A stretch of DNA of 64,000 bases from assembly GCA_000004985.1 (NCBI GenBank), contig GG738851.1. One strand, given 5' to 3'. Positions 1-64,000 of the stretch are shown one piece after another. Within the stretch, counting starts at the first letter, position 1, and the number at the start of each line of letters is the position of its first letter. Origin of the DNA: Naegleria gruberi (taxonomy: Eukaryota). The position numbers were made by a program, and so were the translations under genes. The notes beneath the pieces were generated by a model, which was given only the letters and a program-made list of their open reading frames with translations, searched no databases and had not been told where the DNA came from.

Positions 1-279
1 TTCTTATTGCTATTGGTAGTTAGTGTTGTTTTTGCAATTTAAAGAATTGTAAAACTTGGAACTTGGAAGGCAAATTTCAAAATAACTGTAGTTTCAAGTT
101 AAATATATAGTAACTCTCTTATTAGGTAATTCAATTGAATGTTTAATATTTTTTCATATCCAGTATGGCTAAGTTTAAACCCATTTATGAATAAGAAACA
201 ATTATTTTTCATCCAAACTAACTTTATTACTATAGCTAACTGTTACAAATATTTGGAATGCATAGAGGAAAATGAAATC

Positions 280-1673
280 TTAATAATCAGAACCTCTACT
301 CAATACTTCCTTGCAGGTTGGTCTCAAGAAGATGGTATGTTCAAATTGAGCAGTATGACATCCCTTAACATCTACAAATGGTGGATATTCATGAACAATT
401 CCATTATTAACCAAATCACGAAGAGCAACAAGATATTTCTTTTGACCGGTTCTGTCCAAATATCTACGACAGAATGGAATGGATCCAAAATGATCATTGA
501 TAACCTTGAGCAACTCTCTGGATTCCTTATTTCTCAACTCAGAGCCATCACCATGGTAGGTGAATTCTCTTCCATAATGAGAGGATACACCTTCTTCAAC
601 AACATATCCCTTACCAGTAGTACCGAAAGTTTCAATTGCAAAGAATTCATTCTCTTCCATTTTGGTATTGTCTGGAGAAGCAACGATTGGAACTGATTTA
701 GTTGAATGGACACGATATCTTTCGATTGAGTGTCCACACAAGTTTTCAATACTTTTAACTCTGTGAGTCTTTCCATTAATAGTCTATTAGTATTAGTTCA
801 ACAAGCAATTAACATTGTAAATATAAATGAATAAGAAAAAATACATACAACTTCATAAGATTCCATTACTTCTTGAATGGCAGCTCCAACATCTCCCAAT
901 CTAACATCAATGCCAGCTGTTCTGACACCCATGTTTGTTGCTTCCTTGACAGCATCCAATAATGGTTGATATTGATCATTCCAACACATGGTAAATGCAG
1001 AATCAATAATGGTTCCATTTACATGAGTTCCCAAATCAAACTTGATAACATCATCCTTTCCAATAACGGTTTCATCTCCACCATTTGGTGAATAATGAGC
1101 AGCAACATGATTGATGGAACAACCCAATGGAAAAGCAAGTCCACTCTTCTTCTTGTCAGCTTCCAACAATTCTCTAGCCTTTGCTTCATACATTTCAGCT
1201 GCATCAATAACCTTCATTCCAGGTTTAACAACTGAATCCTTGAACCATTTTCTGGCAGTTCTGTGAACCTCAGCTGCATGTCTTGCTTCCTTGAGACGTT
1301 CTTGCAACTTTTCATCTCTTTCTTCAGCACCAGGCTTCAACTCAGAAGGATGAAATCTCTTGGTCTTGTAATCGTATTGTCCCAATTCACAGATTTCTCC
1401 CTCTGGAAACTTTCCGTCCTTATACAAATACTTGATTGGTACAGTTGGTTCAGGTTGAGTTTGTTCAGTTGGCCATACTTTTTGTTTGTTTGGATGATTT
1501 TTAGTTGGTTGAACAGACTTTGAGCTTTCCTTTTCATTCTTCTTGCTCATTTCCATCAAAAACTTCATCTCATCATTGGAATTAATTTTTACATTCTTCT
1601 TCTTGGAAGTGGTTGATCCGCCTCCTCTGGTGGAGAGAGTTTGTGCAGATAGAGTACTCTTCTTGATGGACAT
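280..1673 (-). CDS. Methionine aminopeptidase 2 (MetAP2), two exons: complement(join(280..783,849..1673)), ~442 aa
   Basis: Translation matches the MetAP2 family: a Lys-rich N-terminal extension, then the core ending ...[25 protein letters not shown]. Exon 1 ends ESYEV. A 65-nt intron (GTATGT...TAG) joins in frame to [20 protein letters not shown]. Confidence 0.85.
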
Positions 1674-1994
1674 TTTAATAATAATAATAGTAGTGGTTGG
1701 TGGTTGGTTTTGTAGTAGTTAAACTAGAACAATAATATTAACACAATAGTGCGTGAAAGGAATAAAGTAAAGAGGCTTTTTTTCTTTCAAAGTTTTTGGT
1801 GTTTGGACGTAATCAAAAGAAGATACTGTAATGATAGGTATTGCAAGAAAATTGTGATGTTACTAAAATTTAAGTATTGTGAAATTACAAGGACAAATGT
1901 TTACAGAAGAATCTTGTAATTAAATTTGAATGATTGTGAGAAGTGTTCTAAAGAATCCACAAGGAAGCAAGGAGTTTTGGGGTGAAATAAAAAA

Positions 1995-2112
1995 GACTAC
2001 AGCACCACAGGTTCCCAAGTTGTCTCCAACCTCAGTACTGATGTGGCTCGACGATGCTTAACTTCTCAAATCGGACGGGATGAGGTGCATGAATCGTGAT
2101 ATGGCCGTAGCC
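1995..2112 (-). rRNA. 5S ribosomal RNA gene, copy 1 (118 nt)
   Basis: Reverse complement reads GGCTACGGCCATATCACGATTCATGCACCTCATCCCGTCCGATTTGAGAAGTTAAGCATCGTCGAGCC...GGGAACCTGTGGTGCTGTAGTC. It carries the canonical eukaryotic 5S blocks (CATCCCGTCCGAT, GAAGTTAAGC, GTACT, GGTGCTGTAG), and the 5' and 3' ends pair as helix I. A T6 Pol III terminator follows the 3' end. Confidence 0.9.
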
Positions 2113-2642
2113 AATCAATACCTTATTTTGTGAAATATAAAACGATTTGACCCTCCTTTTCAATAGGATTTTAATGCTTCTAATCTCAATTCAAAGTCAA
2201 TCTGTCAACTCTATATCATCACTGGATCTGATTCATTACATTAGAGAAGAAAGTTTAGAGCTTCATTCTCCACTTCGTAGTGATTGGAACCACTTGCAAT
2301 TCTCTGAAGAATTACTGATAGTTCAATTTCGTAAATATCGAAAGATTTTTTTGGATGGTTCTCTTCATTATACGTGAATATCTACTCAAAGTTATGGTTG
2401 TAATATTGACCAATTGTTTCTAATTCAGATTCCTTTTCTGTAAGATTACTGTAGAAACTGTTGAAAAATGTTACATGAAAATCCGAAGAAAATCAACATT
2501 GTTTGCTATTCCTCCTCTTAATTGGAAGGTCTTGGAACGAATCCCTTTTCACTTGGAAAATAATTCCTTGCATTGACATGTTCAAAAACATTTAAAAGGT
2601 CAACCATGCCAAATTCTAAAGTTTAAAGATTGTTCAAGATCC

Positions 2643-4100
2643 ATGAATTTCTTTAAATTGACATGGATTACACGCAACCTTTTCATTGAAGAAAAAAACA
2701 TGTACTTCTCCAGATGTATCACCAACAAGTTGTTAGTTTCAGCTACAACTTTTTCTGCAACATGCATGGCCATTCTCATGGCTTTGATCATGTTATCATC
2801 AGTAACAACAGCCAATTCGCAAACCTATTCATTCAATAAGGATATGGACTACTTTTCATCGAATTATGTTGAAGCTTATCAAAAGTTTAAACAAGTTTGT
2901 GAAGCAACAGGTGGTTACAAGTACTCAGAGTATGAGCTTCCTTCCATTCTTGGTCTTCAAGGTGAAAAATTGTACATGTCTGCATGCTTCCATGAAGAAC
3001 GTGCCAACATGTTGAAGAATAGTGCTGAATCCAATGTTTTCCTTACCTTCTCAGGTGTACATGGACAAGAGGGATTTGCAGGAAGTCCAATTCAGATTGC
3101 CATGATAAAGAATGACACCAAGTATCAATTCAATCTCCCTGAAAATACCTATCCTATTCACATTCACATGTTAAATCCATATGGAGCCAGTTATGCAACA
3201 AAGGAAAATGAAAACAATGTCGACATGTTGAAGAATTTGAATGAACATTACATTGATGTACCTGGTTGGGAAATTTCAAAGAATGTTTTATTGGAACAAT
3301 TCATTGATAATATGAATATTTCATATATTCACTTGGAATCTGTTCAAGCACAAGCAGTCAACTACTTTAACACCCTATTGGCAAAAGTTGGTCTTCCAGC
3401 ATTCACACAATCATCAGTCCTTGGACAAATTCACAGAAAAATTGGAATTGCCTACGCAGGAACTACAGAAGAATGGACAGCCAAGCAAGTTAAAATCATT
3501 TTGAATCAACTCTTGAAAGGCTACTCCTCCGAATATACCAAGAGTAGAAAGGTTTTATATATTGACTTGCACACTGCTGTTGGTGAGTATGGAAATGTGT
3601 ATGCCATGTTCGATCCTGAATGGATTCCATTCGCTAAACAATACCTCCTCAAGAATGAATACATTCACGACAATTTATTTCCATTTCCGAATGGTAAATA
3701 TTTTGGACATTTCATTAAGGAGTTGGCCCTAATGAGTGGAAGCAAGGCCAATTTAACTATTGTTCCAACTGCTTGGGAAATTGGTACATTCCCACAAGAT
3801 GCCTATCAAAATTACTTTTTATTTCAATTGAATTGTAGATTCTATCAAAATATAACTGATAGAAATCCAAACTTTTGTCCATTTGTGAATTCCAAAGTTG
3901 GTGAATATTTCTATCCTCAAGATGACAATTGGAAGTCTTGGGCCTTTGGAAATTTGACAATTGCAATGAGAAGTTCAATGAATGGAATGAATCAATGGAT
4001 TTTGGAAGAAAAGTGGAGAGTTGCAAGTTTGGCAAATTGTAATATTATGCAATCATTCATGGTTATTGTAATGATTATTTGTTTGATTGTTTTATTGTAA
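2643..4100 (+). CDS. Secreted M14-like (DUF2817-like) zinc-carboxypeptidase-fold protein, probably GPI-anchored. The real start is probably the internal Met near 2766 that opens a signal peptide.
   Basis: Signal-peptide-like MAILMALIMLSSVTTANS and a C-terminal hydrophobic tail. SGVHGQEGFAG resembles the M14/AstE-AspA HxxE zinc-binding motif, and LNPYGASY resembles the M14 NPDG motif. A 230-bp relic of this gene sits in the inverted right arm. Confidence 0.5.
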   Translation: MNFFKLTWITRNLFIEEKNMYFSRCITNKLLVSATTFSATCMAILMALIMLSSVTTANSQTYSFNKDMDYFSSNYVEAYQKFKQVCEATGGYKYSEYELPSILGLQGEKLYMSACFHEERANMLKNSAESNVFLTFSGVHGQEGFAGSPIQIAMIKNDTKYQFNLPENTYPIHIHMLNPYGASYATKENENNVDMLKNLNEHYIDVPGWEISKNVLLEQFIDNMNISYIHLESVQAQAVNYFNTLLAKVGLPAFTQSSVLGQIHRKIGIAYAGTTEEWTAKQVKIILNQLLKGYSSEYTKSRKVLYIDLHTAVGEYGNVYAMFDPEWIPFAKQYLLKNEYIHDNLFPFPNGKYFGHFIKELALMSGSKANLTIVPTAWEIGTFPQDAYQNYFLFQLNCRFYQNITDRNPNFCPFVNSKVGEYFYPQDDNWKSWAFGNLTIAMRSSMNGMNQWILEEKWRVASLANCNIMQSFMVIVMIICLIVLL

Positions 4101-4736
4101 ACATTTTAATAAATAATTTGTTGAATTGGATTGATAATTGATATTATATTAATGGAACAATTGTGAAAGATTTGAGTGGGTCTGCAATGTTTTTAAATTA
4201 TTTGGTGGAGGAAAGAATTGGTGGAAAAATAGAGTAACAGAGGAAGTGTAAAGATACATCGATGTTTTAAGGTCAGAAGACATGATACTTTTACAATAGT
4301 TGGTAAATATTGGACATAATCTATTCTGACAAGTTCTATTTAAATAACTCTTCAAGTATTGAAATTACAGTTGATTCCTGGGTGTTACAAAATTTAGCTT
4401 GAATTAACGAGTCTGAAACTATAGGGTTCCATATCGCTATCCTGAACTGAGGGATAATTGAATACATAAAATTCTTCAATCTGAATTGCGATTAGGATCC
4501 TGTCAATGGTTGTTGTTCCAACTCCTCTTTCAATAATGATCATAATTCTGCTCGTTTAAATATGAGCACAAATCAACTAGAATCATGCGCGCAGAATTAA
4601 AAGTATAAATTTTAGGTTTAAATTTTATGGATTTGAAACACAACTCTAATTCCAAACACAAAAAAACAAATTCACAACTAGTTTTTGAATTTAATTCTAT
4701 CTGCACTAACAGTTTACAATCGTAATACAGTACAAT

Positions 4737-5848
4737 ATGAAATACGTCAATTTGGGTGAAAGTGGTTTAAAAGTTTCTCAACTTTGCTTGGGTTGCATGA
4801 GTTTTGGATCTTCCAAGTGGATTCCTTGGGTTTTGGAAGAAGAGGAATCATTGAGAATATTGAAGAAGGCATGGGATTTGGGCATCAACTTTTTCGACAC
4901 TGCCAATATTTACAGCAATGGAGAAAGTGAAAGAATTTTAGGCAAGTTCATTAAGGAATTCAACATTTCAAGAGAGGAAATTGTGGTTGCTACCAAAGTT
5001 TGTGGACCATTGGATCATTCTGGTGAACAAAAACTCATTATGAATAGTAATCAAGGTAAACCAAATACTATGGGTCTTTCCAGAAAGCACATTATGCATG
5101 CAGTTGAGGATTCATTGCAAAGATTGGGTCTTGATTGTAAGTTTTACTTTCTTCTTGTGATTTTAAATGAAAAATTTAAATAGACATTGATTTGTACATT
5201 ATCCATCGTTGGGATGAACAAACACCAATTGAAGAAACTATGGAAGCTCTCCATGATTTGGTTAAATCTGGAAAGGTCAGATACATTGGTGCCTCTACTA
5301 TGTTTGCTTGGCAATTTTCCAAAGCTCAACATTATGCTGAGAAGAAGGGATTGACTAAATTCATTTCCATGCAAAATCTGTACAATCTCATCTATAGAGA
5401 AGAGGAGAGAGAAATGAATCCATTGTGTGTTGATCAAGGTGTTTCACTCACACCTTGGGGACCTCTTTCTAATGGAATGTTAGCTCGTGCTCATGAATTT
5501 GTCAATGCTGAGGAGAAGGCAATTGAAACTACTGAAAATAATTCCAAGAGACAAAATACTGATATTGTTCAAACCATATTTAAGGGCAATTTGACTGAAG
5601 GTGATAAGGAAACTTTGAGAAAAGTTTCTGAAATTGCCAAGAAGAGAAACGTTTCTCCAGCTCAAATTGCACTTGCTTGGTTACTTTCCAAACCTGGAGT
5701 TGTAAGTCCAGTAATTGGTGCAACAAAGGCCATTAATGTTGAGCTCAATGTTCAAGCACTGGAAATTGAATTGACTGAAGAGGAGAAGAAGATTTTAGAA
5801 GGAGCCTACTCTGCAAAGGAAATTCAAGGAATGTTCAAATTAAATTAA
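4737..5848 (+). CDS. Aldo-keto reductase (aryl-alcohol dehydrogenase / Kv-beta-like AKR), join(4737..5136,5184..5848), 355 aa
   Basis: AKR hallmarks are present: GxxxLGxMSFG, DTANIY, and LGLD|YIDLYIIHRWD spanning a 47-nt GTAAGT...AAATAG intron. The stop of ORF 4737..5183 is the last 3 nt of the intron. A near-identical inverted copy lies at 32633..33744. Confidence 0.85.
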
Positions 5849-6236
5849 TGTGACACCAATTCTTGCTTAAAAGAATTTTTTAAGACATGTTTCTTAGTGT
5901 CATCAATAAATTTTCAACAAAGTTATTGGATTTAACACATTTAGATTATTAATTTGTGGCTATTCTTTTTAGTTTAATGGACGGGAAGCCTGTCAGGAAT
6001 ATAACGACAATCCCGCTACAGTCTTTGACTGTATGAACAGTGAAGGCAACGAAGACAGAATCTTGTTGGTTCAGGTTTTGTTTGAAGAAATTGTTAAGGT
6101 TGATAAAACCTCATATTTATTAAACTTTTGCCATGTTGAATTGCAGGATACAAATTTTGGTTTCTCATATTCTGATCAATTCGAAATTGAAACTTCATAT
6201 ATTTACAATTTACTGAATTATTTACAAGTTGCAATT

Positions 6237-6530
6237 TTACATCTTTTTCGATTTGGTAATCTTCTTAGTTGTGGTGTTTGATTGTTTAGCTCTCTTTTCA
6301 ATTGAATTTTTCGAAGATCTTTTAACTGAAATTTGTTTACCATTTAAATTTGCATGATGATAATCAATATTATTACGATGTCTTGTTCCACTTATAATAT
6401 TAGATGTATCAATATCAAATAATGGTAATCTTTTAGATAAATCAATTGGTTTAGATCTTGTCCATTCTGTTTTTGTTGGAATTCTATCTTCGGAAGATGA
6501 AGTATTTGATGAAGTATTTCTAGCTGGCAT
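6237..6530 (-). CDS. Small basic Ser/Thr/Lys-rich protein (97 aa), function unknown
   Basis: The ORF is conserved almost perfectly (1 aa change) in the inverted copy at 31964..32257, while the flanking DNA carries indels. A diverged paralogous fragment lies at 31546..31761. No recognisable domain. Confidence 0.35.
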   Translation of the reverse strand: MPARNTSSNTSSSEDRIPTKTEWTRSKPIDLSKRLPLFDIDTSNIISGTRHRNNIDYHHANLNGKQISVKRSSKNSIEKRAKQSNTTTKKITKSKKM

Positions 6531-7534
6531 TTTGCTCTTAGTTTTTGTTATTTAGTTATTTTGTTTTGTTGTGGAAATTTCATCATCCGAGCTAACAGTT
6601 ATCTATTTATTTCCATGATGATTTCCACTAATTTTGTGATTCCGATTTTTAGTGGATCTTCCACTCATCACAAGAATTTTTCTATTAATATTTTGATGAA
6701 AGGAAATTTAATGAAAATCAACAAACAAAAGAAAATAACAAGCAAAACTTCTAAATCAATCACAGAATTCTTTAGAAATGAGAAACAAACAATTCAAAAT
6801 GTGGTAATCTCCATAAAACTCAAAATTTTGTAAACCTAAGCAATCATTGTAAATAAAACCAAAATGTAAATATTCAGTAAAGTACACAGTTGAATTGTTT
6901 TGACCTATTTTCTTTATTTTCTTCTGAACTGCTGATTCAATTCGCATCCTGCATAAATTTCAAAGTAATTATATCAATTCTGTGTTTGCCCTCCTTCTCA
7001 ATTTTTTCCTGTGAGGGATCATCTGGTATGATTTCTAGCTCTGTTAAATAATAGAACAACTCCTTTTTCTCAAAAACAACAAACCTTTTCGGATGTTTCA
7101 CTTTGTGTCCATTAATTAATCCAACATACTCATAAAATGTAATAAAGAAATTGGTGATTAGTTCTGTAAGAAAAAAAGGGTGTGTCAGATCTGTGGTGGC
7201 AGAACCGTCAGAAATCGGCCCACAGACTTGCTCACAGCCCCGATCATTTGAAGTAGTGGTATTTCAAGTATGCCTGTTGGCTCTCACCTATGCTACACCT
7301 TCAACGAACACGGTTTGGTTGCAGTGTAATCCCTCAATTGGTTCTGCCAATGACAATGAATTGTCTGCAAACTCTAGATGGTTTGAAAATGTCTGATATG
7401 GTTGTGGTTGAGAGATAATTGATATTTAAAACTCCATCTCAGGATTGACATCTTCACATCCATTTTCTCATTTCTAAAATTCCTTTGCCCACTTGTTTAA
7501 GTCAAGTAAAGACAAAATACCAAAAAGATAAAAA

Positions 7535-7652
7535 GACTACAGCACCACAGGTTCCCAAGTTGTCTCCAACCTCAGTACTGATGTGGCTCGACGATGCTTA
7601 ACTTCTCAAATCGGACGGGATGAGGTGCATTCATCGTGATATGGCCGTAGCC
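7535..7652 (-). rRNA. 5S ribosomal RNA gene, copy 2 (118 nt)
   Basis: Same 5S sequence as copy 1 with microheterogeneity (GATGAATG instead of GATTCATG). Followed by a T5 terminator. The upstream ~40 nt resembles the flank of copy 1. Confidence 0.9.
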
Positions 7653-7813
7653 ATTCACTTTCTTAATTTTCGAAATACAAACCGGTTTGATCCTCAATCA
7701 AATATTTGTAATCAAATTCTTTGCACTTCAGTTGCAACATCTTAATAATTCTTTGTTTTTATAAAAATACAAGTATTGTTCATTAAATAATTGTTTAGGG
7801 AATAGTACAATAA

Positions 7814-9292
7814 TTAATTTCTGGAATAGTCAAAATCGTCAAAGTTTTGATTTTCTTCCTTATCAATAACTTCGGCAAATGAATCAACAGCACGTTCAGA
7901 TGTGAATTCTTCATCAAAGTATTTGATATCATCTCCATCTCTGAGTTGTGGTCTGAATGGAGGTTCCAATTGTCGTTGATATAATTGTTCCCAATCAATA
8001 TTTGAGAAGAATGGATGTGATTTGATTTCTTGAGCATCAGTTGGACCACCTCCCAAACGTTTGAATTCTTCTCTTTCCAAGAGACCTCTCAGTAAGGATT
8101 GTGCATCAGGTGGAATGAATTGTGGGAATTTGAGTGGAGCCTTCAAAATTAATTCGTACATTTCATTGATGTTTTCAGAGTAGAATGGTGGCAAACCAAC
8201 CATCATTTCGTATAATAAGATACCTAAACTCCACCAATCGACTGCCTTAGCGTGACCTTGTCCCTTGAGGATTTCTGGAGCCAAATATTCAGGAGTACTA
8301 AACATTTATAATTAGAAAAAATTTAAAAGATTGATTACATACCCACAGAATGTATAAGTTGGAGTAGCATTAGAAATGGATGTCTTGGCCAAACCAAAAT
8401 CTGTCAAGACAACATAACCATCTGAATCCAAAACAACATTTTCTGGTTTCAAATCTCTGTAAATAATATCATTCTTGTGCAAGTGTTCAATGGCCAAAAC
8501 AATTTGAGCAGCATAGAACTTGGCACGTTCAACGTCAAATTTGGTTTCTTCTTTCAAGTGGAAGAACAATTCACCACCTGGCAAGAATTGAAGAACTAGA
8601 TAGAGTTTTTCATCTGTTTGGAATGCATAGTACAATTTGACAATGAATGGATGGTTAATTTCTTGGAGAATTTGCTTTTCAGCCTTTCTATATATGGTGT
8701 AAAAGAGGTGTAAGGTCAATTAGAAAATTGTAAATATTTGGAAATATTAAAATACGTACGTGTGAGAAACCATGTTTTCTTTAACAATCATATCCTTACG
8801 CAAAACCTTCATGGCGAAAATTTCTGTAGTATTCTTTCTTCTAACTTTCATAACTTTTCCGAAACTGCCTCTACCAACGACGGCAATCAATTCAAAATCA
8901 TCCAAAGTGACCTTCTTTGCTTCAGCACTATTTCCACTTGAAACCAACAATGTACTACTCGAAGTATCATTTTTCATTTCCATCTTGGTTTGTTCTAAAC
9001 CCTTTTTATCATTCTTTGGCTTATAGTCAATAGCTCTTTGTAATTCATCCATCCACTTTTTATAATCAAGTTCAGATTCACAAATCAATTCATAGACACG
9101 TGAAAGATTTGGACCACTCAATTTCAATCCGAGTGACTTGTTTCCATCCTTTTCAACTTTGGCATTTGTCAGGACAATGACACCTGTTGGACGCTTATCT
9201 GTATTCTTTTTGTAATAGTACAAGTGTTTACCTCTCAATTCAAACCATCTACGACGGTGAGCAAGAGTATTAAATCCACCTCTCTTTCTCAT
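7814..9292 (-). CDS. AKT/PKB-like AGC Ser/Thr kinase with N-terminal PH domain, complement(join(7814..8297,8343..8687,8760..9292)), ~453 aa
   Basis: PH domain ([16 protein letters not shown]). Kinase motifs [19 protein letters not shown], and TFCG|TPEYLAPE split by a 45-nt intron. C-terminal hydrophobic motif FDDFDYS. Exon 1 and exon 2 are joined across a 71-nt intron (SHT|KAEKQILQ). The listing 'TTTTCAG' immediately upstream of the ATG suggests a possible 5' intron or unresolved first exon. Confidence 0.85.
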
Positions 9293-10330
9293 ATAACCTG
9301 AAAAATCTGGTTGTTCAAATGACTATATGATAGTTATTTTGTTATTATTAATTTGATGTATGTAGCAATCATTCACCATTAGTAGGATAAATTCATCAAT
9401 GGTATTACATTAATTATTATTATAATAATATTATTGTTCATAATTATTATTCAAATAGTAAAGTCAACCGATCAAATCACAAAAACCGAACCGTATTATC
9501 AAATAATAGCAAGAAACAAGAATTGGGTGTGATTATCATCATCATAGGGGAGAGAGAAGAAAACATTCAGTATTACAGTTGGTGTGTTTTTTGTTCAAAG
9601 TAAAATTTAAAAAAGAGCGCGGCAAGTTTTATACAGCAAGCAGGATAACAAGCAATTACGGTATATCATCATATCATTATCAAAAGAATCACATGAATGT
9701 CGCAACAATATATATATTATCAAACAATTGTCTCTGTGTTATTATACTACTATTATTGACTAGTAAAAATACGTACGTCCATCATTTTCTCTGTTTTTTT
9801 GTGTTGGGTGATTTGGTTATAATGTTACTTGTGTTGTTGCTGGTCGAGGAAGAAGTGAGGGAGCAATATTGTGAAATGCGCAGCAGTTTAGCTGTTGTTG
9901 ATTTTGGTTAACACAATGAACTCGTTTTTTTGCAATATATAAAATTGTGATAATTGACAGACAGTTGTTGCATGTCTTGCGGCAAAAGCAAATCAGGTCA
10001 CACAAAAGAGCTTGCCATCAACGTTGAATGACTACTACTATTGTAATGGAAATGTTGTTTGGTTACGAATCACTTGATCTTTGTAAACAGGTCGAAAATG
10101 GTCATCAGATGAAAACAAAACAACATTAAGTGTTCTGAAAGTTTTGATAAAAGTTTAGTTCTGATATTTTCAAAGCAATTCCAATAGAAATTGAACACTT
10201 TATCCAGTGCCATTTGCTCAATGGTACAAGGTTTGATGCAAGTGAGTGAACTACTTCCTTTGAACTTGGCAGAACATTTTTGAATATCCAAAATTTTTGA
10301 AAGGAAAGATCTGTAAATCAAGTTAAAAAA

Positions 10331-11146
10331 ATGGTGTTTCGTCTCTTCTCAAAGATTAGAACAGTTGATGCTAATGATGACCTTTCAACTGTTTCAGAAC
10401 AACACAAAGAAGAATCTAACGTTACAGTGGGGGTAGTTTCCGATACAGTTTCACCATTAAAAAATACGAAACATTCTCTCAAAATAGTAGACAAATTAAA
10501 TAGGGACGAATTATTAATTGTTGGATGTTTTCTAAATACTTCCGAGCTAGCAAATCTTGCTTCATGTAATCAACAATTACTGGAATTATTCTTTAATTTG
10601 ACAATTGACAAGGTCAATTTAATAGCAAAGAGGAAAAAAAAATTCTCAAGTATGAACATGGATTCAAGAATTGTTTCAATCAAGGATGTGTACCAAGAGA
10701 ATGATGAATTATTCTCAACAACTCAAACAATAATTTGGAAACCACTTGTTCTACATTATTTTCCAAGTTATTCGAAATCTCTGAATGTGAAAAATTGGAT
10801 GCACGTATTAAGGAGAAGATTCACACACCTTCAGATACACATGCCAAGATCCAAAAACCAAAACCAAATTCAAATAATTGACAGTAGTGATAAATACAAA
10901 AGGGAATTCGTTGAAGGTTGCGAATGGGAATACGAATGTCCACTCAAAATCACCTCAATGACTTACATTTCCGAGGAAAAGGTATTTTGCAATGTCTGTA
11001 AGGAGAATATTTACAAAGTTCACAATCAAACCGATTTGAAGTATCACACCGAACAAGGACATTGTGTCATTCTAACTGAAAAAAAACATGTTAAAATTGG
11101 AAAGACATATAATCCTGATTATCATGAACTTCCTGCTGTTCGTTAA
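10331..11146 (+). CDS. F-box-like protein with C-terminal Cys/His-rich zinc-finger-like region (271 aa)
   Basis: F-box-like LNRDELLIVGCFLNTSELANLASCNQQLLELF. C-terminal CxWEYECP...CNVCKEN...HxxxxxxH...HC cluster. Confidence 0.5.
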   Translation: MVFRLFSKIRTVDANDDLSTVSEQHKEESNVTVGVVSDTVSPLKNTKHSLKIVDKLNRDELLIVGCFLNTSELANLASCNQQLLELFFNLTIDKVNLIAKRKKKFSSMNMDSRIVSIKDVYQENDELFSTTQTIIWKPLVLHYFPSYSKSLNVKNWMHVLRRRFTHLQIHMPRSKNQNQIQIIDSSDKYKREFVEGCEWEYECPLKITSMTYISEEKVFCNVCKENIYKVHNQTDLKYHTEQGHCVILTEKKHVKIGKTYNPDYHELPAVR

Positions 11147-11553
11147 CTCTCTGTACAATTGGACTCGAATTTTCTTGTTATTGTAACAATGGATGATAAA
11201 ACTCAAGACACATCTCCAATGATGTCTCTCCAAACCAGTATTCCTGTTAATGAAATTCATCATTAGTGGAAACATATTTTTTTCCTTCTCTCTTAACCCT
11301 TATTTAATAATAAGTTCAATGCTTAAAAAAATGGATGTAGAATACGTCCTGTGTGCTGCACAAAGTTATCGAAATGGATGCAAAGATAGAGACAATTATG
11401 GAAGACATTAAAACATTGAAATATCCGAAAGAAATGTGATTGTGATTGTTTGGGTTGCAAGGATTTTTGAATGATTCTGAGAATACTTGCATAACAATTA
11501 TATTCCTTAATTAATTTAAAATAAATTATTTTTGAATAAAGAGAGACTGAGAT

Positions 11554-13812
11554 TTATTTATTTGAGGTTTGTGACACAGGAGTGTGTTGTTGAGGGAAAA
11601 AATCACCGAGAAGTTTCAGAATATCCTCAGTAGTCAAATTGTCAAGGTCTGTATTTCCAAAATTCATAGTTCCATTCTCAATGTTGAATATATCATCTCC
11701 ATAGGATTGAGAAAGTTTTCTGATTACACCTTGAGCATTAAAATCTGCAGGAAGTGAAACTTTTCGTGAATTTAAAACATCAATGAGTGAATTTTTCTTT
11801 TCTTCACGATTAGGGGAGTTAGGATTGCATTGTTCATTACTTTGGCTCATACTACTATTGTATTGTGCGATAATATTGAGTAATTGCATCTTTTCATAAT
11901 CGGTGAGAACGTCCAAAGAAGCTGCATTTCTTCTAGAGTATAGTCTGCCATTATCTTGATTTGTTGAAGCATTCATATTTTGAATGTTATCGTGTTGAAC
12001 TGAACTATTAATCGAGTTCACGTTCATCAATGGATCCATTGAAATGTTTGTCATATTTGGTGGAAGGGTATTTCCAGGCCCAATAGTTAAAGGTAAACCA
12101 TTTAAGTTATTCATTTGTTGAAGGTTGGTATTTACAGCAGATGGAAAGGTAATATTGTGGAAGTTGTATATCTTTGGATTTGGTTCTGACTTGTTAAAGT
12201 GATTGGAATAGTCATGAAATTCTGTTTGAAAACCATGATATCTAGGACTTGTTGGATATGGTTGGTTATTATTGGCAAAATTTGGTTGGATCATTTGAGG
12301 TGTTGGTGATGGCACAAAATTTTGAATTTGGCCAGCTCTATTCATACTTAAGGTGTCAGAGGTAGCAAAATTGGTGGGTTGTCCATAGGCTTGGAATGGA
12401 AAATTGGAAGTTTGATTTGATTGATAAATATCTTCTTGTTGCTGCTGTTGCTGTTGTTGATTGTTTTTAGCAGGATATTTCAATACTATTTTTTGACTGT
12501 CTACATCTGCATATTGATTAGTTGTTGGCATTTGTAACATGTTTGAAAAGGATTGTTGAGGGCTATTAGATATTTGCAACATTCCAGTATAAGGATTACT
12601 AAAAGTGGTACTTCTGGCATCTAGGTTTGCATAGTTTTGATCCTGAAAAGAGTTAGTATTCGTTGGAGATTCTGTATTCATAATCACAGTTCCATCTTGC
12701 AATAATATTGATGAAACATTTGGAGATGGATTAGTCTTGAGCTCAACAACTTCTCTCTGCAATTTGTCAATTTCCTGTTGAGTTTGTGCCACAGACTTTT
12801 GATCATTCTTTGATTCAGAACGTTGTTGCATAATTTGTAAAACTTCAATTCTTCTCTGAATAGAATTTAACCTTCTGAATGGCCATCTTGGAATTTGAAA
12901 TTCTCTGCACAACCTCTTCAATTGGGTCAAGCTTACTCCCAGTAATTGACTGGCATCTCTAATTGGCATTTCAAAACAAGAAGCAATATCATTGAAAGCA
13001 ATATTCTTTCTGTGTTTTCTAACTGAGAGTCCATGAGATGATGACCTGGATTTGCCACTCTTCTTTTTCTTCTTTTTTGAGTTGGCTTCTGGTTCTTCAT
13101 CTTCGTCCATGTCTTCATCATCAAAGGATGACGAAGTTGCTGTAGTTGTTGGAGGAGATTGCAGTTGTTGGGAAGAGGTGTTAACAGTACTGTTGGCCGA
13201 AAATGTCTGTTCAATTTGTGGAGGGACAAAGTTCATACTATTTTGTGAAGAGACACTATGGCTTGAAGATGCCGCTTGTTGTTGCTGTGGATAGAAAGAT
13301 TGTGGATTTTGATTATCAAGAGTAGAGGGAGGCGATGTGGATCCACATGTATTGGAAGCTACTATCAGTTGGTTAGCAGCTGCAGTTTGGTTCAAAAAGT
13401 TTTGGTGATTTGTAGATTGCATCAATGGCATAACTACTTGGTTGGCATCTAATAAATCGGCAGGTGAATTTAGTTGATTCATAAAAGAATGTCCAAATGT
13501 TGAATTATTATTACTATAAAGCGAGGAAGTATACGAATTTTGAATAGTATTTTGAGTGAGGCTATGGAGAGAGGATGTTGTCGATGGCTCAAGTGGTTCA
13601 GACTTTATGTGAGTGGAGGAGGCTACGGAAGAGGTTGATAATGCTCCCATATCAAGACTAGAATAGAGATGATTCATTAGATTGTTTGTGGAGGTAGCAA
13701 CAGTAGCAGCAGTTGGTAAAGAACCATTCATCAGTGCCGTGAAATTATTTGATGATGCCTGTTGCTGCATTGAAATGTTATAATTGTTATTGTAATAATA
13801 ATTATTATCCAT
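11554..13812 (-). CDS. RWP-RK domain transcription factor, N/Q/S-rich low-complexity (752 aa)
   Basis: NIAFNDIASCFEMPIRDASQLLGVSLTQLKRLCREFQIPRWPFRRL matches the RWP-RK domain consensus. A basic KKKKKK stretch lies upstream of it. Extensive poly-N/poly-Q tracts (NNYYYNNNYN, QQQQQQQQ). Confidence 0.7.
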   Translation of the reverse strand: MDNNYYYNNNYNISMQQQASSNNFTALMNGSLPTAATVATSTNNLMNHLYSSLDMGALSTSSVASSTHIKSEPLEPSTTSSLHSLTQNTIQNSYTSSLYSNNNSTFGHSFMNQLNSPADLLDANQVVMPLMQSTNHQNFLNQTAAANQLIVASNTCGSTSPPSTLDNQNPQSFYPQQQQAASSSHSVSSQNSMNFVPPQIEQTFSANSTVNTSSQQLQSPPTTTATSSSFDDEDMDEDEEPEANSKKKKKKSGKSRSSSHGLSVRKHRKNIAFNDIASCFEMPIRDASQLLGVSLTQLKRLCREFQIPRWPFRRLNSIQRRIEVLQIMQQRSESKNDQKSVAQTQQEIDKLQREVVELKTNPSPNVSSILLQDGTVIMNTESPTNTNSFQDQNYANLDARSTTFSNPYTGMLQISNSPQQSFSNMLQMPTTNQYADVDSQKIVLKYPAKNNQQQQQQQQEDIYQSNQTSNFPFQAYGQPTNFATSDTLSMNRAGQIQNFVPSPTPQMIQPNFANNNQPYPTSPRYHGFQTEFHDYSNHFNKSEPNPKIYNFHNITFPSAVNTNLQQMNNLNGLPLTIGPGNTLPPNMTNISMDPLMNVNSINSSVQHDNIQNMNASTNQDNGRLYSRRNAASLDVLTDYEKMQLLNIIAQYNSSMSQSNEQCNPNSPNREEKKNSLIDVLNSRKVSLPADFNAQGVIRKLSQSYGDDIFNIENGTMNFGNTDLDNLTTEDILKLLGDFFPQQHTPVSQTSNK

Positions 13813-15144
13813 CTTGCCTAATATTGATGATGAGGACGAAAATTATAGTTGTTAATAGTAGGTGGAGGAATGTGGAAGATATTGTGGTAAAATTGATGAT
13901 GATGATCTGAAGATTACGAGATGAAAATAATGATAGTTTCCTATGATCATAGGTGATTTTTCAGGTGTTTTCTACTTTCTCAGATGTTTTGTTGAGCAAA
14001 GTGATCTATTTGTGTCTCTTTTTTTCTCTTCCTTCGTTGAAGCCCAGCTGTTGCAAGCCTTCAGATGTATTGTTGGTGCTGTTGTTTTGGAATGTTAGGT
14101 GGTGCAAGAACGGATGACCTAAGCAAGCAAGTGGAAATGTTTTTGTGTTTTTTGTACAAATAAATTATCGTATCGAATGTCGTTTGGAAGAGATTTCATT
14201 GCCACATGTGAAGGGTTTTTTGTTGTGGATGTGGATCACATAATAGTCCAACAGTTTTATAGGAAGTGTTGTTATTGATGATCAGGTTATAGCATGGATA
14301 TGGTTATTTTGTGGAGGGAGGTAAATACATATGGAAAGATGCCGGAATACAGTTAGTTGATGATAAAGGTTATCACGATGATAAATTGCAACACATGTTT
14401 AAGATTTGAACAAGGTTCATTACTTACTGTTGTCAATAATCTCACTTCAATAATGTTGTTCTGCTGTTGAGAGAGAACGGACAATGTCTCTTGTTTTAAA
14501 TAGGGAATAGATAAAACCTCTTGTAGCAATGCTGATAGACAAATTACAAGAGATATCTATGAAAACAAGAGATGATGATAATCGGCAAACAATCACTACT
14601 AATTTGAACTGTTAGTTAATTATATTGAAACTCCACAAGATTGTCCTCGTTAATATCCAGAAATACTAAGTCAGACTTCGATACTATTAGCTTATTGAGC
14701 ACGCACACACTAGTTTGTTTCAAAACCAACCGAGCCTACGGAGACAACTATTTTCTTTAATGTTTTTAATAAGGGGTTTGTTTTAGAAACCATGCACAAC
14801 AATCTCAACAAGAGATTTGCAGTGCAGTACAGCAACAAGCACACACCACCACACAACTGTGGAATGCGGGTATTCTCCACACAACAACGTTCGTGATCTG
14901 ATGTTGGTTGGCATGCGCAACAATCTCGTTAGTAAGATAAAAAAACCTCTTTGAGGAAAAAACTCGATTTTCCACCTCAAGAACGTGTAAAGTAACAGGG
15001 AGATTATGTGATTATTAATATTGTTATATCAAATGAGAAGAATATTATTACATAGGTTAATTTTGAATTGCTGAAGAAGAGGACTTTCAACACCTTTCTC
15101 AGAATTCATTTCCAAATTTATCAAGTTGGATATTGGCTATGATA

Positions 15145-15216
15145 CACAAAGAAACACAGCCTGAGGCTGTAAACTCTCCAATTCACGTCACGTGTGGAAG
15201 GCTGTGTTTCTTTGTG
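15145..15216. repeat. 17-bp perfect inverted repeat (CACAAAGAAACACAGCC ... GGCTGTGTTTCTTTGTG) with a 38-nt loop containing nested palindromes
   Basis: Read directly from the sequence. The loop contains CAGCCTGAGGCTG and CACGTCACGTG. It sits in the 2.4-kb divergent intergenic region between the RWP-RK and CUE genes. Confidence 0.6.
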
Positions 15217-16264
15217 ATGTTGTTATTACTAATAAAATATTCTGAATTTATTATGTTCTGTCCCTTAACATGTTGACTACAGCAGTCAAGTGCTTAATTG
15301 CATTGGAGGCATGGGACTTTTGTGGAAGGATTATTTTCAGTTTATAATCCTCAACCATCTGCATTGCCAGTAGACAGTTGCAAATGAATGAAATATTTCA
15401 CTCCGAAACAAACACTTGAATAGTTCATTTTGTTTCCTGTTGATAGTTAGAAAAGATGCCCTACAATTGATTTAACAATTTTGTTGTTTCAGACTGAAAT
15501 ATAGATCTATTTTCTTGTGGCATTCACTGGTAACTTGCGTTTTTTCCAACCTTATTCTTGAACATTTACCACCACAATGTAAACAATTGAATACAATAAC
15601 AATAAGGAAAATCCACTTTACTAATTAATTTTTTACGATTTTCTCGAACAATATAATCTAAAATAGTCACTCAACCAATACAATTTAACACTCTTTTAAG
15701 GTTCTATTCACACTCATATCATTGTGAAATGATTCCACTCACTTGACTCTCAACTTGCATCCAGATTCCACCAGATGAGGACACTACTTTATTGCAAGTT
15801 ACTTTCCATAAACATCTCATCCATCATTTCATATCGTGAAATTATATACATCATTAAAAAAACAAGATTGATCTCTGTTTACTTTGCTTGAATTCTTTCC
15901 TTTTTGTTTTTAAACTTTTAAACAAATTCGCTTTAGAATTATTTACGAATTCTATTTTTAATCTCCAATTTACTAAACATCACCAGAAGGAACAATAAGA
16001 AAAAAATTGATTTTAATCTCTCACATTCTCTCTGTCTATTTGATTATCTATAACATCAACAGCATCATCAGCCGTAGAATTTAATAGAATTTGATTTATT
16101 GTTATACACAATCAATACTAAACAAGAACAACAACAATAGATCATCTTTGCGGAATCTTTGATCATCATTTTGGATTAAAATTTTAATACAACAATAGTG
16201 GTGGATTTACATAGAATATTATTATAGATTACAATTGTATAAATACTTTAAATATTATTAGAAA

Positions 16265-17002
16265 ATGGTTACACCAAAACTTACATTACGAGAGGCTATG
16301 GTTACACTCACAACCATGTTTCCTTCCTTTGATGAAGAAACTATCAAGGGAGTACTCTATCAAACCAATGGTCATATGGAAAGAACCATAGAGGTTTTAT
16401 TGACAATGGTTGATGAAGGGGATACTGGTGCCACCACAAATCAACCTCCAATGGTTTCTACTACCAATACAAATACTGTTAATAATCAATCAGGTCCTCC
16501 ACCATCATCAGGAAATATAGTTAGACATACATTGGATGAGGATTTCTTGAGATATTCAAATTTAGATCCAGCAACTGGTGCTACAACTCAAGAGGAAGAA
16601 AATCAATATAGTCAAGATGAATATTATGCACAACGTTTACAACAAGCTTTATTCGAACAAGGTTTATCGAATGCTCCTCCACAAACTCATCAACCACCTG
16701 CCTATGAATACGGAGTTGATAATAGCTCACCTCAATATCACACCAACTCAACAGCAACTGTCAGAAGAAATGTTGACAGTGGATATTCAACAAGAGGAAT
16801 TGGTTCGAATACCACAACAGAAACTTCAACTTTTGATCAATTAAGTGACCTTGCAAAGAAAAAGTTTGCAGACTTTAAGAAAAAGTACTTTACTAACAAT
16901 AATAGAAACAATGCTCAACCTGTAGCAGATCCAGAGGAAGAAACAATGAATAGAGGTCTCTTAAGAGATGAGGATGAAGAAATGGAAAATTCTCGTTTGT
17001 AA
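16265..17002 (+). CDS. CUE-domain (ubiquitin-binding) protein (245 aa)
   Basis: N-terminal CUE signature: REAMVTLTTMFPSFDEETIKGVLYQTNGHMERTIEVLL (MFP motif plus di-Leu). The remainder is T/N/Q-rich. Confidence 0.6.
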   Translation: MVTPKLTLREAMVTLTTMFPSFDEETIKGVLYQTNGHMERTIEVLLTMVDEGDTGATTNQPPMVSTTNTNTVNNQSGPPPSSGNIVRHTLDEDFLRYSNLDPATGATTQEEENQYSQDEYYAQRLQQALFEQGLSNAPPQTHQPPAYEYGVDNSSPQYHTNSTATVRRNVDSGYSTRGIGSNTTTETSTFDQLSDLAKKKFADFKKKYFTNNNRNNAQPVADPEEETMNRGLLRDEDEEMENSRL

Positions 17003-17122
17003 ATTAATATAACATTTAACTTGTACATATTCTATTATTTATTTCCGAAAAGTCATGATTAAAACTTCCAAAAATGGGTTTATACCATCTCAGGATTGCT
17101 TACAAAAATAACAAATAAGGAA

Positions 17123-18961
17123 TTATTTCTCATTACAAAATAGATAGACTGAAATGGCAAACTTTGGATCTGTTTGAGGATAATTATTGAATTGAAGTGT
17201 GGTTTCTTGCAATAATTCAGGTTCTTCCTCAAGTAATTGGGAAACGTAATTAGAGAGCGTTAGATTTTCATTAAACATGGCTGCTTCATAGATAGCCCTC
17301 TTAAGCTCTAACTTATTATCGTAATATTCGAGTATTGCTTGTGACAGAATACGGCAAACTGTTGGCAAATAGAAAATATTCTGAATGAAACGTTTCTTGC
17401 AAAATTGTACAAATTCTGTTGGATTTTTCCAGTTTTTTAAAATAAGATCTCCAATACTGCACTCGGTAAGCTTGTCCAAATCAATTGGCTTATCCGAAAA
17501 TAAAGTTGCAAACTCTGTAACATATACACCCACATTGTTATAGATGTTCGATAGATATTGTACAAGTTTTGGGAAGAATTTCACCTTCTTTTCTATTTCA
17601 TAAATATCTGCATGATAATTATCAATTAAGAATTTGATTACTTGACCATATTGTGTTGAATAGATGTAAAATCTTGCCAAATAATTCTCTATGGCCGATT
17701 GAGAATATAAAATTCCTTTCCCTTTAACATATTCCAATAATCTAAGTTCATTGACATTGAATTGGTTAATTCCTCTCAATTTAATCATCTCTAATAATGG
17801 AATTGGCAAATTATCAAGAAAATCATTCAAACTAGTACTCTCTTCATTGGATAATCGTCCAATTAACGAATAAAAGTAACTACTTTCAGTAACTTGCACA
17901 TAAATTTTCTCTCCTTCTAGGAATTTTCCCAAAAATTGTAAATATTTGATGAAAAAAGTGTATTCTGATAATAAAGAAAATGTTTTTGAAATGGATCCTG
18001 TAAAATATTCACTTATTGACAATGTGTCAGAAGTATCAATTCCATTTCTATTCAAAAGTTCGTACATTAGCTCATTTACATCCTCATAATAATAACAGTT
18101 GGAAAACATAATTGATATCCAAGATATTTGAGCTTTGAATTTGCTAGATTCGAATAAGCCCTTTAAAACATTAGAACATTCTTTCTTTGGAATTAAATCT
18201 GGTAAGTTCTGCAATGATAATCCTATCATTATTTCCCAATATTTAGGATACTCTTCCGATTGTGAAATTCCTCTGAATAATTTCTTTAGAACCAATTTAA
18301 AATCAACATTCGGAATAAATTTCATTACACTAATATTTCTGATATATTCCTCTCCCAAGACATGCATCAGAAAATTCAGCACAATCTCCTTTGAATGGTA
18401 CTGAAAATTAGTCTTCAAACCTCCAAAGAATACATTTAGAGCAATAGTCATTTCTGAATTAATTTGTTTTTCCATCAAATACTTGAATCTTCTATCCCCA
18501 TTTTGTTGTAAACTAAATAGTTTTTCCTTTATAGAACCTCTCTCAGCAGTACCATCCTCCAATATATGTTTCTCATAGGCATTCAAAAGCGATTGCATCA
18601 CTGCCCTATGCACAACAAAGGGAACTAGTTTTTTCTGTCCAGAATTTGAGTTAATTCCTTGGATTAGTTTCACAGTTTGTTTCTTCTTCTCTCTATTGTA
18701 ATGTTTCGAATCATTGAGTATTTCACTCAGTGGAATATTGTTAGTTGCACTGGTCGTAGCAGAGTAGTCTTTCATCTTTTGATATTTTTCAATAATATTC
18801 GAAATGATGTATTGATGATAAATTGTCTTCCAGAATATTTCGTATGTATCGAGAGAGTACCAATCTTTGCAAACTAGGCGACAAGATAGAGCATCACGAT
18901 ATGGTAAATATTCCGCAATTAAAAATAAAGTATCTGTTGAGAGAGAAGGTGATGGATTCAT
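17123..18961 (-). CDS. F-box protein (612 aa), remainder uncharacterised
   Basis: N-terminal F-box LSTDTLFLIAEYLPYRDALSCRLVCKDWYSL. Long uninterrupted ORF. Confidence 0.6.
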   Translation of the reverse strand: MNPSPSLSTDTLFLIAEYLPYRDALSCRLVCKDWYSLDTYEIFWKTIYHQYIISNIIEKYQKMKDYSATTSATNNIPLSEILNDSKHYNREKKKQTVKLIQGINSNSGQKKLVPFVVHRAVMQSLLNAYEKHILEDGTAERGSIKEKLFSLQQNGDRRFKYLMEKQINSEMTIALNVFFGGLKTNFQYHSKEIVLNFLMHVLGEEYIRNISVMKFIPNVDFKLVLKKLFRGISQSEEYPKYWEIMIGLSLQNLPDLIPKKECSNVLKGLFESSKFKAQISWISIMFSNCYYYEDVNELMYELLNRNGIDTSDTLSISEYFTGSISKTFSLLSEYTFFIKYLQFLGKFLEGEKIYVQVTESSYFYSLIGRLSNEESTSLNDFLDNLPIPLLEMIKLRGINQFNVNELRLLEYVKGKGILYSQSAIENYLARFYIYSTQYGQVIKFLIDNYHADIYEIEKKVKFFPKLVQYLSNIYNNVGVYVTEFATLFSDKPIDLDKLTECSIGDLILKNWKNPTEFVQFCKKRFIQNIFYLPTVCRILSQAILEYYDNKLELKRAIYEAAMFNENLTLSNYVSQLLEEEPELLQETTLQFNNYPQTDPKFAISVYLFCNEK

Positions 18962-19163
18962 TTTTTTTTCTTTGGTTGACCAGAATATTTACTCACACAA
19001 TGAAATGGTTCAACCTTGAAAATACACTTGTTGTAATGTTTGAAAAATTGGGATTTCAGATTCAAATATTTTCGAATGATAATAAATAAAAATTATCCCA
19101 AGCTCACATTCTAGATTCATAATTATGGAAAAAGGAAGGATTTGCAGTTTTAATAAATTTGAA

Positions 19164-20324
19164 TTATTTCTTTCTCTTTTTAATACCACGCATGAATGAA
19201 CCGAAAATCTTATCGTTTACAATGAATGACTTGTCAGTGGTTGGTGGCACATCTATAAGAGATGGTAAATCGTCAATACTCTCATCGTCATCATGTAATT
19301 CTGTCGTGGTAACTGGATTGAAAACTTTTGATGAGCTAGAATTCTTCTTTGGTTTGCTGGCTGGTAAACCTGATGTATCGAAACGTTCAGGAGATGTGAA
19401 TTTAAAAGCAAAGCCTTCTGTATTCTTTCTCTCTTTTGATGTATTTTGAGTTGATGGTTTGGTTTCTTTTGTTTCTTTTGTTTCTTTGGTTATATCCATT
19501 CTTGCTATGTATCGTACAACATCCTCCAAGAACTCGTGTAATATTAAATTATCAAATCCAATGAGTACAGTATCGAGAATATTGTAAAATACTGCTTGTC
19601 TGCAGTGTGTACAAACAATTGGTTTCATTTCAGATGTATCTGTGAGAGCTCTGTAAGTTCCTAAAAGAAGAATGGCAATAATCAAATAGTATGATATTGT
19701 TGGGAAAAATCCTTGAAAATTATATTTCCTTCCTGAAGCAATAATGTCAAATAAAATAAAACTCTGAATTGGAATATCCAAAAATAACAAAAGTGGAAAG
19801 GTGAAATAAGATCCAAACCATCCATTAAACATGTAAGTAAAATATCCAAATACACTCAAATTGGCACAATCCATCACTGAGAATGCATCAGGATAAACAC
19901 TCTTTGTATCATTTCCTGCACTATTCCATATATTGGAAACAAAAGGCTTCAAGTGCACAGAGTACAAAACATTAAATCCTTGGTCTTTTTCTGCAAGTGG
20001 TTTATAATTATAGTCCACTCCATAAATCCAGCCCAAATAAACAGCCGATAAAATGTAGACCAGCACTACTCGTTTCCAATTTGCTCCGATAACCCTTCCA
20101 CTTATTAAAGTTAGAGAATAATAAAAATCGTAGGCTAGCATCAACAAGGAGGAGTATTCGTTTCCATCACTATTTTCACACTTTTTCATTTCATCATTGA
20201 TCCACTTTTTATCTCTCCCATACAAGATATCATTAGGAAAAACAAAAGAATTTTGCTGCATTACTACTGGTGTGGCTTCAGCGTTTGTTGTGTGATTATT
20301 TTTTTGTATTTTTAGAAGTTCCAC
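19164..20324 (-). CDS. Multi-pass membrane protein, unknown family (386 aa)
   Basis: Several hydrophobic segments followed by a KETKETKETK repeat and a polar C-terminal tail. Lies immediately downstream of the GPI-EtNP transferase gene on the same strand. Confidence 0.45.
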   Translation of the reverse strand: MELLKIQKNNHTTNAEATPVVMQQNSFVFPNDILYGRDKKWINDEMKKCENSDGNEYSSLLMLAYDFYYSLTLISGRVIGANWKRVVLVYILSAVYLGWIYGVDYNYKPLAEKDQGFNVLYSVHLKPFVSNIWNSAGNDTKSVYPDAFSVMDCANLSVFGYFTYMFNGWFGSYFTFPLLLFLDIPIQSFILFDIIASGRKYNFQGFFPTISYYLIIAILLLGTYRALTDTSEMKPIVCTHCRQAVFYNILDTVLIGFDNLILHEFLEDVVRYIARMDITKETKETKETKPSTQNTSKERKNTEGFAFKFTSPERFDTSGLPASKPKKNSSSSKVFNPVTTTELHDDDESIDDLPSLIDVPPTTDKSFIVNDKIFGSFMRGIKKRKK

Positions 20325-20382
20325 AATTCGATGTAAGGAGAAAATATCGGAATAGAGTTTTCAAATATTATTGAAACAACAT

Positions 20383-23300
20383 TTATACATCTTTAATTGG
20401 TTTATCAGAGGTAGTGATAGGTAAAATGTCATCACTTTCTGGTTCATTTTGACTGAGTAAAACTTGTTGAACGAAAGTTTTGAATTTTCCATTTGGCACC
20501 TTACTCAAAACAAATTCAATCACGAAAACTGAGTACCTAGTAACCATATTGAAGAATGTAAATGCAGTAGCTGAAATTGAAATTACAACCAAATAGACAA
20601 TTGTTTCTTGGAAGGCATGGTCCATAGTAATATAACAAAGCATAAGATTGACGAAAACATGAGCATTGAACATGAGCAAAGTAAAGGTATTAAGAATAAT
20701 ATCTGTGATGTAGTATCTGTCAGCGTCCTTAATATCCTTTTCAGTCTTTGTCAAACCATCATCTTTTTCTCTGTGAAGAACAGACCAAAAGTAAATAGCA
20801 GACAATAAAATCATATGCCAACGTTCATAACCCATTTGGAATGCATTGAAATTAGGGTGTTGTTGGTGAGATTTCATACCTACAGCGCCAGCCATTGGGT
20901 GAGCATCAACATCCAATCTTTCTTCTTTTCCAATGTGGAAACCATACATAAAGTGATTCATAAAGAAAAGACTAATTGTTAATTGAAGAATATCAAAGAA
21001 GTGATGCTTGGTTTCATCATCTTCGAATTGTGGTGATGAACCAGATGAGTTGAAGCCCTTGTCTTTCTTCTTAACTTGGCAGCAGTATTTGTTAATCAAG
21101 ATATAAGCAGGAACGAGGAGGTAAAAATATTGTACATTTTGAAGCAAAGTGACAACTCTTCCAAAAGGTGTATCTCTCATCAAGGCAAAAGCATACAACA
21201 AGGATGGAATGATCAATCTATCCAATCTCTTTGGATTGAAAAGTAAGACAAATACAAAGTAGAGGAAGGCCATAATGATAAATCCTAAATAATAAATGTG
21301 GAATCCTGCAATGGTATAGTATTGAACATAAAGGGCCTTTTGTTCTTGTGGAGCTGTTTCTCTAACGCTGGTAAATTCAAAGAGGAAGAGTAGGAGCATC
21401 ATGGCTGTACAATAAATAAAGTGGAAGGTATTCTTGTTCATATTCTTAGTTGCTGGCACTGGTGTTCTACGTATCTTTCTTACAATGAACAATGCAACAG
21501 AAACAATGGAGCTGAACAAGTTGTATCCACAAAAATCAAAAACAACATAAATCAACAACAAGTATTGCAATGGCAAGACATGTTCCATTCCCCACTTCCA
21601 TTGTTTTCTGAACAAGTGGAAGAGAGCAAAGAAGGTCATATCAATAGTACAGAAAATGAATAATTTCCAGCCAATGAGTGAGAAACCATCAGCTTCTCCC
21701 TTATCCTTTTCAGTTCTGGTCTTCATGAAATAAATTGTGCATTGATAAATAACAAAGAATAGAACAATTGTCAAAAAACCTTGCCAAATGAAGAATGGTC
21801 CACCACTTCTTACAACTCCCTTCCAAGTGTCCCAACAGAATAAGACATTGACAAATGAACCAAAATAGAGTGGAATCAAAATGCAGAGGAGATAGAGTGC
21901 CTTAGAGACATACTTTTCAGCTAACAAGTGAATAGCATGGAAATTGAAACGGTACAAGCCAATCACAACCATAACCAGTGTACATGCTACATAGAAAGCA
22001 ACCCAAAATACTGGAGTATCCATCAATTGATAGAGCTTTTGCTTCATTTCAACATTAAGTTTTGAAAGCTCCGTGTTAAAATCTCTAATTGACTTGAACT
22101 TTTCAGAGAATGACATGTCGCTAGCCTCCATCTTTAACAAGTTCAAAATAGAAGAAGCAGATCTAAGCAAGTCAGTTCCTCTTCTGGTAGTAGTATCAGT
22201 CAATTGAACCAAACTTTCCTTCAAAACATATGATTTGTACTTGAGTGATTCTTCGTCATCGCCAAAATAAGCTCTTGATACACCAATGTTATCAGCAGGT
22301 ATATCTACTCCCTTCAAATACTTGGCAACAGTTGGACAAACATCAACAATGTCCAATCTTTCATCGTATGGTTTTAATCTTGGATTGTAGAGCATGACAT
22401 AACCTTCATTTCCATCTCTAGAATAACCATGCAATACGTAACCATTGGAAACATCGTCTGTACCGTGGTCAGAAGATAAAATCAATAAATAATCTGGGTT
22501 TGCATCAATCCAATCCTTAAGAGGGTTAATGTCAGAGGCTATTCTGTCAGATAAATAGGTCAAATAGTCCAAATTTGTTGGATCGTGTCTAAAGACACCA
22601 TGATTGATATGGTCAAAAATTGCAGAGTGAGCAAAAAGTGAACCTCCCTCTCCCTTGATTGTGTCCAAAGTTTCTCTATAGAATTTTCTAGCATCTTCAT
22701 TGGCAAAGAAGAATCTATATCCTTGGTCATGAGGTTGATCCAAAGGTTCTTCCTTTAATTCAATTCTCTTGAATAATTTATCATAATGCTTGTTTCCGTG
22801 AATAGCAAGGAAACTCCATTCAGGTCCAACATATGTTAATGGTCCCATATCTGGACTTCTTTGAATAGATTTGACAAGACTGTCTCCTTCAATTGGATTT
22901 CCTTGATAATTTGTTGGCAGTTGACCAGTCATATAACTGGTATAAATGGCATGGGAATATTTTGGACCTGGAACATCAATTGTGTACAGGACCATATGAT
23001 CCTTGAAATGGTCAAATGTCTTTTTACTATACTTGACCGGAAGACCATCAGTAAATAACCAAATAACCTTGGTAAATTGTAATTCTGATGGATAATCACA
23101 CAAATGATGTTCTTTTTTCAAATTACTAAATTCACTACTAGTAAAAACATTAAGACTCTTTGTTGATATTAATGCATCTGTTTCCGATGACTTGTGTCCA
23201 GTCCTAATTAACTTTTCCCTGACAGATTCTGGAGTTGCTTGAGAGCACATTGTATTTGTTGCTCCAGATTTATATTGACTTCTATTCAAAAGTGTAAAAA

Positions 23301-23436
23301 AGCCTGATCGAATACCATGTGCAAAAAGTATAAACAGGAAAAAGTATTGGAAAAAGTAAAACCACTTCTTCCTTCTCGAAATGCCTTGTTCTTCTCCGGC
23401 CATTCTAATTGTATATCTTTTCTTATAAAAAAACAA
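20383..23436 (-). CDS. GPI ethanolamine-phosphate transferase (PIG-O/PIG-G/Mcd4-type). Likely start MAGEEQG near 23403.
   Basis: N-terminal alkaline-phosphatase/sulfatase-like phosphodiesterase domain (FTDGLPVKY...LLILSSDHGTDDVSNGYVLHGY) followed by about 12 transmembrane helices. Confidence 0.75.
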   Translation of the reverse strand: MFFYKKRYTIRMAGEEQGISRRKKWFYFFQYFFLFILFAHGIRSGFFTLLNRSQYKSGATNTMCSQATPESVREKLIRTGHKSSETDALISTKSLNVFTSSEFSNLKKEHHLCDYPSELQFTKVIWLFTDGLPVKYSKKTFDHFKDHMVLYTIDVPGPKYSHAIYTSYMTGQLPTNYQGNPIEGDSLVKSIQRSPDMGPLTYVGPEWSFLAIHGNKHYDKLFKRIELKEEPLDQPHDQGYRFFFANEDARKFYRETLDTIKGEGGSLFAHSAIFDHINHGVFRHDPTNLDYLTYLSDRIASDINPLKDWIDANPDYLLILSSDHGTDDVSNGYVLHGYSRDGNEGYVMLYNPRLKPYDERLDIVDVCPTVAKYLKGVDIPADNIGVSRAYFGDDEESLKYKSYVLKESLVQLTDTTTRRGTDLLRSASSILNLLKMEASDMSFSEKFKSIRDFNTELSKLNVEMKQKLYQLMDTPVFWVAFYVACTLVMVVIGLYRFNFHAIHLLAEKYVSKALYLLCILIPLYFGSFVNVLFCWDTWKGVVRSGGPFFIWQGFLTIVLFFVIYQCTIYFMKTRTEKDKGEADGFSLIGWKLFIFCTIDMTFFALFHLFRKQWKWGMEHVLPLQYLLLIYVVFDFCGYNLFSSIVSVALFIVRKIRRTPVPATKNMNKNTFHFIYCTAMMLLLFLFEFTSVRETAPQEQKALYVQYYTIAGFHIYYLGFIIMAFLYFVFVLLFNPKRLDRLIIPSLLYAFALMRDTPFGRVVTLLQNVQYFYLLVPAYILINKYCCQVKKKDKGFNSSGSSPQFEDDETKHHFFDILQLTISLFFMNHFMYGFHIGKEERLDVDAHPMAGAVGMKSHQQHPNFNAFQMGYERWHMILLSAIYFWSVLHREKDDGLTKTEKDIKDADRYYITDIILNTFTLLMFNAHVFVNLMLCYITMDHAFQETIVYLVVISISATAFTFFNMVTRYSVFVIEFVLSKVPNGKFKTFVQQVLLSQNEPESDDILPITTSDKPIKDV

Positions 23437-23921
23437 AGCAACAAAAATTGTTTATCCGTGTGTGTATGGATCGTGTTGTGTCTTTGCTTCTGTTCAACCA
23501 AACAACACTCTTCAAAACTCTCTAGGTGATGATCGAACAATCAGAAATGGTGCAATAGACAACAAATAGATGACGTGTTGTTGCAATTTTTTTAAAGCTT
23601 TTCTTTGCTCTCTAACAGTGATGATAAGAAAACAATGACACACTGATGAGGCAGCAAATGCCCGATGATGGTTCCAATACGTTTTTAGAGTTGAGAGGAC
23701 AGTTCTGGTAAGACATTTGCAATAGCAGAAATACATTAAAAAAGGCGCCTTGTTGCAAAGAATGAAAATGGATTGCAATATTAGAAGAAGTGATGGACTT
23801 TTTAAAGTTCGTTTTTGTGCAAAAAGACCGTCATCAAAGGATTAAGGTTTTAAGAGTTTGAGATTTTCAGTTTTTTATTTACACAGTATTTACAATGCAA
23901 TGATAGTAATTTGATTTAAAA

Positions 23922-26264
23922 TTATTTGAGGAAGAGTGTAGAGTTTCTACGATTTCTGGTTGGGTTGTGTTCAATCTTAATGGAATCCATTCTTAATTTG
24001 TCCATTTCGTCTTTCCAGTTGACTGAGAAGACTTTGGCATCTAGGAGTGGTTCGTATCTGTAACCGCCACAATGAATTAGTTTGGTTTGTGCCTTATTCT
24101 TGCCTTGATACATTGTCAAGTTGACAAGACAACTGCTGTCAGCTCCAAAACTTTCGCCAACTTTCGACCAAGTCCAATTCACAGTATTGAGTTGATAAAT
24201 GCTCGAAGAGACATCCCAAAGCATTCCACCACCAATAATATACCAATGAGTACCAATCAATGAAGGTGAGAAGGATGGGAATGTGCCAGCTGTTGGACCG
24301 TCACCAGAAGTTTGCATCTTTGTCCATTTCATCAATTGCAAATCCAAGACAAAGACATCATTGTAAGATTCTCTCCAATACTTGTCGTTTGCATTATTTT
24401 GAACCCAATATCCTCCACCATAACAAACAATGGAGTGTTGGTTGACAAGAGTTGCTGCAAAACCAAGTCTTGGAGTGAATGTGTCAGATTCCTTATTCTT
24501 TTCCAAGATTGAGGTCAAGTTTGTCCATTTCATTGTAACAACATCCAAACACCAAACTTCATTGGTTGGAATCATGTTAGGTCCAATACCACCACCAATA
24601 ACAATCATGGTACGATCATTGATCATGACTGAGCAGTGATTAGTTCTTGGAGCTGGCCATTCAATTTTGGTTGACTTGGTATTTGGGCAAACAATCTTTT
24701 TCCAATCGAACAAGACCTTATTATTGGAAGGTGGCTCAACTTGTTGCAATTCATTCAATTGGGATGGAACACTTCTTGAGGTGGACATTCTTCTTTGGTT
24801 GTGATATCTCGTGCTGCTATTACTTGTTGTGGTAGTGGATGTTGTTGGTCTTTGTTTGAATGAGGAGTGTGAAGAGCAGAATCTGGAATTGAAATATTCG
24901 TCAGTGAGTTTGACCACGTACAAGTCGTTGGACACATTCGAATCTTCGTATGCACCACCAAAAACAACAACCGATCTGATGGATGGAGCATAAACAGCAG
25001 AATGCTTACCAAACATTTGAGGAAGATTGCAATTGGAAACTGGAATTTCTTCTTTAGCTACGAGTTCTTCAGCTGAAATTCTCTGACAACCAACTTCATG
25101 ATTCTTTGGCACTTCGAAATTCCACTTTCCAGGAACAAACATGGCATTCATGGTGTAGATTCCTTGTTTCTCTGGTGAGTCTGCATGCATTTGCCTTGGA
25201 TTCAAAATACCACCAATGATCATTACATTTGGAGTGGCACTATTGGATGGAATTACAGTCATGGTATGTCTGTAACGAGGGAAGATTTTATGTGGAGGCA
25301 CAGGGGCCCATTCACCTCCCAAACTACCAAAGAAATAATCAGTGATGGATGCAGCAATATCTGATTGAGTATCACCAGTGATGATTCCATTCAATGAATT
25401 GGTCAATGAGGCATCTTCAGATACGATTTGATTCGAGTTGGAATTTTTGGAAGATTTGGAAACTCTTGGCTTTTGAGTGGTGAGCTTTTCTTCGAGGAAA
25501 TAATTGATACAATCAATGGTTGTAATCTTTGGAGTGCTTGAGTGAAGATTGAGTTGAAGTTCAGGTGATAGAATCTTCTTCACACCACTGAATTCATCAA
25601 TCATCATGGAATCTTTTTCACAATGTGGATTGATAGACATGAGTTTGTAAACTTGCTTTGGAGATTGTTGACAGCCGGTTGAAACTTTGAAAATGTGTTG
25701 AATTCTCTTCATGTAAGAGCTGCTATACATGACAGTACTGGATGGTTCTACATATTGACTGCAAAAATCAGAATCAGATTTAGATTTGTGAATATAGTTT
25801 GGATTATTCACAAAAGTGTGATGCCACCACAATTCTCTATTGGTTGACAATCTGTAGAAGGTAGAGTTGATTCTACAAGTACACAACAAGAGTTCTTCTC
25901 TTGTAAAATAGTAGAGAATGTGTTGAAGAATTTCTTCAGGCAAATGATTGAAGTCAACGAGGACAACATCTTCCAAAGTTGTGACCGAAGTCGTTGGTCT
26001 TTGGACGAATTGAACAGTTGAGTGTGCTTGTTGCTTTGATTGACCAGATGCATTAGTCATATTGAATTGAGTTAGGAAATTGGAGAATGACCAGGTTGAA
26101 TTACTTGGATTTCTAACAGATTGTTGTTCAATGTTTCTATTATTGTTGATGGTTGATACACTATTGTGATTATGCAAAAAGTTTTCACTTGAACATGATT
26201 TGGAAAGAATGGATGGTGAAGAAGTCATTGAGCGTTCATCATCAATAATAGTGTTAATCATCAT
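23922..26264 (-). CDS. F-box / kelch-repeat (galactose-oxidase-like beta-propeller) protein (780 aa)
   Basis: F-box LPEEILQHILYYFTREELLLCTCRINSTFYRL. C-terminal kelch-like repeats with GG and W motifs (VFGGAY, VIGGGI, CYGGGYW, IIGGGM). Confidence 0.7.
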   Translation of the reverse strand: MMINTIIDDERSMTSSPSILSKSCSSENFLHNHNSVSTINNNRNIEQQSVRNPSNSTWSFSNFLTQFNMTNASGQSKQQAHSTVQFVQRPTTSVTTLEDVVLVDFNHLPEEILQHILYYFTREELLLCTCRINSTFYRLSTNRELWWHHTFVNNPNYIHKSKSDSDFCSQYVEPSSTVMYSSSYMKRIQHIFKVSTGCQQSPKQVYKLMSINPHCEKDSMMIDEFSGVKKILSPELQLNLHSSTPKITTIDCINYFLEEKLTTQKPRVSKSSKNSNSNQIVSEDASLTNSLNGIITGDTQSDIAASITDYFFGSLGGEWAPVPPHKIFPRYRHTMTVIPSNSATPNVMIIGGILNPRQMHADSPEKQGIYTMNAMFVPGKWNFEVPKNHEVGCQRISAEELVAKEEIPVSNCNLPQMFGKHSAVYAPSIRSVVVFGGAYEDSNVSNDLYVVKLTDEYFNSRFCSSHSSFKQRPTTSTTTTSNSSTRYHNQRRMSTSRSVPSQLNELQQVEPPSNNKVLFDWKKIVCPNTKSTKIEWPAPRTNHCSVMINDRTMIVIGGGIGPNMIPTNEVWCLDVVTMKWTNLTSILEKNKESDTFTPRLGFAATLVNQHSIVCYGGGYWVQNNANDKYWRESYNDVFVLDLQLMKWTKMQTSGDGPTAGTFPSFSPSLIGTHWYIIGGGMLWDVSSSIYQLNTVNWTWSKVGESFGADSSCLVNLTMYQGKNKAQTKLIHCGGYRYEPLLDAKVFSVNWKDEMDKLRMDSIKIEHNPTRNRRNSTLFLK

Positions 26265-27059
26265 TTTCTGTTAGTCTTTCAATTAGTTTTTTTTCGAATT
26301 GTTAGTTGAAAGCAAACGAAACCGTCTGTTTTATTGGCCTTACCGTTTGTTCAAAAGATTGCGTTGCAATCCAACTTCCCAAGAAAGCTTACTGGTTTCG
26401 TAATCCAAATGGATTTCTTTTGTAAAGTATTGACGTATCTCCACTGTGCATAAACTGGGTTTGGTTTCAGGATTACATTATCGAATCTTTTTGGAAAAGT
26501 TTTGCATCCACAGTGAAAGTCAACATTTTGTCGATGAATGGCATGTAGATGACAACAGGGTGATAGTATTATTTCATTTTTGAATTGTTTTGTAAATAAA
26601 TCATGTAAAAAATTGATTTTGTAAAACTGGTCTTGTCTGCAACTATTTGAAGTAAGGTTCAACCATTGTAATATTTTCAAGTTGACCAACCAATCGGCTT
26701 ACAATATTCGAGGTGGGTACATGTATCCTGAAGACCAATTGCCTTTCTCTATGGCTTGGTACCTCTTAGCCAACTCAATTCTCTGTATTCCAACACCTTA
26801 AATTAAATATTAATAATTTTGATCCTCAACAATGTTTAATAAATGATGTTCATCAATAAAACGTATTCAATGAATTTTAATGGTTCATCACAACAAACAA
26901 AATGCTGTTCACCTCACTTCTGAGGTCCGACCTCGATGTTATGCTGATATCTTTGCAACGATTGAAAAAGGACCAAATTTAAAAACCTCAAAAAACTACG
27001 AAAAAAAATAGCTCGAAGCTGTTTCTCTCATTTGAATTAGTATATAGAATAAACCGAAA

Positions 27060-28291
27060 ATGGGCTTTAACTTGAAGATTGTTGGTGGTACCAGTAATTT
27101 GGAATTGGCGTATGTAGTTTTTAATGTTGAAAGAGTGATGATAATAATTTGTTGTTCGGGTTGATTTTTGTGATATTGGTGTCGATGATATACAAAATTT
27201 ATTTTTCGTCATCCTTTTGTTGATGAATATTTGTGATGGTGAATAGTAAGAAGGTTGCTCAATTCTTACAAATCGATCTTACTGAAACCAAGGTTTACAA
27301 GTTTGCTGATAGTGAAATTGGTGTTCAAATTATGGAAAATGTCAGAGGTGTAAGTATTGAAGATGTATGAGGATTGTATTAATTGTTATTATTATTGGAA
27401 TGGATTAGAGTGGTATGTATTGACTAAAATTCAATGAATTATTTATCGGAATGTAAAGATGTTTATGTTATTCAATCAACATGTACTCCTGTCAATGATA
27501 ACTTTATGGAATTGTGTCTTATTGTCGATGCTTTGAAGAGAGCCAGTTGTAATAGAATTACTGCTGTTGTTCCATATTACGGATATGCTAGACAAGACAG
27601 AAAGACCAAGCCAAGAGTCCCAATTTCTGCTGCCCTCGTCTCTAGATTGTTAGAATCATCAGGTGTTGATCGTGTCTTGTCTGTTGACTTGCATTGTGGT
27701 CAAATTCAAGGTTTCTTCAACATTCCAGTTGACAATCTCCATGCCAAACCAGTTTTGGTCGATCAATTCTATCAAAGAATCGTTTTAGGTGAATCATTGA
27801 AGACTGTTTCCGATTATCAAGGACTTGTTGTCGTTTCACCAGATGCTGGTGGTGCAGAACGTGCTGATAACTTTAGAACTGCATTGAATGAACAAGATCC
27901 ATCTCTCCAAGCTTCTATGGCTGTTATGAATAAGAAGAGAGTTGAAGCCAATAAGGTTTCCACAATGGAATTGGTCGGTAATGTTGAAGGTAAACACTGT
28001 GTCATTGTTGACGACATGATTGACACTGCTGGTACTTTGGCTATGTGTGCTCAAATTTTGAAGGACAATGGTGCTAAGAGAGTCTTTGCTTGTGCCACCC
28101 ATGGTTTATTCAATGGAGCTGGTGTCAAGAAGATGGAAGAAAGTGTCATTGAAAAGGTTATTGTCACAAACACTGTCCCACTCCCAGCTGAAAAGCAACA
28201 CGAAAAGATTATTCAAGTCTGTGTCAGCAAATTGGTTGGTGAAGCTATTAGACGTGTTCACAATGAAGAATCTGTCTCAAGCTTGTTCTAA
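27060..28291 (+). CDS. Ribose-phosphate pyrophosphokinase (PRPP synthetase), join(27060..27109,27247..27347,27459..28291), 327 aa
   Basis: Exon 1 MGFNLKIVGGTSNLELA. Exon 2 KKVAQFL...MENVR. Exon 3 DVYVIQSTCTPVNDNFMEL...HGLFNGAG...AIRRVHNEESVSSLF. Collinear with PRPS along its whole length. Introns begin GTATGT and GTGTAAGT. Confidence 0.85.
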
Positions 28292-28370
28292 ACTGAATGT
28301 GAACTCTCCTGAATAGTATAAATGAAAAATCTTAAAAATAATTAATTTACTTTTTGGAATTGGAATATAA

Positions 28371-30222
28371 TTACAGATTTGGACTACCAACAAGGAGGAA
28401 ATTATCACGAGTCTTTCTCTCAAACTTGTGATTGAATTCATTAATGTGGTGAGTTTTCTTTTGTGGAGTGTGAGGCATGCTTAAATGTTGACCTGCACTA
28501 GCTCCAGATCCAGAAAAATTCAAAGATTGAGTCACATCTCCCAATTGACTAGATTTAAAGAAACTCTTTGGAGGTGTAAATGCTCGTTGTTCTTTGACAC
28601 CCATAATTCTTCCTAATCCTCTCGTTGACAAGGGTTTGTAGACTCTTCCTACCGAGGCAGGAGAGGTTAAATCCTTTGGTTTTCTGTCATCTTTAATATT
28701 CGGTCAATCAAGGTGATATTGTCAAAATTTAACTTACACTTAACCTTAATAGGTGTAATGGGAGAATCAAATTCTCTTCTATTTTCCTCATTTTCTGATC
28801 TTGGTGGCGTGGATTCAACACTCTTGAAAGATCTTGCTGATGAAGTTCCTGAATGTAGTCTCTTTGGAGTGAGGTTTGTTGGTGTGGTTGTTGACTGATA
28901 GAATACTCGATCCTCATTAAGCTTTTTACTAATTTCTAAACTGAGTTGATTCCTTGTTTTGGGTGGTGTTTTAAACATGTCTGCCGATCTAGGAATTGTT
29001 TTTTCACAAGATTGACTGATAGAAACTACCTGTAATGGGAATAGTCTCTCTGTTGCAGTACTTGCTACAGAGAGTGGTAATATTTGAGTTCTATCCTCTC
29101 CTTCTCTCCACATTTTGGCTTGTTTTTCCTTTAAAAATTGCTGTTGAATTCCAATAACCATACCAGGTCTACATACTCTGAGCCATCCAATGACTTCAGT
29201 TGCTGTGAATTGGTAATGTTTCATCATGTAGAGGGCAATCATTGTTCCAGTTCTTCCAAGACCTGCCTTACAATGGACTGCAATGATAGACTCCTCTTCA
29301 GCTATTTGAAGGAATTTCCTGATATGATCCTCACTTGGTGTACTTCCATCTGGGAAGTATAAATCGAAATGATTAATTCCATTACTGATGAATTTCTTTC
29401 GATCATAGAGAGCTCTGTTCAATCTAACAATTGCTGACACTCTCCACTGTTTGAAAGGAGAAATATAATCCTCTGGAGTTAAATGTACATATCCATCACT
29501 TGAAATTCTTCTACTAGATGGTGATGAAAAGGCCAAAAATTTACCGGGCACTACCCAGTTAATGTCTCCATTTTCGACCTTTTCAAGTCTAAGGTATTCC
29601 TCAGCGTCAAATGAATTGTATTTGAAAAATCCAAGGGATATTCCTTTAACAAGACCTTTACAACAATCCAAAATTGACAAGCTGAATGTTGATAAATTTT
29701 GAGAGGCATCCCTGAAAGGAATGAGAGGAGGATAAACAAAATTGAAAGGTTTACATGCATCTTCTGCTGTCTTATCCTGAGAAATGACCATGTAGGCAGC
29801 TGCCAAGAATGCAGCATTTGCTCTCTTTTGACCATCAAAACTTGTCACTAATACTATTCTCTTATTTGTTGTCTGTAACATAATGTATTGAATCAATGTA
29901 AATTAACTCAGAACGCAAGCAAACATACCCTTAACAAGTTATCAATATGTCTACATATTTCTACAGTATATCCTAAATTTACAGGACCAAAATCATGACA
30001 GAATGGTTCATAAACATATCTCTCGTCAAGCATGACAAAAGTTGATTGAGGATTGTCATAGGCCGATGGAGTCCTCCTCAGAGAAACCCAATATAAACGA
30101 TCCTCAATTAGACAAATTGCATCCTTCAGATCTCCTCCCATCTTTTTGGGGCTATTAGAAAAGTTGGTATTGCTCTCTCGCTTTGTGCTACTGTTGCTGG
30201 GCGAGATGGGCAGTATTGTCAT
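28371..30222 (-). CDS. CDC14-family dual-specificity phosphatase, complement(join(28371..28690,28738..29872,29929..30222)), 582 aa
   Basis: N-terminal domain YVYEPFCHDFGPVNLGYTV. Catalytic HCKAGLGRTGTMIALYMMKHYQFTATEVIGWLRVCRPGMVIGIQQQFL. Introns of 56 and 47 nt (GTATGT...TTACAG and GTAAGT...TTAAAG). The exon frames are cross-checked against three ORF-track entries. Confidence 0.85.
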
Positions 30223-30985
30223 ACTATTTGTTTCTATTAAATTGAGAAGGAAAATTGATGATTAATAATAAGTAGAGAAAAGGTGATCGGATCCGATATA
30301 TAGAATGCTATATTAATGATGATACAAACCTGAATTAATACTCTCCTTCACTGAAATGGATGATATCGATAAATTCATCATCCTATTAGAAAGAGTCGAT
30401 GAAGCCGAGGTTGCTCTACTCGGTGTTGAAGAATTCATATTCAATCTCTTTAGATACTGATTCTCTTACTCCCTTAAAAATCTCGGAACAATAAGGTAAA
30501 AATCAAAGAAACTCTGCGTTCGTTCGCCTCTTGATAAACGACTAGTTTTTTTTGAGTTTGTTCAATAGAGAGAACATAGTCTAAGGATGCATTGTTGAGA
30601 GAAGTTTTGAAGCGTAATTTTACTTTAAAAAAATTACGATCGGGGAGAGATGAAATAAATTCTTTCAAGACTTGTCCTTCTTAAGAAAAGTCAATGTGTT
30701 GCGAAGAATTTTACATACGGTTGGGTTTCTGGTGGTATACATCATGATGTGTATTAAGCATTCGAAATATTTTCAAATATTATGCTCTTTGTTGAGATTG
30801 TTGGATGTTCCTAAATCAAAAAGGTGTAAAGGAGAAGTAACTTGTTTATAATTTGGGACATGCGAATACTTGCAATATTGTTTCTCATAAATGATTTGGA
30901 AACGAAAAAGGATCAAACTGGTTTATAGTGAAAGAGGAAAAAGAGGTTTAAATCGTTTTATATTTCGCAAATTAAGAATTTGCAT

Positions 30986-31033
30986 GGCTACGGCCATATC
31001 ACGATTCATGCACCTCATCCCGTCCGATTTGAG
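30986..31033 (+). pseudogene. Truncated 5S rRNA gene (first 48 nt only)
   Basis: GGCTACGGCCATATCACGATTCATGCACCTCATCCCGTCCGATTTGAG, then unrelated sequence. It retains the same upstream flank (AATCGTTTTATATTTCGCAAATTAAG) as the intact copies and lacks the internal box A/box C promoter region. Confidence 0.6.
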
Positions 31034-31963
31034 CAGAAAAATGATGCCCAATCCAACAAGGTCATCTTTGAATTGACTTGTTGGAGATTCTTCGTTGTTC
31101 TATTATTTAACAGAGCGAGAAATCATACCAGATGAATCCTCACAGGAAAAAATTGAGAAGGAGGGCAACAACCACTTTGATTATTGACCAAATTCTGGCT
31201 ACTCATCCTCTTGAGTGAAAGGAGGAGAGTTTCCAGATTCACATTTCAGTCTGCATGATCTCTGAAATGTCCTTCAAGGTAAGTATAAAGAAAGAAAAGA
31301 GTGTAAATTCAAACAAATCTTAAAAACTTTTCAAGATGTATGATTTTTTGAAACCTGAATTATGGTCATTGTTTGTTTTTTTATGATTTGAATTCTTTGA
31401 AATAGTTGAACATGAAGCAAACACAGAATTGATATAATTACTTTGAAATTTATGTAGGATAATTATTTTACATTATTGAATATTTACATTTTGGTTTTAT
31501 TTACAATGATTGCCTAGGTTTTCAAAATTTTGAGTTTTATGGAGATTACCACTTTTTGAATAGTTTGTTTCTCATTTCTAAAGTGTTATGTGATTGAGAT
31601 TTAGAAGTTTTACTTGTTTCATTTCCAACAGAATTCAATGTTTTGTAATCAATTAAATTTCTTCTTCTTGTTCCACCAATAATATTATCCAGAGAAATTT
31701 CGGAATTAAATTGTGAAGTATTATTGGAGGAATTATACATATTTCTTCTTGTTGAGACCATTTTCTAATTGTTGTTTTGTTATTTTCTTTTGTTGTTGAT
31801 TTTCATTAAATTTCCTTTCATCAAAATATTGATAGAAAAATTCAACTTCTTGTGATGAGTGGAAAATCCACCAAAAATCGGAATCACAAAATTAGTGGAA
31901 ATCATCATGGAAATAAATAGATCAACTATCCACAACAAAACAAAATAACTAAATAAGAGCAAA

Positions 31964-32257
31964 ATGCCAGCTAGAAATACTTCATCAAATACTTCATCTT
32001 CCGAAGATAGAATTCCAACAAAAACAGAATGGACAAGATCTAAACCAATTGATTTATCTAAAAGATTACCATTATTTGATATTGATACTTCAAATATTAT
32101 AAGTGGAACAAGACATCGTAATAATATTGATTATCATCATGCAAATTTAAATGGTAAACAAATTTCAGTGAAAAGATCTTCGAAAAATTCAATTGAAAAG
32201 AGAGCTAAACAATCAACCACCACAAATAAGAAGATTACCAAATCGAAAAAGATGTAA
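31964..32257 (+). CDS. Small basic protein (97 aa), inverted duplicate of 6237..6530
   Basis: Identical to the left-arm protein at 96 of 97 residues. A diverged partial paralog lies head-to-head at 31546..31761 (-), with NIIGGTRRRNLIDYKTL against NIISGTRHRNNIDYHHANL. Confidence 0.35.
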   Translation: MPARNTSSNTSSSEDRIPTKTEWTRSKPIDLSKRLPLFDIDTSNIISGTRHRNNIDYHHANLNGKQISVKRSSKNSIEKRAKQSTTTNKKITKSKKM

Positions 32258-32632
32258 AATTGCAACTTGTAAATAATTCAGTAAATTGTAAATAATTGTA
32301 AATAAAACAACTTTGAAATATAGATGAAGTTTCAATTTAGAATTGATCAGAATATGAGAAACCAAAATTTGTATCCTGCAATTCAACATGACAAATGTTC
32401 AATAAATATGAGGTTAATCAACCTTTTCAATTTCTTCAAACAAAACCTGAACCAACAAGATTCTGTCTTCGTTGCCTTCACTGTTCATACAGTCAAAGAC
32501 TGTAGCGGGATTGTCGTCATATTCCTGACAGGCTTCCCGTCTATTAAACTAAAAAGAATATTCACAAATTAATAATCGTTGTTTTTATTTTGTTGCCAAA
32601 GGAATATTTAACAGATTGTTGAGAAAGTCAAA

Positions 32633-33744
32633 TTAATTTAATTTGAACATTCCTTGAATTTCCTTTGCAGAGTAAGCTCCTTCTAATATCTTCTTCTCCT
32701 CTTCAGTCAATTTAATTTCCAATGCTTGAACATTGAGCTCAACATTAATGGCCTTTGTTGCACCAATTACTGGACTTACAACTCCAGGTTTGGAAAGTAA
32801 CCAAGCAAGTGCAATTTGAGCTGGAGAAACGTTTCTCTTCTTGGCAATTTCAGAAACTTTTCTCAAAGTTTCCTTATCACCTTCAGTCAAATTGCCCTTA
32901 AATATGGTTTGAACAATGTCAGTATTTTGTCTCTTGGAATTATTTTCATTAGTTTCAATTGCCTTCTCCTCAGCATTGACAAATTCATGAGCACGAGCTA
33001 ACATTCCATTAGAAAGAGGTCCCCAAGGTGTGAGTGAAACACCTTGATCAACACACAATGGATTCATTTCTCTCTCCTCTTCTCTATAGATGAGATTATA
33101 CAGATTTTGCATGGAAATAAATTTAGTCAATCCCTTCTTCTCAGCATAATGTTGAGCTTTGGCAAATTGCCAAGCAAACATAGTAGAGGCACCAATGTAT
33201 CTGACCTTTCCAGATTTAACCAAATCATGGAGAGCTTCCATGGTTTCTTCAATTGGTGTTTGTTCATCCCAACGATGGATAATGTACAAATCAATGTCTA
33301 TTTAAATTTTTCATTTCAAATCACAAGAAGAAAGTAAAACTTACAATCAAGACCTAATCTTTGTAATGAATCCTCAACTGCATGCATAATGTGCTTTCTG
33401 GAGAGACCCATAGTATTTGGTTTACCTTGATTACTATTCATAATGAGTTTTTGTTCACCAGAATGATCCAATGGTCCACAAACTTTGGTAGCAACCACAA
33501 TTTCCTCTCTTGAAATGTTGAATTCCTTAATGAACTTGCCTAAAATTCTTTCACTTTCTCCATTGCTGTAAATATTGGCAGTATCGAAAAAGTTAATACC
33601 CAAATCCCATGCCTTCTTCAATATTCTCAATGATTCCTCTTCTTCCAAAACCCAAGGAATCCACTTGGAAGATCCAAAACTCATGCAACCCAAGCAAAGT
33701 TGAGAAACCTTTAAACCACTTTCACCCAAATTGACGTATTTCAT
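32633..33744 (-). CDS. Aldo-keto reductase, inverted duplicate: complement(join(32633..33297,33345..33744))
   Basis: Three amino-acid differences against the 4737..5848 copy (S/A, T/N, E/K). The same 47-nt intron carries a TTA->TGA point change, which explains why ORF 33316..33795 stops early. The ORF-track N-terminus MNLILS... is upstream read-through. The real start is MKYVNLG. Confidence 0.8.
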
Positions 33745-34448
33745 ATTGTATTGATTGCGATTGAAAACTGTTAGTGCAGATAGAATTAAATTCAAAAACT
33801 AGTTGTGAATTTGTTTTTTTGTGTTTGGAATTAGAGTTTTGTTTCAAAGCCATGAAATTTAAACCTAAAATTTATACTTTTAATTCTGCGCGCATGATTC
33901 AAGTTGATTTGTGCTCATATTTAAACGAGCAGAATTATGATCATTAGTGAAAGAGGAGGTGGAACAACAACCATTGATAGGATCCTAATCGCAATTTAGA
34001 TTGAAGAATGTTATGAGTTAAAGATAGAGGGAAAAAGACTCCTTATATTTACTGGATGGAATTGTTTCAAATTTTTCATTCCGTCCTTATATTCATATTG
34101 GTATCCATTGAGACTAATAGTAAACCTCATATAATTTAAACCTTCCTTTGAAATATTTGCATCGTGTATGTTCTTGTTGGCCAATAAAATTGTTTTTGTG
34201 TTCCTAATTTTTAGCTAGACCAATTCAAGCTACTTAGGAGTTTACTGTAATTTCAATACTTGAAGCATTATTAAAATATAATTTTTCAGAATAGATAGCA
34301 CCCAATATTTACCAACTATTGTAAAAGTATCATATCTTCTGACCTTAAAACATCGATGTATCTTTACACTCCATATTTACAAAGCTAATTCAAAAAACAA
34401 TTCAAATATTCACAATCGTTTCTTTATAGACTTACGGCAAATGCACAT

Positions 34449-34730
34449 TTACAAATAAGAATATAATATCATGAATTGATATTTGGTGTCATTCTTAATC
34501 ATGGCAATCTGAATTGGACTTCCTGCAAATTCCTCTCGTCCATGTTCACCTGAGAAGATAAGGAAAACATTGAATTCAGCACTATTCTTCAACATGTTGG
34601 CACGTTCTTCATGGAAGCATACAGACATGTACAATTTTTCACCTTGAAGAAGACCAAGAATGGAAGGAAGCTCATACTCTGAGTACTTGTAACCACCTGA
34701 TCTAGAGTTGACAGGGTGATTGAGGGTCAA
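34449..34730 (-). pseudogene. Relic (~230 bp) of the M14-like gene
   Basis: Encodes GGYKYSEYELPSILGL..GEKLYMS.CFHEERANMLKNSAE.NVFL.FSG.HG.E.FAGSPIQIAMIKNDTKYQF, homologous to residues ~90-165 of ORF 2643..4100. The rest of that gene is absent from this arm. Confidence 0.6.
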
Positions 34731-34764
34731 ATCGTTTTATATTTCGCAAATTAAGGTATTGAAT

Positions 34765-34882
34765 GGCTACGGCCATATCACGATGAATGCACCTCATCCC
34801 GTCCGATTTGAGAAGTTAAGCACCGTAGAGCCACATCAGTACTGAGGTTGGAGACAACTTGGGAACCTGTGGTGCTGTAGTC
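34765..34882 (+). rRNA. 5S ribosomal RNA gene, copy 3 (118 nt)
   Basis: GGCTACGGCCATATCACGATGAATGCACCTCATCCCGTCCGATTTGAGAAGTTAAGCACCGTAGAGCCACATCAGTACTGAGGTTGGAGACAACTTGGGAACCTGTGGTGCTGTAGTC, then T5. Its upstream flank matches copy 1 in inverted orientation. Confidence 0.9.
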
Positions 34883-35052
34883 TTTTTATTTATCCTTAGC
34901 TGTTGAATTAAAAAGGATTCGTTGATTATTACTTTTTAATATTAAATATCAGTTTGATTATTACTCTGAAACAAGTAATCAAATTTCAATAATTCACTAT
35001 TCACAGTTTAATTTATTTACAATAATTGAGAGAGTTTACGATATTATGCTAT

Positions 35053-35511
35053 TTAGCCTCCTCTCAATCTCAATACTAAATGCACAGTTGAATCCTTTTG
35101 AAGATTGTAATCACCAATGGTTCTTCCATCTTCCAATTGCTTACCGGCATAAATCAATCGTTGTTGATCTGAAGGAATTCCTTCCTTATCAAATATCTTT
35201 TGTTTCATATTCTCAACAGTGTCGTTTGATTCCATTTCGATAGTAATTGTCTTTCCAGTTAAGGTTTTTACAAAGAGTTGCATTCCTCCTCTTAATCTCA
35301 ACACCAAATGAAGTGTTGAATCTTTTTGAATGTTGTAGTCATTAATAGTTCTGCCATCTTCCAATTGTTTACCTGCAAAGATGAGTCTTTGTTGATCTGG
35401 TGAAATTCCTTCCTTATCTTGTACCTTTCTTTTCACATTTTCAATTGAATCATTGGATTCAACCTCCAAAGTGATAGTTCTTCCAGTGAGTGTCTTGACA
35501 AATAATTGCAT
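35053..35511 (-). CDS. Di-ubiquitin-like protein: two head-to-tail 76-aa ubiquitin-fold repeats, each ending RLRGG, with the stop directly after the second GG
   Basis: Repeat 1 has 11 substitutions against canonical ubiquitin, including K11R. Repeat 2 has 16 substitutions. K6/K27/K29/K33/K48/K63, I44, V70 and the C-terminal GG are retained in both repeats. Confidence 0.8.
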
Positions 35512-35615
35512 TATGTTTGTTGTCTTTGTTTTTGCTTATTGTTTTTCTTGAATCCAAAGCTTCTTTGCTTTTTAAGCTTGTTTTGAGAAGTGTATTTTTA
35601 GAAAGTTGTTCTTGA

Positions 35616-35870
35616 TTAAGAATATCTTGTATGAACTGATTTTTGTTTCTGGACACAAACTTGGTTCTCAGTGAGTTTCTTCAAGAGTTCATACGGCTCA
35701 TTGATATTAAAGCAGTGCATGAGAATTTGATTATCTGGATTGACTTTCATATAGTAAGGATACCACATAAGTTTCAACCAAGTGTTGTTCCTCAGGTTCC
35801 ACACATTTAACAAGAACTTCATCCAAATCCAAGACAAGAGTCTTTTTGGATGGATCCTTGGCTGGAGGTA
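35616..35870 (-). pseudogene. Possible degenerate NIF/FCP1-like phosphatase fragment
   Basis: One frame encodes MLPPAKDPSKKTLVLDLDEVLVKCVEP, resembling the DLDETLVHS motif of the NIF family. The downstream region is broken across frames with stops. No convincing continuation. Confidence 0.2.
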
Positions 35871-36368
35871 ACATTAACTTATTCTCTTTTGAGCTATTAA
35901 ACGCATAATTATAAGAATTTCTGTGTTGCCCAATTTGTGAGCAAATATTAAGTACAGCAATGGATGGTGACTTTCTTGTTGCTCAAGTTTATTCTTCAAG
36001 GTGTGAATGTTTCGTTCTCCTGTTGGTGAAAGTGTTACAATAGGAAGGATTGTGGTTGTTTTGAGAATAAGTGTGGAGGATTTGTATATTCTCTTGATGA
36101 TGGTATTTCTTATAAGCATTTTGAATATTTCAATATTTTAAGGAGCACTTGTTGGATTAATAAACTGAAGAGAAATTTAAGGGAAAAAATTGATTGAATT
36201 TATGTTCTTGATTGGAATAAGATTGAGTTTCAATCAAAATTTTATTTCTTTAAAACAAACATTAATAAATAGATCATAAAATGAGCTCTAAACTTTATTG
36301 ATTTCCTTCTCGTCGTAGAACACTATGAGAAGTTGAAATGAATGAAAGAAATTAGAGAAAAAATTTAA

Positions 36369-36439
36369 CTCGAACGCCGGGAATTGAACCCGGGTCGCCA
36401 GAGTGACAGTCTGGAATGCTACCACTATACCACGCCCGA
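36369..36439 (-). tRNA. tRNA-Asp (anticodon GTC)
   Basis: Reverse complement TCGGGCGTGGTATAGTGGTAGCATTCCAGACTGTCACTCTGGCGACCCGGGTTCAATTCCCGGCGTTCGAG folds as a cloverleaf: acceptor TCGGGCG/CGTTCGA, anticodon stem CCAGA/TCTGG with loop CTGTCAC, T-arm CCGGG-TTCAATT-CCCGG. A T-run terminator lies downstream. Confidence 0.85.
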
Positions 36440-36766
36440 TTACATCAATGATCTCTTAATTAGCCTTAATATTTAACAGAGTTTAGTTTGTCCTTAACTG
36501 TTCCATTAGTTGACTGTGTTTTATAAATAGAAAACCATAATATTAAGCGTATTTCAACAAAACTGAAGCTAAGTCTGGTGTAAAGGAGGTTAATATTTGA
36601 GGCATGTAGTGTAATTCTAACATCACGATCAGCTCATTTATCTGAAGTGTTGGTGGCGTAACTCCACCCATGCCTTTTTACCTCAGCTTAAATAAAAATT
36701 TTTTCCTAGAAGAGAATTAAGAGAAAAAACAACTTGCTCCACTTCTCAATTAAAGTTTTATGTAAT

Positions 36767-39378
36767 TTATTTGTCAATCAAGTTAATATCAGTGTCTGTG
36801 GAGAGTAAATGTTTACAACGTTTGGTTCCAACAATTCTTTCCAATTTCAAAGCGTCAAAAGTACTAAAGAGTGATAAAATTCTGCAAGATGGATATTGAG
36901 TACGAATATTGATGGCCTTCTTGGCAAATATTTCATAAATAAAAGCATTTTCTGGAAGTGAATAGTAAACAATTTGATTAATCTTGAAATCTGACAATTT
37001 TGGAGCATGATAATAAAAGTGACGTTCAGTATAAACTAAAAAGTTGGCACAATCTTGTCTAAATTTGGTGAGGACATTCTTTGTCTTTTCAGTATATTCT
37101 GAAATACCGTGGAATGGAATATTACACATATCAAAGAAATTTCTCAAACGAACAAAATCCAAATATGAAGAAACTACAATTAAAAATCTTCCATCAACAC
37201 TATTCTTAAATCTTGGGAAAACTGTATTCACAAAGTGATTGTAACGATCCTCATCAACTTGAGCTGGATCTTGAGTTGAAATTCTCTCAAAGATTTGTGG
37301 GATTTGTCCGAAAATAGATCCAATCACGCCATCATAGAGTGATCTAACCTTAACAACTCCTCTGAAATTTTTACAATACTTTGAAACGAGACCATTAATG
37401 TCTGGACTCATTTGACTGCTGAAAATAAGTGTTTGTCTAAAGTATTTGGATCTATTTTTCAATATTTAGAAATCTAGAATTTGATTTTCAAATTACTTAC
37501 AATCCTTGAATGTGATATTCTTTCAAAATGTCAAAATCGAGATCAAAGGTAAACTTTTGCTGTTCTTCAACATTCACCAAATCCATTGTCTTGGTAACGT
37601 GTTCCCAATTTTGCATGAGGAGTTTGTCACATTGATCAATAATACAAACTTCAATGGAAGATAAAAATCTTTCACTAAATCTTGTTAAAAGAACATGATT
37701 ATTAATGGTACTACTTACTATCTGTCTGAAATATTTTCCTGTTGAATACCAATTGGTGTGGCAATGATAATGTCAGCCTCTGAAACTGGAGCCATAATTT
37801 CCAATTGACCATGATGATCCTTCAATTTAACACCCAAACTGAATTCTTCATTGGTGTTACCTTCGAAAATCTTTTGCCACCAAAGTGGTTTAGACTTTTT
37901 CAGTTCTTCATCCTCTTCATCAGCATCAAAAGTCAATTCGAAAGCTTCCTTTCTTCTTGTGGAGAGAAGTTTTGGAATGAGTTCTGAAATCAATTCAACA
38001 ATCAAGAAGGCAACAAAACGATTTGGAACGAGAACCAAAATCTTTGAAGTGTTATAAGAATCATCCTTCACTGTATACTGCTCCTTACTGTAGAATTCTC
38101 TCTTTGTATCATTGTACCATTCATATCTCTTTGTTCTTTAGAATTATTGAAATATATTGTTAATAATAAATATTGAAAAACCTACTTTAACAAGTGATTC
38201 ACAATATGAAGAGTATAAGTTTCAACACAAACTCTATGATTATCGAGGGTGCAATTAGGGAAGTACAAATCTCTATAATCATTCATGATGGTAAATAATC
38301 TACCTTGGAAATCATCTCTGAAATGAGTCAATGGAGTAGTACTTTTTGGATTCGAATAGGTAGAACCAGATTTAATCTTTGAACGAAGGGAAGTCTTTGG
38401 AGTATAGAAACGTGAAGCATCATCTTCACCTTGAACTTCTTGAAGGTAATCTTTCCATTTTCTAATCAAATCATCTTCAACCAAGAGCTCATTCAATGTA
38501 TAGGATTTGTCTCTCTTGAGTTTTTCCATTATTGAAGTGGATCCAAGAGAAAGTGGTGTATCTTCATCTTTGAATTGGAATTTGACAGTCTCAGTTTCCG
38601 TGAGGAGTATATCATCCAATTTATCATTTTCCTTAATGTCTGCTGTGGTGATTACCTTCTTGACATGTTCTTCCTTTGTGAAACTCTTGTAGAGTTGATT
38701 GAGTTCATCTTCTGTTTTTGTTCCAATAAATTGAATGACATCTCCCAAAACCAAAGCTTTGTCACCATTTGGTGTATCATCAATAATGGTCTCAACAACC
38801 TTTGTTTCCGTTGATGTTTCAATAAATTCCTTCAATTCTTTTGATTCCCAAGGTCTATAGAAATGATGATACCAAACATCCTTAACTTTCTTATCAAAAT
38901 CAATGCATACACAAAGTTTTTGATAGGAATTATCACTCAAATCATTGGTACGATATTCAATAAATACTGGATTGCTTGTTTTAAAGTGATATTTTGGTAA
39001 ATTCAATTTGTAATCGTCAATATTGAGTTGTTGTGTGACTTTTGATGAAATATCCACTTTTAATTGGGTAGCAAATGGATCCATAATGAATTTGTTTCCT
39101 TTTGGTGTTGTGTCAATGTTTGAAAGAATTTTGTTTCTCAACTTGTCCATAATAGAGATGGATTCATATTTTGGTTTTTTAGTTTCATCATCTTCACTTC
39201 CGATGAGTTTTCTCTTCTTTTTACTGGCAAGAGATTTTAAATTTAAACCTTTAGATCCTTGAGATGTTGTTGATAATGTAGAGGTTGTTGTTGACTTTTT
39301 AGCTGGTTCATCCTCTTTTGATGTTGTTGTTGCAAAGGACACTTGCTTTTTCATTTTTTTTATTGAATTGTTCTTCAT
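36767..39378 (-). CDS. UTP25 / digestive-organ-expansion-factor-family nucleolar protein, complement(join(36767..37451,37501..37674,37719..38135,38186..39378)), ~822 aa
   Basis: Acidic and Ser-rich N-terminus. Conserved blocks LHIVNHLLK, DIIIATPIGIQ, FLSSIEVCIIDQCDKLLMQNWEHV and HFYYHAPK. Four exons joined by 44-50-nt GT..AG introns, with phases consistent with the ORF-track frames. Confidence 0.8.
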
Positions 39379-39488
39379 GGTATTTGTTGTTGTTCAATTA
39401 TTATTCACCACCATGATTAAATACTGTGTTAAAGCGCCATGCATGAAAAGCTAATAAACTTGCAAGTTACAAGAGAAAATTGTACAAT

Positions 39489-40229
39489 TTATTGTTCTTC
39501 AACAACGATACCACTGTCAATAACCTTGACTTCTTCAGCTGGCTTATCACCATAACCAGTTCTAACATTTTCAATCTTTCTAACAACATCCAAACCAGAG
39601 ACGACTTGTCCGAAAACAACGTGCTTACCATCCAACCATGGAGTTGGTCCCAAAGTAACAAAGAATTGAGAACCATTAGTGTCTGGACCAGCATTAGCCA
39701 TGGAGAGACATCCAATGAAGTGCTTAACCTTGAAGTTTTCATCAACAAATCTATCACCATAAATTGACTTTCCACCCATACCATTACCCATAGTGAAGTC
39801 TATCATGATATTAATCCAAGTCAATATTCAACAATAATTGAAAAGCATATGATTAATTCGGATCAACAAAGATGTTAAAGATATTAAAAACATACCACCA
39901 CCTTGAATGACAAAGTTAGTAATAACTCTGTGGAAAGTAGATCCCTTGTAACCGAATCCTGGAGTACCAGCAGTCAATTGCTTGAAGTTTTCAGCGGTCT
40001 AATCAAAAGATGATGATTCATCATATTTGTATAAATGTAAAATGTTGAAAATACAAACCTTTGGGACGGTCTTACCATACAAACCGAAAACAATTCTACC
40101 AGCTGGAATACCACCAATGGTGATATCAAAGTAGACTTTATCAGTAATTTCCTTGTCGTCAGCCTTGACCAAAGCGACCATCATCAAGACGATGGCGACA
40201 GCGGCAAAAGTAATAAAACGCTTATTCAT
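39489..40229 (-). CDS. Secretory-pathway cyclophilin (peptidyl-prolyl isomerase, cyclophilin-B-like), complement(join(39489..39799,39896..39998,40059..40229)), 194 aa
   Basis: Signal peptide [23 protein letters not shown]. Core [28 protein letters not shown]...[17 protein letters not shown]. Introns of 60 and 96 nt. The stop of ORF 39999..40229 is the TAG that ends intron 1. Confidence 0.85.
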
Positions 40230-40337
40230 TTTTTTATGTTTTGATTAATTAATATTTGATCGTACTCTCTACAGTTATTTACTGTATTGTTTGGCTTGAA
40301 ATACGTGTTTTAATCTTTGTAAAATTAATGTCAATTT

Positions 40338-40394
40338 GTCAATTAATTATTTCTTTAATATATATATCTGATATTAAAGAAATAATTAATTGAC
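40338..40394. repeat. Perfect 24-bp inverted repeat with 9-nt spacer (hairpin or palindrome)
   Basis: GTCAATTAATTATTTCTTTAATAT-atatatctg-ATATTAAAGAAATAATTAATTGAC, lying between the cyclophilin start and the stop of ORF 40509..41240. Confidence 0.7.
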
Positions 40395-40508
40395 ACCAAT
40401 AGATATTCAATTAAATAATAATAAAAAGACAAATAAATCCAAACTGAAGAGATTTGAAAATTGATGTTTAAATAAATAATAATTTACAAAATATTACTAG
40501 ATCAAAAA

Positions 40509-41240
40509 TTAGTGAGATTTCGCCTTTTCCAAAAGTTGATTAACCTTGTTCAGAATACCATCTTCTGCGAGAGCCGAACGATTAGAAACTGGGTCAATAA
40601 TATAAAAATTAAAACAGTGAGTGGCAGTATGTTCATATAAAGTAGTGGAAACACAAGGTTGCAAAAGTGTGACCCAGTTAAAACAAGTGACGCAACGATT
40701 AACAACAGTACGTCCAGTCTCGGAATCCTTCTTGAAAGATACAGGAATTTTAACAAGATCTACTTGAGCAGAGTGATCTTCTTCTCCTGGCTTGTATCCT
40801 GGCAAATTGCAAGGAAGCTTGAAGGCAATTAAATCTGATTGATTCAACAAAACTTCAAGCTTTTCAGCAAAAGATTGTCCTTCAACCAAACCGATCAAGT
40901 AGGCCTTTCCTCCATTAATACCAGGGGCCGAGTTTGTTGTCAATAAACCATTTCCATTAATTGAAACAAGTGATCCAATAAGAGGAGATGTTTCTAATTG
41001 TAATCCGTTTGTGTATGGTGTTGTTTTTGTTTCTCCACGAATAAAATCAATATTCAGAGCAATCAAATCTTGAAAGCTGTTGCTCTTCTTGTATTGTTCG
41101 AGAGTTTGTTCAGAGAGTGTGAGAGACATTTTTTTTAAATATTTTGTGAGCGCCAATTCTCCTTGGTGTGAGTGATGAATTTTCAGTGCCTTATCGGGTC
41201 CATTTGTGGAAATAGAAAAAACAATAACAAATGGATTCAC
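40509..41240 (-). CDS. Hypothetical protein (243 aa, or 206 aa from the internal Met MSLTLSEQ)
   Basis: Uninterrupted ORF with a CxxC pair (CVTCFNW) and a Gly/Asn-rich middle. No family recognised. Confidence 0.4.
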   Translation of the reverse strand: MNPFVIVFSISTNGPDKALKIHHSHQGELALTKYLKKMSLTLSEQTLEQYKKSNSFQDLIALNIDFIRGETKTTPYTNGLQLETSPLIGSLVSINGNGLLTTNSAPGINGGKAYLIGLVEGQSFAEKLEVLLNQSDLIAFKLPCNLPGYKPGEEDHSAQVDLVKIPVSFKKDSETGRTVVNRCVTCFNWVTLLQPCVSTTLYEHTATHCFNFYIIDPVSNRSALAEDGILNKVNQLLEKAKSH

Positions 41241-41542
41241 ACAACTTGGACTCTGAGTTATTAAGTCCTCTCTAATGATTGAAGTAATTGGATGAAGCTT
41301 ATTAGGAGAATCGTTGAAAATAATTGAATGAAGTTTAAAACAATTGAAGAAAGGCGTTTACAAACAAATTGAAGTTTGAATTAGTAAATTGACCATTTTG
41401 AAAATTGTACAATTAAATATGTGCCCCATGAGAAGAATTGGTTCAAATTAAAAAAATGCAATAGTTTAAAATCTTAAAGATTGGTTTTTAAACTAAACCA
41501 AAAAAACTCAATCAAAACTCTTATAAACATCTCTTTTAAACC

Positions 41543-41680
41543 ATGCCTTGTCCTCATTGCTCCAAAGTTGCTCACAATCAACAATGTCCTTGTGAAGAGA
41601 AAGGAGTTTGTACATGCGAAAAGTGTGATTGTTCTCATTGCAAGAACATGCAAAGTAAGAATACAAAGAACATACAATAG
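41543..41680 (+). CDS. Small Cys-rich metallothionein-like ORF (45 aa), below the ORF-track size cutoff
   Basis: MPCPHCSKVAHNQQCPCEEKGVCTCEKCDCSHCKNMQSKNTKNIQ has 9 Cys and 3 His in CxC/CxxC spacing. A TATAAA lies about 20 nt upstream of the ATG. It sits in an otherwise gene-free 650-bp gap. Confidence 0.35.
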   Translation: MPCPHCSKVAHNQQCPCEEKGVCTCEKCDCSHCKNMQSKNTKNIQ

Positions 41681-41888
41681 TTTCCTTTCTGTTTGTGACG
41701 CTCCACTAATAAAAAACACAATTCTTTAGTTGAATTGGCTAACTTTCATTAAATGTTATTCTTTGAATTGCAAAATGGAGGATATCTGGTAGTCATGATG
41801 AATTCCATCTTAATATTTAATTTTCAGTGAGCGCCAAAATCTTCCCGCCAATTTTTCATACATTTTTCAAAAAGAAAATCTCAAAACG

Positions 41889-44329
41889 ATGTCCTCATCA
41901 TCCTCCTCATCACCTCTGTCATCAGGAGGAGGTCATCAGCAACAAAATCAACAACAACAACAGCAACCCGAAGTAATGGGGTTTGATCATCATCATTATC
42001 ATATTAATGCATCTCCAGCCTTAACGTATGTGTTTACAAGTATAAATTTAATTAATAATTTGCTATCTTGTTTAATAGAAAGGAGGAAATTACTCAATTG
42101 ATGGATTTGATACATGATAAGGATTCTAGGATAAGAGATTTGGAGAAGGAATTGAATGAGAGCAATAAATTAGCTTCTGAAGTACAATATCGATTACTTG
42201 AAACAAAGCGAATAGTGGAAGATAGAGACCGAGGGCTGCTGAGTAGTTCCCTTCCCGAAGAATTCAAGCTGACACTTAAGAAACTAGAACTCGAAACACA
42301 ACATAAGGAGGCCCTGCTAAAGGAGAGAAAACAAATGAAATCCAGCCTCAAAAACTATAGGAACGAGAATAAGGAATTGAAGGAAAAGATTAACGAGTTT
42401 GAAAGAGCAAAGAACCAACCAGACCAAACTTCCCTTGAATTGTCACAACACAAACAAAAGGTTTCTGAATTGCAAACCCAAGTGGCCTACATTCAGGGTA
42501 AATTAGTGTTAGAGTTAAAGAGAAAGGAATGCGAAAATGAAGAAAAAGCATTGCTTCAAGCAGAAGTCAATAGATACAAAAAGATGGTAGAAGAAGGACA
42601 GAAAACCCTCGAAAATTTGAAACAGGAACAATTCAATACTCAGAGACTTTTAGCCCAAACTTCGGAGCAGAGCAAAAAATTGGAAGTACTAGGATTTGAA
42701 GCACGTAAGCTTCCATTAGTTGAGGAAAAACTAGGTTCATACAAATTACATTTGGAAAAGACAAAACAACAAAATACCGAGCTCACTCAACAATTACAAG
42801 AAGCTAGGAAATACATTGATGATCTTCAATCCGAAAGGGCTCAAAACAATTCCAATTTTCAAAAGGCAATTGGAACATTGGAGGAAGAGCTGGGTTATTA
42901 CAAATCTCAGCTTAAAAAGAAACAGGATGAGATTGAACACTATGGACTTCTCACAAAAGAGTTGGAAGCTGATATGGCAAAAAAGAAGGAAGAGCATAAT
43001 GAGATTGTAACCAAATATTACCTCGTCAAAGAGGAGCACGAAACTACAGTATCTCAAATTGGAGAATATCATCAAGAAGTTGCTGCTCTCAAGGTTCAAT
43101 TGACTCATTTTACAAAACTTCAATCTCAATACAATGCTCTCAGGGATGAATATGAAGTTTTGAAGAACCAAAATTTGAGTTTTGTTCAACGAGTTGCCGA
43201 AACTGAAACCGAATTGCTGGAAAAGAAGGAGCAAATAAGAACAACTTCTAGACAGCTCTCTGATAGAAAGAAAGAAAATAAGAAGGAAGCCATCTCCTAT
43301 CAACAAGACTTGAGGGAAGCCAACGATAAGATAAAAGAGCTCCTGCTAAAGCTATCCCATGCAGAGGATACTATTGATGATTTGAAGGATAAAATCAAAA
43401 ATGTGAACAAACAATTGGCCGAAACTCAAAAGTTAAATAAGATGGACAAGGATATGGTTAAAGATTATGTTGAAAAGATTGACCAACTCAATGAAGAGTC
43501 TAAGAAATTGTAAGTTTTAATGCATGAACTCAAATTGATTGTTTACTGTTTTTATAGGAACATTTCTGTTGCCAATTTGAAGAGAGCTCTCAAACAGAAA
43601 GAGGATGAAGTTGCAGGAAAAAACAACACTATTGATAGTTTAAAGAAAGAAAAGGAAAATGAACAAAAGAAAGCAACTGAATTGAGCTCCAAAGTGAAGG
43701 ACACTAATGAATATGAAGAAAAATTGAAAAAGTTCCAGAAATGCTCTTTGAGAAAAGATCAATTGATCAAGGAGCAGAAAGCATCTCTAACACTAACCCA
43801 AGACGAAAATAAGCGTCTAGTTGCATCTGTGTGTACATTGAAGAAAAAAACTGTGGAGATGGCTCAAGAATTCCAAAAGAGAGAAAAGGAGAAGGACAAG
43901 AAAATAGCAGAGTTGGAAGAGTTGCTCAAAGAGTTGAAAGACGAAAACGAAAGAAAGGATGAGGAAATTACTGAGATGAATTCTGATTTGAACGATATGG
44001 CCAAATCAATGGATTCTGATAAGAAACAAAGAGAATTAAGAATAAGAGAATTGGAAGATGAGATCAGAAACCTAAAAGAAACGAAGGATACTGAAATTAG
44101 ATTGTTAATTCAAAAGATTGAGCAACTGAAACGAGCCATTTCAGATTTCATTGACAAGGAAAAGAGGAAGGGTGAGGAAGAAATTATCAAAAAGCAAAAA
44201 GATATTGACACCTCATCAGATATGGACTTTTCAGTTCCATTAACGTTTGTCTCTGCCTCTGAATATGAAGAAATTATGAGCTCACTGAAGAAACCATCTC
44301 TTCACATTCTCAAACAACAACTCCTGTAA
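41889..44329 (+). CDS. Long coiled-coil protein, join(41889..42025,42079..43509,43558..44329), ~779 aa
   Basis: Ser- and Gln-rich N-terminal exon, then about 700 aa of heptad-rich E/K/Q/L sequence. Introns of 53 and 48 nt (GTATGT...TTAATAG and GTAAGT...TTTATAG). The frames agree with ORFs 42068.. and 43520... Confidence 0.6.
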
Positions 44330-44457
44330 ATATTTCCCTCTGTACCATCTAGACAACACCTCTAAGATTATTTAACATTCATTATTAACCAACTACCCAA
44401 CTATTTATTAACAATACATTTCAATTTAATAATATTATTAAATTAATATATTCTAAA

Positions 44458-46272
44458 ATGTTTAATTCATTACAATTCAAACCAAAGATTGAACACCATA
44501 AAAAAATGAGCAAGACACAATTTCGTGATTACTATGAAGTTCTCGGAGTGACGAAGGAAGCTACGAAGGAAGAAATTAGAAAAGCCTACAAGAAGCAAGC
44601 TTTAGTGTGGCATCCGGATCGTAACTTGGATAATCAAGAAGAAGCCACACATAAATTTAAAGAAATTCAAGATGCCTACGAAACACTCTTTGATGATAAC
44701 GAAAGAGCATGGTATGATGAGAATAAACACATCATCATGAAGGGAGGTATGGCAGCAGCTAAATCCGGAGCTTGTGATGATGATGTGGACAGAGAACCTG
44801 ATCAATTGAATTTGTGGAGTTATTTATCATCATCATGTTACACAACATTTAATAGCAATGATAAGGACAATTTCTTCAAGATTTATCAAACAGTTTTTGA
44901 TACCATTCTCAAGGAAGATGAAGAATATAAATCATCGAAAAAAGTTGGTGGAAGTTCAAGTAATAATGCTAATATTCAAAGTCCTTCATTTGGAGATGAA
45001 AATTCATCATTCGAACAGGTTAACAAATTCTATACCTATTGGTCAACTTATAGTACAAAGAGATCTTTTGCTTGGAAGGATAAGTATAGATTATCGGATG
45101 CAGAGAATAGATATATTAGAAGACAAATTGAGAAGGAAAATGAAATGGAAAGAAACAAAGCTAGAAAGGAATATAATGATTTGGTTAAGCATTTACTGAA
45201 GAAGGTTAAGGCAGACGATCCAAGAGTTAAAGCCGAAATGAAGAGAAGAAAAAAGATGCAAGATGAAATTGAAAAAAAGAAGGAAGAAGATAGACTTTTA
45301 CAAGAAAAGTTAAAGAAGGAATATTTGGCTGAAAAGGAAAGACTCAGACAACAATTGTTGAATGATGAATTTTCAGATGATGATGCTGATGTTCATGATG
45401 ATTTTTCAGATGAGGAAGAATATAATCGAGCTCAGGATGCTCTTGATGAGGTTGAGAATTTATATGATAATTTCTATGTTAGTGACACCAAGAAGAAGAA
45501 TAATAAGAATGGAAAGAAACAAGTTGTTGAAGAGGAGGATAACGAAGAGGAAGAACAACCAAGTGGAGAGCAGGAAAATGAAGAAAAACCTGCAGCAGCA
45601 ACTGCTGAAGAGGAAGAATTAGTTATTGAGGAAGAGGATAACAAGAAACCAACAAGTTCAGAACAAAAACCAGCAGAAAATGCAGAGGAAGCACAAAATG
45701 ATGACGATGACAACTTTTTCGGTGATAAGAAATCAAAGAAGGACAAAAAGAAGCAAAAGAAGCTCAAGAAGGGTATTGTCTATTTGGATCGTGAACAAAT
45801 TGAAATTCTCAAAGAATCTATCGAACAATCAAAACAACAGGAAAAGACTAAATCATCCTCAAAGAAAAAGTCAGGAAAGAAAAAGAAGGGAGACGATAGC
45901 GATGATGATTTTGTTCCAAAGTCAACCACTAAGAAGAATGCTGAACCAGCAAAGACAAACAAGGCAAACACTCCTTCCACTAAGCCAACTTCAAGCAAGT
46001 CAACGGAACCAAAAGCAAGCAGTAGCAATTCTGAAACAGTTCAACAAGAGGAGCAACAACCAACTGAAGAAACCACTGAACAAGATACAACAGAAAATGT
46101 TGCTGATGAAGTTGAAACGGGTGGAAAGAAGGATAAGAAGAAGCGTAGAGCCAAGGATAAAAAGGAAAAGAAGGACACTTCACTCAAGTGTAATGTTTGT
46201 GGTGAAGAATTTACCACCAGAAATTCTTTATTCCAACATATCAAAGATGAAGGCCATGCATTACATAAATAG
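44458..46272 (+). CDS. DnaJ (J-domain) protein with C-terminal C2H2 zinc finger, DNAJC21/Jjj1-like ribosome-biogenesis co-chaperone. Real start is probably MSKTQFRDYYE near 44506.
   Basis: J domain DYYEVLGV...HPDRN. Long acidic/Lys-rich charged region. C-terminal LKCNVCGEEFTTRNSLFQHIKDEGHA C2H2 finger. Confidence 0.75.
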   Translation: MFNSLQFKPKIEHHKKMSKTQFRDYYEVLGVTKEATKEEIRKAYKKQALVWHPDRNLDNQEEATHKFKEIQDAYETLFDDNERAWYDENKHIIMKGGMAAAKSGACDDDVDREPDQLNLWSYLSSSCYTTFNSNDKDNFFKIYQTVFDTILKEDEEYKSSKKVGGSSSNNANIQSPSFGDENSSFEQVNKFYTYWSTYSTKRSFAWKDKYRLSDAENRYIRRQIEKENEMERNKARKEYNDLVKHLLKKVKADDPRVKAEMKRRKKMQDEIEKKKEEDRLLQEKLKKEYLAEKERLRQQLLNDEFSDDDADVHDDFSDEEEYNRAQDALDEVENLYDNFYVSDTKKKNNKNGKKQVVEEEDNEEEEQPSGEQENEEKPAAATAEEEELVIEEEDNKKPTSSEQKPAENAEEAQNDDDDNFFGDKKSKKDKKKQKKLKKGIVYLDREQIEILKESIEQSKQQEKTKSSSKKKSGKKKKGDDSDDDFVPKSTTKKNAEPAKTNKANTPSTKPTSSKSTEPKASSSNSETVQQEEQQPTEETTEQDTTENVADEVETGGKKDKKKRRAKDKKEKKDTSLKCNVCGEEFTTRNSLFQHIKDEGHALHK

Positions 46273-46280
46273 TTCAAAAA

Positions 46281-47440
46281 TTACGATAATATGTCAATCC
46301 ATCCTTGAATTTTTGTCTCTGAAAAGAAGGTCTTATCCTTCCATAATTTCAGTACAATTCCAACCTTTTCTTTGATTTCCTTATTATTGATAGCTAAAGT
46401 TGCTTGCAAAATTCCAATCATTCGATCTTGAAGTAAATTTAAATAGTTGGCTGAATGTGAAGGATTGTGGAGTAAATCATTGAACACATAAATGCATGCA
46501 AGTTTCTGAATTGGATTACTGGTTTTTTTAGCTGCAGAGAATACTTGTTTTATGACCATGTCTATAATTGTCTCTGCATGATTTGAATAATCCAAACAAA
46601 ATCCCATCAAGTTCATTATTGAATTTCGTTTTGTATCAATATTTTGTAACAGTTTGATTAAATTATTGGACATTTCCTCGGTAAATTCTGTATTGACTGT
46701 ATTCATTTCGAGATAAAGTTACATATTTCTAACACTTTGAAAAACTTACAATTCTTTTCAATTTCACTATTTGTACACCATTGAATATTAATTGGTTCTC
46801 CTCCAAATCTTCTCTTTTGCATTGCATGCATGGCACACTCTGCATCATACCTTTTCATTTCCAAATAGAAAATATTTTCACTATCATGAGATCCAAAACA
46901 TTGATCAACACTTCCAAACCTCGAAAATTCATCCTCTATTTCCTCTAATGAAATTCTAACATTTGATATTTTCAAATAACCATTCTTTTTGGTCTTTTTA
47001 GGCATATTCTTATTGGAAATTTCATCAAGAAAATCATTCATTTTCCTCTTCTTTTCCATTGGTGTATTATTCCTTTCTGTAGAATTATTATTTACATTAT
47101 TATTTAAATTATTTAAATTATTAGTATTCAAATTGCCCATCATTAATTTTGGTTGATAAATCAATGATTGTTCCGAACTTGAATTCTTTTCATTCATCAG
47201 CGCCGATGATACTAGTACCTTCTCACCATCATTTGATGCTGCTGCTATTGTTATGCTTCCCATCTGTACACCACTCTTTTTAAACTTTGGTGCTGCACTC
47301 AAATATTTGGCAAGTGTTGAGGAGGATGAAGAGGTTCCGGTTTGTATTGCAACTTGTTCCGATTGTTCATTCAATTCATCAACATATTTTTTCAATACTG
47401 CCTCTGCATCTGCATGATCCGAGTTTGCTTTTGGAGGCAT
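46281..47440 (-). CDS. Protein with an RRM-like region and a C-terminal CID (RNA Pol II CTD-interacting) domain, complement(join(46281..46696,46750..47440)), ~368 aa
   Basis: CID-like LIKLLQNI...IQKLACIYVFNDLLHN...LKLWKDKTFF. Upstream RRM-like GYLKISNV...IFYLEMKRYDAECAMHAMQKRRFGG. A proposed 53-nt intron (GTAAGT...ATACAG) joins the two ORFs. The alternative reading is two adjacent genes. Confidence 0.55.
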
Positions 47441-47671
47441 TTTGTTTTTTAAATTGTATATTATTAAATAATTATTAAATATTGCTGATTTGGAAAAATT
47501 AGCTGATGATTCAATATCCATCACAGATGATGAAACAACATCAAATTGAAGTAAGAGCACAAGTAACAACTTCCAATTGTCAAATTTTCATTTCAAATAG
47601 AGTTGTGATATTTTCGGCAGCAACAAGTCTAGCTTTCACAAATGTTTCCTGTCAAACAATAATTAAAAAAA

Positions 47672-48597
47672 ATGTCTAGTGATACTAAAGTAGTGATAGT
47701 TGGAGACGGTGCTATTGGAAAAACAAACTTTCTCTTGTCGTATGTATAACTTTAGACTAGTTTCTTATAGTTTCGAATAAAGTGGAGTAAACCATATCTT
47801 TCCTGAAGATTATAACCCAACAGTTGTTGATAACTTTGTAACGGAAACAACTTATAATGGTCGTACAGTCGGATTGACACTTTGGGATACAGGTTAGTAA
47901 TATTATTTATTGTAACAACTCAACATTTAAACTATTTAATTATTACAATAACAGCTGGTCAAGAAGACTTTGATGAACTCCGACATCTTTCATACTCAGG
48001 TTTGTACTCACGGAAATATTTTAATTTTTGACCTTTTTTCATCTAATTTTCGAAAATTTCCGTTTTTTTAATTAATATTTGTTGTTTTTCATTGTTGTTT
48101 CTGATTAGATACAAGTGTGTTTCTTATTGGTTTTGATGTTAGTAGTACGACAAGTTTGGAAAATATTCCTGTCAAGTGGATAAAAGAAGGTTAGTTTCTA
48201 TTAATAATTTCATCGAACCAACCAACAAAATATTCAAAAACATGAATCAAATTCGATTCAACAAACTCATTACATTATAATAGTTCGTCACTATTGTCCT
48301 GATACACCAATTGTACTTGTTGCACTCAAATGTGACTTGAGAGAGGATCCAGTCAAGGGTAAAGAATGTATTACATCCGAACAAGGAGAAGCTTTCAAGG
48401 AAAAGATTGGAGCTGTCTGTTATAGAGAATCATCTGCCAAACAACATAAGGGTATTGAGGAAATTTTCCAATTGTGTGCTCAAATTAAATTGGATCCTGA
48501 ATCTGTGGGCATTAAACCAAAGAATGCTTCATCGAATAATCAGAAATCCAATCAAAAGAAGGATGATGATAAGAAAGGTGGATGTTTAATGATGTAA
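47672..48597 (+). CDS. Rho/Rac-family small GTPase, join(47672..47739,47783..47892,47954..47998,48109..48189,48284..48597), 205 aa, CAAX box CLMM
   Basis: GDGAIGKT (P-loop), FPEDYNPTVVDNF (switch I), WDTAGQEDF (switch II), VALKCD (NKxD-like), C-terminal CLMM. Four GT..AG introns of 43, 61, 110 and 94 nt. The last exon's frame matches ORF 48337... Confidence 0.8.
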
Positions 48598-48701
48598 ATA
48601 TTTGAAACTTTACCATTTTGTAAAATAATAAATTCCAAATTCAATTTCATTGAATTTACCAACTTTTTTTATTGGTCTCTTAATAAACTGTTAAAAGATG
48701 T

Positions 48702-51700
48702 TTATTTGAAAACGATTTGTTCAAATTGTTCAACACTGGTGAATTTCAATAATTGGGTAGTGTAGAGAGTTGCAATGCCTTCAAGCTTGGATAATGCTTC
48801 CTGATCAATAGATTCCAATTTCTTGGACAATTTGACAATCCATTCTTCAGTGCTGGCATGTTTGATTGATTCCTTAATTGGCAAGCCTGATGGAGACTTT
48901 AAATGGTTTTGGAATGCATCAATTAGAGCAACAAATATCAGGGCAGGTCTTTGTGCATTGAACTTTTCTTCTTCAGAACCACTTGTGGTATTCTTAATGG
49001 TTGATACAACTCTTTCAATAACAATTTTCTTATAATGGTTCCATTCTTCTAGAGTCATCAAATAGAGAGATAATATGGCATTGTAGCTAATATTTTCCAA
49101 TTCAAGTGTTGTCTCCATGTCCGTGCTCAAAAAGCTTGTCAATAATGTTTCTTGTGTTTCTCTGTTCTTGTTGAGAGTATCCAAAATGTAGATACCCATT
49201 TGAATCATGAAAGGAATCAATTTAACTTGGTGAATAGCACTACCACCTCCAGAATCCTTTGAGAATGATTCTTCTTTAGCAAACTTGTTTAACAATAACA
49301 TCAAGTCGTGAGAGAGGAGATCAAAAGACTCTCTTCCAGTATTCTTTACGAGTGACAAATCTGATACGTACTTTTGAACAGCATTGGAATAATTGCTTGC
49401 TGAAGTCTTTGGACCCTTGAATGGGAAAAGGGCGTTACATTTGGTGAAAGAATTTCTGATTTGAGCACCTTCCCATTCTGTCTTTGGTGGATTTCTATTC
49501 TGGTCAGCGGTAACAGCAAGAGTGTGACAAGATGAGTGAATAGTATTAAATTGTGTAACTGAGGAGATGGCACTAGAGTTATCTGAAAGATAACAGTGCT
49601 TGCAGAACATGTAGGTTCCCAAAACTTCTTCTGGCTTGAAGCTATTACCATCACCACAAACAGAACACAAAATACCCTTGTCTTCCTCTTCTGCCTCATC
49701 AAAATTAAATGTAATCTTTGGTTGTTTCAATTGCTTGAGAGTCTTTTCACGTTTAGACATGGCTTTCTTCTTCTTTTCCTCTTTAGTACTCTTTCTAATG
49801 TTACTGATGATAGACTTGGATTGAGAGGATCCTTCTGCAATACTATTGAGAAGTGATTCAGCATATGTTGCAATCATCTTTTCCTCGGTATTTTCTTCAA
49901 TCTTGTGTAGAATTCTAAAGAGTGGTTCACTGTTGAGCAGATTATGAGTTGGAGAGTGGAACGTAACCAATCCTTGCAGCAAGTTAAGTGCATAAGGAAG
50001 TGCTGGTAAAGACAGTGATGATTTCCAATCTTGAGATTCTCCAAAGTGATTCAAAACAAAGTCCAGAGCTAACTTGGTGATACCCCTTTGAAGTATTTGA
50101 GTTTTAAGATTATTACCTGCAAAATCGTTTGGAATGCTGGTAACTACATTCACAAATGAGTCGAGATAGAACTTTTGCTTGGTAGTATTTTCAAATGTTT
50201 CAAACTTGAGATATGGCTCAAAATATTGAATTAGGTAATTCATTGGCTCCTCCAAACCATAGGTTAAGAAAGGTAATATGGATTGGACTGCTCCAACAAT
50301 CTTGGTGCTGCAAACTGGCAATCGTTCCAAGAACATTTTCAATTGTTCCAATATTTCCTCATTACTAATCTTGTACTTGTCTGATTTTCCAATAATATTT
50401 GGTGACATTGGTGATAAGTCTGATGAATCAACGTTGAAAATGTCAGCAGAGATAGGGCTAAGAGGACTACTCAAAGGACTTGCTGGTGTTTCATGACTCA
50501 TCTTGGTAGCCTCCTTGATGAGAGGTCTTATTACGAGGAGTAATAGTTCTGCAATTTCTGCCAAATCACCATGTTGGAAAACATATTTGCACTTGGAAAG
50601 TAGGCATTCAACAGAATCTATCATTAAAAATCTTCTTCTATTCAACTTGACATTAGTACAGTATTGCATGAATTGCAGAAGATTCTTGGCCAAGCTCTTA
50701 TCAGAGCTAAAATCTGTAATTGATCTTAAATAAGAAACCATAACTTCAATACCTCCATACTTGGAAATAATTCCTGTAATCTTACATCTTTGGGCAATAT
50801 TGATAGAATCATCTTCACTTGGGAGAGTATCCACATTATCTTCTGATGCTTCATCAATACCTTGGAATCTGTAAATAACTTCCATAGGAGCATTTGGAGT
50901 GCTACCTTCCATATTTCTTGTGAGCCAGACCTTTTCGTAAACTCTTGTAACTGGTAAGTTGAGAGCAATAATCTTGTTATTCACCAAAAGTTCGAATGGA
51001 ATATCTGAATGAATGGAGAGTTCCTCACAAATCTTATCCTTTACATCTGACATTAAAGCTGGTCCTCCAGAACTATTCTTAAAGTCTACAGAATTCCATG
51101 TTTGTCTTGACAGTCTTCCTTGGAAGTAGAATTCCTGGCTTGCTGCACGAACAAGTTTCAACTTGAAAACAGGTTCCTCCTTGATTGGTTGAATAATATT
51201 ATTCAATTTTTCAAAAACAAATAAGGCTGTTCTGTTATCACTGTAAAGTTTGAGAGTATCAACACAAGCAGCAATAAACAATTTCTTGTCATCTTCTGTA
51301 TCTTGAAGTTTTTCAGTGAGTGACTTGAGCATTTCATAACTGTCAGTTGTTGCCTTTGTTTTTTGAACAACAAGAGATTTGAGTGAGAGGAAACTTCCTA
51401 AAACTGTGCTAATATGTTGTTCGTTTGTCTTGAATTCTGTCAATATTTCTGGAATTATTAAGAATTCAGAGAGGAGAGAAACCAAAAAGTATAGACTGGA
51501 GCCAGTAGAAAGATCTTGACTTTGATTTGTGTTTGAATTTTCAAGTTTGTGTATGTAGCTCACTTCCTTCTTGAGCAACTTGCAAACAAAGCTCAAGAAG
51601 CCCTTACTTGAAAGTAATGTCTTTCTCTCTTCCTGTTTGACCAATTCATTGAAAAGTTTAAAGAAGCATGAAGATACCTCACCTCGTTTCATAGCTTCAG

Positions 51701-54700
51701 ATAATAGAGCAGTAAGAGCTTGGAGAATACCAATTTGTTTGTGTGAGTTGTCTAAACAAAGGGATTGTAATATTTGCAATGTCAATTCTCTCACAGTATT
51801 TGAGGAAAGGTTAAGGAGAGTATTGGAAAGGAATTCTCTACCTAGAATATCAAAGTCATTTCTTGGCAACTTCTTTGGAATTTGATTATTCTTGAACATT
51901 TCGAAAGTCATTTCTCCTTCCTTAACTTGATGATATCCAAAGTGTAATCCTCTCATTGGTACTACTGTTTGATCGGTAGTGCTGTGTTCTGAGGATGGTT
52001 TTGAATTTCCGTAAGAAATAAACTTTTGAAGAATAATCAAGCATGGTTTGATCATTTCTTCACAAATAATAACGGAAGAGCTGAACTTGGAGGTCTCTAA
52101 TAAAACCTCAAACAATAATTGGATTCTATTGTTAAAGAATGGATCTTTTTCATCAAAAGTTCTTTTCAAAAGTTCAGTAAGTGCTACCAATTGAGAGGTT
52201 ACATCGTAGCCCTTTAAAGTCTTTCGGCAGTACTTGACAATTTGTTCTTTGAGTTTGGAATTAACTTTTTCGCTGACTTGCTCATTTCCAAAGGATAGAC
52301 AAGTTAGCAATTTAAATGATTTTTCTTTCAATCCTCCTCTACTAATATTCTTGAATAGTTCTTCAACTAAATTGTCATTGAAATTTACGTCGTTATTGTC
52401 TTTAACTGTTAAGAAAAAGTCCATAACATTGGAAACAAAGTTATTTGCACAACCATAACACTTATTTTCGAACTGATTAGAAGATTGTGAACTTGTGCTT
52501 TCATGGTAATACTTCTTGTCTGATTGTCTGTTTGCAGAAATGTATTCTCTCAAATGCTTTCTTGTTGTGAGCATTAGCTTTTGGCAATGTGACAGCCCAC
52601 CATGGAGAGTCTTTGTTTCATTGTTATAAACATCTTGGAGAGAGGAAATAACTTCGGAGAGCTTTTGTTCCCCATAATCTCCTGTCTTTAACTTTACAAG
52701 CAGAGATTTAATCTCAGAACTCTTGGTCTTCAAAGCAGAAAGTTTAGCTTCACTTGAATTGAGTTGGTTGTCAATGATCTGTAAGGACTTTTTGCAATCA
52801 TCTTCATTTCTAATCTTGTCTCCAATGAATACTTGTTTGGCACTCAAAGAGAAGGCAAAAGTGGCAAACTTGCAAGTACCACAAGTGGAACAAATGAATG
52901 CGTCCAAGTTATCATAATTAATTCCCCTACAATTACTGCATGAAAATACATTTTCACCACATGAAAGACAAAGTCCATACTTGTCATAGACAGCAATTCC
53001 ACAAGAATCACAAAAGAGTGCATCCATAGAAGCCAAATCAAAGTAAAAGCTTGAAAATTCAACCAATAGGTTGCAACATGTAACTGGAACACTAAAAGTT
53101 AATGTGGCAGATTGCTCTCCTTTTGCAACATTCATTGTACCAGCCCTTTGCCAAACTGTTGAGTTTTTAGGTAAATCATTGGCGTCCAGTGCTTGGTTAT
53201 TGTTGAAATAAATTTCCACTGTTCTAATCATTTTGGATCTCTTAAAATCACTTATGTCAATTGACATTGATTCTATTGTGTAAGAATTAGAAAGCTTGTA
53301 GTAGTGAGATGAATGGGATTGTTTTTGACCTTGGATAATATCTTGTAAATTGAGTTCCTTGAAGTCAAGTTCAGGATCACTACAGACCAAACAAGGAGTT
53401 GTTTCCAAGTAATAACCAGAAGGTTCAACAGAAATATATTGTTGAATGGTATCATAAATGTAAGAATTAGGATGGTTACAAATCAATCCATTTTGTGATT
53501 GTAAACACTTGGCCAATTCATCAGCAATTAATTGCTTCTTTTCTGGATAGTGGTCATAGATTGGAATCAATAGGTTGTTCAAAAATTCTTTACCCTTCTT
53601 ACCGTAGTATGGCAAGGATTGAACTCTCTTTACGATGATGTTAAAAAGCATCTCCTTGTACTTGACACTGAATTGTACAAGTTTTGACATTAGGTGGGCA
53701 GCTTCTGCTCTGATTGTGTTTGTTTCTCCATTGAAAATAAAATCTACAAACTTATTTAACGTCTTTGCAGAGTGAGTAGTGATCAGAGAAGAAAGTTTTT
53801 GTAGAGTAGAGTCATTGTCTGATACAAAAGACATGTTCAGTAAAAGGAGAGGAATAGTAACGCTCTCATCCAATAAGAATGAAAACTCGAACAAGGCAGG
53901 CAAAACATTTTCATGTTCCATGCAGAAGTTGATCCAATTTTCTGGTCTTGCCTTGACACTATCCATAATATCGTTGACTTTAACTACTAATCTTCTTGCC
54001 TTTTCTGGTGACCAAACAGAGACAGGATCGGAACCATTGACAAAGTCTGACAGCTTGGACTTGAATAATTTTTCATCCATGAGTTTGTTGTAGAATTGCT
54101 CACTTCCACAAATCAAAAGAAGATTGTATTTTCCAATTGATCTGATGAATGGAGTTTCGTCTAGAGCAATGTTTGAGAAAAAGTTACTCCATTTTTGTTT
54201 GTCTGCTTCAATTACTGGTATTACATTAATAACATGTTTGAATAGTCTCAATACAACTTGTAAAACTATCTTGGGATAGGATGCAAATACATCAGACTTA
54301 TTTTCTTCCAGGTATGCCAATGAGAATATTGGAGAGAATAATCTGGTAGGAATTTCTTTTTGGCTTCTCAGTAAGCCTCCCATGATATCCTCAAAGTCAG
54401 CTTGATTTCCTGGAACAAACAATGCTAACATATCATCGCAAACAGACACCATGGATGTATGCAATTCAGGAATTGACTCTGTCAATAAATTACAAATTTC
54501 TTTTCTAAGTGAAGGAACAAACTTGGAATCAGAGGAGGTAGAAAGAAGAGAGGCAAGCATGGCCATGATGAGTGTTCTCTTCTCGCTTGCTGGGCTTTTC
54601 ATGGCGAGATTATTCAACAAGTCTGTAAAATTAAATGCTAATGAGCGAATAAATGTTGAAATACTTGTTTCATACTCATCTTCTTTCAAATTCGAACAGT

Positions 54701-57700
54701 ATTTAAGAATTGATACAGAAACAAGTTGAAGAATATTTAGCAATGAAAGAGAGTCGTGTGTCTTTTCTGTAAGGTCCACCAAATAGGTAGTGAAAATTTG
54801 TACTTTGTCATTTGGAACATTGCTGAAAGTCATCATGCTTGCCAAAGAGGTAGAGCAGCTTGTACGCACTGCCTCATCATCGTCCAATAGGAATTTAGAA
54901 ATTTGATCTAAAGATCCTGATTCCTTGTAAAATTCAATAAAGAGAATTGAGCTATACAGTTTGATTAAATTGTCATGATTCAAGTTTCCATCGAATTTGT
55001 TTTTTTCTATCAGTGAATAGAGTGTTTTCTTAAAGTCAACTTCGGACTTGATTTGGTCAAAAACTTGCTCATAATCAAATTCTATTGCCTCCAAATATTT
55101 AGAAATTACAATATCAATCTTGAAGGAGTCCATCTCTTGTAATTTCTTCTTTGAAATATATTTTAACTCAACTGCTGTTTTGGAAGTAACGAAAGATTTT
55201 GGTTCATCACAAAGAGAAATCATAGTAGAAATCAAATAGTCTTTAACCTCTTCAAACTTTGGTATCATTAGACATTCTGCCATAATGGAGAAAATATTAG
55301 TCTTGGATAATTTGGTTTCAATACCATTCTTTTGGAAGTAGTCAGAAATAGTTCTGTTCAAGAAGTATATCATAGATATTTCTTCTGAAGAGAAGGATAG
55401 CTTTTCTTCATGGTGCATGCTTGTTTCCTCCACAATCTTTGGCTCTAACTTCTTTTTGCTATAATTAAATCTAAATGTAGATGAAAAAGTACCAAATATT
55501 TTGATGGAATCTATTGCAGGTTCGTTTGACCCACCATGTACTGTTGAAAATTCAATCTCCAACTCTGACAAATCTAAAGCCTCTTGGTTTGTGAGAATAA
55601 TAGTGTACCACTTTTCAGTATCAACTTCAGTCTCTATTGTATGACTATTCATAAGGATGGAATATGGAATAGAGTTTTTGTTAGATTTTCCTACTAATAC
55701 TTGGATGTGAGTAAAGACATAATCATCTGGCTTTTTAACTTTGAATTTTAAATTGCTACCTTGCACGAAGAGAGTGTTATTTTCATCTAATGAATCTTTA
55801 AAAGAATCCAATCCAATATCATTGACCTTTTCCCCTTCAAAAGTGCATTTAGAGGTAATATCCTCACTTGTTTCTGTATCAATTGGTAAACTGTCCAAGT
55901 CTTTTGGTTTTTCAGTAACCACTGGCTTTGAAAGCTTTTGTTTAACCTTCTTTACAGACTTGGCACCGTGTCTCTTTCTCAATTCTTTGAATATTCTACT
56001 CTTTGGTGGTAGGGAAAGACAAGGAACGATCTCTTTGGTAACAGAATACTTAATCAACTCGCCACTGCTAAATAAGCCAATAATTGAGGAGTTTTTGCTG
56101 AATGGTGGTATACTCGTTATTCCTTGAATAGTGTGGGAATCTGGAGTATCTAAAATTTGGTATTCAACCTTATCCTTCAAAAAGTTAAATAGAACCAATT
56201 TGTAATTGCTGGTCATTACTGCAACAACACCACACATATCAATAGCTTCCACCACATGAGTAAAGAATCCAAGAGATTTAAAGCTAGAATCTTTGGAGAG
56301 TTCCAAGCAAGACAAAATTTTACCAGACAAATGATCAAGTTGCAAGGCGACAGATGTACCATCCGCATAACTTACAAATAACATATGAGCAAGTTCTGAA
56401 TAGAACACATATTTTCCTTCTGAGGAGCCATTGTGTGTTGTAATTGTGATACTATCAGTGAATGTAGCTTCACCACCACTATTGAAATAGCTTTGATAGT
56501 AAAGTTGACCTTTCTTTGTAAGAGCAAAACATGTCTTTAAATCCTTCATTCCATTTGGATCAGAGGCAAATACACTCGATGCAATCAAATCATCCTGAGC
56601 AGCAAAGTTAAATGTAGGACAGAAAGTGTCTGAAGACAGGTCATACACCTTAACAAATTGGTTTGTTGTAACAGAAAGTAAGCACTGTTCTCCGGGCAAC
56701 CATTGAATATCAATAATATAAGTCTCGGTAGGCATATCTTCACATGCCAAATAGAGAGGGATTTGTTGGATAACGTTGCATTCAGAGTCTAAAACTAGTA
56801 CGTGACATTCATAAATACCTGCAACTGCTAAAAAGTTGTCATTTTCTGGATTGAACTTGATGTGGACAACTTTGAAAGGAACTGAATGAGTATTCATAAT
56901 AACAGCATCACTTCTGGTATTGTCCTTTTTCATATTATCTGCAAAATTTGTCGTATTTTTCATGAAGGAAATGTCACTTTGTTCTGATAGGGCCATAGTG
57001 TTCGACAAATTTGAAGCAAGTAAATGTCTTGGCATTGGTTTACTTCTAAAAATGTTGACCTCTTGTCTTCTCTCGAACGTAACATTAGCAGTGAAGGAAG
57101 ATGCTGCAAAAGAGGCAACTCTTTCAGCCAAAACTTTTTGTGACTCGGAAACTGAAAAATCTTCTTGTAGACTCCAAGAAAAATTCTTGCTCTCTGATTC
57201 TGTGGTTTGCTTTTCATACTCTTGTTTCAATTCGGATAGAATGGAGATGAGTTTTTCAATTAGTGAGTCACTAACACAAAGAGTATTGCCATTGGATGAT
57301 TCAATAGGCGTAGCTTCTGAATCTGGTTTGTCTGATACATCCTCCAGGTCTACATTAAATCCAGAAGTTTTAATCAAACTATGACTTGCTTTGTAGGAAT
57401 TATTCTCCATATTTTCCTCAATCTCTGTATTTGATTGAATCACTGGACCCTCAAAGGTGAAAACCTTCTCACTATTGGTTCTTTCCTTGAGATACTTCAA
57501 AATTTGACGATTGGATTCACCACGTTTAGAATCTAAATCTCTTTCCAAGTACTTGCATAAAAATGTACAAATAGACTCAATGATATGAACGTCCTTCTTT
57601 GCAGTTGGTGAGTCCAAAATCTCCACAAAACTATCAAGCAACTTGTCACCTCTGCTGATAGAATTAAATAATGGGAATAAATCTTGGGAAAGCTCGTCAA

Positions 57701-60700
57701 AGTTCTTACTATTAGAATATGCACATTCCTGTAAAACTTTCATCAATGAAGAAACAATGGCATCTACAAGTTGTTTTGAATTTTCCTTTCCTGATAAGCA
57801 TTTTATCAATTGCTCTATTTGTTTCCTTGTATCTTTAACCAAAACCTTACTTTCTATAAAAGTATTAAATCCTTCTGTTTCAGATAATACTTTAGAAATT
57901 TCCTTGTTTTCGGGATCAACCTTAGTTAAAATTGATTCAATAAAAGAGAGCAATAGGTTAAATATTTCAGCCGAATTTTCTGTTTGCATTAGTAAGCTCA
58001 TCAAAATAGAAGAGTTAAACTTTAGGTTCTCACAATATTTTGGACTTGTTGACTGACCGACAAGTAATACTTGAATGCTTTGTAATTTCTTTTCATCAGT
58101 AGAAAATATTTGATCTTCCAAATGTTCGAAAACTTCAGCTAAAACCTTCTTTGCAACTTCAACTTTCTTTTCTACCAACAAGGTTTTCTTGACTGATTCA
58201 ACAATTCTAAGAAGAGTAAAATTCTTGAAAATATGTAACTCCTGAACAAAACCATCTTTGAAAATATTGAAAAGAATTGATTCTACCAATAAGGCTGATC
58301 TAAATGTATAGTGTTCTCTAATATTGAATAAACTTTCGACTTTTTCTGAATTAAATTGAGACAAGTCGAGCATGTTTTGTTCAGTTGCCTTATTGATTGT
58401 GAAAGAAATTAATTCAATAACTGATTTGATAGAATGATACAAAGCAAATGCTGTAGAGTTCTCCCTTGAAAGATGTACACTCTTTACATTATGTATCAGA
58501 ATAGAATTGAAACTTTCTGCCAAGGACAACTCGGAGACAATTTTCTTGAGAGATTGTAATTTTCCATCATACCACTCACCAACGTTTAGAGTTGAAATCT
58601 TGGCCAGATTAGGTGAAGTGAAAGAGCTGATCAATGATACAATATCCTCCTTTGCAAGAGATGATTGGCAAATATCCAAGCATACATCTACTTCTTCAGT
58701 AGAAAGTTGATTGATTTGAAGTTCCTTGGAGAAAACCAAATACAAATCATTCAACAAATTCTTGAGCAATGAAAAGGAGAAATCTAAGGCTGTTTCGAAA
58801 AGCTTTTTTGATGGACTTTTCTCTATTTGCTTTTTAAGAAGCATACATGTTTTGTCAGAATAGAGAGACAAAAATATTGGCTTGACATTTTCAAAGCTTT
58901 TCTCTTTTAACACTCTTTCAACAACAGAATCATTAGATGCAGTCTTATCGTGGTAGAAAATCTCTGCTAAAATGTTGCTAAAGTTGTTCTTGTTAAATTT
59001 CAAATTTTCAATCTTCATCAAGGTTTTAATTAACCTGAGTGAGACATCTGTAAAGTAATCACATTCGTGGTTAGTATTTTTGTCTTGATAACTTGTAAAG
59101 GCTTCAAAAAGGACACATATCAACTTTTCAGCCATGTTATCCTTTGACAATATTTGCGTAACATGTGAAGAAAGCTGATTACTAGAGTAGTTCAACTCAA
59201 AAATACCATTACCCACATCCTTAGAGTCTAATTGTTGGAGTAATAAATTTTTAGATACTGTAATGTTCTCTCCCTTGATAAAACATGTGAGTTGTTGCAG
59301 TGCCGAAGATGGAATCTTTTCAAAGTTAAAGCACAAGTATTCAAACAATACCAAGATATTAGAAAGAAGTGTTTTCCTACTATCTTTCAAAAAGTCTTCC
59401 TTCAACACTTGTGTCAATAGTGAAGAAAATATTATCTTTCTTGTTTCAATAGAGAAGGTCTCAAAACTAAAAGCTAAGAATAGGCAAACCTCAACACCAG
59501 TTTGTGAAATTGAAACAGTTTCCAAAGATTTGATAAATGTTGTCCATATTGATTCATAAATTTTTCTATCAGATGAGTTGTGCAATACTAATTTCATAAA
59601 AATTCTTAACACTTGTGGCTTCATCTCAATAATACTCATGTTTAAAGATGCGATATCACAATTTGATGATGCCAAAATATCTAAAATCTTGTTAAACACC
59701 CTTTGAGTATCGTGATCACCAATATTTTCTCCAATTTTGAAAAGTTTGCTCAAGTTCTCAATGGAGCTGGAAACAAAACTATCCTTAAACTCCTTATTGT
59801 TTTCTTGGAGGCCATTTTTGAGTAAAACAAGGAAATTAGTGATTAAATCATTAGTGGATGGAGTTCCCAACTCGAGATCGACAGCCTTCTCCACAATGGT
59901 AATCACCTTGTTAATATTGGCGTGAGAGAACAATTCAGCATAAACTATAATTTCCTGCAATAATGATTTCTTAAACGTAAAAGCCTCCTCAACTTCTTTA
60001 ATCTTATTAAGAGGGAAATATTTTTCTATCATTGGGCTAACTATTAGTGGAAGATTGTAAGAATCTGGTTTGATTTCATTAAAAGTGGAGTGTGACGAAT
60101 AGATATTAGCCATTAGGTACAAGTAATTGGAGTAGATTGCCATGGACTTTTGAACGCCATCCTCCTCATTAAAAATGCAGAAAATACCGTTTAAAAAGTG
60201 GGCAAGTGCAAGTTTGGAATCTTTTGTGTTGGTTTTTTTAAGAATGAGAGTGGCAATAGATCTCAATATATCTGGACTATAGTTTCCAACAGATTGTTTT
60301 GTAATGATTTCTTTTACCTTTTCAATCAAAAATTCAGTTTCTATTTTACAGACATTCACATTTGGCTTTGAAAGAAGATTGATAATTTCGAATGTGACTC
60401 CACTCACTTCACCCTTTTGTTCATAATTAGAGCTCAAAATCTTGTTCAGTATGTAGCATAAATTTTCTCCAACAAGTAAATTATTGATGAGGTATGACCT
60501 AGATTGTTTAACAATCTTATCAAAAGAAAGAGTAGAATTTGAGAATTTTCCAATTACTGGTGTGATTGTAAAATTAGAATCCACTGATTGCTCGTTGGAG
60601 ATGATTAATAATTGTTGAATAATATCAGTATTTGGTATAGTTTCAGAATTTTCCTCTTTAGGTTTGTTGTCATTAAGATTAAAAGGAAAGGCAACCAACT

Positions 60701-60863
60701 TTTCTGGAATTACTTTCTCCAATCTATTCTCTGCATCAGTTGTCTTTCTTCCAGTCAATATTACATTCAAAATTTTACAAGCGTATTGAATTGTGTGAAT
60801 TACATTTTCCGATAATGGTTTGTCAGCATATTCGTTTAAAACATATGTACAATATCTTGCCAA
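48702..60863 (-). CDS. UBR4 / BIG / p600-type giant E3 ubiquitin ligase, main exon of 4053 codons. One or more short 5' exons are probably upstream, between 60864 and ~61660.
   Basis: A 12.2-kb uninterrupted ORF whose C-terminal third is collinear with metazoan UBR4, with a Cys-rich block (CLVCSDP...CDSCG...CLSCGENVFSCSNC...CSTCGTC) about two-thirds of the way along and a further C-terminal Cys motif (CSVCGDG...FCKHC). The listed start is a TTG. The same frame stays open upstream to a ...TTTTTCAG acceptor. Confidence 0.85.
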   Translation of the reverse strand: MARYCTYVLNEYADKPLSENVIHTIQYACKILNVILTGRKTTDAENRLEKVIPEKLVAFPFNLNDNKPKEENSETIPNTDIIQQLLIISNEQSVDSNFTITPVIGKFSNSTLSFDKIVKQSRSYLINNLLVGENLCYILNKILSSNYEQKGEVSGVTFEIINLLSKPNVNVCKIETEFLIEKVKEIITKQSVGNYSPDILRSIATLILKKTNTKDSKLALAHFLNGIFCIFNEEDGVQKSMAIYSNYLYLMANIYSSHSTFNEIKPDSYNLPLIVSPMIEKYFPLNKIKEVEEAFTFKKSLLQEIIVYAELFSHANINKVITIVEKAVDLELGTPSTNDLITNFLVLLKNGLQENNKEFKDSFVSSSIENLSKLFKIGENIGDHDTQRVFNKILDILASSNCDIASLNMSIIEMKPQVLRIFMKLVLHNSSDRKIYESIWTTFIKSLETVSISQTGVEVCLFLAFSFETFSIETRKIIFSSLLTQVLKEDFLKDSRKTLLSNILVLFEYLCFNFEKIPSSALQQLTCFIKGENITVSKNLLLQQLDSKDVGNGIFELNYSSNQLSSHVTQILSKDNMAEKLICVLFEAFTSYQDKNTNHECDYFTDVSLRLIKTLMKIENLKFNKNNFSNILAEIFYHDKTASNDSVVERVLKEKSFENVKPIFLSLYSDKTCMLLKKQIEKSPSKKLFETALDFSFSLLKNLLNDLYLVFSKELQINQLSTEEVDVCLDICQSSLAKEDIVSLISSFTSPNLAKISTLNVGEWYDGKLQSLKKIVSELSLAESFNSILIHNVKSVHLSRENSTAFALYHSIKSVIELISFTINKATEQNMLDLSQFNSEKVESLFNIREHYTFRSALLVESILFNIFKDGFVQELHIFKNFTLLRIVESVKKTLLVEKKVEVAKKVLAEVFEHLEDQIFSTDEKKLQSIQVLLVGQSTSPKYCENLKFNSSILMSLLMQTENSAEIFNLLLSFIESILTKVDPENKEISKVLSETEGFNTFIESKVLVKDTRKQIEQLIKCLSGKENSKQLVDAIVSSLMKVLQECAYSNSKNFDELSQDLFPLFNSISRGDKLLDSFVEILDSPTAKKDVHIIESICTFLCKYLERDLDSKRGESNRQILKYLKERTNSEKVFTFEGPVIQSNTEIEENMENNSYKASHSLIKTSGFNVDLEDVSDKPDSEATPIESSNGNTLCVSDSLIEKLISILSELKQEYEKQTTESESKNFSWSLQEDFSVSESQKVLAERVASFAASSFTANVTFERRQEVNIFRSKPMPRHLLASNLSNTMALSEQSDISFMKNTTNFADNMKKDNTRSDAVIMNTHSVPFKVVHIKFNPENDNFLAVAGIYECHVLVLDSECNVIQQIPLYLACEDMPTETYIIDIQWLPGEQCLLSVTTNQFVKVYDLSSDTFCPTFNFAAQDDLIASSVFASDPNGMKDLKTCFALTKKGQLYYQSYFNSGGEATFTDSITITTHNGSSEGKYVFYSELAHMLFVSYADGTSVALQLDHLSGKILSCLELSKDSSFKSLGFFTHVVEAIDMCGVVAVMTSNYKLVLFNFLKDKVEYQILDTPDSHTIQGITSIPPFSKNSSIIGLFSSGELIKYSVTKEIVPCLSLPPKSRIFKELRKRHGAKSVKKVKQKLSKPVVTEKPKDLDSLPIDTETSEDITSKCTFEGEKVNDIGLDSFKDSLDENNTLFVQGSNLKFKVKKPDDYVFTHIQVLVGKSNKNSIPYSILMNSHTIETEVDTEKWYTIILTNQEALDLSELEIEFSTVHGGSNEPAIDSIKIFGTFSSTFRFNYSKKKLEPKIVEETSMHHEEKLSFSSEEISMIYFLNRTISDYFQKNGIETKLSKTNIFSIMAECLMIPKFEEVKDYLISTMISLCDEPKSFVTSKTAVELKYISKKKLQEMDSFKIDIVISKYLEAIEFDYEQVFDQIKSEVDFKKTLYSLIEKNKFDGNLNHDNLIKLYSSILFIEFYKESGSLDQISKFLLDDDEAVRTSCSTSLASMMTFSNVPNDKVQIFTTYLVDLTEKTHDSLSLLNILQLVSVSILKYCSNLKEDEYETSISTFIRSLAFNFTDLLNNLAMKSPASEKRTLIMAMLASLLSTSSDSKFVPSLRKEICNLLTESIPELHTSMVSVCDDMLALFVPGNQADFEDIMGGLLRSQKEIPTRLFSPIFSLAYLEENKSDVFASYPKIVLQVVLRLFKHVINVIPVIEADKQKWSNFFSNIALDETPFIRSIGKYNLLLICGSEQFYNKLMDEKLFKSKLSDFVNGSDPVSVWSPEKARRLVVKVNDIMDSVKARPENWINFCMEHENVLPALFEFSFLLDESVTIPLLLLNMSFVSDNDSTLQKLSSLITTHSAKTLNKFVDFIFNGETNTIRAEAAHLMSKLVQFSVKYKEMLFNIIVKRVQSLPYYGKKGKEFLNNLLIPIYDHYPEKKQLIADELAKCLQSQNGLICNHPNSYIYDTIQQYISVEPSGYYLETTPCLVCSDPELDFKELNLQDIIQGQKQSHSSHYYKLSNSYTIESMSIDISDFKRSKMIRTVEIYFNNNQALDANDLPKNSTVWQRAGTMNVAKGEQSATLTFSVPVTCCNLLVEFSSFYFDLASMDALFCDSCGIAVYDKYGLCLSCGENVFSCSNCRGINYDNLDAFICSTCGTCKFATFAFSLSAKQVFIGDKIRNEDDCKKSLQIIDNQLNSSEAKLSALKTKSSEIKSLLVKLKTGDYGEQKLSEVISSLQDVYNNETKTLHGGLSHCQKLMLTTRKHLREYISANRQSDKKYYHESTSSQSSNQFENKCYGCANNFVSNVMDFFLTVKDNNDVNFNDNLVEELFKNISRGGLKEKSFKLLTCLSFGNEQVSEKVNSKLKEQIVKYCRKTLKGYDVTSQLVALTELLKRTFDEKDPFFNNRIQLLFEVLLETSKFSSSVIICEEMIKPCLIILQKFISYGNSKPSSEHSTTDQTVVPMRGLHFGYHQVKEGEMTFEMFKNNQIPKKLPRNDFDILGREFLSNTLLNLSSNTVRELTLQILQSLCLDNSHKQIGILQALTALLSEAMKRGEVSSCFFKLFNELVKQEERKTLLSSKGFLSFVCKLLKKEVSYIHKLENSNTNQSQDLSTGSSLYFLVSLLSEFLIIPEILTEFKTNEQHISTVLGSFLSLKSLVVQKTKATTDSYEMLKSLTEKLQDTEDDKKLFIAACVDTLKLYSDNRTALFVFEKLNNIIQPIKEEPVFKLKLVRAASQEFYFQGRLSRQTWNSVDFKNSSGGPALMSDVKDKICEELSIHSDIPFELLVNNKIIALNLPVTRVYEKVWLTRNMEGSTPNAPMEVIYRFQGIDEASEDNVDTLPSEDDSINIAQRCKITGIISKYGGIEVMVSYLRSITDFSSDKSLAKNLLQFMQYCTNVKLNRRRFLMIDSVECLLSKCKYVFQHGDLAEIAELLLLVIRPLIKEATKMSHETPASPLSSPLSPISADIFNVDSSDLSPMSPNIIGKSDKYKISNEEILEQLKMFLERLPVCSTKIVGAVQSILPFLTYGLEEPMNYLIQYFEPYLKFETFENTTKQKFYLDSFVNVVTSIPNDFAGNNLKTQILQRGITKLALDFVLNHFGESQDWKSSLSLPALPYALNLLQGLVTFHSPTHNLLNSEPLFRILHKIEENTEEKMIATYAESLLNSIAEGSSQSKSIISNIRKSTKEEKKKKAMSKREKTLKQLKQPKITFNFDEAEEEDKGILCSVCGDGNSFKPEEVLGTYMFCKHCYLSDNSSAISSVTQFNTIHSSCHTLAVTADQNRNPPKTEWEGAQIRNSFTKCNALFPFKGPKTSASNYSNAVQKYVSDLSLVKNTGRESFDLLSHDLMLLLNKFAKEESFSKDSGGGSAIHQVKLIPFMIQMGIYILDTLNKNRETQETLLTSFLSTDMETTLELENISYNAILSLYLMTLEEWNHYKKIVIERVVSTIKNTTSGSEEEKFNAQRPALIFVALIDAFQNHLKSPSGLPIKESIKHASTEEWIVKLSKKLESIDQEALSKLEGIATLYTTQLLKFTSVEQFEQIVFK

Positions 60864-61847
60864 TACAAGAAGTGTGTATTTAGTGCTGAAAAAGCAAGCA
60901 CTATTTTTTTGAATAACTGGAATAACATGTTTAGTTTCGAAAAAAGCTCACAAACTTACCCTTTTCAATAAACTTTTTGGAATAGAGTTGTCTTACGAAT
61001 GTGTTCAAAACTTGGACCATTACAAAATGTTGGGTTGAAGAAAAACATTTCATTCTCTGTAAAAACTTGCACAATAGTTTCATGATTGATGGAAAATCAT
61101 TGGCATTACTTTCAGAAAGGTACCTTTCCGATGAAACCACTTGCAAAACGAAAGTTTTCAAAAACTTTGTTGTTTCGTACAATTTATCTCATATTTAAAA
61201 CATACCTCTGTTCCTGTTTCTGATTGTAGGACAGTCTTGTCTACAACTACAGATTCTTCAGCCTTTTTAATAGTTAGAAAATTATAGACCAATGAATAAA
61301 ATTGAACTTACAAATAATAGACCCATTCCAAATACATCTGTCTCTTCATCTGTAGCATCAACAACATTTCCCAATTGAATATATTGATCGCTTGTGTCTT
61401 GATTTGAGAGTTGATCAAGTATTTTACTCCTCTCAAAGGATGAATCAATAAAATTATTAAAGAATTCATCCTCCTCTTCAATGTTAGTTTCTTCCGAAGA
61501 GTGATGATTTATTTTCACACTCATATCAGTGATCTGATGATGATTTAATGATGGTGATATTGGTGATGAAACTTTTCGAAGGCTTGTTATTAAACAAATC
61601 CAAATTGAATAAATACAATCAAATAGACGTGCTAAGAAAGGAATAATTGGTAACACTTCTAATGTTTTTCCGTCTTGAAATTTTCTATTGATTGTGTAAA
61701 TAAATTGTGTGTAGTATTTCCAAACTCTATTGCAATTTTGAGTTTGATCAAAGTTCCAATAGAAAAGACAAAAAGGCTTTGAATCTTTTTTTAGCTTGAT
61801 TTTATTTTTGTTCTTGTTCTTCCTCCAAGCATGATGAAGCAGAAGGA

Positions 61848-62281
61848 ATGATGATTAAATTTTTCATTTGGAGGAACAATGAATTTGATGCCGTGCGATT
61901 GCTTTGGACCATTACAAAATGTTGTCTTGTGTGGGATGGAGGTAAAATAATTTCGCCTCTATTGACCAACAATAAATTATATTTAATTGATATGAACTTA
62001 TTAAAATTTAAAATACAAAAAAAAAACGTTTCTTCAATATAACAATAATTATAATGGTTCTCTGATTGATAATTGGTGGAGTTGAATTTTTGATAGATTG
62101 GATTAGAGGAGTTGATAATAGTCAAAAACAAGGATGTGCTCTCACTCGTTCCTCATCATCAAAAGGATCATCTTCATCTTCTTATAAATATGATTGTAGT
62201 TCTGGCGTTTGTAAAATTGTAAGATCGCCAAGTACTGCTGAAAAAAGGCAAGCCATAGAGTCTGATGATGAATCCAATTAG
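61848..62281 (+). CDS. Possible small two-exon ORF (~92 aa), Ser-rich with four Cys
   Basis: MMIKFFIWRNNEFDAVRLLWTITKCCLVWDG | GTAAAA...TTTTTGATAG | DWIRGVDNSQKQGCALTRSSSSKGSSSSSYKYDCSSGVCKIV.... The first exon shares a 21-nt repeat with 61001..61198. Confidence 0.25.
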
Positions 62282-62801
62282 AGGAATGTTTAATTGGAAT
62301 ATTGATTGGAATTAATCATTACTATGAGTGTTGTTATTTTGGTGTGGATGACGTTCAAGGGAGCTGAAATTTACATTCCTTACCAAATTGTTTCTGATTC
62401 GCTTGTAAGCAACAGTAAATGATTATTGAGTGAGGCAGTAAACTTGAACTGAAAGTATCAATATCAACATGGATAGTGAGATAATTCTCTTTCAATAAAA
62501 TACCCTTGAAAATGAATGTATTTATTTAGTTGAGATTTAAGTCTAGTTTGTTGCCTTGCATGATAAAACAACCAGTTATGGAAGCACCTACACCTTGTTA
62601 AAATCAATGAAAGATCCAAATATTACACATTTGATGGATTAAATTCGAGGAACCATTACCAAGGATAACATATTTGCAATTATAGATAATAATTACACTT
62701 TAAAGGTTTTTCTGACAAGAATTTATCGAAAAATGTAAAAGAGAAAGATTTAGTATGCAAGGGTGGTTAGTAATTTTATTCCACGAAAGATATTGAATTT
62801 G

Positions 62802-63980
62802 TTAAATCTGTTCTGTATCCAAATTTTCAACTAATTCTTCAATCTTTCTCAAATTATCCCACAACTCCAATGAGGAAATTCTTTCTTTTGGATTCCATTT
62901 AAGACAGGAAAGAATTGCATTCTTGATTGGCTCAATAAGTGCATACTCTTCCTCATTATCAGCTACAGAAATCATTTTGCTAATTTCAAATTCCAATTCA
63001 TCTACAAAATCATTGAATTTCTCCTTTTGTTTCTTCTTGTTAGATAACTTGCCTCCAAAATTGACACCTCCAGGCATGATTCTCTGGTAGAATGTGTGGT
63101 CAATCTTTGTATCAAAAGTTAACAGCTGGTAGGCAATTACACCTAATGAAAAGACATCGGTTTTTCGTAACAATTCCATCTCACTAATTTTCTCACTATC
63201 ACTTCTATCCTCACTTGGAGAAATAGGGTCCACACTATCGCTGTTCATTTGGAGATAGAGCTCTGGAGCCATGTGAGGAATAGAACCACACAATTTGGTA
63301 TTCTTCATGCCATCTATTGCATTACTCATACCCTTCTCAGAATTGATACGTATCAGGAAGGAAAAATCAGCCAATTTCAATGTTTGATAATCATCTGCAA
63401 TGAAAATATTTTGAGGTTTAATGTCACGATGACAGTAAACGAAGGAATTTTCTTCTTTCGATGGTTCTTTTTGTTCATTTTCGATAGGTTCAGAGGAGAG
63501 TGATTTTCTATTGTGTCTCGATCTGAATTCTGGGTGATGCAAGAGTGCCAACGTCTCTGCCAACTGTTTCATGTACAATACAAATGTTGAAATTTGAATC
63601 TTCTTGCCCTTTCTTGCTTTGGATTCCAAAAATTTTTGTAAATCACCTTGTGAAAAGAGTGGCATCTCTAAACAAATGGTCATTTCATCATTTTCATTCT
63701 CCTTACTCGATCTATTTACACTTTCAAGGAAAATGCTATTGTGGTGTACAATGTATGGCCACTCTGATAATTCACCCTCGTCCAAATATTGAACAAGTTC
63801 AATTTCATAGAGAATTTCTTGAGCACTTTGTAAATTATCAATTTTAACTTTTTTGAGTGCAACCATTTCATTCCTATTCTGTTCTGGTCCAAGATTTTTG
63901 AGTGCAGAAAATACAATTCCATATGATCCCTCTCCCAGTGGTTGAATCAATTCATAGTCCTTATTTGGATTCTGTTCCAA
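62802..63980 (-). CDS. Ser/Thr protein kinase (392 aa)
   Basis: GEGSYGIVF (Gly loop), VALKKV, YCHRDIKPQNIFI, LKLADFSF, HMAPE, and a C-terminal non-kinase tail. Confidence 0.75.
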   Translation of the reverse strand: MEQNPNKDYELIQPLGEGSYGIVFSALKNLGPEQNRNEMVALKKVKIDNLQSAQEILYEIELVQYLDEGELSEWPYIVHHNSIFLESVNRSSKENENDEMTICLEMPLFSQGDLQKFLESKARKGKKIQISTFVLYMKQLAETLALLHHPEFRSRHNRKSLSSEPIENEQKEPSKEENSFVYCHRDIKPQNIFIADDYQTLKLADFSFLIRINSEKGMSNAIDGMKNTKLCGSIPHMAPELYLQMNSDSVDPISPSEDRSDSEKISEMELLRKTDVFSLGVIAYQLLTFDTKIDHTFYQRIMPGGVNFGGKLSNKKKQKEKFNDFVDELEFEISKMISVADNEEEYALIEPIKNAILSCLKWNPKERISSLELWDNLRKIEELVENLDTEQI

Positions 63981-64000
63981 TTCTTGGAATAATTCTTGTA

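Follow-up and report, generated by a model that had tools for sequence, protein, structure and literature searches.

An inverted segmental duplication on scaffold_7 of Naegleria gruberi

How did a segment of protein-coding genes bracketed by 5S rRNA genes come to lie twice, in opposite orientations, on a single scaffold of Naegleria gruberi? The segment falls within a 64,000-nt stretch of DNA (the window), which corresponds to ~544-608 kb of scaffold_7 of N. gruberi NEG-M. A first-pass annotation had described an inverted pair of ~5-kb cassettes 23 kb apart, to be checked by self-alignment of the window. Self-alignment bore this out, revealing an extended and colinear reverse-complement match between a left and a right arm (Table 1). 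The main block is 2.3 kb long and reaches 98% identity over 1127 nt in an aldo-keto reductase (AKR) gene; seven more blocks are colinear with it, and nine indels separate the arms. The pair qualifies as an inverted segmental duplication, being 1 kb or longer, 90% or more identical and oppositely oriented on one molecule. The genes previously listed for the unique spacer between the arms were also recovered by Pfam and ortholog matches.

Table 1 Features of the duplicated locus. Positions refer to the window; L and R mark left-arm and right-arm positions of aligned blocks.
Feature	Position	Strand	Description	Evidence
Left arm	1985..7700		5.7 kb	Self-BLAST and repeat search
Right arm	30937..34891		3.95 kb	Self-BLAST and repeat search
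Arm block	L1985-2155 = R34891-34722		95%	
Arm block	L2908-3132 = R34699-34472		95%	
Arm block	L4245-4379 = R34370-34236		89%	
Arm block (main)	L4465-6741 = R34015-31777		92.6% including gaps	
Arm block	L6737-6884 = R31618-31469			
Arm block	L6946-6989 = R31460-31417			
Arm block	L6986-7060 = R31168-31094		96%	
Arm block	L7602-7695 = R31036-30943			
Unique spacer	7701..30936		23.2 kb; PH-domain kinase, RWP-RK, CUE, F-box, Kelch, PRPS, CDC14	ORFs, Pfam, CDC14 and PRPS orthologs
5S gene a (outer left)	1994..2112	-	Upstream promoter-like 43-nt motif up to 2155	Rfam RF00001, 100.3 bits
5S gene b (inner left)	7534..7652	-	Upstream motif to 7695	Rfam, 105.4 bits
5S gene c (outer right)	34765..34883	+	Upstream motif 34722-34764	Rfam, 103 bits
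Truncated 5S gene d (inner right)	30986..31036	+	nt 1-51 only; upstream motif 30943-30985	
Relic of second 5S upstream motif	30908..30928	+	21 nt, just outside right arm	Resembles 5S b motif (7675-7695)
DUF2817 gene	2700..4100	+	466 aa, HxxE motif; intact in left arm only	Pfam PF10994, 1.2e-38
DUF2817 relic	34472..34699	-	Codons 70-144; 228 bp, 3-nt insertion and 8 substitutions	Weak Pfam match
AKR, left copy	4737..5848	+	354 aa; 47-nt intron at 5137-5183	Pfam PF00248; splice junction from sequence
AKR, right copy	32633..33744	-	354 aa; intron at 33298-33344	
CHZ1, left copy	6237..6530	-	97-aa basic ORF with CHZ motif	Pfam PF09649, 28.5 bits
CHZ1, right copy	31964..32257	+	97-aa ORF with CHZ motif	
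CHZ2	31546..31761	-	Second CHZ-motif ORF, 71 aa; intact in right arm only	Pfam PF09649, 21.4 bits (below 23.3 cut-off)
CHZ2 remnant, left	6737..6809	+	C-terminal 24 codons	L6737-6884 = R31618-31469
U1 snRNA-like gene	31116..31286	-	Complete in right arm only	Rfam RF00003, 40.7 bits
U1-like relic, left	6986..7038	+	3' 53 nt only	L6986-7060 = R31168-31094
Segment X	7061..7533		473 bp, 41-44% GC; left arm only	

AKR and CHZ1 are retained in both arms

Both AKR copies have intact frames. The left copy matches Pfam PF00248 over its full length (89 bits for exon 1 and 152 bits for exon 2); the Pfam scan was of this copy, and the right copy was judged by its 3-aa difference from it. The spliced products are of equal length and differ at 17 nt, which amounts to the three amino acid changes noted in the first-pass annotation, whereas the introns, described there as identical, match at 46/47 positions. 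The left copy corresponds to EFC48379, a gene model that drops 16 aa, and the right copy is identical to EFC48513/D2V4G8. The substitution pattern in AKR (dN 0.0036, dS 0.068, dN/dS ~0.05) and in CHZ1, which is also intact in both arms (dN 0.009, dS 0.05), indicates that both genes are retained in duplicate under purifying selection. The CHZ histone-chaperone motif is short (34 positions), and the left CHZ1 copy exceeds the Pfam PF09649 cut-off of 23.3 bits.

The arms have lost different genes

One cassette copy had been described as decaying. The right arm has indeed lost most of the DUF2817 gene (previously called M14-like), 68 nt from the 3' end of one 5S gene and the 473 bp of segment X; however, the left arm has lost the promoter and the 5' two-thirds of a U1 snRNA-like gene, along with half of CHZ2. 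Each indel has a definite direction, and the decay is reciprocal: DUF2817, segment X and a fully intact pair of 5S genes (a and b) survive only on the left, and the U1-like gene and CHZ2 only on the right.

The left DUF2817 protein, identical to N. gruberi EFC48378/D2V4F8, has a signal-like N-terminal segment and a hydrophobic C-terminal tail. It matches its Pfam profile over positions 1-336 of 341 with 133.9 bits (cut-off 23), and its HxxE motif lies within SGVHGQEG. We take the family to share the M14 zinc peptidase fold, given its Pfam clan assignment; a search by sequence found no solved structural relative. The N. lovaniensis homolog is 48% identical. In the right arm the relic reported earlier is present, but it measures 228 bp rather than 230 bp. 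Segment X gave no Rfam, Pfam or fold signal.

The right arm was thought to have gained ~260 bp. Because the 3' 53 nt of the U1-like gene are common to both arms, this difference is instead a loss from the left of 248 bp (R31169-31416), comprising the 5' 118 nt of the gene and 130 nt upstream of it; the left-arm junction of this deletion shows TTGC microhomology. The additional 248 bp of the right arm, as well as the 158 bp (R31619-31776) that encode the N-terminal half of CHZ2 and are absent from the left, are better read as left-arm deletions. The supposed local inverted mini-duplication of the right arm turned out to be CHZ2 itself, which lies head-to-head with CHZ1. The two CHZ-motif ORFs align as protein with a score of 82 (33 ± 6 for shuffles), and their nucleotide identity is ~76% and confined to the 41-nt CHZ motif, so this paralogy is far older than the ~6% divergence of the arms.

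The complete gene in the right arm matches Rfam RF00003 over model positions 1-166 with 40.7 bits (E 1e-8), which is below the gathering threshold of 69.5 bits, and we therefore call it U1-like rather than a confirmed member of the U1 family. Features of U1 are nevertheless recognizable. Its 5' end, a segment that is single-stranded in U1, is exactly AUACUUACCU, the loop of stem-loop I (GAUCA type in U1) reads GAUCAUGCAG, and the Sm-like site is AAUUUUUU. The predicted minimum-energy fold (z -2.6) contains both a four-way junction and a terminal hairpin. The gene converges with a 5S unit whose 3' end is 26 nt away.

5S rRNA genes lie at all four ends of the arms

Every arm end coincides with a 5S gene or its remnant, and the two 5S genes flanking an arm always share one sense (left arm: -,-; right arm: +,+). 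A published table of 5S coordinates (Table S1, PMC3369914) includes gene a as scaffold_7:545993. Gene d, whose partial loss had been recognized earlier, is a truncated pseudogene scoring 22 bits over 30986-31089, below the RF00001 gathering score of 38 bits, and the 57 nt that follow its stub resemble 5S no better than shuffled sequence does. All arm copies share the 43-nt upstream motif.

On the outer side, inter-arm homology ends cleanly where the 5S unit does, at its T-run. The upstream motifs are identical at 34/43 positions in the inner pair (b and d) and at 40/43 in the outer pair (a and c), a contrast with few sites behind it that suggests an inner breakpoint within the 5S unit. The inner right junction has been reworked, because a 21-nt relic of a second upstream motif is displaced 35 nt outside the truncated gene. 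Variable sites across the four 5S units form a mosaic with no clean donor or recipient pattern. Neither arm has target-site duplications.

The N. gruberi genome is reportedly ~41 Mb in size. It contains 279 5S units of ~170 nt each (PMC3369914), which places 5S units at ~0.1% of the genome, and chance therefore cannot account for 5S genes at both breakpoints. Furthermore, 38 of 162 gaps between neighboring 5S genes are 6 kb or shorter, about six times the ~6.5 expected by chance (from Table S1, PMC3369914). This excess makes gene-sized intervals bracketed by 5S genes a common substrate in the N. gruberi genome.

5S homology may have guided copying of the cassette

Same-sense flanking 5S genes, together with inter-arm homology that stops at or inside 5S units, favor a mechanism guided by 5S homology. 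Ectopic recombination between dispersed 5S copies had been put forward for this locus, and the positions where homology ends agree with it; simple crossing-over between inverted 5S copies, however, would invert DNA and not duplicate it, so an event of the copy-in type (i.e., gap repair or circle integration) is required. On balance we think that the cassette was copied by recombination guided by 5S homology, that one of the two sites probably carried a 5S gene beforehand, and that the arms then degenerated in a complementary manner.

The ancestral cassette would have spanned ~6 kb between two same-sense 5S genes, in the order (left arm, + strand) 5S, DUF2817, AKR, CHZ1, CHZ2, U1, segment X and 5S, and would have been copied between sites 23 kb apart with the 5S units serving as homology. 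Two routes could have led to this outcome. A 5S gene already in place may have broken and been mended by ectopic gap repair, each end pairing with one flanking 5S gene of the cassette. Alternatively, a circle may have been excised between the direct 5S repeats and reintegrated at another 5S gene. By either route, the direction in which the target 5S gene points would dictate that the new copy is inverted, and ~6% neutral divergence and complementary degeneration would have followed the copying.

Some observations tell against this reading, namely the mosaic of variable 5S sites, the reworked inner right junction and the lack of any outgroup that shows a lone 5S gene at either site. Synteny of N. 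lovaniensis with the locus is limited to the CDC14-PRPS pair and ends at the CDC14 promoter. The 10 kb upstream of N. lovaniensis CDC14 contain no 5S, U1 or cassette gene, and the AKR and DUF2817 loci of that species lie at unrelated sites that lack 5S genes. Other AKR paralogs (D2VXT7 and D2VV78) and a DUF2817 paralog (D2VXD8) are on other N. gruberi scaffolds.

The same junctions could also arise if 5S genes, as heavily transcribed and hence fragile pol III genes, stalled replication forks and broke, and the segment was then copied in inverted orientation by template switching or microhomology-primed break-induced replication with no role for 5S homology. The untidy inner right junction, where 57 nt of filler and a displaced motif relic accompany the truncated 5S gene, would fit such an event, as would the microhomology at deletions elsewhere in the arms (e.g., TTGC at the U1 deletion) and a tRNA-Asp gene 1.5 kb from the right arm, which shows that pol III genes cluster here. 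We consider this explanation unlikely, because whole 5S units in matching orientation at both ends of both arms are what homologous pairing predicts and would otherwise require four independent coincidences, and because the outer junction is clean.

Divergence points to a single event that is not very recent

The first-pass annotation inferred a recent duplication from the ~99% identity of the AKR proteins. That identity reflects purifying selection, as the low dN relative to dS shows, and does not date the event: noncoding DNA differs by 6.0% between the arms. Neutral divergence is uniform at ~6%, which points to a single duplication event that is not very recent and that bears no sign of later gene conversion. 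A much older duplication homogenized by repeated conversion (concerted evolution) would look similarly young, and conversion is common between inverted repeats of this size. Consistent with it, the longest perfect inter-arm matches (195, 179 and 148 bp) all fall within AKR, and the AKR gene on an independent ENA contig (P0123) mixes left-type and right-type residues. We nonetheless hold an older, homogenized duplication to be very unlikely, because synonymous sites in AKR and CHZ1 have diverged about as far as noncoding DNA, the 17 AKR differences are evenly spread with no long converted tract, and dN/dS fully explains the higher identity of AKR.

The direct repeats of 166-173 nt that bracket the left arm at a spacing of 5.5 kb are reminiscent of a mobile element (i.e., a composite transposon or a 5S-carrying terminal-repeat retroelement inserted twice). 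Plant Cassandra terminal-repeat retrotransposons have 5S sequences in their LTRs, and likewise comprise an internal region between direct repeats that bear 5S sequence. In the Naegleria cassette, however, the repeats are no longer than an ordinary genomic 5S unit (-43 to ~+128), with no LTR beyond it, target-site duplications are lacking, and the genes inside are ordinary host genes under purifying selection, among which neither a transposase nor a reverse transcriptase occurs. We therefore reject a Cassandra-like identity, and an origin as a transposon or 5S-terminal retroelement of any kind is scarcely credible. An artefact of the 2010 Sanger assembly (i.e., a misplaced haplotype or paralog) is equally implausible, because arms that differ by ~6% and nine indels far exceed the allelic difference expected, each arm has its own functional content (DUF2817 on the left and U1 on the right), unique sequence surrounds both junction regions, and both AKR copies are annotated as separate genes on one 693,645-bp scaffold.

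Discussion

The locus is a clear and fairly ordinary repeat-guided duplication. Like repeat-mediated duplications elsewhere (e.g., Ty, delta or tRNA gene rearrangements of yeast) and inversion-prone inverted low-copy repeats (e.g., those of human genomes), the locus has a pair of copies, each longer than 1 kb and more than 90% identical, that lie inverted around unique DNA, with dispersed repeats at the duplication boundaries; here, however, it is a functional 5S rRNA gene unit, not a transposon, that recurs at the boundaries. The arms could in principle invert the spacer through non-allelic homologous recombination, and so may be a source of inversion polymorphism across ten genes.

Complementary loss after duplication is the subject of the duplication-degeneration-complementation framework. 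The two arms resemble that process in having lost different members of an ancestral set while keeping AKR and CHZ1 twice, but in Naegleria the losses strike whole genes of a multigene segment rather than subfunctions of one gene. Reports from certain crustaceans, fishes and euglenozoans describe 5S genes linked to U1 or spliced-leader genes. The Naegleria U1-like gene likewise adjoins a 5S unit, convergently, but its copies are single and dispersed among protein-coding genes rather than arranged in a tandem 5S-snRNA unit. The locus also supplies a candidate U1 snRNA gene of N. gruberi, one whose score falls short of standard thresholds.

The closest parallel is found in the 5S-rDNA-flanked wtf genes of Schizosaccharomyces, for which circle integration, or else ectopic gene conversion into a 5S gene already present, has been proposed with support from synteny (PMC9562144). 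Both systems place protein-coding cassettes between dispersed 5S genes, with copies at several 5S sites, and invite the same mechanisms. They differ in cargo, which is a selfish meiotic driver in Schizosaccharomyces but a set of ordinary housekeeping-type genes plus a gene for a U1-like RNA in Naegleria, in that only two copies are seen in Naegleria, and in host, which is a heterolobosean and not a fungus.

The locus is a well-resolved case in which a dispersed RNA gene probably guided a segmental duplication and complementary gene loss followed, and it would carry 5S-guided duplication beyond the selfish genes of fission yeast to ordinary genes of a distant eukaryotic lineage. A bolder and doubtful possibility is that the ~280 dispersed 5S genes act as genome-wide homology handles, repeatedly copying the protein-coding and small-RNA genes they bracket to other 5S sites; because short intervals between 5S genes are about six times as frequent as expected by chance, the idea is testable genome-wide. 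If it holds, the present locus would be a single instance caught in the genome, the 38 pairs of 5S genes spaced by no more than 6 kb would serve as substrate, and a wtf-like spread, but of ordinary host genes, would be shaping paralog families in a free-living excavate.

Two inverted arms end in 5S rRNA genes

The window corresponds approximately to scaffold_7:544,001-608,000 of N. gruberi strain NEG-M and has a GC content of 33.8%. A repeat search and self-BLAST confirmed the inverted duplication proposed in the first-pass annotation, with colinear reverse-complement matches between left-arm positions 1985-7700 and right-arm positions 34891-30937. The spacer of 23.2 kb carries genes for a PH-domain kinase, RWP-RK, CUE, Kelch/F-box, PRPS, and CDC14. 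The spliced aldo-keto reductase (AKR) of the right arm is identical to N. gruberi EFC48513/D2V4G8; the counterparts of the left-arm AKR and of the M14-like DUF2817 protein are EFC48379/D2V4F9 and EFC48378/D2V4F8, respectively. Both AKRs and the DUF2817 gene lie on one 693,645-bp scaffold. A PDB sequence search with the DUF2817 protein returned no match.

Features of the two arms and their surroundings, in window positions (AKR, aldo-keto reductase; CHZ1 and CHZ2, ORFs with a CHZ motif)
Feature	Position	Strand	Remarks
5S rRNA gene a (outer left)	1994-2112	-	Rfam, full
DUF2817 protein, 466 aa			left arm; Pfam 1.2e-38, full length, HxxE motif
AKR, 354 aa			left arm; single 47-nt intron
CHZ1, basic ORF, 97 aa			left arm; 28.5 bits vs cut-off 23.3
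Segment X	7061-7533		left arm only
5S rRNA gene b (inner left)	7534-7652	-	Rfam, full
Motif relic, 21 nt	30908-30928	+	resembles 5S upstream motif
5S gene d (inner right)	30986	+	nt 1-51 and 43-nt upstream motif only
U1 snRNA-like gene	31116-31286	-	right arm; 248 bp right-arm-only (31169-31416) and adjoining shared 53 nt
CHZ2 ORF, 71 aa	31546-31761	-	head-to-head with the 97-aa ORF
5S rRNA gene c (outer right)	34765-34883	+	Rfam, full
Two-unit ubiquitin-like gene	35053-35511	-	directly right of right arm
tRNA-Asp(GTC) gene	36369-36439	-	1.5 kb from outer right 5S gene
Imperfect palindrome, 119 nt	40308-40426		unrelated to arms

The placement of 5S genes at the breakpoints was borne out: inter-arm homology stops where the outer 5S genes reach their T-run, and 5S units are found at all four arm ends. 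The paired genes have the same sense within each arm, (-,-) on the left and (+,+) on the right, and the spacing of the three intact genes equals that of scaffold_7 entries 545993, 551533, and 578765 (Table S1 of PMC3369914). All four copies have the upstream motif GAGGGTCAAATCGTTTTATATTTCGCAAATTAAG, whose TATA-like core is in keeping with a published description of a TATA box in these genes in N. gruberi (PMC3369914). A cmscan alignment (22 bits) presented 5S d as a full-length degenerate copy. We rejected this reading because the 57 nt following 5S d score 3 against the 3' region of 5S (shuffles, 4.2 ± 1.7), and the alignment is thus forced.

The upstream motifs of the outer genes (a and c) are identical at 40/43 positions, near the arm-wide level, whereas those of the inner genes (b and d) match at only 34/43. 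This contrast, which comes down to few sites, suggests that the inner breakpoint lay within a 5S unit. Within the genes, TC is found at +21/22 in a and d and GA in b and c, while the upstream motif common to a and c cuts across this grouping. We therefore rejected assigning donor and recipient from these sites, as the four-unit pattern is mosaic and symmetrical, which is unsurprising in a 279-member family. The 21-nt relic, closest to the upstream motif of b, lies 35 nt outside that of the truncated 5S d, so the inner right junction has undergone more than one event.

To the right of the duplication, the tRNA-Asp(GTC) gene near 5S c means that pol III genes are clustered at this edge. The units of the neighboring ubiquitin-like gene are 76% identical in DNA, and its sequence departs from canonical ubiquitin. 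The palindrome farther right is 79% identical to its own reverse complement.

Both arms have lost sequence

The first-pass annotation described one copy as decaying, with a ~260-bp gain and a local inverted mini-duplication in the right arm. None of these three claims held, and losses were found in both arms. The supposed gain is a 248-bp left-arm loss from a U1 snRNA-like gene. The 3' 53 nt of this gene and the stretch preceding its promoter occur in both arms, so it is the left arm that lost what lies between them, namely the 5' 118 nt and 130 nt of promoter. TTGC microhomology is present at the deletion junction.

The gene aligns to positions 1-166 of the Rfam U1 model (40.7 bits, E 1e-8). 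Its 5' end is exactly AUACUUACCU, one loop reads GAUCAUGCAG, an Sm-like run reads AAUUUUUU, and its minimum-energy fold has the canonical four-way junction and terminal hairpin. The score is below the Rfam gathering threshold of 69.5 and also below the 55.74 bits used in a 2008 screen for spliceosomal RNAs, which included an extra unfiltered U1 search of the N. gruberi genome (PMC2396436). We thus call it U1-like and, from its sequence and predicted fold, consider it a candidate U1 snRNA gene in N. gruberi.

The apparent mini-duplication is CHZ2, an old paralogue of CHZ1. A 158-bp piece found only in the right arm (31619-31776) encodes the N-terminal half of CHZ2, including the CHZ motif. The two proteins align with a score of 82 (shuffles, 33 ± 6), and their DNA is only 76% identical over the motif. 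The two ORFs thus separated long before the arms did, which makes the 158-bp piece a second left-arm loss.

The right arm has lost most of DUF2817 through two deletions (752 bp replaced by 22 bp, and 1112 bp by 101 bp). The relic noted earlier is present, at 228 bp instead of 230 bp. A further 541-bp loss took the 3' 68 nt of 5S d and the 473-bp segment X, with 57 bp in their place. Thus, AKR and CHZ1 are retained twice; DUF2817, segment X, and two intact 5S genes only on the left; and the U1-like gene and CHZ2 only on the right. Because the left arm lost parts of the U1-like gene and CHZ2 while the right lost DUF2817, the 5S 3' end, and segment X, decay is reciprocal.

Segment X has a raised GC content (41-44%). 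Rfam searched to E 10 gave no credible match, neither strand had a folding signal, and comparisons with Pfam and E. coli were likewise negative. Its minus strand contains GTGTAGCATAGGTGAGAG and TGAAATACCACTAC, 14 nt apart, which resemble conserved LSU rRNA motifs and are colinear with them. Segment X may be a degenerate rRNA fragment, which we offer as a lead only.

The arms have diverged by ~6%

The AKR copies differ by three amino acids, as previously claimed, and by 17 nt; their introns, described as identical, match at 46/47 nt. Of these coding changes, 14 are synonymous and three non-synonymous (dS 0.068, dN 0.0036). CHZ1 gave similar values (dS 0.05, dN 0.009), noncoding columns of the main block differ at 6.0% (51/846), and other blocks at 2-11%. 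Neutral inter-arm divergence is thus ~6% throughout, and the 99% identity of the AKR proteins reflects purifying selection on both copies. The simplest reading is one duplication event that is not very recent.

An independent environmental ENA contig of 1010 bp (P0123) codes for part of an AKR that differs little from the window copies, with left-type T250, right-type A179 and K329, and two changes of its own. This mixture suggests strain variation or exchange between AKR copies. Separately, an in-frame VNAEEKAIETTENNSK stretch of the left AKR (5460-5510) is removed in the published gene model. Three published N. gruberi AKR models (P0122, P0002, and P0124; 338-341 aa) have 14-16 aa removed in frame, and the same stretch is present in paralogues of 354-355 aa. 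It looks like a mispredicted 48-nt intron, and could be a real one.

5S-bracketed intervals are common in N. gruberi

The N. gruberi genome is reportedly ~41 Mb. At that size, 279 5S units of ~170 nt each make up ~0.1% of the DNA, so it is very unlikely that two breakpoints fell on 5S units by chance. The 279 genes were cataloged previously (PMC3369914), and our re-analysis of their coordinates (Table S1 of PMC3369914) found 38/162 neighbor gaps of ≤6 kb, compared with ~6.5 under random placement. The genes are thus dispersed yet locally paired, with close gaps at about six times the random expectation, and gene-sized intervals bracketed by 5S genes are common. Of the 14 copies on scaffold_7, one (scaffold_7:543593) is found ~400 bp beyond the left end of the window; MetAP2 (280-1673) is therefore another gene with 5S genes on both sides.

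A metagenome scan with a first N. gruberi-type 5S pattern gave no match. A second pattern yielded 13 contigs of 1-7 kb (L005-L017), each with a single Naegleria-like 5S gene (97% identity in L009 and 76-85% in the others, with L013 a 32-nt match at the contig end only) and no other arm sequence. This is consistent with dispersed, not tandem, 5S genes in related organisms.

At the N. lovaniensis AKR (L001, L003) and DUF2817 (L002) loci, only the gene itself matches the window, and there are no 5S genes. The genes are thus placed elsewhere and without 5S in N. lovaniensis, and linkage of DUF2817, AKR, and 5S may be confined to the N. gruberi lineage. The convergent CDC14-PRPS pair (window 27059-30243) is conserved in N. 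lovaniensis (L004, PYSW02000020.1:217721-239686) and synteny is lost on both sides of it; on the CDC14 side, the break is at the CDC14 promoter, exactly the right-arm position in N. gruberi. No 5S, U1, or cassette gene was found within 10 kb of this N. lovaniensis locus. A DDE_3 transposase gene lies ~5 kb upstream in L004.

A copy-in event guided by 5S genes fits the arms

Crossing-over between inverted repeats inverts the intervening DNA without duplicating it. The ectopic 5S recombination proposed earlier therefore stands only as a copy-in type of event; the observation behind it is confirmed, and the interpretation is supported in part. Two established routes could produce such a copy. In the first, a 5S gene already present at the target site would break and be healed by gap repair, with each broken end pairing with one of the donor's flanking 5S genes. 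In the second, direct 5S repeats would recombine, and the excised circle would then integrate at another 5S gene. Either route should leave a copy lying between two 5S genes of the same sense, in the direction that the target 5S gene dictates and free of target-site duplications; all three were observed.

Both models have been proposed for the wtf genes of Schizosaccharomyces, which, like the N. gruberi arms, are flanked by 5S rDNA (PMC9562144). In those yeasts, the models are backed by syntenic sites that carry a 5S gene by itself; here, they are candidates. As at the wtf loci, the structure fits a repeat-guided segmental duplication with 5S as the guiding repeat.

The main rival treats the 5S genes as fragile breakpoints and the copy as a homology-independent replication error, which we consider unlikely. 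Ongoing concerted evolution is more doubtful still: the 17 AKR differences are spread evenly, the longest identical inter-arm tract is 195 bp, and neither gave any sign of recent gene conversion between the arms. A mobile element is highly improbable, as neither arm has target-site duplications, and we give an assembly artefact equally little credence. All three are less likely than the fragile-site explanation. Perfect tracts of up to 195 bp are in our judgment probably long enough for homologous recombination between the arms, which might then invert the spacer.

A search of the literature for segmental duplications in N. gruberi, or for rearrangements linked to its 5S genes, found nothing specific. 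Together, these data add to the first-pass annotation the reciprocal nature of the decay, the retention of a candidate U1 snRNA gene, and a strong over-representation of 5S-bracketed intervals, whose presence in published coordinates makes a genome-wide test straightforward.

Follow-up and report, generated by a model that had tools for sequence, protein, structure and literature searches.

The window analysed here is a 64-kb stretch of DNA from Naegleria gruberi NEG-M, and open reading frames (ORFs) within it are identical to the N. gruberi proteins EFC48511.1 and EFC48381.1. It contains three full 5S rRNA genes. Copy 1 (1994-2112) and copy 2 (7534-7652) are encoded on the minus strand, copy 3 (34765-34883) on the plus strand. 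When analyzed by cmscan against Rfam 15, they score 100.3, 105.4 and 103.0 bits, respectively, for RF00001, which has a gathering score of 38 bits. The E-values range from 1e-20 to 4e-22, and model positions 1-120 are all covered. Helix I, the helix II/III arm and the helix IV/V arm are reproduced in the ViennaRNA minimum free energy (MFE) structures of all three copies. The preliminary description was thus right to call these bona fide 5S genes, and its coordinates are correct within 1 nt.

A fourth unit is truncated. A 20-mer probe from the 5' end of the gene occurs four times in the window and a 37-mer from the 3' end three times, with none expected in shuffled sequences. The additional 5' match belongs to a fragment at 30986-31033 (plus strand), which, as already described, consists of 48 nt from the 5' end and matches nt 1-48 of copy 1 at every position. 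On its own, the fragment scores 22 bits and is below the gathering score of RF00001. It lacks nt 50-64, the region matching the published box A consensus, and everything 3' of that, and no terminator T run follows it. The adjoining 60 nt (31034-31093) match nothing else in the window. The fragment is a dead remnant.

All four units are preceded by a common upstream block of ~45 nt (GAGGnTCAAATCGTTTTATATTTCGCAAATTAAG...), which had been given as a shared flank of ~40 nt; similarity ends farther upstream. The flank of copy 3 (34717-34764, plus strand) matches a 29-mer flank consensus exactly at 34727-34755. That of the truncated unit (30937-30985, plus strand; also seen in the BLAST blocks) has one mismatch to this consensus at 30948-30976, and that of copy 1 (2113-2161, minus strand) has two at 2122-2150. 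The flank of copy 2 (7653-7700, minus strand) aligns as a diverged version, GAGGATCAAACCGGTTTGTATTTCGAAAATTAAG. Between copies 1 and 3, homology continues past this family-wide flank and reaches farther upstream in the alignment (TGAT[A/C]TAGAGTTGACA, 34698-34714). The block is partly recognisable in a metagenome contig (L001, see below). Within the conserved flank, including that of copy 1, a TATA-like element is found at ~-27 to -24, matched by eye to a degenerate consensus. The same holds for AGTTAAGC at nt 50-57, a by-eye match to the degenerate box A consensus N(G/C)(C/T)(C/T)AANC (PMC3369914). The T5-6 terminators noted before are present as a T6 run directly 3' of copy 1 and T5 runs after copies 2 and 3. 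The upstream block presumably has promoter function, and the 5S unit would then be a self-contained Pol III transcription unit, made up of three parts: the ~45-nt block (TATA-like element around -25), the 119-nt gene, which includes the internal control region, and the T5-6 run.

The upstream region of the truncated unit is more complex. Its own flank is only ~79% identical to that of copy 2. A second, orphan promoter remnant, AGGATCAAACTGGTTTATAG, lies 35 nt farther upstream, at 30909-30928 (plus strand) close to this flank; it resembles the flank of copy 2, and a global alignment pairs it with 7699-7680. Because of the divergent flank, the copy-2-like remnant upstream and the 60-nt unmatched filler, the fragment does not derive from a copy-2 paralogue by a clean deletion, and one or more additional rearrangements or conversions are needed to account for this locus.

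The 5S genes of N. gruberi were published as a set of 279 putative genes in 2012 (Feng et al., PLoS One 7:e36878, PMC3369914). They are reported to have an upstream TATA box, an internal control region and T-run terminators. According to Table 1 of that paper, they are not located with the rDNA units; its authors found no homologue of TFIIIA in N. gruberi, and the arrangement is labelled "tandem" in a summary table. Matched by spacing (5540 and 27232 bp in Table S1; 5540 and 27230 bp in the window), copies 1, 2 and 3 correspond to the Table S1 rows scaffold_7:545993 (similarity class 0.7333), scaffold_7:551533 (class 0.75) and scaffold_7:578765. The window 5S genes are a real feature that is already known, being ordinary catalogued members of the N. 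gruberi family. The individual sequence variants, the truncated fragment and the inverted segmental duplication described below are absent from the description in PMC3369914.

Within the window, the full copies are 5.5 kb and 27 kb apart and are separated by protein-coding ORFs. No 18S, 28S or 5.8S rRNA was found in the 64 kb with Rfam at gathering or E<=1 thresholds, so that the earlier statement that the genes are part of neither a tandem array nor an rDNA unit is upheld. The large rRNA genes of Naegleria are carried on an extrachromosomal plasmid. A re-analysis of Table S1 provides the genome-wide survey of copy number and arrangement: the 279 hits are distributed over 117 scaffolds, the median gap on the same scaffold is 34 kb, and there is only a single gap below 1 kb. 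A neighbour within 6 kb exists for 72 of the 279 hits, and 42 of the 162 gaps are below 10 kb (6.6% are expected at random). The Table S1 coordinates show dispersal with loose pairs at 1-6 kb, contrary to the "tandem" label of the paper.

The preliminary description overlooked that the four 5S units form two positional pairs of paralogues, which mark the ends of an inverted segmental duplication. The left arm spans ~1985-7700 when the 5S units are included (body 2908-7060), and the right arm spans ~30937-34891 (body 31094-34699). Both were delineated by inverted repeats and BLAST, complemented by Pfam for the left and by alignments for the right arm. Left 2908-7060 is inverted and colinear with right 34699-31094 in seven BLAST blocks of 89-98% identity, and the left body is marked out by the inverted repeat pairs I1-I17. 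The left arm carries a DUF2817 gene (2643-4100, Pfam) that is intact and is represented in the right arm by pseudogene pieces only (34244-34370 and 34472-34699). An aldo-keto reductase ORF is present in both arms (5192-5848, assigned by Pfam, and 32633-33289, minus strand), in each case inside a 1390-nt block that is 97.7% identical (BLAST). The right arm lacks ~690 bp (left 2218-2907) and ~1.1 kb (left 3133-4244). As each arm has a 5S unit at either end, copy 1 is paired with copy 3 and copy 2 with the fragment. Repeat search, BLAST and alignments did not detect homology outside the 5S units at either arm end; inter-arm homology stops no more than ~10 nt from the 3' end of copies 1/3 and at about -50 of the copy 2/fragment region.

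Next to the fragment, the right arm contains a candidate U1 snRNA (31116-31286, minus strand), of which the left arm retains a 3' remnant (~6986-7038). The candidate scores below the Rfam gathering threshold and is probably a U1 snRNA gene.

The copies differ at two sites. At nt 21-22, copy 1 and the fragment have TC, copies 2 and 3 have GA. At nt 59/63, copy 3 has C/A, copies 1 and 2 have T/C. By MFE, copy 2 (-41.5 kcal/mol) is more stable than copies 1 (-37.6) and 3 (-36.8). With TC, the terminal G21-C57 pair of helix II gives way to a U.C mismatch, at a cost of 3.9 kcal/mol in MFE and 2.7 kcal/mol on the consensus structure. This contradicts the expectation that local pairing would be preserved. 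The energy of the consensus structure changes from -20.5 to -17.8 kcal/mol with TC and to -19.1 kcal/mol with C59. The difference at nt 59/63 had been correctly noticed as a second site, and it is not compensatory either: T59C breaks A19-U59 with an unchanged partner (A19.C59), and C63A falls in an unpaired bulge. In agreement with this, cmscan flags a non-canonical pair in copy 1 (model columns 21/58) and in copy 3 (columns 19/60), and every consensus pair of copy 2 is standard. Neither cmscan nor folding revealed a compensatory partner change for U21.C57 or A19.C59. Copies 1 and 3 are therefore slightly destabilised and not compensated, each having one disrupted helix II pair; they are minor variants.

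These variants were compared with other samples. The 5S gene of a metagenomic relative (contig L001) differs from copy 2 only at nt 24 and has GA at nt 21-22, T59 and C63. A second, N. gruberi-like sample (98.5% identical) was compared at copies 2 and 3. Copy 2 is identical there (contig L004), and the orthologue of copy 3 (ENA contig L002) has the canonical T59/C63 together with an identical downstream flank. As far as this sequence comparison goes, C59 and A63 of copy 3 are strain-specific. Both loci have GA in this sample, so that no orthologous locus is seen in both the GA and the TC state among these two contigs. Copy 2 is the canonical gene, because its pairs are standard throughout, it belongs to the majority similarity class 0.75 (161 of the 279 Table S1 hits, the classes being a mere proxy for variant frequency among the 279 copies) and it has the L001 bases at the four variable sites. 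It is presumably functional.

We consider it very probable that the four units are members of the dispersed N. gruberi 5S family that were copied by an inverted duplication followed by decay, with TC being spread by conversion or recombination. The units would not go back to four independent insertions. A segment with a 5S gene at each end (copy 1, followed by DUF2817, aldo-keto reductase and U1, then copy 2) was duplicated in inverted orientation ~23 kb away. After duplication, the arms probably decayed reciprocally: most of the DUF2817 copy disappeared from the right arm, where one 5S unit was also shortened by 71 nt at its 3' end to the 48-nt fragment, and the left arm lost the 5' part of U1. 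The distribution of GA and TC ignores positional paralogy, and TC is thus better regarded as a family-level minor variant than as a micro-inversion specific to one locus. Because both positional pairs are discordant at this site, two events are needed, either conversion or recurrence. Most probably, ectopic gene conversion or recombination of dispersed copies with one another has carried TC from locus to locus. The duplication is observed, as are the identity and structure of the genes and the energetic effect of their variants; gene conversion is inferred, along with promoter function and expression status.

The minor variants might also be young pseudogenes, either silent or non-functional. 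Copies 1 and 3 both have a broken pair in helix II and score lower with Rfam than copy 2, the only other unit with TC (the fragment) is clearly dead, and a recent change not yet purged would be expected to be strain-specific, as C59/A63 is. However, the upstream block, the terminator and all other nucleotides are intact in both copies, which still score ~100 bits, and helix II often tolerates one mismatch, be it terminal or internal. Moreover, ~30% of the Table S1 hits are in similarity classes (again as a proxy) just under the majority class. Loss of function in copies 1 and 3 is accordingly a possibility that we consider somewhat unlikely.

The duplication itself may have been caused by the 5S units. 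In this scenario, homologous recombination between 5S genes copied a 5S-X-5S segment into another 5S gene, either by gap repair of a broken target 5S gene with two template 5S copies or by reintegration of an excised circle at a 5S gene. It would explain why inter-arm homology stops at the outer edge of the 5S units at both ends. The fragment differs from copy 2 in its flank and in having TC, as if sequence from the target had been kept, and copies 3 and 1 are distinguished solely by changes within the 5S body, the downstream flank of copy 3 being unrelated. Suitable 5S-X-5S arrangements are common substrates genome-wide, given the numbers of close neighbours and short gaps in Table S1. However, a plain segmental duplication with the adjoining deletions that are observed (~690 bp and ~480 bp) would look nearly alike, and the copy-2-like promoter remnant at 30909-30928 fits better to plain co-duplication. 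An extra event is required here too, as copy 3 has GA and its template copy 1 has TC. This is a single case. We rate a causal role of the 5S units as unlikely. A still bolder generalization, which we regard as doubtful, is that the dispersed 5S units of Naegleria are portable recombination handles, by which 5S-X-5S blocks are copied into other 5S genes. If so, these handles would spread 5S genes and at the same time duplicate the protein and snRNA genes that are caught between them. The inverted duplication in the window would be one such event; about one quarter of the family is involved in 5S-X-5S arrangements.

The preliminary description had interpreted the first site as a true micro-inversion, in which a palindromic hexamer was flipped and tolerated since local pairing potential is kept. 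ATGAAT and ATTCAT are indeed exact reverse complements, and a recurrent mechanism could account for TC in both copy 1 and the fragment, which are not paired by position. The hexamer is, however, not palindromic, and only its central two bases differ. With only GA/TC exchanged, an inversion of 6 nt (or of 4 or 2 nt) is indistinguishable from a tandem double substitution, and because one of the nine possible double changes of GA gives TC, the reverse-complement relation is weak evidence for inversion. The inverted flanks around the site are restricted to AT/AT, the adjoining CACG and GCAC not being mutual reverse complements, and are too short to hint at template switching. The loss of G21-C57, with its cost in folding energy, speaks against toleration by preserved pairing, and both contigs of the second strain have GA, with no locus seen in both states. 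The comparison is one of paralogous copies, and the term polymorphism, in its allelic sense, may not apply. A micro-inversion is very improbable. An origin as 5S-derived retroposed or SINE-like elements instead of DNA-level duplicates, which dispersal and a 5'-only fragment might suggest, can practically be dismissed, because the units share ~45 nt upstream of +1 that a retrocopy of the RNA would lack, end in a T-run terminator instead of an A-rich tail, and in copies 1 and 3 share flanking DNA past the unit and kilobases of neighbouring sequence.

Under the preferred reading, duplication and decay within a dispersed family, little is at stake. The literature already covers the N. gruberi 5S family with its copy number, its upstream TATA box and its location apart from the rDNA plasmid, and fungi and amoebae offer classic cases of dispersed 5S families that include variants and truncated pseudogenes. 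The additions are modest: dispersal as opposed to the "tandem" label, the duplication termini, the non-compensatory variants and the probable U1 snRNA gene adjoining the fragment. As the ends of a decaying inverted duplication, the four units provide one concrete example of multiplication at the DNA level, affecting 5S genes together with the genes between them. The variants, which do not compensate for one another and are at least in part specific to a strain, agree with birth-and-death evolution under weak purifying selection, accompanied by occasional conversion.

Dispersed 5S families are reportedly found in Neurospora crassa, Aspergillus and Schizosaccharomyces pombe, where they are said to be subject to birth-and-death evolution. 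In such fungi, single units lie among protein-coding genes and are preceded by a short conserved stretch containing a TATA-like box at -25 to -30, and several variants coexist with pseudogenes that are truncated but retain the 5' part. The Naegleria units are alike in being scattered, in their TATA-like box, in their variants and in the 5' nature of the truncated pseudogene. They differ in belonging to an unrelated lineage (Heterolobosea) and in having a longer upstream block (~45 nt). Yeasts have segmental duplications whose borders are formed by dispersed repeats, for instance tRNA genes and LTRs. The duplication in the window resembles these in that its end points fall on members of a family of small genes that are dispersed and near-identical; here, however, the bounding repeats are 5S units, and any causal role would be drawn from a single case. 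In Acanthamoeba castellanii, the 5S rDNA is dispersed as well, with ~100 copies across most chromosomes (PMC9528979). Both organisms are free-living amoebae with dispersed, non-arrayed 5S genes, and they are likened by this arrangement alone, Acanthamoeba belonging to Amoebozoa.

The three full-length 5S rRNA genes of the window (copy 1, 1994-2112, minus strand; copy 2, 7534-7652, minus strand; copy 3, 34765-34883, plus strand) were found by a cmscan search of the window against Rfam 15. They match RF00001 over its full length with 100.3, 105.4 and 103.0 bits, respectively, far above the gathering score of 38 and with E-values of 1e-20 or better. This search had been proposed in the preliminary description, and it bears out the three intact genes reported there. 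The 48-nt piece at 30986-31033 (plus strand) is also as described and does not differ from copy 1 over nt 1-48. The 5' 20-mer of the 5S gene occurs four times in the window and the 3' 37-mer three times, while shuffles expect zero. The terminators noted earlier are in place, with T6 directly after copy 1 and T5 after copies 2 and 3. An upstream flank common to the copies had been recognized correctly, but the block (GAGGnTCAAATCGTTTTATATTTCGCAAATTAAG...) spans about 45 rather than about 40 nt and is found in all four units. Further upstream, the similarity among the units ends. The three full copies are 5S genes that have the standard fold, end at a T-run terminator and follow a conserved upstream block that contains TATA. 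Because this block is conserved among non-paralogous units whose flanking DNA is not, we infer that it is a promoter element. It is partly recognizable in L001, a metagenome contig with a related 5S gene. The promoter reading agrees with PMC3369914, where a TATA box is described upstream of N. gruberi 5S genes along with T-run terminators and an internal control region. The fragment is probably a dead unit, as it lacks a terminator, the stretch nt 50-64 (a match to the published box A consensus) and all sequence 3' of that stretch. The Rfam search of the window found no other rRNA; it also returned a tRNA-Asp(GTC) gene (36369-36439, minus strand), 1.5 kb from copy 3.

A search of the N. gruberi genome by Feng et al. 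(2012) yielded 279 putative 5S genes, reported as unlinked to rDNA units; TFIIIA was reported to be undetectable in this organism (PMC3369914). Two window ORFs match exactly N. gruberi proteins (EFC48511.1, EFC48381.1) encoded on a 693,645-bp contig. In the published coordinate list (Table S1 of PMC3369914), the scaffold_7 rows 545993, 551533 and 578765 are spaced by 5540 and 27232 bp, and the window copies by 5540 and 27230 bp. These near-equal spacings place the window at about scaffold_7:544,000-608,000, with an extra 5S row (543593) about 400 bp to its left. The window genes are members of the published family: real, ordinary and already known. We transcribed and re-analyzed Table S1 (279 entries on 117 scaffolds, with 162 same-scaffold gaps). 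The gaps have a median of 34 kb; 38 are below 6 kb and a single one is below 1 kb. Gaps below 10 kb account for 42 of the 162 (26%), compared to 6.6% expected if 279 copies were scattered randomly in a genome that we take to be about 41 Mb. Loose pairs and trios are, therefore, common. Although Table 1 of PMC3369914 scores the arrangement as tandem, the scaffold spread and gap lengths show a dispersed family in which loose pairs 1-6 kb apart are over-represented. The preliminary description was right in calling the family dispersed, yet this was already in the literature (PMC3369914).

The four units are real, but the preliminary description missed that they lie at the ends of an inverted segmental duplication (left arm about 1985-7700, right arm about 30937-34891). 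The duplication took in two 5S loci and several kb of DNA between them, and both arms have since decayed in a reciprocal manner. The stretches 2908-7060 (left) and 34699-31094 (right) are colinear as reverse complements, with 89-98% identity (repeat search, BLAST), and each arm carries 5S units at both ends. The same searches of the window found no inter-arm homology outside the 5S units, so that each end point of the duplication falls on the outer edge of a 5S unit. The homology between copies 1 and 3 continues past the family-wide flank (TGAT[A/C]TAGAGTTGACA), which makes them true paralogues. The fragment is the positional counterpart of copy 2. It does not derive from the paralogue of copy 2 by a single clean deletion: this is ruled out by a flank that is only about 79% identical to that of copy 2, by a copy-2-like promoter remnant (AGGATCAAACTGGTTTATAG, 30909-30928) just upstream of the fragment's own flank, and by 60 nt without a match elsewhere in the window that follow the break of the 5S sequence at nt 48.

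The DUF2817 gene is intact in the left arm (2643-4100, plus strand), while only two pieces are left in the right arm, where about 690 bp and 1.1 kb are missing. Conversely, a 248-bp stretch of the right arm (31169-31416), comprising nt 1-118 of a U1 snRNA candidate and about 130 bp upstream, is absent from the left arm. There, 6986-7060 (plus strand), corresponding to 31094-31168, retains the 3' ~53 nt of U1 and its downstream flank; the deletion junction has a 4-nt overlap. The loss of duplicated genes is thus reciprocal, affecting U1 in the left arm and 5S and DUF2817 in the right arm. Both arms have kept an aldo-keto reductase ORF (PF00248; 5192-5848, plus strand, and 32633-33289, minus strand). 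These ORFs lie within 1390-nt blocks (4465-5854, plus strand; 32627-34015, minus strand) that are 97.7% identical, whereas the adjoining non-coding blocks are only 89-92% identical, which suggests that both copies are under selection or that gene conversion has occurred between the two. The DUF2817 ORF has no entry as such in the protein collection. The homologue search with this protein gave a 91%-identical N. gruberi paralogue of 363 aa on a different contig (275 kb); its other matches were distant relatives. Given this paralogue, the duplicated segment, or part of it, may exist in a third copy elsewhere in the genome.

It is tempting to speculate that homologous recombination between 5S genes duplicated a 5S-bounded block, possibly by gap repair or through an excised circle that reintegrated into a target 5S gene. 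Such recombination would account for the homology stopping at the edges of the 5S units, and for the fragment, an outer unit, having a flank and a variant unlike those of copy 2. We consider it unlikely. Plain co-duplication, followed by the deletions seen beside the 5S units, accounts for almost all of these observations. Retroposed or SINE-like copies are rejected, as the units share a non-transcribed upstream flank and lack an A-tail, and the co-duplicated neighboring DNA also excludes retroposition.

The U1 candidate (31116-31286, minus strand) scores 40.7 bits, below the Rfam gathering score of 69.5, with an E-value of 7.7e-07 for the whole window and 1.1e-08 in a 901-nt sub-search. Its 5' AUACUUACCU is perfect, an Sm-like site (AAUUUUUU) is present, and its MFE fold shows a four-way junction and a 3' hairpin (z = -2.6). 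It is probably a U1 snRNA gene. This divergent U1 may be poorly annotated, since a 2008 snRNA screen used a 55.7-bit U1 cut-off and gave N. gruberi an extra unfiltered U1 search (PMC2396436). Several small-RNA genes (5S units, U1 candidate, tRNA-Asp) lie together within about 5.5 kb (30.9-36.4 kb). A divergent di-ubiquitin ORF (35053-35511, minus strand), 170 bp downstream of copy 3, has two 76-aa ubiquitin repeats, each with an RGG end, which explains a 228-nt tandem repeat found by the repeat search (units 76% identical). A 799-bp contig (VFQN01114259.1 from GCA_006365155.1) is 91.5% identical to window 34993-35666 and encodes an identical 152-aa di-ubiquitin protein; its probable source is a different strain or species of Naegleria represented in that assembly. 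An uninterrupted 4053-aa ORF (48702-60863, minus strand) has a UBR4-type E3 ubiquitin ligase C-terminal domain (PF13764, E = 1e-176).

The copies differ exactly where the preliminary description had stated: at nt 21-22, copy 1 and the fragment read TC, against GA in the other two copies; at nt 59/63, copy 3 has C/A, against T/C in copies 1 and 2. Helix II of the Rfam consensus structure includes the pairing of nt 17-21 (CGAUG) with nt 57-61 (CAUCG), and A22 sits in the adjoining loop. All consensus pairs are standard in copy 2 (MFE -41.5 kcal/mol, consensus-structure energy -20.5 kcal/mol). The GA to TC change of copy 1 turns G21-C57 into U.C (-37.6 and -17.8 kcal/mol), and T59C of copy 3 turns A19-U59 into A.C (-36.8 and -19.1 kcal/mol). 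C63A is located in an unpaired bulge and leaves the energy unaffected. The variants thus weaken helix II. The proposed preservation of local pairing potential is not supported: when folded to look for compensatory changes, neither TC nor T59C proved to be compensated.

The first of these differences had been attributed to the micro-inversion of a palindromic 6-mer. ATGAAT and ATTCAT are indeed each other's reverse complement. However, neither hexamer is palindromic, and the difference is confined to the central dinucleotide. Of the nine ways in which both bases of GA can be substituted, one yields TC, and the inverted flanks are restricted to AT/AT, the bases beyond not being complementary. 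An inversion would be indistinguishable from a tandem double substitution, and the sequence lends it no support. The two units with the TC state are not each other's positional paralogue; the presence of TC at two separate loci rules out a sequencing error. The economical explanation is ectopic conversion, by which TC would have moved from other TC-type copies, given the approximately 279 near-identical copies of the family. A recurrent local event is a possibility.

Copy 2 looks canonical: besides having only standard pairs, it shares the similarity class of most Table S1 entries (161 of 279; the classes of copies 3 and 1 have 40 and 27 members), and the 5S gene of L001, an unrelated contig (GA21-22, T59, C63), differs from it only at nt 24. 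L001 was the single relative in a metagenome scan with GGTTGGAGACAACTTGGGAA; the 26-mer ATGCACCTCATCCCGTCCGATTTGAG had no match in the metagenome, GTDB-genome and IMG/VR contigs scanned. Via small window ORFs, N. gruberi-like contigs with 98.5-99.6% identity to the window were found in a public "metagenome" assembly (ENA ERZ929261). They cover the orthologues of copy 3 (L002, k127_274169, aligned to 34781-35667) and copy 2 (L004, aligned to 7532-8826), and both contigs stop within or just beyond a 5S gene. In L004, the orthologue matches copy 2 without change. The copy 3 orthologue has the canonical CATCGTCGAG without C59/A63 despite an identical downstream flank, which makes C59/A63 a recent, strain-level change. 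We infer that copy 2 is the working gene, whereas the variants in copies 1 and 3 would be either tolerated or in decay.

The 5S genes of Neurospora, Aspergillus and S. pombe form dispersed families, like those of N. gruberi. The 5S family of Acanthamoeba shares this dispersed organization (PMC9528979). As in N. gruberi, minor variants and pseudogenes that retain the 5' part are found in these dispersed families.

What the first reader, a model, noticed from the sequence alone, without database searches (positions are those of the whole stretch)
41543..41680. Unannotated 45-aa cysteine-rich, metallothionein-like ORF with its own TATA box
The ORF is below the ORF-track size threshold. MPCPHCSKVAHNQQCPCEEKGVCTCEKCDCSHCKNM... 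has 9 Cys and 3 His arranged as CxC/CxxC pairs typical of metal-thiolate cluster proteins. A TATAAA lies ~20 nt upstream. It occupies a 650-bp gap with no other plausible gene. Small metal-binding proteins are routinely missed by gene callers.
Basis: seen in the sequence. Interest (0 to 1): 0.5.

Follow-up and report, generated by a model that had tools for sequence, protein, structure and literature searches.

The report
Unannotated metallothionein-like miniprotein gene in Naegleria
A 45-residue, nine-cysteine open reading frame in this Naegleria gruberi window is a real gene under strong purifying selection, conserved in the brain-eating amoeba N. fowleri and other relatives, called in none of the assemblies read here, and most likely encodes a small metal-binding (metallothionein-like) protein of a previously undescribed family.

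Summary
The ORF is exactly as described: 41543-41680 (+), 45 aa, 9 Cys and 3 His. The window is Naegleria gruberi.

Evidence that it is a real gene:
- An ORF this Cys-rich arose in 1 of 300 simulated windows.
- It sits at the same syntenic position, between a DUF6919 gene and a coiled-coil gene, in N. fowleri (three assemblies), N. lovaniensis and an environmental relative.
- All nine Cys, two His, the ATG and the stop are kept.
- N. fowleri and N. lovaniensis differ by 11 synonymous and 0 non-synonymous changes.
- The flanking intergenic DNA barely aligns.

It is not called as a gene in any assembly read, has no relative among billions of predicted proteins, and was not found in the literature searched.

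It meets the sequence-level definition of a metallothionein: small, 20% Cys, no aromatic residues, three CxC and three CxxC motifs. Seven of its Cys align with all seven Cys of Neurospora Cu-metallothionein with one gap. It matches no known metallothionein family profile or solved structure.

Metal binding, metal preference and expression are untested. The TATA-box claim is weak: the motif is not conserved and lies too close to the ATG.

Verdict: a real, unannotated, probably metal-thiolate miniprotein. It is a new, so far Naegleria-only variant of a known kind, of moderate interest.

The parts
41543..41680 (+). Single-exon coding sequence (stop included) of a 45-aa miniprotein with 9 Cys and 3 His. 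Cys spacing is C3-x2-C6-x8-C15-x-C17-x5-C23-x-C25-x2-C28-x-C30-x2-C33. H11 and H32 are invariant.
   Evidence: sequence. (syntenic orthologues in N. fowleri, N. lovaniensis and an environmental relative). (11 synonymous, 0 non-synonymous differences N. fowleri vs N. lovaniensis; differences concentrated at third codon positions). (invariant residues). (92% nucleotide identity in the ORF against 52% and 65% in the flanks; best codon-usage score in this frame). (chance test).
41522..41527 (+). TATAAA, 15 nt upstream of the ATG. A/T-rich element of doubtful significance; at most an initiator-like A/T-rich start region.
   Evidence: 47 copies in the window, below shuffle expectation. (at the same offset: AATAAA in N. 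lovaniensis, GTAAAA in the environmental relative, nothing in N. fowleri). (no positionally conserved upstream motif).
41708..41713 (+). AATAAA, 28 nt after the stop codon. Candidate polyadenylation signal of the small gene (inferred).
   Evidence: AATAAA lies 28 nt (N. gruberi), 58 nt (N. fowleri), 54 nt (environmental relative) and 117 nt (N. lovaniensis) after the stop. No transcript data available.
41831..41849 (+). Conserved GCGCCA...TTCCCGCC pair (E2F-site-like) between the small ORF and the ATG of the downstream coiled-coil gene (41889). Taken as that gene's own promoter-proximal element, and so as the 3' boundary of the small gene's unit.
   Evidence: the same pair in N. fowleri L001-L003 and N. 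lovaniensis L004. (TTCCCGCC occurs once in 64 kb; 0.13 expected). (a variant in the environmental L006). The functional reading is an inference.

Best explanation
41543-41680 (+) is an independent, single-exon, translated gene of Naegleria gruberi. It encodes a 45-residue cytosolic miniprotein whose nine invariant cysteines, probably helped by two invariant histidines, fold around metal ions as a metal-thiolate cluster. In other words it is a metallothionein-like protein. By analogy with nine-Cys and seven-Cys metallothionein domains it would hold about three divalent ions (Zn/Cd) or about four to six Cu(I), and would buffer or sequester these metals. Shown: the ORF exists, is improbable by chance, is conserved in synteny, is under strong purifying selection at the protein level, has no detectable homologue outside Naegleria-like genomes, and is not called as a gene. 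Inferred: that it binds metals, which metals and how many, that its role is buffering or detoxification, and that it has its own transcript.
For: The organism was identified from a 100% identical neighbour gene. Orthologous ORFs lie in the same gap and orientation in N. fowleri (three assemblies with identical DNA), N. lovaniensis and an environmental relative, and none is called as a gene. N. fowleri vs N. lovaniensis shows 11 synonymous and 0 non-synonymous differences in 45 codons; P is about 3e-9 if changes fell at random. The neighbouring DUF6919 gene over the same species pair has 86% amino-acid identity and dN/dS 0.17. N. gruberi vs the others shows differences at codon positions 1/2/3 of 8/5/18. 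All 9 Cys plus P2, H11, N12, P16, E18, G21, T24, D29 and H32 are invariant, while the K/Q/N-rich tail varies. Conservation is confined to the ORF. It fits the definition of a metallothionein quoted in PMC7216689 (at most 300 aa, 15-35% Cys, under 10% aromatic, CxC motifs): 20% Cys, 0 F/W/Y, three CxC and three CxxC motifs. C15-C33 aligns with all seven Cys of Neurospora crassa Cu-metallothionein 1T2Y with a single one-residue gap. The last five Cys have the spacing of the rat MT-2 beta domain, CxC-x2-CxC-x2-C. AlphaFold without metals gives no confident fold (pLDDT 64), as expected for a fold that depends on metal. Spacings of 42-134 bp between neighbouring CDSs are common in these genomes, so 60-209 bp to the next gene does not argue against an independent gene.
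Against: No profile or sequence match to any metallothionein family or solved metallothionein, so the resemblance is in Cys pattern only. The pairwise E of 0.03 to 1T2Y rests on the cysteines alone. There is no transcript, proteomic or metal-binding evidence. Complete amino-acid identity between N. fowleri and N. lovaniensis, including the non-Cys tail, is tighter than a simple metal buffer would need and hints at a specific partner. The gene is single-copy in the sequence read, whereas detoxifying metallothioneins are often amplified. No conserved metal-responsive or other promoter motif was found upstream.
Confidence: 0.58

Rival explanations
1. It is a real translated miniprotein that binds zinc (or iron) only structurally. 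For example, the terminal CxHC knuckles (C3/C6 and C30/C33) could close a rubredoxin- or zinc-ribbon-like site while the central Cys form a second site. It would then act through a specific partner, as adaptor, regulator or chaperone, rather than as a metal buffer.
For: 100% amino-acid identity between N. fowleri and N. lovaniensis, tail included, despite 11 synonymous changes. From the neighbour's rate about 8 non-synonymous changes would be expected. Several non-ligand residues are invariant: P2, N12, P16, E18, G21, T24, D29. Single copy in all sequence read. Two invariant His.
Against: No match to rubredoxin, zinc-ribbon, CXC/tesmin or any zinc-finger Pfam family at E up to 10; the PDB matches to zinc fingers have E above 1. 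Three CxC motifs and 20% Cys with no hydrophobic core residues are typical of thiolate clusters, not of single-site fingers. N. gruberi vs N. fowleri is only 57% identical, less than the neighbour's 66%, so non-ligand positions are free to vary over longer distances.
Confidence: 0.25
2. It is an upstream ORF, or the first cistron, of the mRNA of the coiled-coil gene that starts at 41889 on the same strand. Its conserved peptide would regulate translation of that gene.
For: Same strand and always immediately upstream of the coiled-coil gene in all four genomes. The distance from stop to the next ATG is 209, 198, 175 and only about 60 nt. Conserved-peptide uORFs also show purifying selection on the peptide.
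Against: A conserved E2F-like element pair, unique in the window, lies between the ORF and the coiled-coil ATG in all species and is best read as that gene's own promoter. AATAAA follows the ORF stop in all four. The whole neighbourhood is syntenic, so adjacency carries no information. Short spacings between tandem CDSs are normal here. Invariance of exactly the nine Cys and two His points to a folded metal-binding product, not a nascent-chain stalling peptide.
Confidence: 0.07
3. It is an exon of a larger gene, or a conserved non-coding element or chance ORF that is not translated.
For: A good splice-donor-like AAA|GTAAGA lies inside the N. gruberi tail at 41655, with an acceptor-like TTTTCAG at 41821-41827. 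No expression data.
Against: That donor is absent in the other three species, and the exon it would join is in a frame that stops at 41976 and is not the coiled-coil frame. ATG and stop are conserved at 45, 45, 45 and 39 codons. An in-frame stop lies just upstream. The substitution pattern is purely synonymous between N. fowleri and N. lovaniensis. No Rfam family matches here. The chance test gave 1 in 300.
Confidence: 0.04

Closest known systems
Fungal family-8 copper metallothionein (Neurospora crassa Cu-MT, PDB 1T2Y, 25 aa, 7 Cys)
   Same: Single small domain. The Cys topology CxC-x5-CxC-x(2/3)-CxC-x2-C is shared: all seven Neurospora Cys align with C15-C33 of the Naegleria peptide with one one-residue gap. 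No aromatic residues.
   Different: No similarity beyond the cysteines (pairwise E 0.03, no database-level hit). The Naegleria protein has an extra N-terminal CxxC, two invariant His, charged or polar (E/K/Q/N/H) rather than Gly/Ser linkers, and a 12-residue basic polar tail. It comes from an unrelated eukaryotic supergroup, so convergence is the likely explanation.
Vertebrate metallothionein beta domain (rat MT-2, PDB 4MT2; 9 Cys, M(II)3Cys9 or Cu(I)6 cluster)
   Same: Nine cysteines in about 30 residues. The terminal five-Cys block CxC-x2-CxC-x2-C has the same spacing ([11 protein letters not shown] vs CTCEKCDCSHC). This gives a precedent for three divalent ions held by nine thiolates (established knowledge of 4MT2).
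   Different: BLASTP E of 2.7 or worse and no PF00131 hit. No second (alpha) domain. The N-terminal half differs (CxxC-x8 instead of CxC-x5-CxC-x3). Conserved His are present.
Cu(I)-binding Cys-rich motifs of copper-sensing transcription factors (Mac1 type, CxCx4CxCx2Cx2H); comparison from my own knowledge, not tested here
   Same: A CxC...CxC-x2-C...H arrangement that binds a polycopper-thiolate cluster. The Naegleria core is CxC-x5-CxC-x2-C-x3-H.
   Different: Linker lengths differ. Those motifs are parts of large DNA-binding proteins, not free-standing peptides. I recalled the motif and did not verify it with a tool.
Conserved-peptide upstream ORFs (CPuORFs)
   Same: A short ORF directly upstream of, and on the same strand as, a larger gene, with the peptide under purifying selection.
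   Different: A conserved promoter-like element and AATAAA separate it from the downstream gene. Its conservation pattern is that of metal ligands.

Membership tests
Metallothionein (operational definition, as quoted in PMC7216689 from Ziller & Fraissinet-Tachet 2018) | Small protein (at most 300 aa; classically under 10 kDa) | tested here: met
   45 aa in N. gruberi, N. fowleri and N. lovaniensis; 39 aa in the environmental relative.
Metallothionein (operational definition) | 15-35% cysteine | tested here: met
   9 of 45 = 20%; 9 of 39 = 23% in the environmental relative.
Metallothionein (operational definition) | Few (under 10%) aromatic residues | tested here: met
   No F, W or Y in N. gruberi, N. 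fowleri or N. lovaniensis; one Tyr in the environmental relative.
Metallothionein (operational definition) | Cysteines arranged in conserved CxC / CxxC motifs | tested here: met
   CxC three times (15/17, 23/25, 28/30) and CxxC three times (3/6, 25/28, 30/33). All nine Cys are invariant in four species.
Metallothionein (operational definition) | Binds several metal ions per molecule in metal-thiolate clusters | not testable with these tools
   Needs a recombinant protein with ESI-MS, ICP or spectroscopy. The AlphaFold model without metals is uninformative (pLDDT 64).
Metallothionein (operational definition) | Expression or metal load responds to metal supply; confers metal tolerance | not testable with these tools
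   No expression data reachable. No conserved upstream motif found.
Known metallothionein sequence families (Pfam metallothionein models; solved metallothioneins in the PDB) | Significant profile or sequence match to a family model or member | tested here: not met
   The only Pfam hit at E up to 10 is an unrelated domain (DmmA-like_C, E 0.52). No metallothionein among PDB matches at E up to 10. BLASTP vs rat MT-2 gives E 2.7. HMMER's filters can drop weak, biased matches.
Fungal family-8 Cu-metallothionein (N. crassa type) | Cys pattern CxC-x5-CxC-x3-CxC-x2-C in a Gly/Ser-rich peptide of about 25 aa | tested here: not met
   The pattern is reproduced only with one linker shortened (x2 for x3). 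The composition is not Gly/Ser-rich. There are two extra Cys and a tail. It works alike, but is not a member.
Conserved-peptide uORF | Lies in the 5' leader of the downstream gene's mRNA | tested here: inconclusive
   Same strand, 60-209 nt upstream, but a conserved promoter-like pair and AATAAA intervene. Transcript ends are unknown.
Rubredoxin / zinc-ribbon miniproteins | Two CxxC knuckles forming one M(Cys)4 site, plus a family profile match | tested here: not met
   CxHC knuckles exist at both ends, but no Pfam match and five further invariant Cys are left unexplained.
HMA / Atx1-like copper chaperone | MxCxxC motif within a ferredoxin-like domain of about 70 aa | tested here: not met
   The N-terminus reads M-P-C-x-x-C, but the protein is too short for the fold, has no PF00403 hit, and the Met is the initiator.

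The most novel reading that the evidence does not exclude
The small ORF is not a free-standing gene but the first cistron or conserved-peptide uORF of the coiled-coil gene's mRNA. In this reading its nine-Cys, two-His peptide senses metal or redox state as it is made and so couples cellular Cu/Zn status to translation of the downstream gene. The evidence disfavours this (a conserved promoter-like element and AATAAA lie between the two ORFs) but does not exclude it, because no transcript ends are known and in one relative only about 60 nt separate the two ORFs.
Probability: 0.06. Interest if true: 0.7.

Novelty: new variant of a known kind. Interest (0 to 1): 0.42.

Why it matters
No metallothionein has been described for Naegleria in the literature I could search. 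The copper-detoxification study of N. fowleri (PMC7578549) attributes tolerance to a Cu-ATPase and the antioxidant system, and discusses metallothioneins only in other organisms. If this miniprotein is a metal buffer, it is a missing component of copper and zinc handling in a lethal human pathogen. It would also be an example of a metallothionein-type protein in Heterolobosea with no sequence relative elsewhere, adding to the picture of metallothioneins as repeatedly invented. In practice, transcriptomic and proteomic datasets for N. gruberi, N. fowleri and N. lovaniensis analysed against gene sets that lack this gene would not have been able to report it, because it is not called in the assemblies read here. 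Adding one 45-aa entry would let existing copper, iron and stress datasets be re-read.

Tried and rejected
- Exact-sequence look-ups of the peptide and of three neighbouring ORFs found nothing on record.
- The word-indexed homology search with the single peptide and with the three-sequence profile found no candidates.
- The exhaustive phmmer search of 1.84 billion representatives gave 0 hits at E up to 0.001. For a 45-aa query, only fairly close relatives could pass that threshold.
- Two degenerate-DNA scans of JGI metagenome contigs, built on the conserved Cys/Pro/Glu/Gly/Asp/His codons, gave 0 matches. The distribution beyond the four genomes therefore stays unknown.
- Structure prediction was possible only from the single sequence. 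The result was low confidence, so I did not run fold searches, which would have been meaningless.
- A search for positionally conserved upstream motifs found only A-rich low-complexity words, giving no support for a conserved TATA box or a metal-responsive element.
- No paralogue with the Cys motif exists in the window or the seven loci.
- Rfam found nothing at the locus.
- The spliced-exon reading was considered because of a GTAAGA in the N. gruberi tail. It was rejected because the donor is not conserved and the joined frame terminates.
- A literature search for the peptide strings gave 0 papers.
- The two Naegleria GenBank entries counted as 'metallothionein' in PMC7216689 Table 1 could not be identified. 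They cannot be this ORF's N. fowleri, N. lovaniensis or N. gruberi product, since no protein sharing words with these peptides exists in the collection, which includes NCBI.

Full report
**What is there.** The window is AT-rich (about 33% GC) and eukaryotic. The neighbouring ORF 40512-41129 (-) is 100% identical to a Naegleria gruberi predicted protein with a DUF6919 domain. The flagged ORF runs from ATG 41543 to TAG 41678-41680 on the plus strand. It translates to MPCPHCSKVAHNQQCPCEEKGVCTCEKCDCSHCKNMQSKNTKNIQ: 45 aa, 9 Cys and 3 His. An in-frame TAA lies two codons before the ATG.

The ORF sits in a 759-bp gap. On one side is the DUF6919 gene, whose ATG is at 41129 and which reads leftwards. 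On the other is a coiled-coil gene whose ATG is at 41889 and which reads rightwards.

**Is it more than chance?** It is the most Cys-rich of the 283 ATG ORFs of at least 30 aa in the window. In 300 first-order Markov simulations of the window, only one produced any ATG ORF of at least 40 aa with at least 9 Cys in 35 residues. Codon-usage log-odds, trained on the long ORFs of the window, is highest in this frame: +10.0 against +4.9, -10.0, +4.0, -22.4 and +5.5. With 45 codons that test is weak.

**Conservation, the decisive test.**
- I fetched the contigs that carry the DUF6919 orthologues (66%, 66% and 63% identical). These came from N. fowleri (NCBI GCA_008403515.1 plus one Logan and one ENA assembly), N. 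lovaniensis (GCA_003324165.2) and an unnamed environmental relative (ENA, JGI and Logan contigs).
- In each genome the gap upstream of the DUF6919 gene holds an ORF of the same kind in the same orientation. N. fowleri and N. lovaniensis give MPCEHCSKVTHNEKCPCEQSGQCTCVNCDCPHCGKKQQQAHTQHK (45 aa). The environmental relative gives MPCKYCQEHVHNNQCPCEQKGVCTCEKCDCPHCQNVKKQ (39 aa).
- None of these is called as a gene in the tables.
- All nine Cys are invariant, as are P2, H11, N12, P16, E18, G21, T24, D29 and H32. The K/Q/N-rich tail after Cys33 varies.
- The N. fowleri and N. lovaniensis proteins are identical, yet their DNA differs at 11 sites, all synonymous (dS about 0.78, dN 0). The chance that 11 of 11 random changes are synonymous is about 3e-9.
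- For scale, the DUF6919 neighbour over the same species pair is 86% identical, with dN/dS 0.17.
- Against N. gruberi, differences at codon positions 1/2/3 are 8/5/18.
- In a four-way alignment of the whole intergenic region, conservation is confined to the ORF. N. fowleri vs N. lovaniensis identity over the longer sequence is 92% in the ORF, 52% upstream and 65% downstream.

The ORF is translated and under purifying selection.

**Is it known?**
- The exact peptide is not on record.
- No protein in a collection of 5.8 billion clusters shares even three 5-residue words with it or with its three orthologues.
- An exhaustive HMMER search of 1.84 billion representatives found nothing at E up to 0.001.
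- Two degenerate-codon scans of JGI metagenome contigs found nothing.
- Nine papers in the library contain both 'Naegleria' and 'metallothionein', and none of those read describes a Naegleria metallothionein. The N. fowleri copper-detoxification paper discusses metallothioneins only for fungi and used a yeast cup2 mutant. A review table counts two GenBank entries from Naegleria carrying the word, unidentified.
- The peptide strings occur in no paper.

**What it most likely is.**
- The peptide has no signal peptide or hydrophobic segment, so it should be cytosolic (seen directly in the sequence).
- Its Cys spacing is CxxC-x8-CxC-x5-CxC-x2-CxC-x2-C.
- It meets every sequence-level criterion of the working definition of a metallothionein quoted in PMC7216689: at most 300 aa, 15-35% Cys, under 10% aromatic residues, and CxC motifs. 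The values here are 20% Cys, no F/W/Y, three CxC and three CxxC motifs.
- I verified two reference sequences against the PDB. Neurospora crassa Cu-metallothionein 1T2Y is GDCGCSGASSCNCGSGCSCSNCGSK. Rat MT-2 4MT2 has the beta domain [31 protein letters not shown].
- BLASTP aligns all seven Neurospora Cys with C15-C33 of the Naegleria peptide with a single one-residue gap. The pairwise E is 0.03 and rests on the cysteines alone.
- The last five Cys have the same spacing as [11 protein letters not shown] of the rat beta domain.
- From established knowledge of those structures, nine thiolates hold three Zn/Cd or about six Cu(I) in the mammalian beta domain, and seven thiolates hold six Cu(I) in Neurospora. 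By analogy I infer a single metal-thiolate cluster of about 3 M(II) or 4-6 Cu(I), with H11 and H32 as possible extra ligands. Which metal is preferred cannot be read from the sequence.
- AlphaFold on the single sequence gives no confident fold (pLDDT 64, mostly coil). That is what a metal-dependent fold would give, but it is weak evidence.

**Membership.** It is not a member of any known metallothionein family.
- No Pfam metallothionein model matches at E up to 10.
- No solved metallothionein matches.
- BLASTP against rat MT-2 gives E 2.7.

Metallothioneins are polyphyletic, so this lowers 'it is a family-X metallothionein' but not 'it works like a metallothionein'.

**Independent gene or uORF?** The ORF lies on the same strand as the coiled-coil gene, 209, 198, 175 and about 60 nt upstream of it in the four genomes.

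Four observations favour an independent gene:
- A conserved pair GCGCCA...T(T/C)CCCGCC, resembling E2F sites, lies between the ORF stop and the coiled-coil ATG in N. gruberi (41831-41849), N. fowleri and N. lovaniensis, with a variant in the environmental relative. TTCCCGCC occurs only once in the 64-kb window, against 0.13 expected. I read this as the coiled-coil gene's own promoter-proximal element; that is an inference.
- AATAAA follows the ORF stop in all four genomes, at +28, +58, +117 and +54 nt.
- Spacings of 42-134 bp between neighbouring CDSs are ordinary in these genomes.
- Invariance of exactly the potential metal ligands fits a folded product better than a stalling peptide.

Transcript ends are unknown, so the uORF reading keeps a small probability.

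**The TATA box.** TATAAA at 41522-41527 is real but weak evidence.
- The hexamer occurs 47 times in the window, fewer than in shuffles.
- At the same offset the relatives have AATAAA, GTAAAA or, in N. fowleri, nothing similar.
- No positionally conserved motif exists upstream.
- It lies 15 nt from the ATG, so a canonical TATA would put the start site inside the ORF. This last point rests on general knowledge of TATA-to-start-site spacing; Naegleria promoters are poorly known.

**A caveat on function.** Complete identity between N. fowleri and N. lovaniensis, tail included, is tighter than I would expect for a pure metal buffer. About 8 non-synonymous changes would be expected at the neighbour's rate. 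The gene is also single-copy in all the sequence I could read. A structural multi-zinc miniprotein with a specific partner is therefore a serious rival, at about 0.25. Against that rival, N. gruberi and N. fowleri are only 57% identical, which is less than their DUF6919 neighbours at 66%. Non-ligand positions therefore do drift.

**Verdict.**
- My probabilities are about 0.93 for a real protein-coding gene, about 0.8 for metal binding through the cysteines, and about 0.55-0.6 for a metallothionein-type buffering role.
- Novelty: a new variant of a known kind, namely a lineage-restricted, sequence-orphan metallothionein-like family.
- Interest is moderate (0.42). Specialists expect small Cys-rich genes to be missed. 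But this one is a concrete, testable candidate for the missing metal buffer of Naegleria, including the pathogen N. fowleri, and existing datasets analysed against gene sets without it would have missed it.

Noticed in passing
window 41831-41849 (+); L001 9187-9204 (-); L004 9308-9331 (-); L006 about 355-375 (-): A conserved pair GCGCCA(N4-12)T(T/C)CCCGCC, resembling E2F binding sites, lies 40-110 nt upstream of the coiled-coil gene's ATG in all four Naegleria-like genomes. TTCCCGCC is unique in the 64-kb window. A related GAGCGCCAAT lies 20-30 nt upstream of the DUF6919 gene's ATG (41150-41159). This may be a cell-cycle promoter element; the transcription factor was not identified.
   Followed up: partly
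window 1994-2112 (-), 7534-7652 (-), 34765-34883 (+): Three dispersed full-length 5S rRNA genes (Rfam RF00001, 100-105 bits) scattered among protein-coding genes rather than in a tandem array.
   Followed up: no
window 36369-36439 (-): A single tRNA-Asp (GTC) gene, found by both ARAGORN and Rfam.
   Followed up: no
window 48702-60863 (-): One uninterrupted ORF of 4053 aa. By synteny with N. lovaniensis (the gene carrying PF13764, E3_UbLigase_R4) it is probably a UBR4-type giant E3 ubiquitin ligase. It contains a Cys-rich stretch, [35 protein letters not shown], near 52970.
   Followed up: no
window 41889-46272 (+): The downstream coiled-coil gene starts with a poly-Ser/poly-Gln segment, has a short intron of about 53 nt (about 42027-42079), and lies in a strongly purine-skewed stretch (AT skew about 0.3, GC skew 0.17 over 42-46 kb). 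It has no Pfam family above threshold. Its N. fowleri counterpart is called as 839 aa.
   Followed up: no
L001 about 9440-9560 (-), upstream of the N. fowleri small ORF: N. fowleri carries a roughly 100-nt insertion of imperfect tandem CCACTCTTTTACCAACT-like repeats immediately upstream of the small ORF's ATG. It is absent from the other three genomes and displaces whatever promoter lies there.
   Followed up: no
L005, L006, L007 (JGI 3300002220, ENA ERZ27315067, Logan SRR636569): An unnamed Naegleria-like organism is present in three independent environmental datasets. Its DUF6919 protein is about as far from N. gruberi (63%) as N. fowleri's is. It carries a 39-aa version of the miniprotein only about 60 nt upstream of the coiled-coil gene's ATG.
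   Followed up: partly
window 39489-40229 (-): A cyclophilin B-like peptidyl-prolyl isomerase gene with an N-terminal signal peptide, split by at least one short intron (Pfam PF00160, E 2e-27 for the 3' exon).
   Followed up: no
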